In this document: one piece after another, positions 1 through 64,000 of the stretch | How the letters are laid out: every line of letters starts with the position of its first letter | Position numbering within the stretch: the stretch's first letter is position 1 | From: Ramazzottius varieornatus | Taxonomy: Eukaryota; Animalia; Tardigrada | Reading direction: 5' to 3' | Assembly (NCBI GenBank): GCA_001949185.1 | Contig: BDGG01000009.1 | Span: 609,624-673,623, forward strand | DNA: 64,000 nucleotides | The notes under the pieces: generated by a model | The model's input: only the letters and a program-made list of their open reading frames with translations | What the model was told of the DNA's origin: nothing | Database searches by the model: none | Position numbers and translations under genes: made by a program

Positions 1-1222
1 CTTCTACCCTTCCGCACAGAGCTTCCTCGCGCAGAGAAGCCTTGATCTGGAGGTCTCTTATCTGTGCTGAAAGGCAGGAAGCAAAGAAAGGAGGCTTGAG
101 TCTGTTTCGGACGGATCTGTCGGGGAAACCACGAGAAAGCGCTCGACGGCCATCAGCAATATGCAAAAGGTACGATTATCCGACGGAACCTCCTTTGGCC
201 AGCCAAATCCTTCCACGATTAGGAGCCCGGTGTTTCAGGAGTGATGCGCAACCAATACACCGTAGGCACGTAGTGATCTCATTTTTACGGTGTGTGACGT
301 CATGTTATGAAATTGTTTTTGAAGCCATGTTACTTGCTATTGCATTACGATTAGTGACGCATGCGCTAATTAAACTGTCATTCGCTTCCCCTCTCTGCAG
401 ATCCAGGAAGAATTCTTCCTACACAGGATGTTTGAAGCTGTTTCCCCTAAATCAAACCCATCCTTACCACATCGTGAACATGGACTAGACTTCTGTCAGA
501 CAGCAGAACACGTATAAGAGGACGCTATCTCCAACAGGTGCAAAGGAAGTTCGAGTTGTGCAGCCTTCAGGAGATCCCGAATGCCTCACGGTGTGCTTCA
601 AGATTTGCGCTGACGGCTCAAAACTCCCCGCTTCCATTGTGTTCAAAGGCAGCAAGAACGGAAAGCAGTCGCCAAGAATCCTCAACAAGTTGGTGATCCC
701 CGAGAACGTGAGCATCTCCAGTACTTATTCGGGGTGGTGGAATTCGGCTTCTGATCAGTTTTTGATAAGCGAAACGTTCGACTAAAGACACGATGGTGGA
801 ACTCTGATTCGCGATCGTGCGCCAGCTCATAGGAGTTCCAAAAGTCAGCTTCCACTGGAAAATCTGGGTATTGAACACGTTTTCATTGCCGCTGGACTCA
901 CTGGCACCTATCAACCTCTCGACGTAGGTGTTAACTCTTCCTTTAAATCGTACCTGCGGCGATCTTACCATGTCTGGAGGGATGATCTTACCAAGAGTGG
1001 GTACTTGAAGAGGCCGAGCCGCCAAGACTCCATCCATTTTTTTCGTAAGCTTGGGACAAAATCAAGATTTCCACGGTAGAAATTTCTTTGTTGGAGCTAA
1101 TATTATGCCAGATCATTTGTGCATGTTAGCTGGGCAGGAAGAGATTATGTATAGTACGGAAGATTTGGAGACCTCTTTCCAGTGTAGTTTCGGCTCGGTG
1201 GGAGATTCATTCGCAGAAAAAT
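1..1222 (+). pseudogene. pogo/Tigger-like DDE_1 transposase relic (in-frame stops, 5' truncated by window)
   Basis: Reading across stops gives IVNMD*T...LTVCFKICADGSKLPASIVFKG...LIRDRAPAH...GLTGTYQPLDVGVNSSFKSYLR, the characteristic pogo DDE_1 motifs (NMDET, ADGxKLP, D..xH, QPLD..VN..FK). Stops at 486-488 and 783-785. Confidence 0.8.
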
Positions 1223-1594
1223 AAAGCGTTACCGTGTATGAAAATTGATTGACGAGCCTTTGATCGACGACCTGGTTGTTTTTCTTTACCCGGCAGGTAA
1301 TATTTACGGGCCTGTCACGTGACTGCGCAGCACCTCAGAGGGAATACAGTACATCCATGCGGCGTCTAAACTCATTCCCACACGCTCAAACACCAACAAT
1401 AGAACGAATTTATGCGCAAGACGATGAATGAGCAGTTTTACGCAGAAATGTGAAGCGATGTGCCTTTTTCGCAGCGGACTTCCATTGCATACCGGTGGGC
1501 TGAGTGGGCTGAGACGGAGCAGCATGATTCAAATATCACTTTTTTCCTTGCGCCCGGAACTTCCAGGTACCGATGAACAATACCCTAAAAGTCT

Positions 1595-1781
1595 AAGCTC
1601 TGTTTCACTAACGATGGACCTCAAGACTTTCCAAACGGTAGACCTCCTAAAGAACCACTTAACCCAGACTGGCTTTAGATGTTCAAACAGCTCGAAGGGC
1701 TATCAAATGGCCGTTCCACAAAGCTGAGATTACCTCTCAATCATCCCGCTACCGGGGAAGATCAGCTGATAAGATCTGTGA
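1595..1781 (+). repeat. ~190-bp diverged dispersed repeat, copy 1 (inverted partner at 7761-7950)
   Basis: Blocks such as gactttccaaa, cccaga.t.gc.tt.gatgttcaa, atggccgttcca and atcatcccgct..cgggga.gatcagctgata.gatct align to the reverse complement of 7761-7950. Confidence 0.7.
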
Positions 1782-3145
1782 TGGTGATGTATGGTTCTGA
1801 ACGGAATCGTACGCATGATCAGGTCCGAGTCCGCGAGTGCAGCTGTTCCATTCAATCAAGCAGTATCAGAAATGCTGGTTAGTCAGACGATCAGTGATCG
1901 GAACAACAGGCGAAGCGGTTACATAGTCGCTATCTTTGCATGATGATCCCTGATCGTGCGTGTGATCAGTCGAGTAATTCTCTCTGTTTCGTCGTCTTTT
2001 TTCCCTGTCGCCCATAGTGATGTTGGCGTATATAAGTATCATATTAAATTAGAACTTATTAGATGATTTTTGCATCTAGTATATCGCATTAACATTTATT
2101 AGATGCCTCGGCCGACGTGGAATATATATTAGTATTAAATTAGATGAAAGCCAGAGATAGTATTATGATATTGAAATCAAGCCGCTGGACGCTCCATATT
2201 AAAATCATTGAAATGCGGATTTCGGCTCCAGTTGGTTAAAGTAATGCATGATTTGCGTCCGCAATTAGCGTGAAACTGTGCGCGGTGTGCTGTATGCCAG
2301 TAGATCTTACGCATCAACCACCTGCACGTGCGTTAAACTCACGAGCGTTCGGATGTTATGACTTGATCAAAGCAGCTGATTTGATTGGTAAGTGCAGGAC
2401 TACGATTTCGGAGACTCAGTTACACACCCGCCATTCGCGCTGTAAACAAATGCATTTCAGCGCGATTCTGCAATGCGTTTGCAGAATCGCGCTTGGAAGA
2501 ACGGCTTGAAAGAGAGGAATTCGCCGAACATCAGGCAGAAGAGATAACAGCCGGTAAAACTGCTGTTATTTTTGAACGGTTCCTTGGTAGTACTTTTAAC
2601 TGATAATTCATGCCTTTTTTATTGCTGGATCTGGATAAAACTGCTTTACTGATGGAATCGTTAAGGAACGAAGTCATCTTTTCCCGTTGACACGTGGATC
2701 TAGAAATGACAGAAATATAATGATATATCATAATAAGAACCCAGCGACGCAAGTTAATATATCAACATTGTATCAGATGCTCTGCGCTCGGGGCATATTG
2801 TATTCAGATTATATTGGAACTCTGGCAGATCGGGCTTACTAAATTAAGATTACACTAGGTCGCGATACCCTTATGCCAACGTCACTGGTCGCCGAAGGTA
2901 AGTATTGAATGTCTTTTGAAGCAAAATTAGAAAATCTCGCCGGCCTCCAAACGGCATCCTTTCTCTGTTTGCATTTCGAGTTTTCATACTATAACTGCTC
3001 CTTTTCTTGTTTCAGAAGTCGCCAGATTCTGAAATAATCCACTTATCCTCTCATGAAATTTTTTTTAGGCTGAATGTAACTCTGGAATGATCCTGTGGAA
3101 TTTTCAGCCTGTATTTTGATGTGGTCCTCGTATACTGTAATCTGA

Positions 3146-5606
3146 CGAGGGGATTTTCCCAATCTGCCGCCTCTGATCCTCAAACCGACATCACAGGTGG
3201 ATAGAGAAGAGTTCATCTTTCCGTTCCTGGAATAAACTGCAGGAACCGGAAGTTACGTCAAAATTAGGGCGGTACTGTACATTGACCGAGGCACAATCAA
3301 TAAGTTTGATTGACTCATAGTTGATTGGCCAAAATTGATTGTTCCTTCCATCATATGAGCTTGTCGCTGTCGCATGACGCATCTTTTGTTAATTCACTCC
3401 TCCCTAATCTTCCCACAACACTGCGATGTACTCCATCAATCCCTTGAACGTGCTAAAGCTCCTGGAAGAGGAATACAAACTCCGGTATCAGCCGGACGAT
3501 GCGCCAAGTGAAGCGGACAAGCAGCTGAAAGACCTTATCAAAGGTAGGTATTTTTCCGAAGGTTCAGTGCAGAAGTAAGAGGTTTTGTTTCATCGGATTG
3601 TTGGAATATTCTAGATCTTATTGACATCAAAATTGCTCGAAGCGACAGTCCTGTGCTGGAGGTTGAAGAGGACTTGCAGGGGGACCTACAGTTCGACGGG
3701 CTAACGTTCGACGACTTTGAAAAGACGGCGGGTGATGCTAGCCTGTTGAACGGTAGCGCTGAACGTTATTTCTTCGAAGATGATCGCTTGAACGAGCCTG
3801 TTACAAGTGACACTGAACCTTCGTCCCACGAAATATTTGTTCCGCGACTCCCAGATCCAAGAGTTCCGTCAAGCCAAGCTGTCAATCTCGACTACAAGAA
3901 ACGTGCTGTTGATTACTGGTGTAACGTTAATGCAAAGAAACGGCGGAGCTTGTCTTCAGTTCGAAACCATTCCACAAAAGTTTGGGACGAACTACAGCTA
4001 AGAGACTGGAAGAAACAGCTAGCTGAAGGCGGATCCCGATTCGACCAATTGAAAGTCATTCGCTTCGAGAGAGCAAAGCAGTACTACATGGCCAAGCAGA
4101 AGAGACAAGTAGTCAAGGATTTGGATCTTCAACGATGGGCGATAACCGCGAATAATGATGTGGATCTGCCTGGTTTCACCGCTTCGCCGTACGAGGTGTC
4201 AAAATTCAAACGGTAATTGATATCGTGCAAGAACTTACTTATCGATTTAACGAAGGCAAATCTTCTGTATTTGAACGTCGGAAAACGATTTCACCTGAAT
4301 CGTCAGTTCAAGTAGCGCACGTTACCGTACTCAATAAGTGACAGCGGCGCCACCAAAAACGACCTTTTCCTATTTGCTGGCAGTGTTCCGATGACATTTA
4401 TGCTATTTTGGCAGGTACTACGGAATATTTGATCGAAAGATAACGAAGTTCGTCACAAAGAAGTCCCTCGAAGCAGCTCCCCAAATCAAGCAAAGTGCAG
4501 AAGAGTGTGTTGCGCTGGTCAGATCCAGAATAGCGGAGCACGGATTGGACTGTCTTTGGAACACGGATCAATCGGGATTTGAATACGAGATGAGGCCCGG
4601 GAGAACTTTGGAGCAGAAAGGCGTGAAACATGTCGAGGCTATAACCCAGTCCAAAAATTCCATGACTCATTCCTATACTGTCATGATGACAATCTCTCCC
4701 GGCACACGAAAGTTTCATCCTATTTTGTTCATCACCCTGAAAGAAGAAAAAGGAGTCTTTGGCCCAATCGTGTCGAAAACGATGTTCAAAGCTGATAACC
4801 TGTACATCACTGCGTCGACATCGGGAAAAATGACGAAGAAGCTCTACGTGGAATGGTCCGAAAAAGTGTTGTTTCCGCATATGGAAGACCGCTGTATCCT
4901 TCTGGCTGACTCCTGGAAGACGTTCACCGATCAGGACGCTGTTATCGAACTCAAGCCCGAAGAGCTGCAGTACGAGATGATCCCAAAGTGGCTGGTAGTA
5001 TCCAGCCGTTGGATGTTCTTTGCTTCCGGATGTACAAGGGATGTTTCAAAAGGATCTGAAATTTCGTGTTTGTTAATGATATTCCTGTACATGTCCATCA
5101 TAGGGACGTACTCCTAAAACTTCATTCCTTACTGTATCAGCAGTTTCAGTCACCCAGATTCGAGAACCTAATTGTACGTGCCTGGTTCAAGTCGGGATAT
5201 ACGGATGAACGGGTACAGTATGTGAACCCCGCAAGCTTCATGCTCAAGAAGCTGAATGGCCGCTGTATCATAATAACTGTAAGAATACTGTCCTTCTGGT
5301 CTGTGGGTGGTGCAAAGGTCGCCTCTGTTCTCACCATTTCTATGATGTTCATCATTTCTGTACCATCTACCTGCCTTAATGCCTTTTTGAATTTTCCACT
5401 AGATATCTTTACGAGGACGGAAGTAACAGGTTAACTTGTAGCGCCACCTGTGTTTGGAACTTTGACGTAACTTCCGGTTCCTGCAGTTTATTCCAGGAAC
5501 GGAAAGATGACCAGGTTTCCGGTTCAGACTACAGAGAAAACTCTTCTCTATCCACCTGTGATGTCGGTTTGAGGATCAGAAGTGGCGGATTGGAAAAATC
5601 CCCTCG
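3146..5606 (+). mobile_element. Tc1/mariner-superfamily (pogo-like) DNA transposon, ~2.46 kb, with ~117-bp TIRs
   Basis: Left TIR 3146-3262 (CGAGGGGATTTT...GGAAGTTACGTCAAA) is the near-perfect reverse complement of 5461-5606 apart from a 29-nt insertion at 5510-5538. Flanks are GA/TG, possibly a degenerate TA TSD. Encloses a transposase. Confidence 0.9.
3426..5379 (+). pseudogene. Intron-containing DDE transposase with C-terminal Cys/His finger, frameshifted
   Basis: Exons ~3426-3544, 3615-4212, 4414-5379. Motifs NTDQSGF, LLADSW, IQPLD; C-terminal C..CGWCKGRLCSHHFYDVHHFC. Frameshifts near 4985 and 5265 plus an in-frame TGA near 5057. Confidence 0.8.
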
Positions 5607-6130
5607 TGAAAAGACTGATTTGATAAATAATTCAATGAATAATTAGATTTTGGAATTACAAAATGGCCCACAGCCCACCCCTGCATCAGGGTGAACGAAA
5701 AGTCGTCAGGGTTCGGTTCAATCAACCAGGGCACCGTTCCTGTTTGTTTGTAAACCGAAACCCTGATCATGATTTCGCCCCTGATCGTCCGGGGAGTGCC
5801 CGCAATCGGTCTGTCAAGTGTTCTAGGACCGGTTTCATCCCGCAGATGATGGATTATTTTCGCCCTGAGGGTCGGGGTGCAGAGGCGCACCAATTTGCCT
5901 GCAAGGGGCCCCGAGGTCTAGAAAGGTCGTGACGATGTGACTTTGACCTCTTGAAAAAATAAACATTTGCATTTGTTTGTTTTGCCAAATTTGCTTTTTC
6001 TTCTTCACGAATCACGGTTCTGTTCGTTAGTTCCTCACAATCCTCACCCAAACTGCAACATCAGCCCTTTCCAGGCGAACGCATCCGGTTCCCTTCCAGG
6101 TCTGCACCACCGTTCTCCGAGCTGACAAGG

Positions 6131-7327
6131 ATGGAGATTGGTGATCCACCGGAAAGTCCGGATCCGGAGGCTTTTGCTGTGGCAGACCAGATCGACCAGA
6201 TGCTGGATGGACCCGAGGATGCTGCTCACGCTGCGGACGAGATCGTGATGGACGACTACCACACCGTCGATGTCGAGACGACAGAAAGTCTTCAATCTGC
6301 TGCTGCGCAGCCTGTAGTTGATCACGTGCTTGCCGAGCCTTCCACTACTTTCGGTTCAGCTTCGAACCTTATGGCAAGTCCCTTCCTAAACCTGGGAGAG
6401 TTGTCGCCAGGAGTTACGGCAGCTTTGAAGCGCATGATGGAGGAGAAGGAGCAGAAGGAAAAGAGGGATACCGTGGTGTCGCAGATACGTGCACTTATGG
6501 ACTGGGACACGTTAACAGAGTAAAGTAATATTGTCACTGTTTAGACCAAGCTTTCGTTATGGAGTGGCGCACATTTTCATTGTTACTAACTGACGGTGTG
6601 CGCCACTTGGGAAAACAATCTGGATGAATTTGTTTCGTTTGCCGACGTCCCAGACCGTATTTGTTTTTTTTTCGTTGTCATCTTTGCAGAGACATCAAAA
6701 CCCTCTTCCCTGATAAATTTTTGTCCACTTTGGTGGAATGGATCTTGACAAAGTTCCAGCCGGACGTCGTTCGAGATGGCATACTGGATCAAAACAGGTA
6801 CGCAACCGGAAACGTTTTTTGAATCAAAGTACAGTATAGTGTACAAGCGCATAACGATATCGCTGATTAAATACCTTACAGGAAGGAGCAGGAGCTCTAC
6901 CGGAAACGAGAAGTCTTGGTGCAAGAGCATCAGAAGGAGCTGCAGAATATCAGAAAGCGGCATGCAGAAGTCTTGTCCGACTGTAATACAAGGAACACTC
7001 CACACAAGAAACCGGTAATAGCACGGACGAACGAGGAGGAAATGAATAAGGTATTAAAAGCCACCCAAAAAGTTTGCCATTCACAGATGGCGGTGAGGAC
7101 GGTGTTTCTTACAGTTGCTGGCTAAGCAGAAGGAGGAGCTGTTTTCCCTGGATTCCAAGATCGTCCTAGCTATTGACAACTTGCTGACGACCCAGCAGCG
7201 GAAGTTTCAAGATACGGGAATGCCTGGTATGGTCGAGACTCAGGACCCAGCTGAGATCTTGCGCCAGATCATCGTGATAGACGTGCTTGCGAGAATGGCC
7301 GGAGTCGACATTCGGATGGCAACTTAA
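6131..7327 (+). CDS. DGCR6: DGCR6/gonadal-family protein (4 exons: ~6131-6519, 6689-6797, 6882-7050, 7115-7327)
   Basis: C-terminal DSKIVLAIDNLLTTQQRKFQDTGMPGMVETQDPAEILRQIIVIDVL matches the DGCR6 pattern (D.KIVLELD..V..QQ.TL..AG..GF..T.NP.E...Q..LL..I). Coiled-coil middle; GT-AG introns. Confidence 0.75.
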
Positions 7328-7760
7328 CTTATTAATGTTTCTCAGTAGTTAATCGTCTGAATTACCCAACCGATCTTGTTGAAGTTTTATCGTTACGGAA
7401 CCTGAGATTAAGCCGATGCTTGTTTAAGAGACTGTGTTTATTTTATACGTTTGGTACCTCGGTATTCAGGGGCGAATCTCCTTCACAGTGACGGTGTGAC
7501 TTCTCATTCCCAGAAGGAATTTTCGGATTCGCTCAGCGGGAGGATTACCGTCCTTTACGCAAGTTATTCGACCCGTAAACCTCGCTGCGAAATCTTTGGT
7601 TCGCTGGGCAGAGCTAATCAAACCTCCCAGGTCTCGGCGACAACGAAGTCGCCGCAGTCACCGGATTGACCGGACAACGGGCAGGGAGAACCGGACCTCC
7701 GCAGATCGCAATCTCGCTTTTAAGCTCTGTTCACCAACGGTACCGTTTACGAAACAAGGA

Positions 7761-7950
7761 TCAAAGATCGTATCAGCTGATCATCCCCGACAGCGGGATG
7801 ATCCAGAGCTGATCTCTACGTTCTGGAACGGCCATTCGATACCCATCCGGCGTGCTTGAACATCCAAAGGCAAATCTGGGAAGAAGTGGTGTGCAGGAAG
7901 CTCACCCTTTGGAAAGTCGTGTACTCTTTGGTCAGTGAAACAAAGAGCTG
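7761..7950 (-). repeat. ~190-bp diverged dispersed repeat, copy 2 (inverted relative to 1595-1781)
   Basis: Reverse complement aligns with 1595-1781 in several blocks. Confidence 0.7.
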
Positions 7951-8175
7951 ACTACTATCAGCTGGGCGGTGCCTTTTCAAACAGCAGACGAATCATGATT
8001 TTCAACGTGGTAGCGGTTACCATACCACGTGATTGATTCGATCCAAACCTGCCAGGCAAGCCACGTTTGCAGTTCATCACGGAGGAACGAAACAGAAAGT
8101 CTTCACTCATCGCCTCATTCTTCTCTGAGCGTGTGTTTCCCTCGTGCCTTTTGCAGGTGATCAACGTTCCCCAAG

Positions 8176-10051
8176 ATGACCTCCGCATCCTGGCTCCTCT
8201 TTGTGAGTCTGTGCATAGCTGCCGTGACGGGCAAGGTGCACTTCAAGGAGGAATTCAGCGACACCAAGTGGGAGGATCGGTGGGTACAGTCGGAGCACAA
8301 AGGCAAAGAGTTTGGCACGTTCAAGCTGACACCCGGCAAGTTCTACGGCGATGCTGACATCAACCAAGGTCTGCAAACATCGCAAGATGCCAGGTTCTAT
8401 GGCATCTCTACCAAATTCGACTCCTTCAGCAACGAGGACAAGCCTCTAGTCATCCAGTTTTCGGTCAAGCACGAGCAAAATATCGATTGCGGCGGCGGAT
8501 ACGTTAAAGTCTTTCCTTCCGACCTCGACCAAAAGGATTTACACGGTACGCTTTCCACACAACTTCCTCCGAGTTTTTCTGGCAGATTGTCTTGTTCACT
8601 TCCGGTCAATCTGGCGAGAAAACAGGACATGAATTTACAGCTAACGTCAAACCTAGGACTGACCGGTCAGAATTTTCCCACTGGAATCTAAGCTGGGTGG
8701 TAATCGCTGATCTGCTGATTCGGCTTGGCTTCGCTTGATTAAGAGGTTTTTGATTTTGCCCTAGACTGTTGCTGGAATTGCTGTATACGTGTCGCGATTT
8801 CTTATCGAGTAATTTCCTTTGCAGGTGATTCACCTTACCTGCTGATGTTTGGTCCCGACATTTGCGGTCCCGGAACCAAGAAGGTCCACGTTATCGTCAA
8901 CTACAAGGGAACTAACCACCTTATAAAGAAGAACATCAGGTGTAAGGATGACGAGTACACTCACGTCTACACGCTCATCCTCAACACCGACGGCACCTAC
9001 GTCGTCAAGATTGACAACAAGGAAGAAGAGAAGGGTACTTTGGAGGATGACTGGGACATGCTGCCCGCCAAGATGATCCCTGACCCTGAAGCCAAGAAGC
9101 CCGATGATTGGGACGAGCGAGAGATGGTGAGTGAATGATATCGGAACATTTGCTCCAGAATACCTTTTAACGGTTTGTTCGTCACAGATTCCCGACGAGA
9201 CCGATACCAAGCCTGAAGACTGGGACAAGCCTCAGCACATCCCCGACCCTGATGCTACCAAGCCCGAAGATTGGGATGAGGAAATGGACGGCTCGTGGGA
9301 ACCACCTCAGATTGAAAACCCCGACTACAAGGTACGAACTTAGTTCCGTCTTTTTTCTGTTCCTGTGGCTTATCCTCTCTTCGTACTATAGGGAGAATGG
9401 AAGGCGAAGGAGATCAGCAACCCGGCATACAAAGGTAATTTTTTGCTTTGTTTTCACGCAGCTCGATAGACAAACAGACGAGATTGTTTCCCCAAGCGGC
9501 GCACTGCTCAGTGTTGTTGGGCAAGAGGCATGCGCCACTTGGACAAGATGGTTTTCCACAAGTCGCGCAACGCTTCTGTTCAATAAACTGGAAGCATGCG
9601 CCAGCTTCATGAAACCCATTTGATGCACACGAAACCCTGCGCTAACTGGGCTTTCTTCTGCATAGGCAAGTGGATCCATCCTGAAATTGAGAACCCCGCC
9701 AGGACGAGCTTGACCGCCGAGGATTTGAAGCTGGCAAAATTCAAGGATATCGGTGCTATTGGTATCGATATCTGGCAAGTCAAGTCGGGCTCCATCTTTG
9801 ATAACATCCTGATCGGTGACGACGCTGATGAGGCTGCCAAGCACGCCGAAGATACCTGGGGAGCAACCAAAGATGCCGAGAAGAAGATGAAGGAGACTGC
9901 CGATGAGGAAGATAGGAAGAAGGCTGACGAAGAATCCAAGAAAGAATCGGATAGCTCGAAGAACGATGACGATGATGAGACCGATAAGGCCGACAAAGAC
10001 TCTGATGATAAGGATGATCACGACCACGATCATGATCACGACGAGCTCTAA
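8176..10051 (+). CDS. CALR: Calreticulin (5 exons: ~8176-8545, 8825-9126, 9189-9331, 9392-9434, 9666-10051)
   Basis: Signal peptide, KHEQNIDCGGGYVKVF, MFGPDICGPGTKKVHVI, P-domain repeats IPDPEAKKPDDWD, IDIWQVKSGSIFDN, acidic tail ending HDEL. Confidence 0.97.
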
Positions 10052-11127
10052 GGTAATTTGATCCGGCTAGATATCATCGGATTTTTTCTAATATTTTGCG
10101 GTATTTTTTGCAGGCATGGATTCTTTTTTTATTTGATGTTTTTCAAGTTTTGTTTCTTTTGCAACATCACAATCAATCCGGCTGGAGAAAAAAATACCAC
10201 ATGTTTCTTTCTAATCGGCAATTCCGTTTCGGTTGCGTCTTCTTTCTGTGAGTGCGCCACGTTGTTAATTAATATTTATATGGGCAAGTCGAAGTACAAG
10301 TAAAAATGTTTCTTTCAAATTCGTTCGTCGACTGCAAATCAAGGCTCATCCACTCGTGAAGAAGCCGGTATACTGCATCCTCCTTGAGTGGCGAATCGCA
10401 TGAATTTAGCAAATTTAGTCGACGTCGACACAGACGCACCAACGTGGCAGACGAGCTGCCGGTTTACTGTACTTATCGGAGAATTGTGAGATAAGGCCGC
10501 GGGCGGGTGAGACCAACGAAGACGGAGGCACGGGCCGCAAGACCAACAATTGCTTTGCTCTTTAGAAGGTAATTGCCTCGTTTTACATGGTAGCCTCATA
10601 AGATAGGTAGCTGTAGTTGAGGTGAAGGATTTTATGGATCTTCTGGCCGGAAGGTATCATGACCCATTTTTATTACGAAGCAGTAATGCACGTCAAGTGC
10701 CTTGAGATCAAGTAGTCGTGTCGGAAACCGGTTTTCAATATTTCAAGGTTCACTGTCCCGTCGTCAATGTTTGACTGCTTGGCTATGCGGTCCATATGCA
10801 TGAATGTACGTGTCCTTCAGCGTGACGCTGGTTCAGTCCCAAGGTCTTGCTCGAAGATCCCAGCGTAGAGGTACCTTCAGCGAACAGGAAAAGGTTCTTT
10901 CTTACTTCCGCCCGAAATACAAACTGACGGCAGAAGTTGAGAATGATGATGATAGGCTGTAGATCTTATACCGTGAGATCTGCAGGCTGTGGGTTAGCTC
11001 ATTCCTCCAGGCACTTTTGCGCGCGCCACAGAGAAAATACCGCAATCCGAAATACCATACTGCAGAGAAAGAGCTGATCTTGGTAGGTCGGATAGATTGT
11101 CAGGACCTTCAAAAATTTCCCACTAGA

Positions 11128-13088
11128 ATGGTCTTCAAAGAGAAGCGGGTCTTCGCCCTTATCTTTTTAGCATCCTCTGTCTTTTGCGAGGTTTTCTTTG
11201 AGGAAAACTTCAACGATCCATCATGGAGGAAACGATGGATTACGACTAGCCAAAGATATTACAATGGAAAGCCATTCGGAAATTTCAACTGGACGGCCTC
11301 GACTTATGATGCGAACGATAAAAGTATCATGACGACAGATGACAACAGGTGCGGTACCGAATTTACATTAGTCCGTGTGTAGGATCCAGGCAAAAAATTG
11401 GACAAGATCCTTCATCCCAAGCGGCTTACGCTTTCAACCAATAACACAGAAAGCGTGCGCCACTTGGGAAAGACGACAAGATCATCATTACAAGTGGCGC
11501 GCGGTCATAGCGCTGCTGCCTAACTGCCTGCGCAGCTAGGGAAAATAATCTTCTCGAGTTCGCTTGCCGAGTTCTCACGAGACAGTGGATAGGCTGATGC
11601 ACTCGTACGTATTTTGTACCGTAGCCACTATGCCATTTCGACAACGATTCGAAAGTTCAGTAACCGTGGGAAGAGCTTGGTCATCCAGTTCACCGTAAAG
11701 TTTCAGACGAGAAACACAGCGGACTACGATGCAAAATACTGCGCAGCCGCCTTTTTGAAGCTTTTCTCACCGGACCATGATCCGAAGAAGCTGAACGGGG
11801 ACTCGCCGTACTTGATCAGATTTGGACCGGATACTTGCCCCACCGCGAACCGAATCCAGGCTGATATATTCTACAAAAACAAAATGTGGATTCACGCCCC
11901 CCGAGACTACGATAAAAAGATTTACGTCTGTAAGTATCGTCGTTCGCTTGGAAAGCCACAATGCGCCATATTTCTACGTATGTTATACAGCAGTATCAAT
12001 CTTTATGTGCTTGCAGATACGCCCATGCCATTCATTCCGGATGATTCGCATACACATCTGTACCAGCTGGTTTTCCATCCAAACTTAACGTACGAAAAGC
12101 GCGTCGATGGAAAGCTTATCGTCGAAGAAAGCGGGCATATGGAACATGGTAGGTAAGGGCCACGCTTGACTGCGGATCCGGAAGTGAGCTAATGGTTATT
12201 CACATTGGAAATCGGCGTTTATGGTAGGATGGCAGACACATCCGCCAAGACGTCTTCGAAAAGATCAGCCCAAACCAAGTGAAAACGAGTGGGACGAGCG
12301 CGAGTATATTCTGGACCCAGAAGACAAGAAGCCGGCGGACTGGGATGCGCACCAGTACGTTCCTGACCCCTATGCCAAGAGACCAGACGACTGGAAGGAC
12401 GATGTCGACGGCGAGTGGGAGCATCCTATCATCCGGAATCCTAAATACAAGGAGGAGTGGAAGCCTCGAGCGATTAAGAACCCGAAATATAAAGGACTCT
12501 GGCAAGCGGAAGAGTACGACAACCCTGGTAAGCTCCTCATTCCATTTCATACGTTACTCGTCGATCTAACGTGTGGGATGGTTTTGCAGACTACAAGGAA
12601 GACCCTGATTTGTATGTGATACCCGAAGTGGGAGCAGTCGGTTTTGAGAACTGGCAAGAAACTTCGGGTGAGGTGTCCCATTTGGCCCGTCGTCATGTGA
12701 CTTGAACATGATGGTACCCAAGTGGCGCACACTTGCGACCAATTCCACCGCAAATGTGCGCCACTCCAGATAACGATCGCGATCAATTGGTCTGCCAGCG
12801 TTTCAGTTTCTTTTCCTCGAAACGCTTTTGGTTTTGACGAGAATTTGGTCTATGTGATTAGGAGTGGTGTACGACAACGTTATGATCACCGACGACCTGG
12901 AATACGCTACAAGTGTTGCCCTGCCCATCCAAAAGAAGGCGTATGAGGCGGAGTATAAGGTCTTTGCCGAAAAGTGCGAGCAAGAGCGAATAAGGAAAGT
13001 TGCAGAACGCAAAAAGATTGAGAAAGACCATAAAAGACTGAACACAATCGCAGCTGCGTCAAACCCAAGCAGACACGACGAACTCTAA
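11128..13088 (+). CDS. Divergent calreticulin-like paralog (6 exons: ~11128-11348, 11624-11928, 12017-12148, 12228-12526, 12590-12667, 12862-13088)
   Basis: Signal peptide, VFFEENF, KSLVIQFTVK, CAAAFLKLF, PYLIRFGPDTC, DDSHTHLYQL, ILDPEDKKPADWD, GEWEHPIIRNPKYK, YDNVMITDD, C-terminal HDEL. Confidence 0.9.
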
Positions 13089-14477
13089 AGTCAGCTACAG
13101 AGAAACTTCCCGGATTCTTATCCGAGAAAGACCTACCTCTGTATTGTGGTGATGTTTACTGATCTTCACGGTTCTCGCGACGAAATACCGCACTGTACCA
13201 TATATTGCAAGTTATCATCAAAAGGCTGTCTGTTGACTTGGTAGTACACTGTATATGCCGTCTTTCGGACTTTGGACTATGAATCGCTCGATAATCAATT
13301 CTGATGATCCCTACAGATGGCTCTGGAAACATTCATGGAACATTTCATGGAACAACATTTCATGTGTACTCCATAAAAGCATACTTAGTACACCGCCACC
13401 AGCTGCGGAGCAGCATGGCGGCACACTGGTGCGAGCGCTTTTCTTGAGATATTGATGGGCCCAGCCACGTAACTTAGTTATCTCTAGCCGGTCAAAAACA
13501 TCAAGTTGACCTTCAAAACATTAGCACACAAGTACGCCACAACGGCGGTTTATAGCTGACAAACGCACTGATGCATCTTGATCGGGGAAGGATAGATGAG
13601 CAACCATACTAGTGCAGTGTATAGATGAGTGCCTGGCGCGGCGAATAATTCGACAAATTATCCCGAAATGAGTTATTCTTGCTACCGAGCCTTGCTACCG
13701 ATCCCACCGAAAAGAAAGAGGTGCCGGGGGATTTCAAGTTCTAAGCTCAAAGAGGCAATTAAATTTATTTTCCCATGCGGGTACGCCTCCATCGTAACAC
13801 GAAAGAACACAGAAATCACTGCTCCAGAAAAATGAAGAAATAAAGAAACAAGAACAGAGATCTGCCTGTAAGAAAACGAATGAATCTCTCTTGGAAAGTT
13901 TATCACAGTAGAAAGGACGGTAAAGGACAGGCAGCGCAGTCTGTTCGTTCCATAAACTATCTGCAGTCGGACGGAAAGTGCTATTTTGAGGGACGGTTTA
14001 TCGAAGAGCTCTGCGTAATCCGCCCATGTTCATCTAGGCACGAGATTCGGATGACGCGGTGACGCCATCGTCAAGGCTGATAATCCTACATTAAAGCAAC
14101 ATGATTAGCTCTCTATCACTGCCGTAAAGGTTCTTTGTGATCAACATTAGATGGGACGTCGGTAAATAATTTCATACTGATCGATATCGCACGTGGTGCA
14201 CTCTTGCACTGTAACTCGCTGAGTGCGTGCGCCACTTGATCTAACGATTTTGTCCAGTTTGTTGGCGCACGTTTCCATTGCAATTGGCTCGGAGCGTGCG
14301 TCAATTGCGAAAACGACCCGGCTGAAATCATTACCGACGTCCTAGATAATCTGCTCTTTGAATGTTGATGGCTTGATGCAACGACAAGCAGAGCGAGACA
14401 TGAAGGGAAGAAATGCTTACCCAGCACGCACGAGGAGCCATAAGATTCCCTTATGGCTGACTGCGGGACTCTAAAAC

Positions 14478-16495
14478 TCATTTGTACTCTTTGACAGTAA
14501 CACTGACAGTCCTTCCGGCATGGAAGACATCTCTGCCGGTGCTAATGACGGCAGCAGGCGGATTGTTATCCAGCCGCTTGAGTAGATTGACTTGATTATC
14601 GGGTAGTAACTGCAGTGTGTTGCTTGATGACGAGGAACGTCGCATCGCCGAGGCCTGTGCCATGCCGTTCAAGTTGAAGCTGGAAGCTGATGGGTGATAT
14701 CCTACGGCAAAAACAAATAGACCCCAATGTCAACACAACCCACGCTTTTGATGCAAGTCAACTTGACACTCAGCCAGCCAACTAAGGCAAATAAGCCTAA
14801 ACTACTTTCCGCTAAACTTCAGACTCGACACCGAAAGAAATTCTCCGAATCCGAAGGCCCACCACTAGATTATACTTGTTTATTTCGATACCACGCCCTA
14901 ATTTTTGTCAGAAAAGTTATCCTCACGTTACATATTTCGGAGTTTGTTATGATGGCAAAAACTTGGCACTTTGGGAGCTCGCCAGGCAAATTCGACCAGA
15001 TCGTATTTCCCAGTTGGCGCACTTCTCCAGTTTTCATTGGCTGGATGAGCGCGCCACTTTGGAAAAAAGTGTTGTTAAGTCCTACCAAGTGGCGTACGTT
15101 TCGGTACTGATGGCTACACGAGTGCGCCACCTGTGGAAATTATCCGGTCGAGTTTGTTTGTCGACTTCCTGATGTCGGATTTTGAATTTTGACGTCTCAC
15201 AGGCTTACCGCCGATTACGGGAGGTCTGGCGCTCTGTTGCAGCAGATGCTGACAAACATTGGGTTTCCGAAGTTTGAGAAGTTGACGGACGACCATCGTG
15301 ACGGGGACCAAGTTGAGCAGGAAGAGAAAGATGCCCATGGTCATGGAGACCACAGCCGGACTGTTTTCTGGGGCTTTCGTGACGGCCACAACAGCTGCTC
15401 CGTGTCCTGATGGATTAAAGTACTCATACCGCTCTTTTCACTTGAAGAGAAGGCTAATATTGACAGAATACATACCGACGGAAGCGATCGCCAGACAAGC
15501 TGCCAGCACGGAAAGGGCCAGATACGCCTCCAACATTGGCAGTAAGGAGCGAACATCGTGTTCGCTGATCTCCATCGGATTGGGCGGCTGGATGCAAATA
15601 CACCCCAGACTGATGCCCACCATCCCCGTAAACTACAAAAAGATATATATGAAACAACTGATCATCAAAAGGTACAATATCATAATAAGAATAACGGTAA
15701 AAAAATGAGCCGGATAATGCCGGAACAACCCAAATCAGGGAAACGCCCACAAGTTCAAAATTCATGCACTGGTGCGTGATATAATCTGCACTTTCCACAA
15801 TGTGCTGGGAGGCGAGTGTGACAAGAATAAAGTCGTTAAGGATGCGTGTTAGGAGATATTCCTTCCGGTATGTTAAATTGTCGTGTACGTACTATTGTCA
15901 GTCCGATGGTCACGTAGCAGGTTTCCAGATTTCCTACAGCGAATGAAAAAAGATGCATTCATTTATGCGCTTCCTTCACAGCTGCAAATAAACACCAGCT
16001 AATGAAAATCAGATAATGGACTGATGGTAGGTATTTTTCGTTTGGCCGAGCTCCATTAGCATGCTGAGCTAGAGTTAATGTGGAAGAAAATCGATCTGGA
16101 GGCCCGCAAACGAAGCGCGCAAGACTGTCGTCTCAAGTGGCGCACTTTTTCATTCTTACTGGCTAGCGCCGCTTTGAGCTACAATCTTGTGCGTTCTGTT
16201 TGCCGGCCTCTCAGTTGGACTAACCCACAAGGATGCTTGGGAAAAGGAGGATGATGCCTATCAGCATCTCGATCAAGCCTATTACGACAGGTCCCCGACG
16301 AAGGCCGTAGTACAGAGACGAAGCTTGATAGCGGTTGTTGGCTGGTCCATTCGGTGGTGTTTCCAGGTTGTGGATGGCCATCTTGACGCTGTCCGTGTCA
16401 CTGTGAGGAGGGTCCCATGAACGGACGGAATGCCGGGAGTCTTTCCTGTAAGGGATAGAAACACTATCTTTGAAATCATCCTGATCATGATCCAT
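14478..16495 (-). CDS. Multi-exon membrane protein with ~4 hydrophobic segments (MS4A/CD20-like topology); exon structure approximate
   Basis: MDHDQDD... N-terminus followed by VVIGLIEMLIGIILLFPSILV, LVGVSLIWVVPA, AYLALSVLAACLAIASVG and MTMGIFLFLLNLVPVTMVV, then a Ser-rich tail ending TVKEYK*. Minus-strand splice signals present. Confidence 0.55.
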
Positions 16496-17202
16496 ACTGC
16501 CGGTCGGTGGGAGACGGAGCATATATGAAGGCGGAAGGAAACTGGAGAAGTTCCGTCGCTCGGGTAAACAAACTAACACTGACAGCCACAGCTGAACTTA
16601 CTCGATGGTTCATGAAGTTAGTAGAGTTGGTATAAGAAGAAAGAAATGCACTCTCGACCGCACTGCTCCGCTTCCCGTTGTGTAGTACCACCATGTGTAG
16701 TGTGTATATGCAGCCAGCGATCCGCTACAGTCGATGGCTATTCAGAGACCGGAAAGACAACTCTTGAGCAGTTATACGGAATGACGGACGGCCTGCGCAA
16801 ACCGGTGATACGTAGTCAGCAGTCCACGTACATCGCCGTTATGGATAACCTACAGGCCACGGAAAAGCGCATTTCAAGCAGAATGATTTTCAAGGCAGTG
16901 TACGATGGGAACCGAAGCCTTATTGACACCCACCGGCAGATGGGAGAACGTTCTGATGCTCCAGCTGATGGAAGCAGAATGGTTCTATTCGGGACTATAC
17001 TTCAGACTCATTGATCACGTAACGTCCCGTGAAGGTTGGCATATAGAAAATGATGATGAGCTAATGAGAGATCGAGTGTGCTTCTTGTGAATCCTTTTAG
17101 CGATCATATACACCCACAAGCTCGGCCGACGCCGAGCATCCAAGCAACAGGCAGCTTCAGCAGTCCAGACTGTGCAGTTCGATCGGTGTGGGCGATGTCG
17201 AG

Positions 17203-17297
17203 GGGAAGATAACTTCCTACTATCACAGCCTGGGAAAGATAACTTCCTACTATCCTGGGAAGATACCTGGAAAGATAACTTCCTACTATCACAGCCT
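17203..17297. repeat. Short imperfect tandem repeat, 3 x AAGATAACTTCCTACTATC
   Basis: Seen directly at ~17206, 17236 and 17272. Confidence 0.85.
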
Positions 17298-17716
17298 TCA
17301 CAAGTGACAGAGACAGGGCGGCTGCGCGGGGATAAATGGAAATTTAAAATGGAATTCCATGCCGGCGAAACCTAATGAATCGTATGAGCAGCACTTCTGC
17401 CTCATTCAACCATCAACACGCAACGAAGCACAAGCAGGGCGCAGACCCTTCGACATGGTTCGGCTTGCCTTGAATGATAAATTTTCTAGCCGTGGCGAAG
17501 GGTCTGGCGCTCAATCGACATCTTTCCAAGTCGCGCAACGAAAACGTTAACAGCTGATTCCGTCATTCAATTTCCTTCTGGTCATCGCTGCATGGTTAGA
17601 TCCTTCTGTCTTCCGGGAGAGTTTGGCACTTCGGAATCTCTGTTCGGAGCTGACGCGTGAACTACCGAACTGACCGGAGTAATAGTTCACATACGGTCAA
17701 TGTTCCAACTCGCGGA

Positions 17717-19415
17717 ATGGAGCGTCTGTTGATGAAGGAGCTTGCGTCCACTTCGGTCTCACCGGCAGGAGGATCAGGTGGAGGATGTATCAGCCAAGGA
17801 GCGGGCTATTTGACGGATAATTACGGCCATGTTTTTGTCAAGCAGAACAAAAAGAGTGGGGTTTGTGTTAATCGACGGTTTTATTCGAGAGAAGTTCGCC
17901 GAGAACTCCAACCTGTAATATTTTGCTGTCTTGCTTTGTATAGGCTGCAACGATGTTTATGGGAGAGCTGGAAGGACTCAAAGCGCTGGAAGGCACAGGA
18001 TGCATAAGAGTTCCGAAACCCATTAAGGTACACAACGGAGACGCTCGATAGTTCGCAGCATGCAAAACATCTAAGCAGGGAATCGATAAAATACTACTAA
18101 TGACTTTAACGGAAATTACAACAACTAAGTTTTGCGTGCGGGGAGCCGGAAGTGCCCTTCACCGCTGGACAAGGAAGTACCATATGCTGGTGTGTAGTAA
18201 TGCTTTGATCATTCTCTTTTCAGGTATTTCCTATGCCCGACGGTGGAGCCGCAATTATCGTAGAACATGTACATATAAAGCCCTTGTCGCCAACGTGTGA
18301 GGCGGAAGCAGGTACTAACCTCGCACGGTGAGCTGGAGAACCTCTGTCCTTCGTGCATGTATGTTATTGTACCTTACTAAGCGTCAAAGTGTTCGCTTGC
18401 CTCTCTCCGCAGACTGCACCTTCACAATCGTGAGCTGAAAGAAAAAGCGGAAAGTTCGGGCGACGGCAATTCATTACGGTATGTTGCCGAGTTCGGGTTC
18501 TCGACCACCACATGCTGTGGATACATACCGCAAGACAATACGTGGACGGACGACTGGGTCGTAAGTTAAATTTTATTATCCTGAAACGATTGCAGGATGC
18601 ATGATGATATCGCTGCAAAATAACCTAGCATCTCATATGGGAAATCTCGACAACCTCGTTTTCTACGTGGCGCAACGTTTTAGTTATTAACACTGAATAC
18701 GTGCGTCACTTGGGAAATCAATATTGCCGAGTTCGTTATGCAGCTTCCCAAAGTTCTGGTTTTTTTGGTTTCTCCTTATAGACATTCTTCACCCAAAGAC
18801 GACTGGAGCTTCAAGTGAATCTAGCCGTCAAAAAATATCACGATCAAGAGCTCCTCCATCAGTGGACGGCTATGAAACCGAAAATTCCGTCTTTCTTCAA
18901 AGGGATTGTCGTGCAGCCTTCTCTCCTTCATGGTGTAAGACAATTTGTGCGTGCCGAAGAGGACTTGGTACATTCTGCTGTTGGTTTTCCAGGACCTGTG
19001 GGGAGGAAACATTGGGCAGACGGCAAAGGGCGAACCCATTGTTTTCGATCCAGCAGTGTTTTACGGACATGACGAATATGATTTAGGAATCTCGTCCATG
19101 TTTGGTGGTTTCGGAAAGTCTTTCTTCGACGCATACCACAAGTTGATTCCTCGGACAGAGGGCTTTGATGTCCGCCAAGAACTGTACAAACTGGTAGGCT
19201 TCGAGCCGACAATAGTTTCGATTCTCCAATGTGGTTTCTAAGAAGGAAGTGCAATCTTATTCTTGTCTTCGAAATTGTAGTTCCATTACCTCAACCACTA
19301 CAACCACTTTGGATCAAGGTACGCCATTTTCAAAGTGTATCATACCCCTTTGGCGCATTTTATTTGCAGTTATCGGGGTTCCTGTATGAAAATACTGAAA
19401 AACCTCGCGCGTTGA
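17717..19415 (+). CDS. FN3KRP: Fructosamine-3-kinase / ketosamine-3-kinase family protein (~8 exons)
   Basis: GGGCIS, VFVKQN, MFMGELEGLKAL..T..IRVPKP, LARLHLHN, FGFSTTTCCGYIPQDNTWTDDW, PSLLHGDLWGGN, FDPAVFYGHDEYDL, LYKLFHYLNHYNHFG. Confidence 0.93.
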
Positions 19416-19663
19416 GGGACAACCATGCGGTCGAAAGCGGGACCAGTTTGTACATACTGCCAAGTAGTGTAGAGCCTGCGAAGGAGCACAAACATCGAGA
19501 CCCCGTGACACTGCTGAATGGTGTCCAGCTGGGAGAGACAGGATAAGGTTCGTCAAGCAAGGAGTCACGGCACACGTATCAGGAAATCAAAACACAACAA
19601 TACCAGAAGACCAAAACATAACAGAGTATTAAAATAGATCTATGACGTTATATGGAAGCTGCG

Positions 19664-20150
19664 TTACTTCTTCATTTCTTTCGCTTTGTCTTCCGCTACT
19701 GATGTCACCTTGTTCCAAGCTTCTCCCGGTGTAAGAACTTTCGGGACCTAAAAGAAAACGAAATATGGCTCCCCAAATGTTACTGTATGAACGTCGATAT
19801 AGGCCTTCTTTAGAGCAACGCGAAAACAAGGCGTATATAAACTCGTACATTGTAGTTTTGCGCAGCGTAAAGTCCGGTGTACGTTCCTGCAGCGAAACCC
19901 ACCTACGACGAAGATGAAAATTCATTGGGATCAAACATCATTTTGGGGTTCATAAATCACGGGTAACGCACAACTCTAGTAATAAGCTCTGAGAGGAAGT
20001 CGTTCGCAAGAAGGCAGTTCCGCTTACCAAAGTGCGGAACATGGCGGGCGATTGCACAAACTTCCTGTAGATACCCCACGCGAGTAGTCCTTGTGCTCCT
20101 CTCTTGAGAACTGTCGGATTCGACAGAGCTTTCTGGACGATATCCGACAT
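19664..20150 (-). CDS. STMP1: Short transmembrane mitochondrial protein 1-like microprotein (exons ~20150-20028, 19902-19849, 19747-19664)
   Basis: Spliced product ...MFRTLVGFAAGTYTGLYAAQNYNVPKVLTPGEAWNKVTSVAEDKAKEMKK* matches the STMP1 signature GF..G...G.Y.AQNY.(I/V)P. Canonical GT-AG introns; not recovered intact by the ORF track. Confidence 0.8.
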
Positions 20151-20653
20151 CTGATGTCACAGCCTCGAAAAGCTAACTAGAACGTACTTGCTGGTACTGT
20201 GATTTCCTTATTCAAGTCACAAGACTTCGAGATTCCGAGAACTGTCGATGACGAAAACTGGCGCGCAAACGGCCACAACTGTTAGGTGAAAGAAGAGCTT
20301 ACTGTATGTGAAACAGGAGAATCCAGGACTCAAACTGGGAAGAGGGTTTTCCGCGAGAAGTAAAACACAAATTCCCGTTTCATTTGTGTTAATTAACCCA
20401 AGTTAAAGACTTTGCGATATTCGTTCTTTTGGGTCGTAATAAATCAGCAATCAATCATACGACTTGACTAATTCAACATACTGACGTCACAATGTAAACA
20501 TTCGATGACCAGGCAACTTCCGTTTGCTTTCATCAGCTTCGTCGTTCGGACTCCTTCTCCGTTTCGCCACTATTACTATAGTTCACGCGTTTCAGTGCGA
20601 TCTTCCTTTCGCGTCGGTCCTACTTCCTCTGCTGTTCGCCCTGTGAATCTAGG

Positions 20654-22001
20654 ATGGACGTGAACAAGCTGAAGGAGGTGTACAAGCAAAAAGGAGCGGT
20701 GATCCTCCGCGACTTCCTGTCGGAAGAGTGGATTCAGCGAGGTATCAACGGCGTGGAACAGGTCTTCGCTAATCCAAGTAAGTATGCGCAGACCTTCCCG
20801 TACGTGTATGGCGAAGGCCACTACTTTCGCGACTACGGGAACTGGAAGGACAATGTCGATATCAGAGACTTGATCTTCAAATCGCCGATCGTGAAAGCCA
20901 TAGCTGACATCGTCGATTCGCGCAGTGTCACTCTCTACCACGACCAAACCATCGTCAAAGATCCACGAAACATGTTGCTAGTGGGGTTTCAGCAACGGAT
21001 GAGCAATTATCCTTTTGCCGGAAGCCAGGTATACCGAGGTTAACGCGTGGTCGATAGATTCATTGGGGAACTCGGTAAACAAAGTTCCGCACGTCGTTGT
21101 GCCAAGTGGCGCTCTTTTTCAATGTAATTCGCTGGCATCATGCGCCACTTGGTTAAACGGTCTGCGCGACTCGCTTTGCCATGTCGTTCTTACGTGTCTG
21201 TTTTAGGGGTGTACGGCTTACGTTACTCTGGACAGAGTTCCTTTGGAAACTGCGCTGAAAGTAGTCATTGGATCTCATCTGTGGGGAAAGACTTTCTATC
21301 CCGATGGTTTCAATCCGCAGTGCGTGTCTGAAGAAGCGAAGAGTGACCAGTACGAAACGGTGCCCAATATCTTCGCGATGCACGACTTGGGCATAATGGA
21401 GTGGAGTCTGAGTAATGCATTCCTCTGTTACTCATCGTGTAAATAATCGCTTAGGTGGATCTCACTCTGCAGTAATCAACTGTTTTTCCAGATCCTGGAG
21501 ACGTTATTCTTTATGACATGAGGTGTGTGGTGTCCACGAATGGCAATGCGACGGAACATCTGCAGCGGGCTTTAGGTCTGCATTTTTTCGGCGAGGACGC
21601 CAAGTTTGTTGAACGACCATGGCCGATCAACCCACCTTTCACCGGTACGTGAATCGGGCATCTCTTGTCTGTTGGTACTCGTATTTATTCCGAATTTGAG
21701 TAGCAGTTTTGATCAAGTGACCCAGGCAAATTCGTTTTTCCATGTGGCGCACGCATTCAGTCAGTAGCAATGAAAACGTGCGCCATGGGTTAAAGAACCC
21801 GTCGAGTTCTCTCAAGTGGCGCATCGTTCAGCAAACAACAATGCAGACCTGCGCCAAGGGAACAGCATGTTGTCTAGTTGCCTGCTGAGCTCATTAAGCT
21901 GATGTTTCGTTCTAGGAAATCTAAAAATGGGCGACCATCCTTCCAAAGACCCATCCATGTTCCCGATCGTCTATCCCGATTCCTCCCGCGAGAGCGCTTA
22001 A
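20654..22001 (+). CDS. Phytanoyl-CoA dioxygenase (PhyH)-fold protein, apparently lacking the Fe ligands (4 exons: ~20654-21028, 21207-21411, 21492-21643, 21916-22001)
   Basis: Y...GAVILRDFLSEEWI, LYHDQTIVKDP, LKVVIGSHLW, EWSLNPGDVILYD, HFFGEDAKFVERPW, FPIVY; this is the PhyH family layout. Confidence 0.8.
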
Positions 22002-22603
22002 TGAACTCCCCGTATCTCGCTATTAATTCTCCAGAGACATTTTCGCTGCGTGCACGAGATTCGCATACCCACAGTCCCAGCCCGATCTCCGTTTCCGGTA
22101 CAAAAATGGCCAGCTCGGTCATCGATCCTGTCTACCAAATTCCATTTAAAGCAGCTTCTCGTCGAGTGTTGTGTGTGGTTGGCGTCGTTTATCGAATCAG
22201 TGACTGAACAAGTAGTTCGTAATTTATGTTGAAAGTTTAAGGGCTTTGAACCTTTGTTTGCTGCGAGGTTGTGCTCTTTCCTCAGGTGGTCAAACAGTAA
22301 AGCGCAGATATGCTACTTGATCAAGACGGATCAAGGTTCGTTAAGGATCCAGTGTCAACTTCCGGAAACTTAGACATCTTGAGGACGGATTCTTAAGGCT
22401 TTCAGTGAGGTATGTTCCACCTGCACGAATTGCTTTTTGTTGATTTTTTCGTATTAGACGAAAGGCTTCTCAATTAACCATAACAAGTAAGGAATAATCT
22501 ATTTGCTGCGGAAATATCTTTACAAAGATAACAACATTGAACATTCGAAACGTGAAAGAAATTCGTAACCGGTAGACTAATTTAGGAAAGGGTTTTGATA
22601 TTT

Positions 22604-25600
22604 TCAGGTTGAGGTCCCTGTCGCGCTTTTGCCGTATGGTGTGTCGTAGGTCGTGTCGGCTTTCCCATATCCTCCGCCGTAGCCGCCGGAAGAGGGATAA
22701 CTAGCTGCGCCGGAATGGCTTGCAGGGCTTCCGCCGCTGTAGCTACCTTGTGCCTGAGCTCCGTAACCTTGACCTTTGTTGTAGTAAGACTTTTCCGGAT
22801 GGAGGGTGTTTTTTCCATACAGAGCGAAGTCCTGAGCGGTGGGGATACCGTAGGGGGCTGAAGAAAAATCAATCAGTTTCAGAATGTCCAGCACAGTCAG
22901 GAAGTTCTTTCTGCTCCTTAACTTACCCAAGTCATAATTGTAACCCAGATAGTACGGCCTGTAACCATAGCCGAAACCTCCATAAGCACCATATGGATAC
23001 GGAGAACCTCCTGACGGATAGCCGAACCTGAAAGGAACATCAATGCGGTAAATATTGAGTCATTCACTGCTTGAGCGTGCAAATGGGACGTCGGCAAAGT
23101 GGCGCACGTTTTCATTGTTATTCGCTAAGAGCGTGCGCCACTTGGGGAAACGTTTTGGGTGAATTCATTATTTTGTCCATACCGGGTGCCCGAGAGGCGA
23201 GAATCTCAGATACGCGAGTACGTTACTGGCCATTTATTTTTAATGTTTTTAACTTACCCGGTAGCGCCAGCAGCTCCGCCCTGGAAAGGACTGTATCCTC
23301 CTCTTGCACCACCGCCATATCCGCCTGCACCACCACCACCGTAACCTCCACCGCCACCGTAGCTGCTTCCTTGACTGTAACCTGCCGGTCCGGTGGCACC
23401 GCCACCATAGCTTGGCTGACCACCGTAACCGCCTCCACCATATTGCCTGGCTTGAGGACCTGCTGGTGCGTCGTCAAAGGCACGAGGCTGAGCTTGCGCA
23501 GGGGTGTCATTGGCGCTAGCCGGGGCTTGGTCCGAAGGAGTGGGCGGTGGCGTTGGTGGTTGGTCATTCACAGCAGCCGGTTGAGGTGGAATGAACATGC
23601 CATCAGTTGGGTTTCCTCCTTGTGGTGGTTGGAACTGCGGAGGAAAAGATCGGGCGTCTTGTGGGAATGCACCTGGTGGTACGTTGGGGCTCTGTTGACC
23701 AGGTAAGAAGTTGCTTGGTTGAGCTCCGAACTGGTCGAACGGTTGTTGAGGTATCGGTTGCATTTGAGGTTGGGAGTTGGCGAAAGGGTTGAACTGAGTT
23801 TGAGACAGGTCTTGGAACTGGCCACCGGAAGTGGACTGGGCCGCAGCGGCTTGTTGGCGTTGTTCGGGAGTGAGGAACTGGTTGAACTGGTCTTGAGGTA
23901 AGGCTACTTGTTGGAACATGTTAGCCTGTTGTTGACCTTGGGGACCGAAGGTGGGTGCGGGTTGGGACTGGAAAGCGCTGGCGGCTGGCTGCATGGGACC
24001 AAGTGGACTAAACTGCTGACCAGGTTGAGGCTGGAAAGCGGGGATTTGCTGGCCTGGCTGTGGTTGGAAGGTGGGGTTCTGTTGACCGGGTTGAGGTTGG
24101 AATGGTGGTTGCATGTTTTGTAGGTTCGGAGCTTGGAAGGGGTTGTTGTCGGCCAGGAACTGGTTCTCCGTTTGAGCGAAGGGATCGGCGGCGTTCAGGT
24201 TCGGCTGGTGAGACTGTAGTTCAATCTGTCCAGCCTGGTTGGCCTGCTAGAGAAACAACGTCGAGTAAAACACCTTTCCAAAAGTTTTTTGTCGGGAAAA
24301 AAAGTTCGACTGAAATGAAACTTGAGACAATTTTTGATGTAAATGCACTCGTCAAGATCGTTTGCCCAAGTGGCGCACGCTTACCGCACGAAATACTCGA
24401 AATGTGCGCCACTTAGGAAAGCGATCTTGCCAAGTTTCCTTCAAGTGGCGCATGCTTTTAGTCGATAACACTGAAAACGTGCGCCACTAGGGAAAACATG
24501 TTTATCGAGTTTGCTTGCCAAGCTCTCGGTTATACTGATGAATTTTTTCGATTTTGAAAAGTCGATAGCGGATGTTCTGTTTACTGTCAGATATTTACCT
24601 GGCTTTGTAGGTTGGTAGCTGTCGACTGGAAGGCGTCACCCTGACGAGCGCCTGGACCCGGTTGGAACCCTGGCTGAGGACCTTGAGCTGGCCTGTTGTT
24701 CAGTATGCCCGCAGTTGGCTCCCCATCAAGCTGCTCGCCTTGGCCGAAGCCGACGAACTGCCCTTGATTGTTGGTGAGTCCGTTACCTATTAACTGCTGT
24801 GAAGGTATGGTACCTTGCTGTTGCGGTGCGAAGTTGAACTGCTGTGGTGCGATCTGACCTTGCGGCAAGAACTGTGGCCGGAATGACTGTTGCTGCTGAG
24901 GGAAGAAGTTGTTGCCATCTTGCTGTGGCAAGAATGTCGGTCGTTGTTGTTGAGGGTTCTGTTGGGGAAACCGTTGCTGAGATTGCTGGACGAAATTAGT
25001 GAAAGGTATCTGTTGAGTTGGTATATTTTGATGTGGTGGAAGGGATGAAGGGACACTGCCGATCAACGTCTGTTGCTGTTGTTGGAAATTGGCACCGTTG
25101 AAGGTTTCTTGATTGGATGGGGCTTCCGTGACGGGAGCTGGAACAAAGTTGATCTGAGCCACGCGTCCTTCTGGGCCTTGAGCGGCCACCTGTTGAGGAA
25201 CTTGTTGAGGTTGATATTGGCCATACGTGTCACTTGTGATAGCTTCAGGCTGTGCAGGCGGAGCGTATTGTTGCTCTAATTGCTGGTTGTACTCTTGAGG
25301 TTGATTCTGTAGGTCCCCGGTGATGACCGGTTCCGGTGTTTGCGTTTGTTGAAGGGGTCCAGCAGTCAAGTCAGGTATCTGCTGAATGTTGCCGCCAGTC
25401 TGCTGGGTCCAGCGGGAAATGTCCGGATAGTCTGCTGGTCCGGGCGTGGGCCGGAAAGAAGGTGGCGCCACTTGTGGGATGAATGGTCCGTCGTCTTGTT
25501 TCTGTGGTGGTGGGGCCTCTTTGGTTGAGTCATCAGAGCTCTTGTCGATGTCCGCCGAGAACTGATTGACCTTTGCAGGGCGGGCTGTGGACGTGCTTGT

Positions 25601-26171
25601 TGTGGACCTTATAGGTCCGAAGCCGATTAAGGATGATGTGTTGTGGGCGACTCGCCGTAGTGAGAGGAACGTGGGCTTATTGTCGTAGGTGATGGCGTTG
25701 GTCTGTAGTATATCGGGAGGATCTGAGCTGTCATCTGGAGCGTCGGACCTTACGGCCAGGGACGCTCTGAAGAAGTTGCCACGGTTGAAGCTACTCTGGT
25801 CACTCCGTACAGGGACTTGGTACAGTACGTCCGGCGCACCGGAAACTGCAAGAAAAATATTCGGTCAAGTCTAATATCTTAAAAAGTAATTTTCCATTGT
25901 GCAAATCAACCACATGAATTCGGCAAAATGTATGGTTTGGATCAGGAACTTGATAATTTGACAAGCAGATTCGACCAGATTGATTTCCCAAGTGGCGCAC
26001 GCTCTCAGCCGAAACCACTGACAACGAGCGCCACTTGGGAAAACGATCTGGTCGAGTTCGTTTGCCACGCTTCCAAACATAAGAAAATTTGGCTAGAAAA
26101 TTTCGGAAAGTAGGCTTACCGTAATGTAAAAGTCCAGAGAGTAGAAATATGAATACCGACGAAGGCTTCAT
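22604..26171 (-). CDS. Large secreted Gln/Pro-rich, Gly/Tyr-rich low-complexity protein (5 exons)
   Basis: Signal peptide MKPSSVFIFLLSGLLHY; long open exons 24598-25847 and 23258-24247 with FQPQPGQQ and GGGGYGG repeats; short 3' exons ending GTST*. Confidence 0.75.
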
Positions 26172-27729
26172 GATGGCGGAGTCAGACTCCTCGTATAACT
26201 GTCTTGCCGGCTTGAATTTCTTGGCTTTCTTGACCAACACGGAAGCCTGCTCACACGGCTCTTTTTATCGCCATAATTTCTTTAGTGTAACGGCGAGGGT
26301 GAATCAAATATCTCGAGCTTTCACCTCGGATTTGTACTGTGGCTACTCGCCCTCCGGTCATAGCGGCAGAAGATCATCATACTTTCAGTAGAATACCCGA
26401 AGTTATTGACATCGTCGTGATACGGTGGCATGTACCGGTAAAGTCATATTCACATCCTCCTCGTGCTTTCTTGAATCTCTTCTTCGCTTCACTCGTGCGT
26501 GATGTCATCTGGGAGCGGTTCCCTAGAACTATGACGAGGTCGTCACAGTGGTCAGTCGCACCACTTTACGCGATAAGGTTGTTTGCTTTCCACCATATCC
26601 TCACACACTGCAAAAGTCTTTCCTTTGTAATTTATTGAAGCAATACGCAGTAGACCGCATCATCGGACATGAAAAACACATGAAAATATTCCGATCGCAC
26701 TTAACTCCATCCAGCAGGGATTATTTGAGTCGTCGGCAAAGAGTTTGGCTCTGATCGTTGTCTTGGGCGGCGCACATTTTGATTGTTGTAGGCTGAGAGC
26801 GTGCGCTCTGTGAAACGATCTGAATATTCAGCCAGTAACAAAGTAAGCTGCGTCATTTGAAATGACGATCATCTGGAATCTGTCTGCCGGCCTCCGATTT
26901 GTTGACGTCCCATTTGTCGATGTCCCACTTATACTTATTTTTAGAGACGGTGGTTCAAGGTTGAGAACGCAACAACGACTTTGTGAGACGGAATGCAGGT
27001 GTTCGGAAGAGATGGTTTTTCCTGCGTATTCGCTAGACCTTGTGGTCACGTGTTGCTCTTATAGCTTTGAAGGGCTGGCCGAGAATGGCGACACAGTCAT
27101 ACTTGGTACTCCGTGGACTGCGCTCAATTAGTGCGGTGAGAAAAACCCATTTTCTGAAGAAGGTGAGGGAAGTTCATATCTTCTTGATTGTCAGGTGAAG
27201 TTCAATGCCGCCATTGAAGATTAACACCGAACTTCGGTTTTCTTATAGACGATGAGGCCTCAATCTGAACTTCAATGTGGCGATGGTGCGTATAAGAAAC
27301 CTGAAGAGTTCCGCGTTCCGCAAGCGACGGTCACGGCGGAATACGTAGCTCCAGGCAGGTCAAATAGAGCTTTTCGACTTACAAGGTGGCAGCACCGACT
27401 CCACCAAGAACAGAACGCAGCGAACACGTTTCCACGTTTAAGGAAAAAGGTAATTTTACGTTTTACTTCTTTCGTTTTTTTTGATTTTGTACATTCCAGA
27501 GACAAACAATGAGTCCAGCTCAAATCTCTCAAAGCAAGGCTAACCAACGGTGTAACGAAACAACTAAAAAGAAACTTGGAGGACAGAAAGAAAAACCAGT
27601 ACAACTGTTCGGTCAATGAACCAGCCATTAAAAGAACAGCGAATCAGGTCCCCGATGGAATCAGTCCTCTTGGCGATGGTTTGATAGCATAGGTGGGGTT
27701 CCAGGAAACCAGGGGAAGGGTTGAGATTT

Positions 27730-28705
27730 CTAGTAACCGCCACCGCCACCACCCATACCTCCATCTGTAAACACATGAGAAGTCAATGAATGTGATCCAA
27801 AATTCCTTGGGAGCTCGGCGCGCAAGGGCGGGCAGATCGTTTGCCCAAGTGGTGCACGGTTCCAGCCAATAATACAGCGAAGGTGCGCCGCTTGGGAATG
27901 CGACCTGATCGAGGTTGTCTTCCGCAGTGGCGCACGCTTTCGGCTAAAATCTCCGACAGGGTGCGCCACTTGGGACAACGATTTGCTCCCGTCTGTCTTT
28001 TGGTTTTCTGAAAGGTCAAAACTTACATCCGCCACCACCACCTCCGTATCCTCCTTGTCCACCACCAAAGCCTCCACCGCCACCTCCGAGACCACCTCCG
28101 AAATTGCCTCCTCCCACACCGAAGCCGAATCCCTTGTTGTAGCCGAAGCTGCTGGGATACCAGATCCACCAGGGCACAGGAATGTACCTTCTGTATCCGT
28201 AACCGTAACCGCTGGAGTAACCGAAGGGAAACGAGAAGAGGTCACCGATACCTCCACCGATACCTCCACCGACACCTCCACCGGTACCTCCTCCGTAGCT
28301 CGACCCTCCGCTCGATCCTCCGTATCCTGAAGAGCCCGTAGACCCATAGCCGGAACCTGTGGAACCGTAGGACGACTGCCTTGCTGCTGGCTGGTCTGCA
28401 GCTGCAGGGGCGCTGTAAGAACTGTCCTCGCAGAAAACTACGAAGATAATACACACCTTTTATCACCTGTTGAATGAGTACCATCATACAAGAAGGTCTT
28501 CGGGGTTTTTGAGAAAATTTGCACTTCACTTCGGACTGGAATACTTTGCGCAAGTATACTCCAGCTTTATATCAGTCGAAAAATAAACTATACTGCTGTG
28601 AAATTTACGGGACGCAAAAAATGTTTTCAGGTGGGGACAGGATGGAAGGAGCTTACCTGCTACACAAAGGGCGGCCAAGGCCGTACAAACAAGGTAGGTT
28701 CGCAT
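27730..28705 (-). CDS. Small secreted Gly/Tyr/Ser-rich protein (3 exons)
   Basis: Signal peptide MRTYLVCTALAALCVA; exon ~28026-28427 with SSYGSTGSGYG and GGGVGGGIGGGIG; last exon GGMGGGGGGY*. Confidence 0.75.
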
Positions 28706-30431
28706 TTTTGGAAAAAGGGGAAAGATAACAGGTAGTCCAGTGAGCACTCGAGGAGTGCCTCAGAATGCGATGTCGACAATGGCCAAATGAGTGTGAGACA
28801 GAACTGCTGGGTCCAAAAGATGAAATGGTCCGCCTCACCTTGCGAGAAATGGCCACTGGGTAAAGAACTGTTCTACTGCTGTTCTACTCCGAACAATACC
28901 CTGTATTTATCGGATGCGGCGGCTTCGTTACCCGCGGCAGATACTTCGTTAGTCAATCTTCGAGATGCAGGCCTTGCATTGTTGCGCTGCGGTCAGCGTC
29001 AGGCTTTTGTCATCCATCCGCTGACCGTTCTCTTCGTGATGTGGCTCTTCGCTCGATCTCCATGTCTATTCATCTTCTGGCGCACCCCTCCGACCAGATG
29101 CGCCATGTTGGCATCTGTGTTCCGCATGCTTCACGTACATGTCTCATTTAGCAATGTCCGGCTTCGTTAAGCACACAGAAGTTTGTAGGCGGGCGACCAC
29201 AAGTTTTCTAGGACGCAGTTTTCTCGCGCATAACAATGTGATTCCTAACCCTCGCATCACAGAGATCAAGGTGTCTGAATTAATGAAGTGATGATGGTGA
29301 TTCACGAATGTAGATCACTCCGTGACATCCGTCACGTTGCGGACGACGGTTAAGTCTTTTTAAGAAGATTCTCGAGAGGGAAAGAAGTGTGCCAGATTCT
29401 TGAAGACGTAGAGCGCCACATCGTAGTACTATTGGTAGATGTATGTCAGGTACCACGTCGTAGTTGCCGTGAGAAACTAGCTCAAGATCTAGATGACCTG
29501 TTCGTCAGAATTACCAACTTTGCTCATTCATAGTCATCGCAAAAGTATCAATGAATCGCTCTTTGAGGTCGGAATAATCGGGAAGTCCGCAGATGACTTG
29601 AACGTGATCGCTTTCCCAAATGGCGCATCCTTCTATCTATCAACAGTGGTGTGTGCGCCACTAGTTTAACGATGATGGTCAGTTCTTTTGCCGACATTCT
29701 AAATTTTTAGGCTCTCCAGTTTTCGGGATATGGAATCTTTCGTGGGCTACCGCGCGCGACCGCTACCAGTGTATGCTATCGAAGTACGCGAAGTACTCGC
29801 GACTCTTGTCCTCAGTCTGCGAGGTACGGTATTTGTGTATATCAAATTTTGGTTCTGGGAGTGAAATCCAGATGTTTTCGTGATAATTAATTGATTAATT
29901 AATTTTTAAAAATTGTTTTATATAAAACATGTAAAAATTCGATATTGGTTTTGCAAAACGAAACTCCAGTGTTGGAGCTTTGTTTTTATCTTACGGTCGC
30001 GAGAATGCAGTATGACGTCGTCAGCATACATCAGTGACAAAAGAAGACAACGGATCGGTAAAGACCCAGTTGGCCGGAGCAATGCAGCTGGCACTTCCGG
30101 TTGACGTCTGTCCACAGAGGTATGGCATCTGTATCATTGACACTAACCCTATTCAATCTCGCTCACAAAGGCATTCCTTCTTTTACTCATCTCTCCGAGC
30201 TGAGAAGTCATAGTAATGAAGGTTGCTCTGAAGTGCTTCACCAGCAATATTTGTTCCAAAACTGACTCGATCACCAGAAAAAACAAGAGCAGAAAACTAC
30301 AGAGGTAGAAACACATGGTTAACACTCAGATCGAACCAATGTCAAACCATTTCCATCAGGACGATTTTTCCTCCGTTCAGCAGGAGCGTTTGTCTTCGGC
30401 ATCACTTTTTCGAATATGCTGGATTAGGAAA

Positions 30432-31294
30432 ATGGTCCGCGCTGAATGTGGTATGGCTGTGCTTGGAAAATGGTTTATCGTTTTTGCAAGTCTAGTAATC
30501 TTCCCTTTGGGTATTTCGAACCTCGGAGGTGAGAAGGAAGCTGGATACCTCGTTTTTTTCGGTGGCGCCACCTGTGTGCTATCGGTAGTGGGCCGTCATA
30601 ATAGTCCTATAGGACTTTGGAAGACAGTATTGCAGTATTTTACGCCGAATTTTACTGAATTATGTTCATTTTGACAGTTGCTTCCGGCGCCGTTACTCAG
30701 CAAAGTGGCGCAGGACAAGCCACGCGCCAGGAAGATGATCTATTCAAGTTCAAGGCCGCAACTGCGAATCTCGTCGGTTCACCGATGTACGTCAAGATGG
30801 CCCTGGCTAAAGCTTCCAACGGACCTTCCCAAGAACCGAGTTCTTCGGGTCTAAGCCACCTCGAGGAAGTCGGGAGGTTCTTCCGAGGTGGCGCACCAAT
30901 GGGATCGGAACTGATGAACCGGTACTTCGTCTACCGGTATGACGGGACCAACAGATGGGCGAACGCGAAGATCGAGCACGGAAAGACGACACCGACACCG
31001 ACACCTGTTTCGATGAAGGTAGTGCCGATGCGTAAGGAAGTATCGCAGCGTGATGTAACGACAACGTCAAGTCCAATGTCGCCGATCGCCGCGGGTAACA
31101 TTCCTGCGCAGGTCTTGCCATTTTTAGCAAACTCGAGCTCGACAACAACACTACCGGTATTCAATTACACTAACATGACTGTACAGTATTGGCAAAGTTT
31201 AATGAACCTACAAAGACGTTGTGTGGAACTTCCGCGACGCTTCGCCGAGATGCTTTGCGCTAGCGATCGAAGGCCATTCGTTGTGACAGGATGA
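30432..31294 (+). CDS. Uncharacterised, probably secreted protein (2 exons ~30432-30509, 30678-31294)
   Basis: Hydrophobic leader AVLGKWFIVFASLVIFPL spliced to a ~205-codon open exon with a Thr/Ser/Pro-rich middle and a C-terminal Cys pair. No recognised domain. Confidence 0.5.
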
Positions 31295-32777
31295 AAACAC
31301 CAGGTCACATGTCGACCAGCTTTGACACCTGGAGTGTCATCTTTTGTGTTCGAGATCTCAGCAACACCCATCAGTTATTCGCTTGAGTTATTTTTTGAGT
31401 CACCTGTAACGTGACGCCGGTCATTCCGAACAAAACTTTGGCATACAGTACAATAAAAAAAGAACAGAAATACTTCTTAGGGGAGAAAATACTTGTAACA
31501 TTCGCCTTTCCGGGGTTCGATGCTTTCGAAAGCACTTTACCATACTAAGTAAAAGGTAGAAGTCTTGTTTTTCAGCTGGAAGTGATTCGTATGTATCAGG
31601 GAGCAATGGGCAGGTCGGTAAACGAAACGACCGAAATCGTTAACTCAAGTGACGCACTCTTCCGAATTTGTTGGCTGAAAGCGTGCGCCGCTTGAAACGA
31701 TCGATCTTATACGTTTTGCTTGCGTTATCGTCAAACAATTACCAATCTGGAGCCGATCGGAAAAACTACTTTGGATCTCGAGGTGGCTTAATGAAACCAA
31801 AAAACATTTCACAGAAGTCATGTGAAGGCGAATGCATCGTTTACCTTACGCAACAATCGAAGAACATCTTTGGGCAAAATGGCAGGAAACCTCTGCATGA
31901 CATAGAGGAAACGAGCGGTACAACTTGGCGTTGGCGTACTTCTTGACACGGCCGACATCTGGCTGTCACGGAACTTTACTTCAAGGTCTAGGCCATTATA
32001 AATCACTCGGCTTCAAGTTAAGGACATGCTTTTTCGAACAGATCGACTGGAGAAAGTCCTTCGTGAAATCCATTGGCCAAGATACTCCTACAAGTACACA
32101 GTCCTGCAAAACTGAGAAAGAAGATTACATCGGGTTTCACGATAATATGGTAATCCGACAAACCAAATGTGTGAGAATGTCAAGCGGCGCATGTTTTCGT
32201 TGTCATTGGCTGGAAGCGCGCGCCACCCAAGGTGACAATCTTGCACGTCTTGTTTGCCGGCCCTCCCATATTGCTCGGGCTTCTCCTTCCTATTAACTTT
32301 ACAGACATCTTAGAAGAGTTGTAAAATTTTGATATCAGACTATCCATAATCAAATCAACAGACCGGATGTAGTTTGAGGTGTCAACCCGTTCTTAATTAT
32401 TGCATTTTACATGTGACTGCCAAGCTCCCGCATGCATAAGTTATAATCTGGTGTACAACAAGTACAACAAGCAGAATACGTCTTGTCTTACTTCCCTATC
32501 GTACATCAACTGTAGCAATCGTGTCTCTAAACTGTTTTGCTAAGTTTACCAACAATTTTTGGCTCGTTCTTCTCTGAAAACCAGAGTTACAAGTGCAACG
32601 CAGGTAGCACATCATGCTATATAATGCCGATGGCGAACCAGCCAAGAAGTATTAAAGGTGCCTTGATGCCGGCTGGCTATTGGCTTTGCACCTCCCGCTA
32701 GAGAGCCGAAGTACCTTTCGTCGATTTCCGACCTCCACGTCAACGGGTCGAATTACTTTACCCAAGCGTTCCCCGAA

Positions 32778-33582
32778 ATGCAGATCCAGCTTAAAGCCAT
32801 ACTACTCGCTGCAGTAGCGCTCCTAGCTGTCCTCCCCACTTCCTGTGAGTACTCTTGAGCGCCACGCCTTGGAATTTCAACGGATCGCGGACCCTAACAC
32901 CCTTAATTTTCCTCGGTTCAATTTCCGGTACAGCCTTCAATATCATTTCTTCGTTTTCAGATGGAAGAGGGGGTTTCGGCGGCCGAGGTTTCGGCGGCGG
33001 ATTCGGCCGTGGATTTGGTGGTGGCTTCGGCCGAGGCTTCTACGGGGGTTTTGGTGAGTGGAATCACAGCTTGCAACATGAAATTTCTACTGGGGTACGG
33101 TCCTAATTCCTCGTGGTTCCGACGTATATACAGGCGGTTACGGTCTGGGTCTCGGTGGATTCGGTTGGGGAGGACTCGGTCTAGGCGGTCTAGGCTGGGG
33201 AGGTCTAGGCTGGGGAGGTCTAGGCTGGGGCGGTCTAGGCCTGGGCGGTCTAGGCCTAGGCTGGGGCGGTCTCTATGATGGATTCGGCGGCTGGGGAGGT
33301 TTGGGCGGTTTTGGTGGTCCATTCCTCGGCGGATGGGGAGGACTGGGATGGGGAGGATTGGGATGGGGAGGACTGGGATGGGGAGGACTGGGCTTCGGGG
33401 GATTCGGAGGCGGATTCGGAGGACTGGGCTTTGGCGGCTTCGGAGGCGGATTTGGCGGACGAGGGTTTGGAGGTCGAGGTTTCGGTGGTCGAGGTTTCGG
33501 TGGTCGAGGTTTCGGTGGTCGAGGTTTCGGAGGTGGTCGCGGTTTTGGTGGTGGATTTGGTGGCCGCGGTGGCAGAGGTTAA
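32778..33582 (+). CDS. Secreted glycine-rich protein with GGFGGRGF and GWGGL repeats (3 exons ~32778-32844, 32961-33054, 33134-33582)
   Basis: Signal peptide MQIQLKAILLAAVALLAVLPTS; mature region almost entirely G/F/R/W/L/Y; ends GGRGGRG*. Confidence 0.8.
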
Positions 33583-34165
33583 CTGATCTCTTCTCTCCAG
33601 CTCAACGAAACGTCCAAATTCCTTTCCTGGTTGGTTCCCTGCGCTCCATAGTAGCATATCGTTTACATTTGTTGTTGACTCTTCGTTCTTTTTTTGCATT
33701 GAATATTTGGTACATGGTTGGGATTTAATACTCGAATCAGAATGTACAGTAGCTCTGCTGATGAGCACAGTAGTCAATAGGCTGTGCACAATAACTTTCA
33801 ACATCGCTTTTGGAGATTGTATCGCGCTGAAGTAAATTTTCGGATGTTCTAAAAACAAAAAATTTAGATAGAGTGCCTTCACCAGCTAGGCCGTCTAGTG
33901 AAGGCACTCTTTCTTAATTTTCCCACTCGGCATTGCAGTGGCAAACGTCTGGTCCAGACGTTTGCTACTGCAATGCCGAGTGGAAACTGGAAAGTGCCGA
34001 CCGGATTCGGAATCAGTTTGAAGCAGCCCTGTCTGTATCGCGATTGCAGTGTGATCTCTCTAAGGCTGATCAACCACGCTGGTTTGAAGCGGCAAGTCTG
34101 CGCTTAGGGCACGAACGAGGCCACCAAGCAAATCAAAGCGGCGATCTGGCGACTTTTTTGCAATA

Positions 34166-34423
34166 CAGTCCTACCTGTGAGATGTGACAATTGCTTCTTC
34201 TGCAACCGAACAGCATTCCTGCACGAGACTGCTAGCCATGAACTGCGCAGTACGATCAGCTGATCGACGTCTGGTTGTAGCTTGACTTGATCAAGAAATC
34301 AAGCGCGTGTCTGATCAGCTGATCGGTCTCATGCGAACAGCAAAGCGAGCAGCCCCGTGTACACACGTACCGTCCGGAACTGAAATCGGGCGTTTGAACT
34401 GTCACATCTCACAGGTAGGACTG
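34166..34423. mobile_element. 258-bp MITE with perfect 24-bp TIRs and TA target-site duplication
   Basis: TA|CAGTCCTACCTGTGAGATGTGACA ... TGTCACATCTCACAGGTAGGACTG|TA. CAGT termini and a TA TSD are typical of Tc1/mariner/pogo derivatives. Confidence 0.9.
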
Positions 34424-34867
34424 TATCGCCGAATGATTGACTGATTTTTCAATAGTGATCTTTTTCCGCGCAGTTTTCGCGTATTACATCATCACTATGT
34501 CGCTTAGTTTACCACTTCAGCTTCAACATTGATGGGACGAGTGTGACGTCGAAAGTGCCAGTACTCTTTGACACAGTGCTGGCTTTCTTCCACTTCTGAA
34601 TTCTGATCGTCGAAGAGAACCCTTGTCCGTTGGTTGTCCAGCTCTCAATTTTCTTCCCTTTTCCCTCCACATCCGTTTGACATGATCGTTTAACCAAGAG
34701 CTTCCACTAGAGTAGTCTTTGGATATTGTTCAGCCGTTGCTGCCGTGTGTAGTCCCGCTTCAGCCGTGGGTGTCTCGAGCAGTCACTAGCTGACGAGCAA
34801 ACCCGGATCGAATCTTCTGGACGTAAAGCCCTCCTTCCTTTAGCCTTCTCTTGGCCCTCGTCCCAAG

Positions 34868-37800
34868 ATGTCCGGACGGGACGAAGCTAACACATCCAAA
34901 GTATCCAACAACGTTCGCAAGTCCAGCTCGGCCAACGTCTCCCAAACATCGTTCATCGGTAACGCCAGCTTGAATGCTTCCACCCTCAACGCCAACAAAA
35001 CTCCCAAAGGCAGTCGCAATGGTACTCAGAAGTCCAGGACACCTCGCCTAGGTACGCTTTAACCATTTTGAATGTATTCTATGTAGTCAGATGTAACGGG
35101 ATTCTGTCATTGTGATCTGTCGACACTTTAGGCAAATCTCCTGCTCCACAAGTCGCTGATCGTTTCATTATGAGGAGGAACAGCTCCGTCACAAACCTCA
35201 GTTCCAGTACAGCCAGCTTGAACCTGAAAGGCAACCTGGAGGATACAGCGTTTCAAGACGGGGATTCCAGTCCGCGAACGGTGGAGAACAGAAAGAATCT
35301 CAGCCAAGCTTTGATCGGTGATAAGAAAGATAGTCGCATTCTTGAATTCCGCGCGAAACCACCGCCTGCTCCTGAAGGTAATGTCCACCACCTCCATCAT
35401 CCACTGCTACTTTATTCAAGCAGTTCTTCCCTTGTATGGGAAGCCAATCCAACGTTCCTTGAGCAGCTGAATGTGTTCCCAGGTTTCGCCAACCCCTTTT
35501 CATCGTTGTATACTCATTCCGTAGCGAAGTCTGGTGCAGTCAACGCCAGAAAGATTCCTCGGGCTATTCCAACAGCTCCCAGCCGGATATTGGATGCTCC
35601 TGATCTTCTGAATGATTTTTGTAGGTGTTTATCGCTATATTTATAGCCCCAGAAAACTGGGACGTCGGCAAATGAATTCGCTCAGTATGTTTTCCTAAGG
35701 GGCGCACGGCCTCCGCTGATAACAATGGGAACGTACGCCACTTGAAGTAACGACCTAGTTAAGTTCATTCGCCGACATCCCCAATCTTGCTTTTGGAATT
35801 TGGACCAAAGGGGATTGAAGTACTTTCTTCGTTGCTTGTAGACTTGACAAGGATAGACTGGGGAAGTAACAACTACCTGGCTGTGGCGCTGGGACCGTCG
35901 CTGTACCTGTGGAACGGGGAAACTGCGGAAATTGAAGAGCTGTTCAACCTTTCCTCACCGGAAGTCCCTGAGGCCGAGTGCTACGTCTCTGGAGTTTCAT
36001 GGTTGCAAGGAGGGAACTTTCTCGCGATCGGAAACAACAAGGCGGAAGTGCGTTTTTTTTGTACTACCTTGCGCATTCTTGTTTCTGTCGAAGTATCTCT
36101 CTTTTGCAATCGTTCTTGATTCGCGTAGGTTCAGATCTGGGATGTGGAGGCTAAGAAACGGGTCAGAGTGATGCGGGGACATAGTGCTCGTGTCAGCTGT
36201 CTGGACTGGAATAACCATATCCTAGCCAGTGGATGCCGAAGTGGGGAGATACACTACCACGATGTCCGCGTTGCAGAGTATTACTTCTGTTCCTTGAAAG
36301 CCCACGCTCAGGTACGATCTTTTCTTTGCTTGGACACTGACCGACGTTCTGACTTCACCATGTTGCATCTGCAGGAAGTCTGTGGCTTGAAGTGGTCGCC
36401 AGACAAGAGATACTTAGCCAGTGGTGGCAACGACAACGCCCTGAATATATGGCCAGTTCCCGCCAGTTCAGACGCCAAGAAGGATAACGCTCAGCTCGAT
36501 CAGCCTGTTGCTTCTTTCAACATGCACCAAGCAGCTGTCAAAGTAAGCCCGTCATGAACTTTGTTCACCTTGTATGTATTTTCTATTTTCTTGCAATTTT
36601 TATTTATCAAAAAAATACGATAGTTTGAGAAACAAACTCGACGAAACCGTTCTGCCATGTGGCGCAGTTTACAATAATAATAATAATAATAATAAGAGCT
36701 TTATTCCCGTCTTTGAACGCCATGCTACCAATTTCAGCTAGGCCTTATACACAAGATAAGTATCAATATTTGGCTATAGAGAGCCGTAGAAGCACAGGGG
36801 TACACTCAGACAGCTAGGCAATCCAATCAGCTATACACCGACGCAGACCAGAAGGTAATACTAATACAACTGCAACCAGGGTTGTGACGTGTCACACGAT
36901 ATAGAGACCTAGGCAGAAGAGCTGTGTCCAGATCATACATCACAGTATAGTCAATCGGAAAGTCTAATAAGTGTAGGCTAGAAGAATCCACAATGTTGTT
37001 GACTGGAAGCGTACGCCACTTGAAAGAGAAACCATCCTGTCGAGTTTGTTGGCTGAGCCCCAATTTTCCGATGAATATCGTTCGTGGCCACTTAACGAAA
37101 ATAAGTTGAATCTTTGTTTATTCCAGGCAGTCGCGTGGTGTCCCTGGCAGCCATCCGTGGTAGCTTCCGGCGGTGGTACCGCTGACCGTACCATTAAACT
37201 ATGGAACGTTCAGATGGGCAGCATGATCACCAGCAAAGATACAGGATCTCAGGTAGGTTTAAGCACTTTATCTTGAAATGCTAAGAGCAATTACTTTTGA
37301 GGTTAGAAGACCAACTGGTATAAATATTGTCGGTCTACGGCACGCTTTACTTTAGGTTTCCGGAATAGTCTGGTCGGAAGACTACCGAGAACTCGTAACG
37401 GGTCATGGCTATGCGAAAAACGAGCTGATCTTGTGGAAATATCCTTCATTCGATCGCGTCGCTGAACTCACTGGTACCAGTATCCTTTTCAGTGTCCATA
37501 GCAGGTCAAAATGGGAGGCCGGCAAACGAAACGTACAGCATCGTCATCTTAAGTGGCGCACTTACTCATTATCAATTACAGGGAGCGTGCGCCACTTATA
37601 ATGAAGGTCATGTCCAGTACGTTTTGTTGCCTCGCATACAAGTGACGGACTGTTTCATTGTTCTTAGCTGATAGCGTGCGTCAGTTGAGATGATGGTCTT
37701 ACACCTATCGTCTGATTCCCATATTGTTTCCATCATCGTTTGAATGGACAACGGTGATGTTGTTTCAGGACATACTGAGCGTATTCTGGACCTCTGCGCC

Positions 37801-37950
37801 AGTTCGGACAATTCTATCGTAGTCTCAACCAGCGCGGATGAAACCATTCGGCTCTGGAACCTCTTTCCCATCGACCTCGAGAAGAAGAAAAAGGACGAGC
37901 GGGAAAAGTCAAAGGGCAGCGGCGTCCTAGCTCGTCAATGCTTACGTTAA
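34868..37950 (+). CDS. CDC20: Cell division cycle 20 / fizzy, APC/C co-activator (9 exons)
   Basis: C-box DRFI, RILEF, IPTAPSRILDAPDLLNDF, WD40 repeats (HAQEVCGLKWSPD..YLASGGNDN, HQAAVKAVAWCPWQ..VVASGGGTADRTIK, GHTERIL..SADETIRLW), C-terminal LR. Confidence 0.95.
35659..35781. repeat. Full-length palindromic element, GGGACGTCGGCAAA arm type, CDC20 intron
   Basis: GGGACGTCGGCAAATGAATT...AGGGGCGCAC-N25-GTACGCCACT...AGTTCATTCGCCGACATCCC. Confidence 0.9.
36676..36989 (-). mobile_element. ~315-bp retroposed insertion (5'-truncated LINE 3' end or SINE) with (TTA)n tail and ACAAT TSD
   Basis: The minus strand ends AATAAAGCTC(TTA)n. ACAAT occurs at 36671-36675 and 36990-36994. The insertion splits one palindromic element. 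Confidence 0.65.
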
Positions 37951-38457
37951 GTGCACCTTTGGACTACTGAAATATCTGTGTTACGATAATCTATTTGAAG
38001 TTTTTGACAGTAGCATTGATGCAATTTCCTTTTTTATATTTTTGCGTACATCAAAATGCCTTAAATTATTATTAACATCTAGGTGACATGCAATCAAAAT
38101 ATTCTGCGAAACACTTTGTGTGGCGGTTTTCCGTCGTCCACACGTGACGACTTTTCTTGGTAGCATGTTTTGAATGGCAATTGTTTTTTGGAAATATTTC
38201 TTTGAAACGACGACCCAAACAACATGCACGTAACCTGCTGCTTGCTGTTTTTTCTTCTCGAGGTTATCGCACGGCCTTTTGTTTAACGGTGACAATGCAA
38301 AAATTAACGCAGCTATACCCGGTCTTACCACGTATAAAAAGGTATCAAGGTTCGCGTTTATGCATCAGTTCTTACCGAGCCAGTTTCTTGGAAATTCTTT
38401 ACCCACTTCTTTGAGTTGCCCCGCCCGCTTCCAAGCTTGCGACCTTCCCAAGTCAAC

Positions 38458-38914
38458 ATGCGTGGACTACTTTTCTGTATCCTGGTTCTCGCGATCCTGG
38501 CCATCGTCCTTGGTAAGTCACATCCTCCCCTCTCTTTTTTTGCGCGACCTGCTAACCTGATCGTTGGTTCGTTATGTCAAGCGGCGCACGTTTCCAGCCA
38601 ACAACACTGTAAACATGCACCGCTTCGGCGAACCAGCCTGACAGGATAGTTTTCCCAAATTGGCGTTCTTTTACATACGGTACGAGTGGCTGGAAGTGCG
38701 CGCCACTTGGAAAAGCGATCTGGTTCAATTCGCCTGTGCAACTTGTCTCTTACCGTCGTTGTAACCTTTCGTCTTCTTTGCAGAGCATGCCGAGGCTCAG
38801 ATATTCGGCGGTGGCGGATCCGGGGATGGTGGAATGATCATTTTCCTCAAAAACGACAAGGCCAGTGCATCATCGAACCTTCTCAAGCAGCTCCAGCTTC
38901 AGCGGCAGAAATAG
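38458..38914 (+). CDS. Small secreted peptide precursor, paralog A (exons 38458-38512, 38784-38914)
   Basis: MRGLLFCILVLAILAIVL|EHAEAQIFGGGGSGDGGMIIFLKNDKASASSNLLKQLQLQRQK*; TATAAAA at ~38333. Confidence 0.8.
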
Positions 38915-39918
38915 ATGAAAGTGGCTTTTCCCGGCTAAGTTTTTGGGGGCGACATCACCCTTTGTACACGCTTGCTTCTGTCCTAGTATTGATACGCACC
39001 TTGGCCTTGTCCAGAGTATTTTTACGCCTTACCTTTTCTTGAGCTCCGTTTTCTTACTGCTCTCGCTATCCTACATTGATGAACGACAAAGGGTGAAAAT
39101 ACACCCAGCTTGTTCGCCCAAAAACCAGTCAATACATGATAAAAAATTAGTGTTTTTCCTGCCTTTCTGAATCTCTTTTATTGAACGGTTCTACTGCAAC
39201 TGGACCAGCTCATAACGAAGCTTAGGCTTTAGAAAATTTCGGGAACAGTTCGAGGACCAACAAGGGTAGAAGATCATTCAATTTTCCTACGTTTGTGGAT
39301 CAATCTTGAATGGTCCTAAAATTGTTCTAGTTTATCGTGTGGCGAAATAATCGCCTGCGTATCCTGTAGGAAATTCATTTGCGGTTTCGCCGTCGTGTAG
39401 CCATGAGTTCGAAGAATTTGTTTATGATGGCACGTCATCGGCAGTGCTGCCAAATGTTTGTGGAAATGTTCTCTCAAAGCGGCGATGAGAGACTCAGGCA
39501 TGTAACCTGCTGGTGTTATTCAAACGTGAATATCTTCTATGCGGCTTTTGTGAACAACTAATTAGGCATGCAGAAGCTGCCAATGTAGAACCGCTGTAAG
39601 AATATTGGTCATGCCTTTGGTCGGCTGAAAGCCCTTGTGACTTTCCGTCGGAAAATTGCACGGCTGTAAGCCGGCTCGCATATAATTGAGCGACGTTTTT
39701 TTTGGGGTCGTGATGAATATATTTACTTCTTGCATCATCACGCAGCTTTGTTCGACAATGATAAGACAAAAATTAAGACAGGCACGTTGTCTCGATATAA
39801 GAACATGTCAATAACCACGCATATGCATCAGTGTCCCACTAAGCAAACTTCTCGAACACTTCTCCGCCTACTGTTCGTCTTAGTAACCTTTCAAACTCGC
39901 GACCTTCCCCAAGTCAAG

Positions 39919-40174
39919 ATGCGCGGACTGCTTTTCTGTTTTCTGGTTCTCGCCATCCTGGCCGTCGTCCTTGGTGAGTTCTCAAGGCCCATTTCTCCCC
40001 TTGTTGCTAGAGAATTAATTTTCATCTGTAATAAGCCAAGTCTTTCTTGCAGAGCAAGTTAACGCTCAGTTCCAAACTGCCGGTGGCGGATCTGGTGATG
40101 GAGGATTGATCATCATGTTGAAGAGCGACAAAGCCAGCGCATCAGCCAACCTTCTAAAATTCCTCAGAAAATAG
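39919..40174 (+). CDS. Small secreted peptide precursor, paralog B (exons 39919-39973, 40053-40174)
   Basis: MRGLLFCFLVLAILAVVL|EQVNAQFQTAGGGSGDGGLIIMLKSDKASASANLLKFLRK*; same intron position and similar UTR blocks as paralog A. Confidence 0.8.
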
Positions 40175-40546
40175 GTTTCCGCTATACAGAAGAGATCTTT
40201 GTGCAGCGGAGTTCTTCTGCGCGATACCACACTTCCCACTCCCTTCCTTTCTACCCTGATTTTGATGCGCACCTTGATTATGGCTATTCAGAGTATTTCT
40301 GCCTTGGGTGTCCCTAGGTTTTCACGTTTCTTTTTGTTACTCCTTCTGCCATCGTTCATCGGAACTACACGAGCAACCTACTCGTCCAGATCCGCTGGAG
40401 AACCAGGCAAAATAAAATTTACTGTGTACCTCTCCCGCTGGGAGGGGGAGCCAGATTAGGGGCGGCCTTAAAGATTTTGCTCTGGTCAGGGTGTAACAAT
40501 GAGTAAAGAAGCTGAAGTACCAAATGTCAGGGATAGTTTTCAGGGT

Positions 40547-41687
40547 TCAGACGCATACAAGCTGGTCGCCTTGCACGCCTTGAGAGGCGCCGTTAGTCTG
40601 CTTTTGGTCAGCCTGTTGACCCTGAGAGCTTGTCGCTCCGCTCAGTCGAAGGCCTTTTCCTTGAGCTTGTCCGACCGAGTTGGAAGCCACGACCGTTCCG
40701 TTCTCGTTCGTGCTGATATTGGAGTTTTGCGCACTTGATAGAGCCCCTTCTGCTGCCGAGCCGGATCCCACAGAGGCTCCTTCACCTTGCGACTGACTTT
40801 GTCCTTGGAGGGCTTGGCTCACGTCCTGTTGGGCTACCTTGTCGCGGCGCACCATCACACAGTTCGGTCGGTTGACGTTCTCGACGCTAGAGCCATTGAG
40901 TCCTTGAGAACCTTGGTTCTGCATCTGAACTGCAGCTTGGTTCTGGCCTTTGGCTTGTACGGCCCCGGACAACCCAAGTCCCGTTCCAACACCTAAAATG
41001 AAGTCTTTCAGTAAGCACCATGCAGTGAGGCTCGAGCTGGATGTCGGCAGACAAGCTTGACATCATTGAATTCTCAAGTGGCGCACATCTTCATTGTAAT
41101 GGCTTGTAGCGTGCGCCAATTGAAAACATAATCTTGGTCGAGTTTGTCTGGCGATTTTCAAATTGTTCACCGAAGTGAGAGCTCTGGTTACCTTGCCCGA
41201 TGCTTTGAGATCCCACATTGGCTCCTCGGTCTGAAGTGTCGCCTTGGATGTTTTGCACGGAAGTAATATTGCCCAAAGCGGCATTGCCCTGCCCAACCGC
41301 CGCACCACTGATGGCTGACTGGCTTTGCCTTTGCCTCTGTGATGCAAAGTTTTGGGTACCGAAGTTGCCACCCAAGAGGTTGAGGTTGTTGAGACTGGCC
41401 ATTGTACCGAACTGGTTCTGTTTCTGGCTTTGTCCTTGGGCGGACAACTGGGCGGCTCCACTGAGGCCACAGTTACCTCCGATGCAAGCTCCTTGGCTTC
41501 CGGCTTGCGAGTTCGTGCCGTTCACACCGGTCAGCGTGTTGGAGGTCTGAAGGGACTGAAGGCTGCCGAAGTCAGCCGAAGCGTCACCGGTCGCGGCGGA
41601 GTTTCCTTGACTTTGCCCTTGTCTCTGCCTGTTCTGCATTTGCTGCATTGTGTTGAAGTTCATGTTTCCGAACTGTATTGGAGCCAC
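40547..41687 (-). CDS. Gln/Gly/Asn/Ser-rich protein, 3' exons (~41190-41687 and 40547-40993); 5' exons probably extend to ~42385
   Basis: Two open exons with a repeated module (GCLSGAxQxxAQGQSQ, QRQxQSQ). A possible signal peptide MNLRRTTSLILCLLLLG lies upstream near 42385. Confidence 0.6.
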
Positions 41688-44126
41688 TGAAAAACATTAA
41701 ATGTGGTATTTCAGAATATATTGTAGAAAATTGATAAAGTTAGCAAAATTATCACTTTTATCCAATACATAGTATAAACCATTCAAAAGATTGGGACCTC
41801 GGCTAAGAGAACTCAAAGATTGTTTTCCCAAGTGGCGCACGCCTGCAGCGAATATGACTGAAACCCTGCGCCACCTGAGAGAACGATATGATCGAGCTTG
41901 TTTGCCGAGTTTTCCCCAGATTTAGACGGGATAAGGACTCAGAAGTTTACTTACTGGTTTGGAACGTGAAGGAGGGAGCAGAAATCGCTGAGGATATCGA
42001 TACCGCAAGGAAGAGACATGCCAGGAAAGAGCCGGCCATTTTTGATCAAAATACCTAACTTGCTTGAGATGATCGTTCCAAGCGGATAGCTTTTTGCGCA
42101 ATGAAGTTGGGAAAATCCGGTGTCCGTAATGATCAAAGCGATCTCTATCTACAACGCAGACAGATAACCTCGGATAAGAATATTAACGTATCCTGTAAAT
42201 TGCTTTGGTGTTGTGGTGTGTTGTCGAGGTGGTTCATTCTGGTTTTTCGTAGAACATGCTGTTGCCTTCAGGTATGACAGTTTTATTTCCGGATTGGAAG
42301 CGGCTCGATACTTCGTAAACTGTTGCGCATTCCACCAAGTAATAATAAACACAATATTAGTGACGTCGTTCGCCGCAGATTCATCGATCTATGTAAGTAG
42401 ATCTCTGACTGTGACTTGTGACGCATGATTATTTGCGGCTTTATGGAGACTTGGTTGGAATAATTCGATCCATCTTTCACAAGGTGGGCCGTCATCAAAT
42501 GGCCACATCTTCCGCCATGGACACTGTCCGTCCTGCCAACTGTTCCGCTGTAATGCCATTCCCGTGGAATCAACGGAATACAACGGCTCTCTTCTGCAGC
42601 GCCACCTACAGGTGCCCTGATGCTGTACGAGGAGCGCGACCCAACTTAGTCCGTTTGCCCGAACTGGCGACAACTTTGTCCACTGACGATTTCTCACTAA
42701 CCTTCCGCTATCAAAATCCCAAAATTATCCGCAACAATGCTCAGACAGTTAGCTTCATTTCTGTCCACTCAAAAGTGAGAATAAGTGGAAGATCAGGACG
42801 GGAGAAATTCCAGAATGTATGTCGTTCGAGAATTCGTTCGGTATGAGGGAACACGGTCTCTGCAGAGGGCACAACAAGCTGGGCCATGTAAACACATATG
42901 CGCCCGACCGAGCAGGAACACGCATTTCCAGACGTGTGCCCAAGGCTGGTGATGACGTAACATTACCGTTCTCCTCCGAAATCGGAACGGCTAAAACTTT
43001 GTCCACTTCCGCGCGAAACGCTTCGCTTTACGAAATTCGTTCAACTGTGAACTACCAATGAAGGCTGCCCTTTTTCTGCTCAATGTTGTTTGATCTTTCT
43101 TGCCTCTTACTGATTTTTGCGGAATTCTTTGCGGAACTACTGCTCGATTCTGAGAGCCAATAGAAGGAAAGGTATGGCGCAGAGGAAAGTTAGGCTTGTT
43201 TAACCACCCGGCGTCTCGTCTTCCGGTTGCACATGACGTCATCGGAAGTGTAACTGGCAACCCGAAAGCGGTTGTGTGGGTGAATGCGCCTGTGGAAGGT
43301 AGTTATGTCTTCCATCGGTGGCTCTGAAAATCATGGATGAACTTTCGGCTACGTTTTGAGAGTGAGATTAGCAAAATTTGTTCACGCTTCAGGAAGATAT
43401 AGCGATGTGAAGCGCGGTGCGCCGTTTGGGAGGATAATTTATCGCAACATCGCTTAATAAGTCATATGTGACTTCCAAAAAAGAAACAAGGTGCTCATCC
43501 GGTAGGTGCACATTGGCTTCTACCTTGTTTTCTACGGAAAATCAGAAGGGCTAAAACTTTTTCCACTTTTCATCGGTCGCCTTATGGCGGTAAACGTGAT
43601 CAGCTGATTTCAACTCAGCCAGGAAGCCAACATTGCCACCAGCAGGACTTGACTGGACAAAGTAGGGCCTCGTACACTTCGAGCTTGTGGTCGGCAGGAG
43701 AACGGAAGTAGAAAGGTGCGAAGACTTCCTTCGAGGCTTTCCTAACTTGTTTCAGACGTTCTGGCTGGTGATGTCAAAGCCGTATCTGATGGGCGCGGTA
43801 ACGGGTGGAGCTCGTATATACTGTAATGTGAAAATACGACTGACAGTGGTTAAATAAACGAATTACGCCCAGCACGGCCGGAACGTACCGAAAGTCTAGT
43901 CTCGTTTAATGGCAGCATTTGTGAATTATATTTCAAACACCGGAGGAGAGCGCAGCAGCTTAAAGTTTTGATATCGGACTGCCAATCTTGGACTTGGCTC
44001 CTTTATCTGCCAGAAGCGTAACCTGCGAGATGGTTATCCCTACTCGCTAGCCTAGCAAACAAGGCCGACGATACGGGTTCTGACATCAGCTACACTTTAC
44101 TAGCTATCGTGAAACAATAATCCGAG

Positions 44127-46561
44127 ATGTCTCTGAAAATTCCAGATATCATTGCAAAGAAGAGGGATGGCGGTTGCCTGAGCGAGGATGACATCAAGTA
44201 CTTCGTCACAGGACTCACCAATGGATGCGTGCAAGATGTTCAAGTCGGCAAGCACTTAAGCACCTGCACATTTTCACTACAGGCTGATGTTGTCGACCAT
44301 GTCTCATGATGGCCTTCTTTCCAGGAGCCTGGCTAATGGCGGTGTATCTAAAGGGGATGACGGACGAGGAAACGTCGTACCTGACCCGCGCCATGCTGCA
44401 CTCTGGCAGGATATTCCGCTGGCCAGAATCCCTACAGCCCCTCATCGGTAGCAATTAAATCATGATCAATTCGACTTCAGTAAAAAACAACAAGACGAGA
44501 TTACTTTGAATTTTTTCGTAGTGGACAAACACAGTACTGGCGGTGTGGGAGACAAAATAAGCCTCATACTGGCTCCTGCTTTAGCCGCATGCGGACTTAA
44601 AGTAATTATACGCTTCACGACCGAGACATTAAACTGTGCATATTATCGTAACAAAGGTTTCGAAGGCTTGTTTATATCAATAGATTCCGATGATATCAGG
44701 TCGAGCACTCGGATTCACCGGCGGAACTATCGACAAACTGGAGGCCATTCCGGGTTTCCGCGCTCTGATGTCCATGGAAGACGTACGTGATAACTAAGCC
44801 TGGGAGCTTAGCTGACAAACTCGACCAGATTGTTTTCTCAAGTGGCGCACATTCTCTGTGTTATTGACTGGTAACATGCGCCGCTTGAAACAACCACTTG
44901 GTCGAGTTTGTGTGACGAGCTCCCAGATTATTATAGTATTATTACTGTTCATCATCAAGTTGACATCTAATTCGGCGCAGGCTGTCAAAATTATTGACAC
45001 GGTTGGATGCTTCATTATGGCGCAAACTGACGACCTCGTTCCCGCCGACAAGATCCTGTACGCTTCGCGAGACATATCGTCGACAGTTAGCTGTATGCCT
45101 CTCATCGCAGGTAGGCTCCTACGTGCAGTCTCTTCTGTCACACTGAAAAAACCATGCAGTACCGTTTGCGCAGCCTCAATCATGTCAAAGAAGGTGGCCG
45201 AAAGTCCTACCGCCCTACTGTTGGACCTGAAGTGCGGGAACGCCGCGTTCATTCGCGACTATGAGACCGCAAAGTCATTCGCTCGCTTGATGGTCAGTAC
45301 ACTTTTCTTGTTGCACCTCCCCGTGCGCTGAGGCGAAACTAGACACGTGACTTAACGAGGTACGTTGTTCTCCAGATAAACGTGGGACATGAACTGGGAG
45401 TCAAGACAGCGGTCGCCATCACCAAGATGGATTCACCATTGGGGCGCAAAATCGGTAACGCTTTAGAGGTGGAAGAATCGGTGGACACGCTGAATGGCAA
45501 AGGGCCGAAAGAGATCGAGGCTTTAGTCTGCGTTCAAGGTACGTACTGTACAGACCATTTTAACCTTTTCTCAGGCTACCACGCCCAGTCATCTATCTGT
45601 CTCAGTTTTACACACTTCGCTCCTCTTCTTGCATGGTTAAGGTGAACAAACGTGCCACACTTCGTCGTGGTTGATACATATTCTTCTTGATGCTATAGGT
45701 GGAATATTGCTTCATCTATCGGGTGTTGTGCTGACCCTGGAAGAGGGAGAGCGTTTGATCAGGAGCTCACTTCACGATGGCCAAGCCATGGGGAAGTTTC
45801 AAGACATGCTACGCGCACAAGGAGTCGCCTCACAGACGATTGTCGAACTGTGCGACCCTGTTGGAAATTACTCTTGTCTAGCCAAAACGCCGCACTTTAC
45901 GGACCTTTTGTACCATGGCCCCCCAGGTTCGTCTCACCCAACAATTTTATTTGGTTAATTAGTAAATTGCTAATTAACCAAATAAAATTTGACGCGTCGT
46001 AAAGAATTTCAGTTGCATCGTTTTCCCAAGTGGCGCACACATCCAGCCAATAAGGAAGGAAACGTTCGTCCCTTGAGATTACTTATCTGGGTGAACCCAT
46101 TTGCCGGCATGCTCATATCCGTATATCACAAATGAAAGTCACATTAGTTTTGGGTTTTTCCCCTTTTGTAGGGATAGTTGGCTCTATCAACGCACGAGAA
46201 CTAGCCCTGGTCTCGGGTGAGCTTGGTGCCGCACGGACCAAGATCGGTGAACCCATCAGCTTTGGTGTTGGGCTGGAACTGCTGACACCGCCTTTCGAAA
46301 GTATTACCAACGGTGAGTCGCACTAATATTGACTGATGTTCCTGGAAATTAATTGCTACCTGTCCTTTTGAGTCCGATTGTCATATTTTTGATTGTGCGT
46401 TGATTACAGGTCAGGCATGGATACGCGTCCATCATGACACCGTTACGCTCAATGAGTACCACATAGAAAGGCTTCAGGCGGCCTTGCTTGTCCGCGAAAG
46501 TCCAATCGACCCCGTGAGCAATGGCCACATTGATTCACGTGTCATCGAGATCCTTTACTGA
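44127..46561 (+). CDS. TYMP: Thymidine phosphorylase (10 exons; first intron GC-AG)
   Basis: [107 protein letters not shown]. Confidence 0.96.
44801..44925. repeat. Full-length palindromic element, GGGAGCT arm type, TYMP intron
   Basis: TGGGAGCT...ACAAACTCGACCAGATTGTTTTCTCAAGTGGCGCAC-N25-ATGCGCCGCTTGAAA...TGGTCGAGTTTGT...AGCTCCCA. Confidence 0.9.
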
Positions 46562-47296
46562 AAACCAACTTCCTCCACCAAAAGTAAACAATTGGGACCA
46601 GGCAAACTAACTCGATAACATCGTTCTTCTTAGCGACGCACGCTTCCAACCGCTGACAATGGAAAAGTGCACCACTTGGTCAAGCCAGCTCGACAAGATC
46701 GTTTCGTCAAGCGGCGCACTTTTCCAGTTAATAACACCGTAAAGCTGCGCCGCTGGGAAAAACAGGGTTGCCCAATCCATTTGCCGAGCTTTCAGAAACG
46801 TACATGGCTCGTAAGATCTGTTAAAAATTCGAAGATTTTGACAGACTGTTTTTGTAGCTCAAAGAACCGCTTCTGCATCTTTCAAGGGCAACATTCAAAC
46901 GCCGTCTGGTTGATGCGTTTCGTTCACTACTAGTATCTGTCCGCACCGACTCCGGTATACTTTTGAATGATCGACGCTGCACCGCAGGTAGAAAGCAATA
47001 TGACAACAGCACTAAATTAATTGCTTTAGATCAGACACTATTATGCACGAGACCCATTGTTATGCGGAGATCATTTGATCTTGTGGTCGAAATTACTTCG
47101 AATGTGCGGGCGAGAGCTTGGGTAACAGCTCTGTTGTTACAGCACTCTTCGACATAACTCCCATCAGACATGAACGATTCACTGCTGAAAGGCACAAGTT
47201 TTAAGAAGTCGCCATTTCAGTTTCAGTTCAAAACACAAAAGTCAATAGGTGTAGTTTGTTTTTGCGGATTAATATTTCAACCACGCGCCCATCACA

Positions 47297-50200
47297 ATGG
47301 CGCGTCAAAGCCCTGAAAGTTGCCAGCTGTCTCTCATCCTTTTTTTATTTTCCATCACCATCGGGATAGTATCGAGCGTCGCATCATCGAAAGGTACGTA
47401 ACCAGTCGCTCATTCGCTTACAGCTGATCCTCCATTCTTTCTTATTTCCTTATTGGGGACGTCGGCAAACGAATTCATCCAGCTCGTTTCCCCAAGTGGC
47501 GCACGATCTCGTCTAAAAACAATGAAAATCTGCGCTACTTTAGATGAAGATCTGGGAGACTTCATTCGCTGACGTCCCAAAACTTTTGATGGATCGAGTA
47601 TTTGCACCACAGAGAAGATGGAAGCATCGGCGAAACCTGCAGTTACCGACCACGAACAGAGAGTCGTCCGTCCTACTCGAGAAGAAATGAAGAAGGTCAA
47701 GTTTCACTCAACTTCCGGCAAGGTCTCGAGTAGCGACGAGGAGCTCGTCGAGGTCTTCGAAGACGATGACGATAGCCAGAAATCCGAGTCGTTTCCGTCA
47801 TCATCAAGGCAGCACCAAATGAGCGCCAACAGCTCGACAGGTAATAATAGGGACCTTCAGTCTGCAGACAGTGCAGACCGCGTGACTCCACCAAACACTC
47901 GCCGTCCCACGAACACCACCACCGCAGATGAGATCAAGAAAGTGGTGGTGCCCGACAAGACTGACTACCTTCCTCCCAGTAATACCACCTCCACCAAGAA
48001 AGCGCCAACGACGACCACACTGGAGATAAAGGATGTAGTCGTACCTGAGGACAACGCCTACCTTCCGCCGACTTCCCCACCTATCCAACGCACTACCACG
48101 ACCAAGAAGAAACCATCAACGACGACGACAGTTGAAATTAAAGACGCTGACGTCCCGGATAACACGCATTACCTTCCTCCCACCACCGTACAGAAGACAA
48201 CGACCACCACAACGACCAGACGCCCGACGACGAGAAGGACAACCACTAAGAATTCTACGGCAAGACCGACGGCCAGAAGTACTACCGTCGAACCAAAGGA
48301 TTTCAATGAGCCAGACAGAACTGACTATCTCCCATCTACCACGAGAAAGCCCACCAAAAAAGCGACCACCACTACAACTACTACCACCACCCGGAAACCG
48401 ACGACGACGACCACCAAGGCAACTACAAGCACCACGCATGAACTGAAGACTGTCGACGAACCGGATAAAACAGACTACCGTCCTCCGACCACCAAGAGGA
48501 CCACTACGACAACTACCACCGAAAAGCCAACCACAACCATCACTACGAAGAAGCCCACTACGACGACGACAACAACAACCACTACAACCACTGCCAGAAG
48601 AGTGAGATCGTCGACGAGACCAACGACGACCACGACCAAGGAGTTAAAGGAAACTGAGGCTCCAGAAAACCCAGACTATCTCCCACCGACCACTCCAAGA
48701 CCGACTACTATCAGAACGACTACCACAACTACCACTAGAAAGCCCACCACAAAGCCGACTACCACTGCGACGACTACGAAGAAGCCAACGACCACCTCGG
48801 AAGAAGTGTCAACAGAAGTGCTGGACAACACGGATTACTTGTCACCAACCAAAGTCCCAACTACAAGACGAACTACCACCACCACCACCACTACAGCAAC
48901 CGAGAAACCAACCACCGCGACTACTGCAAGACCTACGACAACGACGACGACCACCAAGAAACCAGCCACGACTACGAGGAGGCCCAAGCCAAGAACGACA
49001 ATGAAACCGACCACGACTACCACCGAAGAAGTCGAAACGACGGAAGCATTGGATAATACTGAGTACCTTCCACCGACAAAGGTCTCAACCACCAGAAAAA
49101 CCCCCACAATTACCACCACCAGGAAACCGACAACCACCACGACAACGACAAGAAAGCCAACGACAACTACCACCACTACTACCACCACTCGAAAGCCCAC
49201 AACCACCACCACTACAGAAAGGGAAACGACAGAGGCACTGGACGATACCGATTATTTGCCACCAACGGCGGCTCCAACTACCCATCGAACTACGACCGCA
49301 AACACCGAGAAACCGACTACCACTACCACCACGACCCAACGGCCCACAACTACAACGACAACCACAAGAAAGCCCCGAACGACCACACCAACCACGACAA
49401 GCACCGAAGAACCGACCGCCACAGAGATCGAATACACCGACTACCTTCCGCCAACAGTGGCTCCCACCCGACCTCGACGTCCGCCAACCACGACCACCGA
49501 GAAACCAACGACGACCACAACAGCGACAAAACCAACCACCACCACAACTACCACCAAGAAGCCACGAAGCAAAAAGCTTACCACGACGACGACAGAAGAG
49601 GCAACAACGGAAAAAGTTGAGGACACTGACTATCTACCACCGACAGCTGCACCAACTTCACGAGGAACGACTACTAGCACAACGACCACTGAAACTGCGG
49701 AGGAGATCGAGTACCTTCCTCCCACCACACCTCGTCGTACCACAAAACGCACCAGCACCACTACACCAACAACGACCACAGCCGAGGTTGAAGAAAGCGA
49801 AGAGCCAGAAGGCGAGGCGTACTTGCCACCTGCCACAAAGAGAACCACTGGGAGACCAAGCCCGACCACCACTTTCACCAAAGAGCCTGAGGTTCCAGAA
49901 GACACCGACTACCTCCCTCCCACAACCCGAAAGCCAAAGAGGGTACCAACAACCTCTACAGAGCCACAAGACACCCATTACCTTCCATCGACAACCAGAA
50001 AACCGAAGAGAGTCAGCATGACTACTGAACAGGCAGAAGAGACCGAGGAAGCAGATGACGAATATTCGCCTCCAAGCACCAAACGAACCACGAGGGCTAC
50101 CAGAGCTACCACCACCACTACCGCCGAAGAAGCGGAAGCAGCTGAACAACCCGAGGACGTTGATTACCTACCACCAGTCACACCGACCGCTCGACGACGT

Positions 50201-51701
50201 TCTGCTTCTGCGTCGAATCAGCACTCTGAGACGAGTGAAGAGAATTCCAACGAGGATGAGAGCGAGAAGGAGGCTGACTTGCAGGCCGAAGAAGAATTTG
50301 GCGAAGAATCGTCCGAGAGTCAGAGCAGGACGGAGGAAAAGCAGTCGTCGGCAGCGCACAGAAGTTCCGAAAGCAACCAGCAACAAAAGACGAACGAGTC
50401 TGAAGATAGGCACACGACCAGAGAAACCAGTGCTGTGGACAATAACCGCGAGGATAGCGATGGAGACGAGGACATCGTGGTGTCCACTGGAAGGTCGGCC
50501 GTGAAAAGAAGAACCCAGTCGGAGTTTCAGTTGAATGGAGGCGAAGATTCCCGTCAAAGTCAGAGAAGGACAGAGGAGCAACAACAGTCGTCTGATGAGC
50601 ACGAAGAGGGAAGGCACAATCGGCGAGCCAGACCAAACAACGACCTGATGGATATAAACGTGTCGAGGGAAGGCATGGACACTGGAAGGAACCGAACCGT
50701 CATCTCTGAGTAAGCCAAACTTTGCTTTCTCCACTCAGGACGCCGGCAAATAATTTCACCCAGATCGTGGTATCCAAATGGCGCACGTTCTCATGGCTGT
50801 TAGCCAAGAGCGTGCGCCAGTTGTGAAGAGGATTTACAGTAGCTGAGCTTCATTGTCCGGCGTCCCACTTGAGGTCTCGATTGGAGGCCAAAGGACACGA
50901 TTTATTTGCCGCTTTTTACAGGGACGTCAATAGAGACGAAAACAGAAATCGTCATGGCCCTGTTGACAGAGGGTATCGAAACAACAACGCTGATATGACC
51001 ATGTCCTCCTACGCGAATGCCAGCTCGAATCAGATGGGCAGCGGTTACATGCAACAAGGAAGCTATGGTCAGCAGACCAGCGACCAGCGACAGGACATGG
51101 GCTACCATGGCTCGCCCCACCAGCAGCACAGTCCAGCGGGCTACGGTACTGATCAGCAACAAGACGGATACGGAAATCAGCCACATCAACCGCATAGTTA
51201 CAGTAGACCTGACCACCACTACAACGGTCCCTCAGGCTACGATGCTCGTCAACAGAAAGGATACGGAAATCAAAGACGGGATGACAACAGGCAGGCCGAC
51301 TACGGTGGTTATGATAATCAGCACGCACACGGTTACGGTCAGAATAACAACTTCAACAATGGAGGGTCTTTTGGGTAAGTGCCTGAGTGGTACTTGGGGC
51401 ATCGGCACACGAAACGCAAAAGATAACTCAAGTGGCGCACTTTGTCTTGGCCATCGGCTAGAAGCGTGCGTCACTTAAAATAGCTATCTTGTACGTTTGG
51501 GAAACCGGCCTCCCATTCATGTCTACGAATGTTTCTTGCAGTGGCTTCGGATTACCATATGCTCCTTTCCCACCGATACCTCCTATGCCATTTGGTGGCG
51601 TATTTGGCGGTAGTGGAGGAAATTACGGTGGGTATGGACAAGGATGGGGAAGTAGAGGAGGCGGAAATGGGTATAATGAAAACCAGGGCCGCAGATACTA
51701 G
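47297..51701 (+). CDS. Secreted mucin-like Thr-rich protein with ~20 (D/E/H/A)YLPP motifs (exons 47297-47393, 47612-50709, 50922-51374, 51543-51701)
   Basis: Signal peptide MARQSPESCQLSLILFLFSITIGIVSSVASS; a 3.1-kb exon of poly-Thr/RKPTTT blocks punctuated by acidic DTDYLPP; Q/Y/G/N-rich C-terminus; splice phases consistent. Confidence 0.85.
47456..47578. repeat. Full-length palindromic element in mucin-like gene intron 1
   Basis: GGGACGTCGGCAAACGAATTC...CCCAAGTGGCGCAC-N25-CTGCGCTACT...TTCATTCGCTGACGTCCC. Confidence 0.9.
50738..50866. repeat. Full-length palindromic element in mucin-like gene intron 2
   Basis: GGACGCCGGCAAA...AATGGCGCAC-N25-GTGCGCCAGT...CCGGCGTCCC. Confidence 0.88.
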
Positions 51702-52151
51702 AAGCTCGTTCGGCATCGGTTCCATATTTTTTTACGTTTTGTACTTTTCTGTTTCGTTGAACTGTGGTTTGTGATTGATGACCACAGAAGAGCGATGTGA
51801 GAGATTACAAAAGATAATTTTGTGGTGTTAAGTAACAGCAAGTGATTTATGCTCCATTTATTTTACGATTGAGTGTGCGACTTGCTGGGTTGCGAAAAGC
51901 CACAAATCAACTTTTGAAACTGGTAAACTGCACGATCGACAAGTAGCGACCGACCACTTGCCTATGAGCGCTCAAGACTCGTAAGAACAACGAAAAACTA
52001 ACTGGCACGTGGGACGTACCAAGTACAGCAGTACTTTGCTTTGTACAGAGTCAAGTGCTGAATACTTGTACGATTACAAAACGATCGGAACGACAAATAA
52101 TTTTTTGTTGGTTTTTCCCCAGTAGAAAATATAGATGAAATAGGAAGAGTA

Positions 52152-52316
52152 TAGTACACGCGCTTGGCCTAGTTATTGGCCGGGAAAAATATTTTTGGCC
52201 ACCGGCCGAAACCGGCAGCGCTTCGATTGATTGGTCAGTTTAGCTGGCAGTTGCCGCTTTCGGCCGGTGGCCAAAAATTTTATCCCGGCCAATAATTAGG
52301 CCAGACGCGTGTACTG
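52152..52316. mobile_element. ~165-bp hairpin MITE (long imperfect inverted repeat)
   Basis: TAGTACACGCGCTTGGCCTAGTTATTGGCCGGGA...TTTTGGCCACCGGCCGAAA versus TTTCGGCCGGTGGCCAAAA...TCCCGGCCAATAATTAGGCCAGACGCGTGTACTG; (C/T)AGT...ACTG termini. Confidence 0.8.
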
Positions 52317-53124
52317 TGATTCTCGACACGATAAAGTTCCTCGAAAACATGCATCACAATGCAAGAAGCAAATGTGATGCAAATTCTCTTTGCTTGAACT
52401 TGAACGTGATTAGGGTTCTTGCGATCTCTCTGATGCATTCCTTCATTGTCTGGGTCGGCCCCGGTGGATATGAGCAAAAAGTGTTCGGCGGAAGCTGCAT
52501 GTCTGGTGGAATGGGACGTCGAGTAAGAGGCAATCATCGATTTTTCACGCTTGACTGCTCGGAAAAACAGCAACTGCTGGGAAGAGTGAGTGAGTGAGTG
52601 GGCGCCCGGCGATCCATAACCTTGTACGTGACCCGTTGAGAAAAGCATTTTCCACTTTATTGCCGTTCATTTAGCTTTCATACACCCCAATGAAGCCTTG
52701 CAGGAGACATCACTGCGATGTGGTGCCGAACCAGCAGTTACGCCGTGAAACCCCGCGCTCATCCAGGCATCAGATCTACCTACGAGCTCTTTAACCGCAG
52801 CAACTTTAACACACCGGCAGTGATGGAAAGGATCGACTGACTTTTCTTCTGGGAAGCTGATCGAACAATCGAAACTGGGGATCGGCTGGCTGTTTAGCAT
52901 GCTAGAGTCTCGTTCATTATGCAAGCCAATCAGAAGCTTTGCAACCGCAAGTTGATGTCGGTTGGTTGACCATTCAGCAGGCTAGAGTCTCGCTCTTTGC
53001 CAGCATCAGATCAACCACCAGTTCCGTAACCGGAGGTTGTTGTTGGTTGGTTGGTTCGGTGGTGAGGAGGCTAGAGTCTCGTTCGTTATCGGACTTCACC
53101 AGACAAGTCTTCCATAGTTATCAG

Positions 53125-56100
53125 CTAGTCCACACTGGCAGCGTCGTCATCGCCCAGTCTTTTGCGGATGCGGCATTTGACGCACAGCGACCAGAGGAAC
53201 TGCGCCAGGCAGCGCCGGAAGCGGCGGCTCATCAAACAGTAAATGGGGAACCTCCAGCAACACCCACTGATGCCCGTCCACAAGCAGGCAAAATGCAGAT
53301 AGGGAATGTCGCCAACTTTTCTTTGGCTTATTCTCTCGTATGCCAAGAGCGCGAACCAGGGCAACCAGCCGAGAGCAAACGTCACGATAATCGCAAATGA
53401 CATTCGATGGGTGGGATTGTACAAGTTCTCCGTCGTGGAAGTCAGCGCTTCTTTCTCCTATCATCCAAATCAAGGTTTGTTAGCCAATTGTACACCTTTG
53501 CTAGTCTAACGGGAAGATAAACATGATCACGCATCAAACCCCGCCTAATATCGATATTCGATCAACGGATTTCCGAAGTGTCAAAACTAACACACTGCAT
53601 CAGTCAGGTCGAAAAAGTCCCCATGTGATAAAGCCTATTCCAATCACACTCTACTTCCTGTGGATCCACTAAATTTTTTCAGAACTCTTTCACCCGCTCT
53701 CATATCAAACTAATCCGACATCCTATGTTCTCGGATTTGAATTGCAAAATTGACTTAAAATTGAAATCCAACTTGGAAGGTCGGCAAAAAAACGTACTCG
53801 TACAGTATGATCGACTCAAGTGGCGCACGTTCTCATTGTTGCTGGCTGAGAGCGTGTGCCACTCAAGACGGCGATGACTGCTTTCTCATGTTGCGCATGT
53901 TGTAAGTTTGTTAACTGGAAGCGTGCGCCACTTGCGATAACGACCTTGTACGTTTCGTTTCCCGGGTCATATAAACCCCGTCCCAGCCACCTTGCTACCA
54001 CCTGGCATTTCGGCCACAAAAATTCAGATTCTGAAAAATTTCGTGCATGAATTTTCATTCTGAAAATTAATCTAAACAAACGTACAAGTATCTTAGCAGT
54101 CGGGAAACATTGAGAAAGACCAGAAAAGATTTTAAGTAGCTTGGCAAACGAATTAAAACCGTGAAAAGTCATTTCAGTCAAAATTTCTAGCTCTTTTTGG
54201 GAACGACAGATTCACATTTCCAGCCATTTTTTCTGTAACTTGGTTCGTGTCCTGATTATTTTCGGCAACAGTACCTCAGAACTTCAACGGAGAACTGAAA
54301 AATCAATTTTCGAAAACGGCTCCGAAAACTGCGAAAACTGGTATGTTTTCTCCTTCGCTCCTTTCCTGACCCTATCTCGGTTTCTACTTTCCGTGAGTTG
54401 ATTTCTGGCCAGTATTTTGTGGGAAGGAAGCGAAATTAATGTTGAAACAGGGAAAATTCGTTTCGGAGTTGAGAGATGATCGCGTCGAGAAAGCCATGAT
54501 TCTAAGAGTGGTAGCAAGTTGGCTGGGAGAGGCTGTATTATCTGTTCACATTCTGCTAAAATTCGGATCTCCGAAATCTGGGGTCGACTGTACAGTAAGG
54601 ATAAGTTCGATCACAGAGACCAACCACAAGTGGGACGGATACTTGGGTTTCCAAACAGCGCAAAGTACCTGACGTACTTGGTCTTTGATATCTCGTTTCA
54701 GTTCGGCCATCTCCTTCAGCACGTGGTAATAGCAATAGCACATGGTGGTGATGGTGGGCCCCAGAATGAGGGTGAGCAAAGTAATGGAATACGCCAAGGT
54801 GGAGGACAAGTTGAGCACGCAAAGGTCGACGCTGGCAATGAACCTGCAAAGCCGTGCACCAAAATGGTCAATAAATCGCAAAACAGGATAATTAGCGAGA
54901 CCACTAAATAGTGGGGACCAAAGCTGACGAAAGTGTGAAATGGCCTCTTACGTGACTTGGTTTGTGGCAAATAACGTTGGCGAACAGAGGACTATCGATG
55001 TGACCCATGTGAACACAACCTGGAAGAATAGGGCGGCTATATCAGCAAGCTTGGTTCGGAATATGGATTGACATCCCCAACAATGGAAGGCCGTCAATTC
55101 AAGGAGACAAATACCCAACACTGGCAACGGATCCGTGTCTGAATGGCTTCATAACGCGTTGGCTTCCGGATGGCTAAATATCTAGCGCGAAAGAGAGAAA
55201 AAACGTGCAGGTTATTTGGACAGAATATTCTCCCATTCCCTTCATTGGCCGTGAAGTATCGAGTTCTACGAACCCTCAACGAGCCTTGTTTGCATATAAA
55301 GAGCGAGTAAATTGACTGTCTACTGTCTGGCCGTTCGTGATATGGCCTTTTTGTGTGCATGTTTAGTCTGTCGGGTGTTGTACAAGCAGCAAAAGGACAA
55401 CATGGGGGACCTGGACAAAAAGCAATCACAAAGACCCTGCAACGGCCTGACATACCTGTCGACCGATATCCATCCCAGCGTATAAATAGCCACGGCCCAT
55501 AACGTCACCTCCACGTACGCTGAAAATACAAATCTCAATTTTATAAAAGAATTTACTAGGTGGTTCCTCATGAAATATTGAGTTAATTTTCATGGAACCA
55601 AATGAACGTCAGCTAACGATTCCAGCCAGATCGTCATCTCAAATGGCGCGCATTATAGGTGTTATTGGCTGAAAGCCTGCGTCACTTGAAAGAGCTGGGC
55701 AAGATCGTTTTCTCAAGTGGCGCATTTTTGCACTGTAATTGGCTGAGAGAGTGCGCCATATGGAAACCGATCGAAGTGAATTTGTTTGCCGACGGTCCGA
55801 AAACGAAAAAAACCCAGTTTTTCTCACCTGTTAATTTGCATACTGCTGGTCCGTACCTAAAATTACGAAAGAATTATAGTGGTAAGGAATTTCGATTAAT
55901 GTGCTGGATGAATTGAGCAAATGGTTGCTTACGGCCATTCTCCGTAAAGGGCAGGAAAGATGGATAGCGGTGTCAGGAATACCCCAGTGGCCAGATCAGC
56001 TCCAGCGAGCGATAGGATAAAATATCCAATCATGGAGTGTGAATGTACAGAGGCCGACATGGAACAAATAATCAAAACGTTAAAGAGAATAATGAAAAGT

Positions 56101-56228
56101 GTGATGACCCCAACGACGATGGCTTTGGTAGTCGAAGGGTCGGCGCGGTCCGTCACGGAGACCAGGGATAGAAAATCCGTGGTCAGTGCCGAATAGTTGG
56201 CCACCGCTTCCGAGAAGTTATTCCGCAT
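53125..56228 (-). CDS. Class A (rhodopsin-like) orphan GPCR, GPR21/GPR52-like; multi-exon
   Basis: N-glycosylation sequons in the N-terminus; TM1 with N, TM2 LSLAGADLATG, ISVDRYLAIRKPTRY, TM5 CYCYYHV, TM6 FALGWLPW, TM7 followed by YCLMSRRFR. Confidence 0.85.
53974..54535. mobile_element. ~560-bp non-autonomous DNA element with imperfect ~28-bp TIRs and TA flanks, in a GPCR intron
   Basis: TA|AACCCCGTCCCAGCCACCTTGCTACCAC ... GTGGTAGCAAGTTGGCTGGGAGAGGCTG|TA; AT-rich noncoding interior. Confidence 0.65.
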
Positions 56229-57565
56229 TTTTCAAACGATTACTGAATATTTCCGAAGGATAATTGACACATCGGGCCAGTCCATATGGGTGATAAAACG
56301 CCCCTCAGATATTTAGGCTGTAATTTGAGTCGGCATATCTCATAGCATGGAAAAATAAACAAGCGGGATTGATATTTATACAACCACAGTATCTCATTGG
56401 AACGGCCAGATGGAGAGAAGAAGTGAGTGAGTGAGCGAGGCATGGGGATGCATCATCCGCTTAGCCAGGAAAGGAATGTCGGAAGAAGTGCCGGGGTTAA
56501 CCGGCGCATAATTACTGCGTCAAGGCATGGAAACCGCACCACCACCGAGCCGACGCACCCCCAGCGCAAATAGGCGAACGATGATGATGGAACACGGCGC
56601 GGAAAAGCTAGAAGTTGTGTGACTGGATAGATATAGATCACTTCCGTAGGTTCTCGGGCTGGTAGGAGCTCTGTCTGTTGTGCTGATGGATGGATGGGAG
56701 AACAAGGCTGCAGCGCTATTTGCTTATTCATATCCCTGCGCGTTGCCTATCCATTAATTTACTGCAAGGAGCTTCCCTGTCTGTCCACCGAGGACCAATT
56801 CAGCACTGAACAGCGATACAACACGCATGCTTAGTCCTGGCGGGATCGTGAAGATGCATACAGAGGACATTATCGCCCAAGCCTGAATATCCTACGCACT
56901 CGTAGATAAACAGGCTATTATTCCACGCGTCGTCCTTCCTTTCTGCAACAGGAAAGACATTTTGTGTATGTATGGTCCTTGCTTGTACTGGGGAGTTGCG
57001 CGGTTGTGTTCAAGTATGCATGTTGTACATGGATCCCTGGGAGAGAAAGATGAAGCATCAACTTCACAATTACACAATCTACGCCACGCCATGTTGAACA
57101 AGGAAGTGCCAGCGCCATATCGATTTCCCATTCGGCCATCTGTGTTATTGGCAGGAAAGGCAGGAATGTGAGGACCCACCGCCATCCAGTCTTTGGGTCG
57201 TGATCGTCAAAAGCATCATCAAACACAACTGAAACAAGCGTTTGACTAAAACACTGTGGATGAGATGACTCTTGCTGCTCCGATCGGAAAGACCGATACG
57301 TCATCCTCAACGTACCAACACTCGATAGCTTCCAAAGCTCTTCCATGGAGCCATCAAATGATAAATGACCAGTCGCGATGACAGGCGTGTCGGACGGCTG
57401 ATTGCATGCTAAACGAGGAAACTCACTTCCTGACCACCCAACGTCCTTCCTGCCTTCACTGCACTTCCTTCCTTCTTGATGTCAATCCGCGGACCGAACA
57501 TCCCCAAATGCTGTCAAGCCTATCACGAAGCAGAAGAAATGCACTTTGACATAATAACACACGAA

Positions 57566-57758
57566 GGGACATTGGCAAATGAGTGTTTATAAAGTGGCGC
57601 AAACTTTCAGCCAGTAACACTGGCAACGTGCGTCACTTGCAAAGATACTCAAACTGGACAAGATCGGTTTTCCAAGTGGCGCACACTCATGAATAATAAC
57701 AATGAAAAAGTGCGCCACTTCAGATAACGACATCGGTGAAATCATTTGCCGACGTCCC
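57566..57758. repeat. Doublet palindromic element upstream of the GPCR CDS
   Basis: One pair of outer arms enclosing two cores (57593-57637, 57675-57719), each with a 25-nt spacer. Confidence 0.9.
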
Positions 57759-60041
57759 AAATGACAACTACGATAGGGATATTGAACGCCTCGTTTTTCC
57801 AGCTTTCGAAATAAAACTAAATTCTAATATTTTTCTCTTTTCATGTTTTGCCAGAGTGTGGTCTGTCCCATTGGCCAGAAACATTTCCTGTATTTTCACG
57901 CCCAAATGAGCGTGGGAAGTTACAGTGCACCACGCAACGAACGACCAAGAAGATTCATACGATCCTGCGGATTCCGTCCACGCATTGCTGTAATTCTGCG
58001 ACATTATTATCCGCCTTCGCTAAGCCCCTAGTGCCCGTGGGACGAAAGACTATGCGAAAAGTACCAATAGGTCAGCCGTAAAAGCTCGCCCCGAGCGCGC
58101 CCACGTAATCGACTTCCATAGCGTATTTTTATGTGCCATGCAAACGACTTCCTTTGGTTCCTTGCACATCCAGCTACTGTACATTCAGTTTCCGGACAAG
58201 TCCCCCTCGTTAATATTATACGGGAGAGAAAATTTTCAGATCGTTACGAAAGTGTTTCTCGAGAACAAGCTGATCATCATTAAATTTGCGGTTTGCGCAT
58301 ACTGCGACGGATACAGCACAGAATGTGATCGATTGACGCGTCACTTTCGAAACAATTTCCCTACAAATAAGGCTCCTGCAAGTTTCGACCGTTTCAGTTT
58401 TTAATGATACCCTGCAAACATTCCACCAGTAGCTTCTATCGTTCGTCATCAGCTTCCGGCAGTCAGTATGTATCCTGCTAGTGAATGGAGAAATACTCTT
58501 TCCATAAGTCCCTGAAGCCATGAAAAACAGATGGCTTTCACCCAGCAAACTCATTAAGCCGGATATTAGTCTGGGTCTTCCACAGCGATACCAGACATCG
58601 GAAACGACGCGCTTCATGTACTGAGCTTTCTGGAAAGACTGCAGTTAGTTCTCTTTCCAGATGATCGGCCATTTAGGAAGCGTGGCAAACAAGCACACCA
58701 ATACTGCTGTTGATGCCTCATAAATCAACGATCTCGTCCAGTGCTTGATTGTTTCCCCACGTAGCGCACGTTGTCGGCGCTGATGGCTGGAAGCGTGCGC
58801 CACATGAAAAAAAGAAATTGTGTAGTTTGTTGGCCCCGAGCTTTTTATGGTTCAACAAGACTTGCCGGACTATCTGGAGAAGAGGAATATGTGACATATG
58901 AACCAAAGTCAGACGAGCGGCTCTCCTGTTTTGTGGAAGACCAGAAACGAATTTTCCCGAGAGGTTGCAAGGAGCCGTGTTTCCGGCGCTCTTGTCAGTG
59001 CAGGTCATTAACTATGCAAAGATCTCGATAACTTGACATGCAGTCCAGATAATTTCCTTTGACAGTTTGCCATGGGCTCGCATACTTCTCCAAAGTCCGC
59101 TGTGGCCCAAAGTGCGGTTTACAGTGCGTCAGTGTACCACTTACAACCCCAAAAGAATCCAGCCAGCCCGGAATAATTCACTTATTAATCAATCTAATTC
59201 TCAAGCTGTCACGATCGATATGAGGGGAAACTGCAGTGACGTCAGGCTGAATTAGCAGGAAATTTCTGGGATGAGGGTATTAGGCAGATCGCCTCGCCGG
59301 CATCTGCCATCAGTCATCAGGGCCAACGCAAAAATGAGTACCTTCAGCCATAACATTTTCAGTCAGCGGCAACATGCTCCGAAACCTCAACCCAATCACG
59401 AGGCCTTCTCAAAATTCAGAGCCGAGAACCCGAGATGGCGTTTTTTCCATTGAAAAGCTTGCTGTGACGCATAATTACTGTTTGATCAATTGTGCCCATT
59501 ATCATTTTATATTTCAATAATTTTTCCTCGAGTCTCGCAAAAGGAGATGGAATCCTTCCCACCAGAATTCATATGCTAACAAAATTCGAGTTGAGTTTTT
59601 CCGGTTGAAGAGAATGGGCCATTGAACTCTGGTCATGTGGCGCAGACACCTCGCCGTTGTCGCCGTAAAGAGCTCCCGGCAAAATCAGCTCTTTGCCATT
59701 GAGCCAGCTGCCGAGTCTTCGCCGTCATCTTTGGGGCTAAGGCGAAGGCCGCTACACTGACATCACACACTACTAAAGGTCGGAGACATAAAGTCTACAC
59801 AAAAACAAACACAGAAGCCTGTGAAAAAAATCAAAGACATTTTTTATGCTGCATTCTTCTGCGCTTCAATTAGGACAGCGGTGCGTTGCGTACACAACCA
59901 GAGTTCTTCGCTGTGGTTCGGATCTTCAGAGACGGTGAGAGAAGCAAACGCCGTACATGACGTAAACAAGCTACGACATGGCGTATGCATATGTTGACAT
60001 TGATTCTTTCGGTACGGACAAGTTTCCGCATCATCGAATAA

Positions 60042-60933
60042 ATGGACAAGCTAAATGTCTCATTACTTCGGTCGCTGATGATTCTTCTTCCTGTTGCTGC
60101 CATTTTTGCAAAAGGCGAAACTCTGAAGGGTAACAAATTTTCGCCCATGTTACCACTCGCTAAAAACCAGCTAGTCTCATCTACTGTATACCGGTATCAG
60201 CAGGTTAAAATCCCATTTCATCTTCATTCTAGTTTCACGATGCTCCGGCGAAGGCATGGATGTAACGCTGACCGGACCCTTTCAAGGACTCCTCACGGGT
60301 ACGTAGACGCCTCCCCACCAACTCAAATGTATGCTCAGTGCACAGTTTTGAAGATGCTCAACCAAGCGCCTGTTTTTAGTGAAGGGAACATCCTGTCAGG
60401 TCGAAGTCCGATTGATGGATTCATCCCCCATCATGTTCTTCGTGCCGTACGGTGAAAAATGCGCCATCAAAGTGGACTACCTCGTACGTTTCGAAATATT
60501 TGAAAGTACGGCAAACCAACTCCGCCAGATTGTTTTATCAAGTGGCGTACCCTCTCAGTTTCATAAGCTGGGAGAGTGCGCCACTTGGTAAAAGCGACTG
60601 TGTCGCATTTCTTCCCCGATCTCTCGTCTGTGTGCCTACACGCTTATACACAATTGTGAGATAACTATTATGAAGATGATCCTTCTGCAGGGTCGAGCAT
60701 TGTTCACCTTGCTAATCTCGGAACAAAAGACTGGCGACCTGGGCCACAAAATCTATTATGACGTCAAGGAGCGGACCATGCTTTGTCAGTATTACGTCAA
60801 CGCGGCACTCAACATAGCTTCCGATCCTCGATTAGGAACCGGAAAACTATCCAATGAGATCGTGGCGCTCGAAAGAAGCTTCTACCCAGTCTTCCCTGGA
60901 GTCTTTCAGTCAAACATTCTACAGATAGAATAA
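60042..60933 (+). CDS. Small secreted protein with a stand-alone ZP-N-like domain (5 exons)
   Basis: Signal peptide, then spliced SRCSGEGMDVTLTGPFQGLLTVKGTSC...FFVPYGEKCAIK...YYDVKERTMLCQY. The four-Cys spacing and the C...M.V...F.G...VKG..C and final C.Y pattern are those of ZP-N. Confidence 0.6.
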
Positions 60934-61689
60934 GCTCGTATATTATCAAGCAACTTCAAGCTGACCAATGGTTTATGAGCACAAAGATGGACCGACGTTT
61001 TTACGGCTTCCAGCAAGAATAGTTGTAACCTTAATGTTCTAACCTCTTTTCTTGTCTGAAAATTTTTATTTACGACCGGCTATCGGTTGTGACAAATCAC
61101 TTTCGGCCTATTAAAGGTATGCTGTCCGGTGGTTAGTGGCACTTCTCTCTACGCTCAGCGTATCAATAAGCCTGTAATCAAAGGCGAAAGGCGATATTTT
61201 TTTGACACGTAATCTGACCGTGAAGTTATGATTAAGGCAGAGCCACACGGCGTGAGTTTTCTCGTCGACGGTCCGTGCAGCTCGCCTTCTGACCAGCAAG
61301 AGATCGAGCCACGCCTGCTAATGGCCATTCGGTCAGCCATCACTTTTCCTCATCAACTGACCCTCTTCTTCTTCACCAAACGGCAATGAATATTTTACCA
61401 AAGCTTTTAGACGACGTGCGGCACTTAATTCGCAAGGTATCAGTCACAGTAGGCGGCTATTAGCTCTTGCTTTGCGAGAGAACCCAGAAGTCACCGATCG
61501 AGAAAGATCTTTTGACAGCTAGAACCTTCCGTCAACTAGCTGCTTCACTGCCTCATATTATCCGTCTGACATTCTGTCGCTTCTTTTATTTGTTCTGCGG
61601 AGTGAGTGCGAAGGCGGATATTGTTTGGTGACTTGGGGGCAGCTAGCCAAGACATCACCAAGTGGAATACCTGTGGTCATCCCTCCATC

Positions 61690-64000
61690 ATGGCGCGGTC
61701 CGTCGACAGGATATGGATGCACAGAAAGTGGAGCCTACTTGTTGTCCTACTATCCCTGTCCAAATCTCACGGCCAATTTAACCAGTTCCCCCAGAATATT
61801 GATAACTCTGGAGCTAACCCCTTCAACAAACCTTTCAGTGATCCCTTCAGCAACTTCCAAGCCCCAGGTAACCAGCACAGCAAGCTAGACATCAAATTAA
61901 TCAGGGATTCCAGCGAATAATTTCACCCAGATTAATTCACGCATGCTCTCGGCCAATTACAGTGTAAGCGTGCTCCACTTGGGATAACGATTTGGGAAAC
62001 TATTTTACCGACGTTTCCTTTCCCGTTTCAGCAACACTTCTTATTCGTAAATGTTCGAGAGCGGAAACGTAAAAAGTATCTACGAATCTGATTTTGCAAT
62101 GACTTAAAGTTATTAAACTGGCATCAGGCAAACTCATCACAACTCGTTCTATTTCGTGTAGCACTTTTCTGCGAGCTTTTTTCCTACGATTTATCGTGAT
62201 GATATCACTCAATTTTGATCCTGAGAAAGCTTTCATACATTCTCCTCTACGTTGCCTAAATTTTCCATTTTCTGTTCTTGAAGAACCAAAGCTGAATCTG
62301 AACGACCAAAGACCGGACTATGTACCGCATGAGTCTCCTTCGCAGTATCGCGACAGCGCGTTTGAAGACCGTCAACTTCCGGGTTCAGCAGATGGCTTCA
62401 GTTTGCCGGGCAATCAATTTACCGGTCAAGCTGAACCTGCGCAACAGTTCGGCATGCCTGAAATGCGCCAGCTGCCGCTGCCCCAGCTGCCCAGTCCCGG
62501 TGTTCAGCAGTTCCCCAACGTCCAGCTGCCCAACTTCCAAGAGCCTCAGTTCCAAATCCCCCAACAAAACTTTGGCGGTCTCCCTGACACCATGAACAGT
62601 GGTGGTTTCGGTAACGGTGGTTTCGGTAACGGTGGTTTCGGTAGCGGTGGCTTCGGTAACGGTGGCTTCAATGCCGGACCAGGCTGGCCCACCAACAACC
62701 CTCAAGGCGGACAAGCCATGGGACCAGTGGGCGCTGGACAGTTCGAAGTACCCGGCATGCAAGGCCAGAACCCCATGCAGCAAATCAATCAAGGCAGTCA
62801 GATGGACTTTAGTGGTCAACCCATCAACCAACAGTTTCAACAGAACCAATTTCAGCCACAGGCCAATACCGATGATCGACCACGCTTCCAAGCAGGTCGA
62901 CCTCAGCAACGAAACAACCAGTTCGGACAACCGGCCGAACAGCAACAGTTGCAAGAACAACAGCAAGAGTTTAAGGGTGAACAAAACTCATTCAATGGGG
63001 AAATTTCCACCGCGGCGGACAATAATCCAGCCATGGTTGGCTCCGTCAAGGTTGTGCCGATGGAAGTTGGGCCACTAAGCTCGCGACGCAATCGTAACCG
63101 CAACAAGCAACCCGACAACGAGAACCCGGAACAAGGTAACGAAGAGATCGCCACGCCTTCATCGATACCTGAAGGCCTGAAAGAAATCTCCAGCCATGGC
63201 GGTATGCCCGATTGCGGCTTCCACGGACTAGAGACCTGGCAGAAGAGTCCTTGTGAAACCTGCTCGTGCCGCAAGGGTATCACCACCTGTAAGAAACTGG
63301 AGTGCGAAGAGAAACCTGACGATTCGTCATGCATCCCTGTCTACAAACTCAGCAACTGCTGTCCGACTTTCCAGTGCTGTAAGTATCAAAGCTTCATTCG
63401 ACAACCATTGGCTATAAAACACTAAAATAATTTCCAAGTAGCATTGTTAACCTGGAAAAATTACGGAGAAAGTGCGTTACGGATCAATTTCGTCACGGTG
63501 TTTGGACATGCAGATGAAAACCATAGAAAAAAACACTCGTTTCTTATTTTTACTTCCCACTTGAATATTCAAGGTTTAATGGATTGGTTCAATTATATTT
63601 TACTGTGTTTTTATAGCGAACAATACTTCTCGCGGTGAGCTGCCCACGGTGGACGCCCAGCCTTTGAAAGGTATGAACCTTCACTTCGAATTCAACTGGG
63701 AGGTCAGCAGACCGAACGCACAAGATCGTCGTCGTCTAAGTGGCGTACGTCAACGTTGTTACTGGCTGAGCCATGCGCCACTTGGAAGAGAAACGGTCTT
63801 GTCGAGTTATTTTCCCCAGTGGCGCACGTTGCCGCTATTACTGGCTGAAAGTGTACGCCACTTAAACATAACCTCGAACGTTTCGTTTGCCGACCTCCCT
63901 TTTCGAAGCATGACAGTAAAAAGCGAGATCATTAAAAAATTAGCCATCCTATTCTCGTTTGTAGAAGGTGATCCTTGCACCGAGGTTGGAAAATTCCTAC
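61690..64000 (+). CDS. Secreted Gln/Gly/Phe-rich protein with a VWC (von Willebrand factor C) domain; runs off the window
   Basis: Signal peptide WSLLVVLLSLSKSHG; exon ~62284-63378 with GGFGN repeats and ETWQKSPCETCSCRKGITTCKKLEC...C......CCPTFQC. Confidence 0.75.
63698..63899. repeat. Doublet palindromic element, GGGAGGTC arm type, VWC gene intron
   Basis: GGGAGGTCAGCAGACCGAACG...two cores (63739-63782, 63818-63862)...CGTTTCGTTTGCCGACCTCCC. Confidence 0.9.

What the first reader, a model, noticed from the sequence alone, without database searches (positions are those of the whole stretch)
4311..63862. Pervasive palindromic element with a fixed-geometry core, AGTGGCGCAC-N25-GTGCGCCACT
Seen: about 38 loci (51 core units) of a ~120-bp inverted-repeat element. 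The left arm is approximately GGGACGTCGGCAAACRAAYTCGACCAGATCGTTTTCCCA-AGTGGCGCAC, followed by a spacer (consensus about GTTTTCATTGTTATTGGCTGAGAGC, in either orientation) and the reverse-complement arm. By manual count the spacer is exactly 25 nt in ~40 of 51 units and 24-26 nt in ~49. The 10-bp cores stay recognisable while outer arms and spacer sequence carry many substitutions, and the arms also carry indels. Established: MITEs are short palindromic non-autonomous elements that normally decay roughly uniformly. Inference: selective retention of two inverted half-sites at fixed distance looks like a binding site for a dimeric DNA-binding protein, i.e. a domesticated MITE forming a genome-wide cis-element system (chromatin, cohesin/insulator, centromeric or replication role unknown). 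Caveat: copies were found by their cores, which biases toward core conservation.
Basis: partly seen in the sequence, partly recalled or inferred. Interest (0 to 1): 0.92.

Follow-up and report, generated by a model that had tools for sequence, protein, structure and literature searches.

The report
Old intronic MITE with protected boxes
The repeated palindrome is a very old, very abundant 123-bp miniature DNA transposon sitting mostly in short introns of what is probably the tardigrade Ramazzottius varieornatus. It is ordinary except that its two inverted 10-11-bp boxes have decayed about three times more slowly than the rest, which suggests thousands of kept protein-binding sites.

Summary
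The window holds 54 units in 39 loci of a ~123-bp near-perfect palindrome. AGTGGCGCAC-N25-GTGCGCCACT occurs 7 times perfectly in the window (0 in shuffles) and 916 times in the 55.8-Mb genome.

It is an old Sola1-like MITE: flanks read AWWT, there are no young copies, and it has roughly 14,000 units. RNA contigs show copies filling four short introns.

The "spacer" is the inner 8-bp stem plus 9-nt loop of the original hairpin. Its sequence decays like the arms.

When copies are chosen by one half only, the partner box AAGTGGCGCA is intact in 28%. An arm 10-mer is intact in 3% and the terminal 9-mer in 5%. Per-site survival is 0.88, 0.70 and 0.72.

- Arm subfamilies explain little of this difference.
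- The box CpG survives in 93% of halves, against 25-51% for arm CpGs.
- No compensatory changes support a hairpin function.

Spacer length is only about twofold better kept than an equal arm segment (83% against 64% exact). The two boxes decay independently, so a dimer reading both half-sites is not supported.

The binding protein is unknown. The box matches the Drosophila CTCF consensus AGGTGGCGC at 8 of 9 positions, which is only a lead. Cross-species and binding tests could not be run.

This scan has already reported the same family from at least eight other windows of this genome.

The parts
4277..4380 (.). MITE unit (1)
   Evidence: nhmmer profile hit; first box at 4311
6558..6647 (.). 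MITE unit (1), perfect box pair 6563-6607
9463..9603 (.). MITE double unit (2)
11392..11572 (.). MITE double unit (2)
12689..12799 (.). MITE unit, perfect box pair 12721-12765
14158..14339 (.). MITE double unit (2)
14978..15166 (.). MITE double unit (2)
16105..16208 (.). MITE unit
18643..18737 (.). MITE unit
21072..21180 (.). MITE unit
21715..21890 (.). MITE double unit (2)
23095..23169 (.). MITE unit (outer arms eroded), perfect box pair 23098-23142; lies in intron 23026-23255 of a minus-strand gene
24340..24523 (.). MITE double unit; lies in intron 24247-24598
25959..26067 (.). best-preserved MITE unit of the window; lies in intron 25846-26119
   Evidence: hairpin z -8.1
26732..26893 (.). 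MITE double unit, decayed
27816..27997 (.). MITE double unit; lies in intron 27765-28026
29586..29696 (.). MITE unit
31614..31723 (.). MITE unit
32156..32261 (.). MITE unit
35664..35777 (.). MITE unit with both termini (GGGACGTCGGC...GCCGACATCCC)
36627..36670 (.). MITE half-unit (fragment)
36991..37057 (.). MITE half-unit (fragment)
37518..37713 (.). MITE double unit, perfect box pair 37552-37596
38567..38736 (.). MITE double unit
41043..41154 (.). MITE unit (24-nt spacer)
41809..41910 (.). MITE unit
44810..44921 (.). MITE unit
46000..46108 (.). MITE unit
46601..46790 (.). MITE double unit
47461..47575 (.). MITE unit with both termini
50742..50835 (.). MITE unit
51402..51500 (.). MITE unit
53780..53965 (.). 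MITE double unit
55608..55793 (.). MITE double unit
57586..57755 (.). MITE double unit, perfect box pair 57675-57719
58727..58835 (.). MITE unit
60509..60621 (.). MITE unit
61911..62013 (.). MITE unit, one box lost
63703..63896 (.). MITE double unit; last box ends at 63862

Best explanation
**Shown**
- The element is a very old, non-coding, ~123-bp palindromic DNA transposon (MITE) with Sola1-like ends and an AWWT target consensus.
- It spread to roughly 14,000 units in a 55.8-Mb genome, probably the tardigrade Ramazzottius varieornatus. In the one stretch with RNA evidence its copies sit in short introns.
- Copies then decayed to about 30% divergence.
- The 25-nt 'spacer' is the inner 8-bp stem and 9-nt loop of the original hairpin.
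- One 10-11-bp box in each half, AAGYGGCGCA(C), has accumulated substitutions about three times more slowly than the arms, termini and spacer.

**Inferred**
- The boxes are kept by purifying selection as recognition sites on double-stranded DNA for a sequence-specific host protein, such as a zinc-finger architectural factor of the CTCF kind or a transposase-derived binder.
- Each box probably works largely on its own, with at most a mild preference for the inherited spacing.
- On this reading the MITE seeded thousands of binding sites, roughly one unit per gene, and many are still maintained.
For: **MITE nature**
- Palindromic consensus with no coding capacity; 54 units in the window.
- A-W-W-T consensus immediately outside GGGA...TCCC on both sides. 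AWWT is the Sola1 hallmark (PMC3845634).
- 916 perfect pairs and 7,002 perfect boxes genome-wide, against 0 and 20 for the reversed controls.
- The best genome hit to the best window copy is only 84% identical, so the family is old and no close sister copy of it turned up.
- RNA contigs put single or double units inside four introns of 230-352 nt. An element-free intron of the same gene is 69 nt.

**Protected boxes**
- Partner-half ascertainment in 264 kb: box identity 0.82-0.95 against arm 0.51-0.73.
- Genome-wide, among 264 halves chosen by the opposite half, the box 10-mer is intact in 75, the arm 10-mer in 8 and the terminal 9-mer in 14. Per-site survival is 0.88, 0.705 and 0.72.
- Agreement between the left and right halves of one element is 0.84 in boxes and 0.62 in arms.
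- Four or more arm subfamilies raise arm identity only from 0.71 to 0.77, against 0.91 for the box.
- The box CpG is kept in 93% of halves, against 25-51% for arm CpGs and 48% for the CpG directly beside the box.
- G>A and C>T rates in the box are 4-5 times lower than in the arms.
- The boundaries of the conserved block are sharp.
- The termini are not protected, which argues against a transposition requirement as the cause.

**Reading as DNA sequence rather than as structure**
- There is no excess of compensated double changes in boxes (8 against 6.4 expected) or in the inner stem (57 against 63.5).
- Hairpin potential is lost in decayed copies.
- Rfam gives no match.

**Lead on the reader protein**
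- The box reads AAGTGGCGC. The strong Drosophila CTCF consensus is AGGTGGCGC (PMC1904468).
Against: - There is no binding, footprint, polymorphism or cross-species evidence.
- Slower decay could also come from local low mutability, or from a long history of many small source lineages selected for mobility. A 350-kb sample cannot resolve the latter. The nearest-neighbour check was done for a single copy only.
- The CTCF resemblance fails at the near-invariant G of 'AG'. It also lacks the upstream CC module at the right distance, and the constrained block is only 10-11 bp.
- I could not test whether the genome encodes a CTCF orthologue.
Confidence: 0.55

Rival explanations
1. It is an ordinary old MITE with no host function. 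The boxes look conserved because they are subterminal transposase-binding sites kept along the lineages of mobile source copies, or because they are a local mutational cold spot.
For: - All arm subfamilies share the same box. This is what a site needed for mobility would look like.
- Arm pairwise identity is over-dispersed relative to column shuffles (variance 0.0161 against 0.0099), so some source-lineage structure exists.
- An insect Sola1 MITE also carries AAGTGG inside its TIR (table in PMC3845634).
- No functional data exist.
Against: - Subfamilies account for only about 6 points of arm divergence.
- The within-element left/right comparison still gives 0.84 against 0.62.
- The termini, which a transposase also needs, decay like the arms (0.72 per site).
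- Selection for mobility acts only through copying, so it should leave shared variants and close relatives. The best relative of a good copy is only 84% identical.
- The CpG inside the box is the best-kept dinucleotide, while the CpG touching the box decays like the arm CpGs. A regional cold spot would not give such sharp edges.
Confidence: 0.3
2. The two inverted boxes are half-sites read together by a dimeric protein, and selection holds them exactly 25 nt apart.
For: - The spacer keeps its exact length in 916 of 1,106 pairs (83%). A 24-nt arm segment between equally strict anchors keeps its length in 213 of 334 (64%).
- Meanwhile the spacer sequence decays like the arms (0.68 against 0.69).
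Against: - The spacing is inherited from the hairpin, and most whole elements also keep their full length.
- The advantage is only about twofold.
- The two box states are uncorrelated (rho 0.04; both perfect in 14 of 146 units against about 16 expected).
- Genome-wide, the partner box is intact in 28% of cases when the first box is intact. That is no higher than the 33-34% of boxes that are perfect in the local sample.
- A centre-to-centre distance of 35 bp is unusual for a simple dimer.
- Box-to-box distances across double units vary from 30 to 53 nt.
Confidence: 0.12
3. The palindrome acts as a structure: an RNA hairpin in the intron (to loop out the insertion, or as a small-RNA precursor) or a DNA cruciform. 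The GC-rich boxes would be kept as its clamp.
For: - In the one stretch with RNA evidence the copies are intronic and transcribed as pre-mRNA.
- Intact copies fold very stably (z -8.1), and box-box stems persist when both boxes are intact.
Against: - There is no excess of compensatory changes in boxes or inner stem.
- Within-element arm complementarity is barely above the between-element level (0.62 against 0.57) and sits at subfamily positions.
- Decayed copies fold no better than shuffles.
- Rfam gives no match.
- The RNA contigs show the elements spliced out, not accumulating.
Confidence: 0.05

Closest known systems
Sola1-derived MITEs (e.g. Sola1_NA of Bombyx mori and Rhodnius prolixus; PMC3845634)
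   Same: Short non-coding element with long inverted repeats starting GG(G)AC. Flanks and target consensus are AWWT, the stated hallmark of Sola1. Hundreds to thousands of dispersed copies.
   Different: - Here the whole element is one hairpin of 123 bp.
- The copy number is far higher (about 14,000 in 56 Mb).
- The family is much older (about 30% divergence).
- An internal box is kept while the termini decay.
- No autonomous Sola1 partner was sought.
Transposon-borne transcription-factor or CTCF sites (rodent B2 SINE CTCF sites, from my own knowledge; plant MITEs amplifying TF motifs, PMC5950925 as listed)
   Same: A mobile element carries a short motif, spreads it to thousands of places, and the motif outlives the rest of the element.
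   Different: The binder and its occupancy are unknown here. The carrier is a palindromic DNA transposon, so each unit gives two convergent sites. The host is a compact tardigrade genome, and the four copies placed by RNA evidence lie in introns.
CTCF-binding site of Drosophila (strong consensus AGGTGGCGC; PMC1904468)
   Same: The box AAGTGGCGC matches 8 of 9 positions, including GTGGCGC.
   Different: The second base is A, not the strongly preferred G. The upstream CC module is not in register. Only 10-11 bp are constrained, against about 18-20 bp. CTCF presence in this genome was not tested.
Bacterial REP/BIME palindromic units (my own knowledge)
   Same: Short, abundant, palindromic extragenic units that occur singly or in pairs and serve as protein-binding sites.
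   Different: The tardigrade element is eukaryotic, intronic where placed by RNA evidence, transposon-derived with AWWT flanks, and unrelated in sequence.

Membership tests
MITE (non-autonomous class II element) | Short, no coding capacity | tested here: met
   About 123 bp with no ORF; the profile is 116 positions plus termini.
MITE (non-autonomous class II element) | Terminal inverted repeats | tested here: met
   The whole element is a palindrome, GGGAsSTCGGCAAAC...GTTTGCCGAsSTCCC. The best copy folds with z -8.1.
MITE (non-autonomous class II element) | Target-site duplication | tested here: inconclusive
   Both flanks show an A-W-W-T consensus. Identical left and right 4-mers occur in only 2 of 33 elements (0.5 expected). 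The central WW is identical in 8 of 33 (2.7 expected). The duplications appear eroded by age.
MITE (non-autonomous class II element) | High copy number, dispersed | tested here: met
   7,002 perfect boxes and 916 perfect pairs spread over many contigs. 0.19-0.84 units per kb in the samples.
MITE (non-autonomous class II element) | Autonomous partner with the same ends | not tested
Sola1 superfamily | 4-bp AWWT target / TSD | tested here: inconclusive
   The flank consensus fits AWWT on both sides, which is the hallmark per PMC3845634. Exact duplications are mostly eroded.
Sola1 superfamily | Sola1-type DDE transposase with matching ends in the genome | not tested
   No Pfam model that I know of, and no further loci could be cut out.
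CTCF-binding site | Match to the core consensus (AG at 6-7, GGC at 10-12, strong AGGTGGCGC in flies) | tested here: inconclusive
   AAGTGGCGC matches AGGTGGCGC at 8 of 9 positions. The G of 'AG' is replaced by A (box).
CTCF-binding site | Upstream CC module in register and a constrained site of about 18-20 bp | tested here: not met
   With GGC set at positions 10-12, positions 1-2 read TT. The nearby CCC (arm positions 30-32) is displaced and poorly kept (0.62-0.77). The constrained block is 10-11 bp.
CTCF-binding site | CTCF orthologue encoded and bound in vivo | not testable with these tools
   zf-C2H2 hits exist, but their DNA could not be fetched. The papers read do not state whether tardigrades have CTCF.
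Exapted transposon-borne binding site | The motif evolves more slowly than the rest of the element under unbiased ascertainment | tested here: met
   Per-site survival is 0.88 against 0.70-0.72.
Exapted transposon-borne binding site | Conservation at orthologous sites, or SNP depletion | not testable with these tools
The metagenome scan found nothing. The RNA runs labelled as other organisms carry virtually the same sequence, with a single differing base.
Structured RNA / hairpin RNA gene | Compensatory base changes keeping the pairs | tested here: not met
   Compensated double changes: boxes 8 against 6.4 expected; inner stem 57 against 63.5. Rfam gives no match.

The most novel reading that the evidence does not exclude
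A palindromic MITE has seeded roughly 28,000 convergent-pair sites, about one unit per gene, for a host architectural DNA-binding protein (CTCF-like or transposase-derived). Selection still maintains a large share of them, giving this compact tardigrade genome a transposon-built, genome-wide cis-element system.
Probability: 0.3. Interest if true: 0.75.

Novelty: new member of a known kind. Interest (0 to 1): 0.5.

Why it matters
If the boxes are bound, this would be a clear invertebrate case of a DNA transposon wiring thousands of sites for one factor into a very compact genome. It would give a direct handle, an 11-bp probe, for finding that factor in an animal studied for extreme stress tolerance.

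Even without a function, the family matters for annotation. In the one gene checked it multiplies the length of short introns about 3- to 5-fold (69 nt against 230-352 nt). By my estimate it makes up about 3% of the genome.

The papers I could search do not describe the family or its protected box.

Tried and rejected
1. **Chance or low complexity.** Rejected by shuffles and reversed-pattern controls.
2. **Core conservation as an artefact of finding copies by their cores.** Rejected by partner-half ascertainment, both locally and genome-wide.
3. **Arm subfamilies as the cause of apparent arm divergence.** They exist: CTCGACa/c, TTCACCC and AACGtAC types. They explain only about 6 points of identity.
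4. **CAG/CTG to CGG/CCG co-changes in the spacer as hairpin covariation.** No excess over shuffled partners.
5. **Known RNA family.** None in Rfam.
6. **Double units as one fixed master form.** Box-to-box linker distances vary from 30 to 53 nt. Their origin is unexplained.
7. **Cross-species test.**
   - The metagenome scan for the 22-base pattern found nothing, which is uninformative.
   - The RNA runs labelled organisms B and C carry virtually the same sequence, with one differing base in one of them.
8. **CTCF orthologue and autonomous transposon.** Later listings withheld letters, so a TSD listing was not possible.
Not found in the papers and supplements I could search.

Full report
**What is there**

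The pattern AGTGGCGCAC-N(20-30)-GTGCGCCACT occurs 7 times exactly in the window, always with N=25, and never in 100 shuffles. With one mismatch per half there are 23 pairs, 20 at 25 nt and 3 at 24 nt.

An iterated nhmmer profile finds 54 units in 39 loci from 4277 to 63896.

The window is G000:C9:609624-673623 of a genome of 55,842,812 bases in 200 contigs. That size equals the published Ramazzottius varieornatus assembly of 55.83 Mb (PMC5531438; supplement of PMC7943196). The species is therefore my inference, not a direct test.

Genome-wide there are 916 perfect N25 pairs, against 0 for the reversed control. There are 7,002 perfect 11-mer boxes against 20 for the control. At the measured per-site survival this implies about 28,000 boxes, or roughly 14,000 units.

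**Anatomy**

The consensus is a single long hairpin:

(AWWT) GGGAsSTCGGCAAACGAACTCGACaAGATCGTTTTCCC - AAGTGGCGCAC - GyTTTCAG CCAATAACA CTGAAArC - GTGCGCCACTT - GGGAAAACGATC...GTTTGCCGAsSTCCC (AWWT)

Fifteen loci hold two units. The distance between their facing boxes varies from 30 to 53 nt, so there is no fixed second lattice.

The flanks show A-W-W-T on both sides. AWWT is the stated hallmark of Sola1 transposons (PMC3845634). Exact left/right duplications are mostly eroded: 2 of 33 against 0.5 expected, with the central WW identical in 8 of 33 against 2.7 expected.

The best genome match to the best window copy is 84% identical. The family is therefore old, with no young copies.

**Setting**

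I laid RNA-derived contigs of four runs on 22500-28400. They define minus-strand introns at 23026-23255, 24247-24598, 25846-26119 and 27765-28026. Each contains one or two units placed near its middle. An element-free intron of the same gene is 69 nt. The elements are spliced out.

Rfam finds nothing in the window.

**Is the core really better kept?**

1. **Partner halves in a local sample.** In 264 kb (the window plus 200 kb of contig 1), halves were found with a half-element profile and only the opposite half was scored. Box identity was 0.82-0.95 against arm identity 0.51-0.73.
2. **Genome-wide pattern counts.** 264 halves were chosen by TGCGCCACTTNNNAAAACGATCT.
   - The partner box AAGTGGCGCA is intact in 75 (28%).
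   - The partner arm 10-mer AGATCGTTTT is intact in 8 (3%).
   - The same-side terminal 9-mer is intact in 14 (5%).
   - Per-site survival is 0.88, 0.705 and 0.72. After Jukes-Cantor correction, box divergence is about one third of arm divergence.
3. **Left against right half of the same element.** This comparison does not depend on any consensus. The halves agree at 0.84 in boxes and 0.62 in arms.
4. **Subfamilies.**
   - Arm pairwise identities are over-dispersed (variance 0.0161 against 0.0099 after column shuffling).
   - At least four arm types exist, but assigning each half to its own type raises arm identity only from 0.71 to 0.77. The box stands at 0.91.

The oriented profile gives arms 0.69, boxes 0.89-0.90 and spacer 0.68, with sharp edges.

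The CpG inside the box survives in 93% of halves. Arm CpGs survive in 25-51%, and the CpG directly abutting the box in 48%. G>A and C>T rates are 4-5 times lower in the box.

The GC-rich box should decay faster under the spectrum seen in the arms, yet it decays more slowly. The termini, which a transposase needs, decay like the arms. For these two reasons I read the pattern as constraint acting after insertion, not as a by-product of mobility.

**Geometry**

The spacer has its exact length in 916 of 1,106 perfect pairs within ±2 nt (83%). A 24-nt arm stretch between TCGGCAAAC and the box keeps its length in 213 of 334 (64%). The difference is significant (z about 7) but only twofold. The local sample gives 84% against 72%.

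Most complete elements also keep their full length. "Fixed geometry" is therefore mainly inheritance plus a generally low indel rate, with a modest extra retention in the spacer.

The two boxes of a unit decay independently. The correlation is rho 0.04, and both are perfect in 14 of 146 units against about 16 expected. This gives no support to an obligate dimer. The test is weak, however, because age differences and ascertainment pull in opposite directions.

**Structure-based readings**

Compensated double changes are not enriched in boxes (8 against 6.4 expected) or in the inner stem (57 against 63.5). The excess in the arms (187 against 131) sits at subfamily positions.

Decayed copies fold no better than shuffles (z -0.7 to -1.6). 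The best copy folds at z -8.1.

Both strands' versions of the box are kept equally. This fits reading of double-stranded DNA better than reading by an RNA-binding protein.

**Who reads it?**

This is unknown. The box AAGTGGCGC matches the strong Drosophila CTCF consensus AGGTGGCGC at 8 of 9 positions (PMC1904468).

Three things count against CTCF. The mismatch falls on the strongly preferred G. The upstream CC module is not in register. Only 10-11 bp are constrained.

Whether tardigrades have CTCF is not stated in the papers I read. I could not test it, because no more genome sequence could be fetched.

A transposase-derived binder is an equally open possibility. An insect Sola1 MITE also has AAGTGG inside its inverted repeat, which may be coincidence.

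**Limits**

- The metagenome scan found nothing.
- The runs labelled as other organisms carry virtually the same sequence, with a single differing base in one of them.

**Relation to earlier work**

The same family has already been reported by this scan from at least eight other windows.

My results agree with the notes that found boxes kept 2-5 times better than the rest (s1-789700, s1-789775, s1-789778, s1-789703). They agree with the intron-lengthening note (s1-789753). They disagree with the note that copies evolve just like intron DNA (s1-789758). I could not verify the note that a published library lists the family (s1-789678).

**Verdict**

This is a real, very abundant, old Sola1-like MITE, lying in introns wherever RNA evidence let me place it. 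It is an ordinary kind of element with one non-trivial property: a protected 10-11-bp box present twice per unit. That property is best explained by retained protein-binding sites (confidence about 0.55).

Noticed in passing
window 47618-50713 (+): A 1,031-codon open frame encodes a mucin-like, threonine-rich protein with about 20 repeats ending in (D/E)YLPP(T/S). It gives only a weak Pfam YLP-motif hit below the cut-off. It accounts for the strong AT skew of this stretch.
   Followed up: partly
window 8176-8691 (+): Exon of a calreticulin/calnexin-family gene (Pfam PF00262, E 1e-14). MITE units lie downstream of it at 9463-15166; I did not check whether those units fall inside this gene.
   Followed up: partly
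window 32980-33570 and 62601-62669: Glycine-rich coding tandem repeats with 15-45-nt periods, for example GGTGGTTTCGGTAAC repeated 4.6 times inside the ORF at 62196-63425.
   Followed up: no
window 28103 joined to 23333 in RNA contigs: Contigs of all four RNA runs join 28103 to 23333 with 9 extra letters between. The same runs differ from the assembly at 28175-28196. Two neighbouring minus-strand genes probably share near-identical repetitive exons, or the contigs are assembly chimeras.
   Followed up: no
window 26039: RNA-run contigs of all four runs carry one extra A behind 26039, inside the spacer of the unit at 25959-26067. This is either a 1-nt assembly error (the spacer would then be 26 nt) or contigs from another copy.
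   Followed up: no
whole window compared with G000:C1:1000001-1200000: MITE density is 0.84 units per kb in the window against 0.19 per kb in the contig-1 sample. The reason for this local 4-fold enrichment is not known.
   Followed up: partly
G000:C1:1478-1652: Three perfect boxes on the same strand lie exactly 82 nt apart at the very start of contig 1. This suggests a tandem array of units near a contig end.
   Followed up: no
double units, e.g. window 24340-24523, 57586-57755, 63703-63896: Fifteen loci hold two units joined by a short linker made of partial arms. Loop orientation is the same in 10 of the 14 double units I compared. The linker length varies (facing boxes 30-53 nt apart), so the way these doubles arise is unexplained.
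   Followed up: partly
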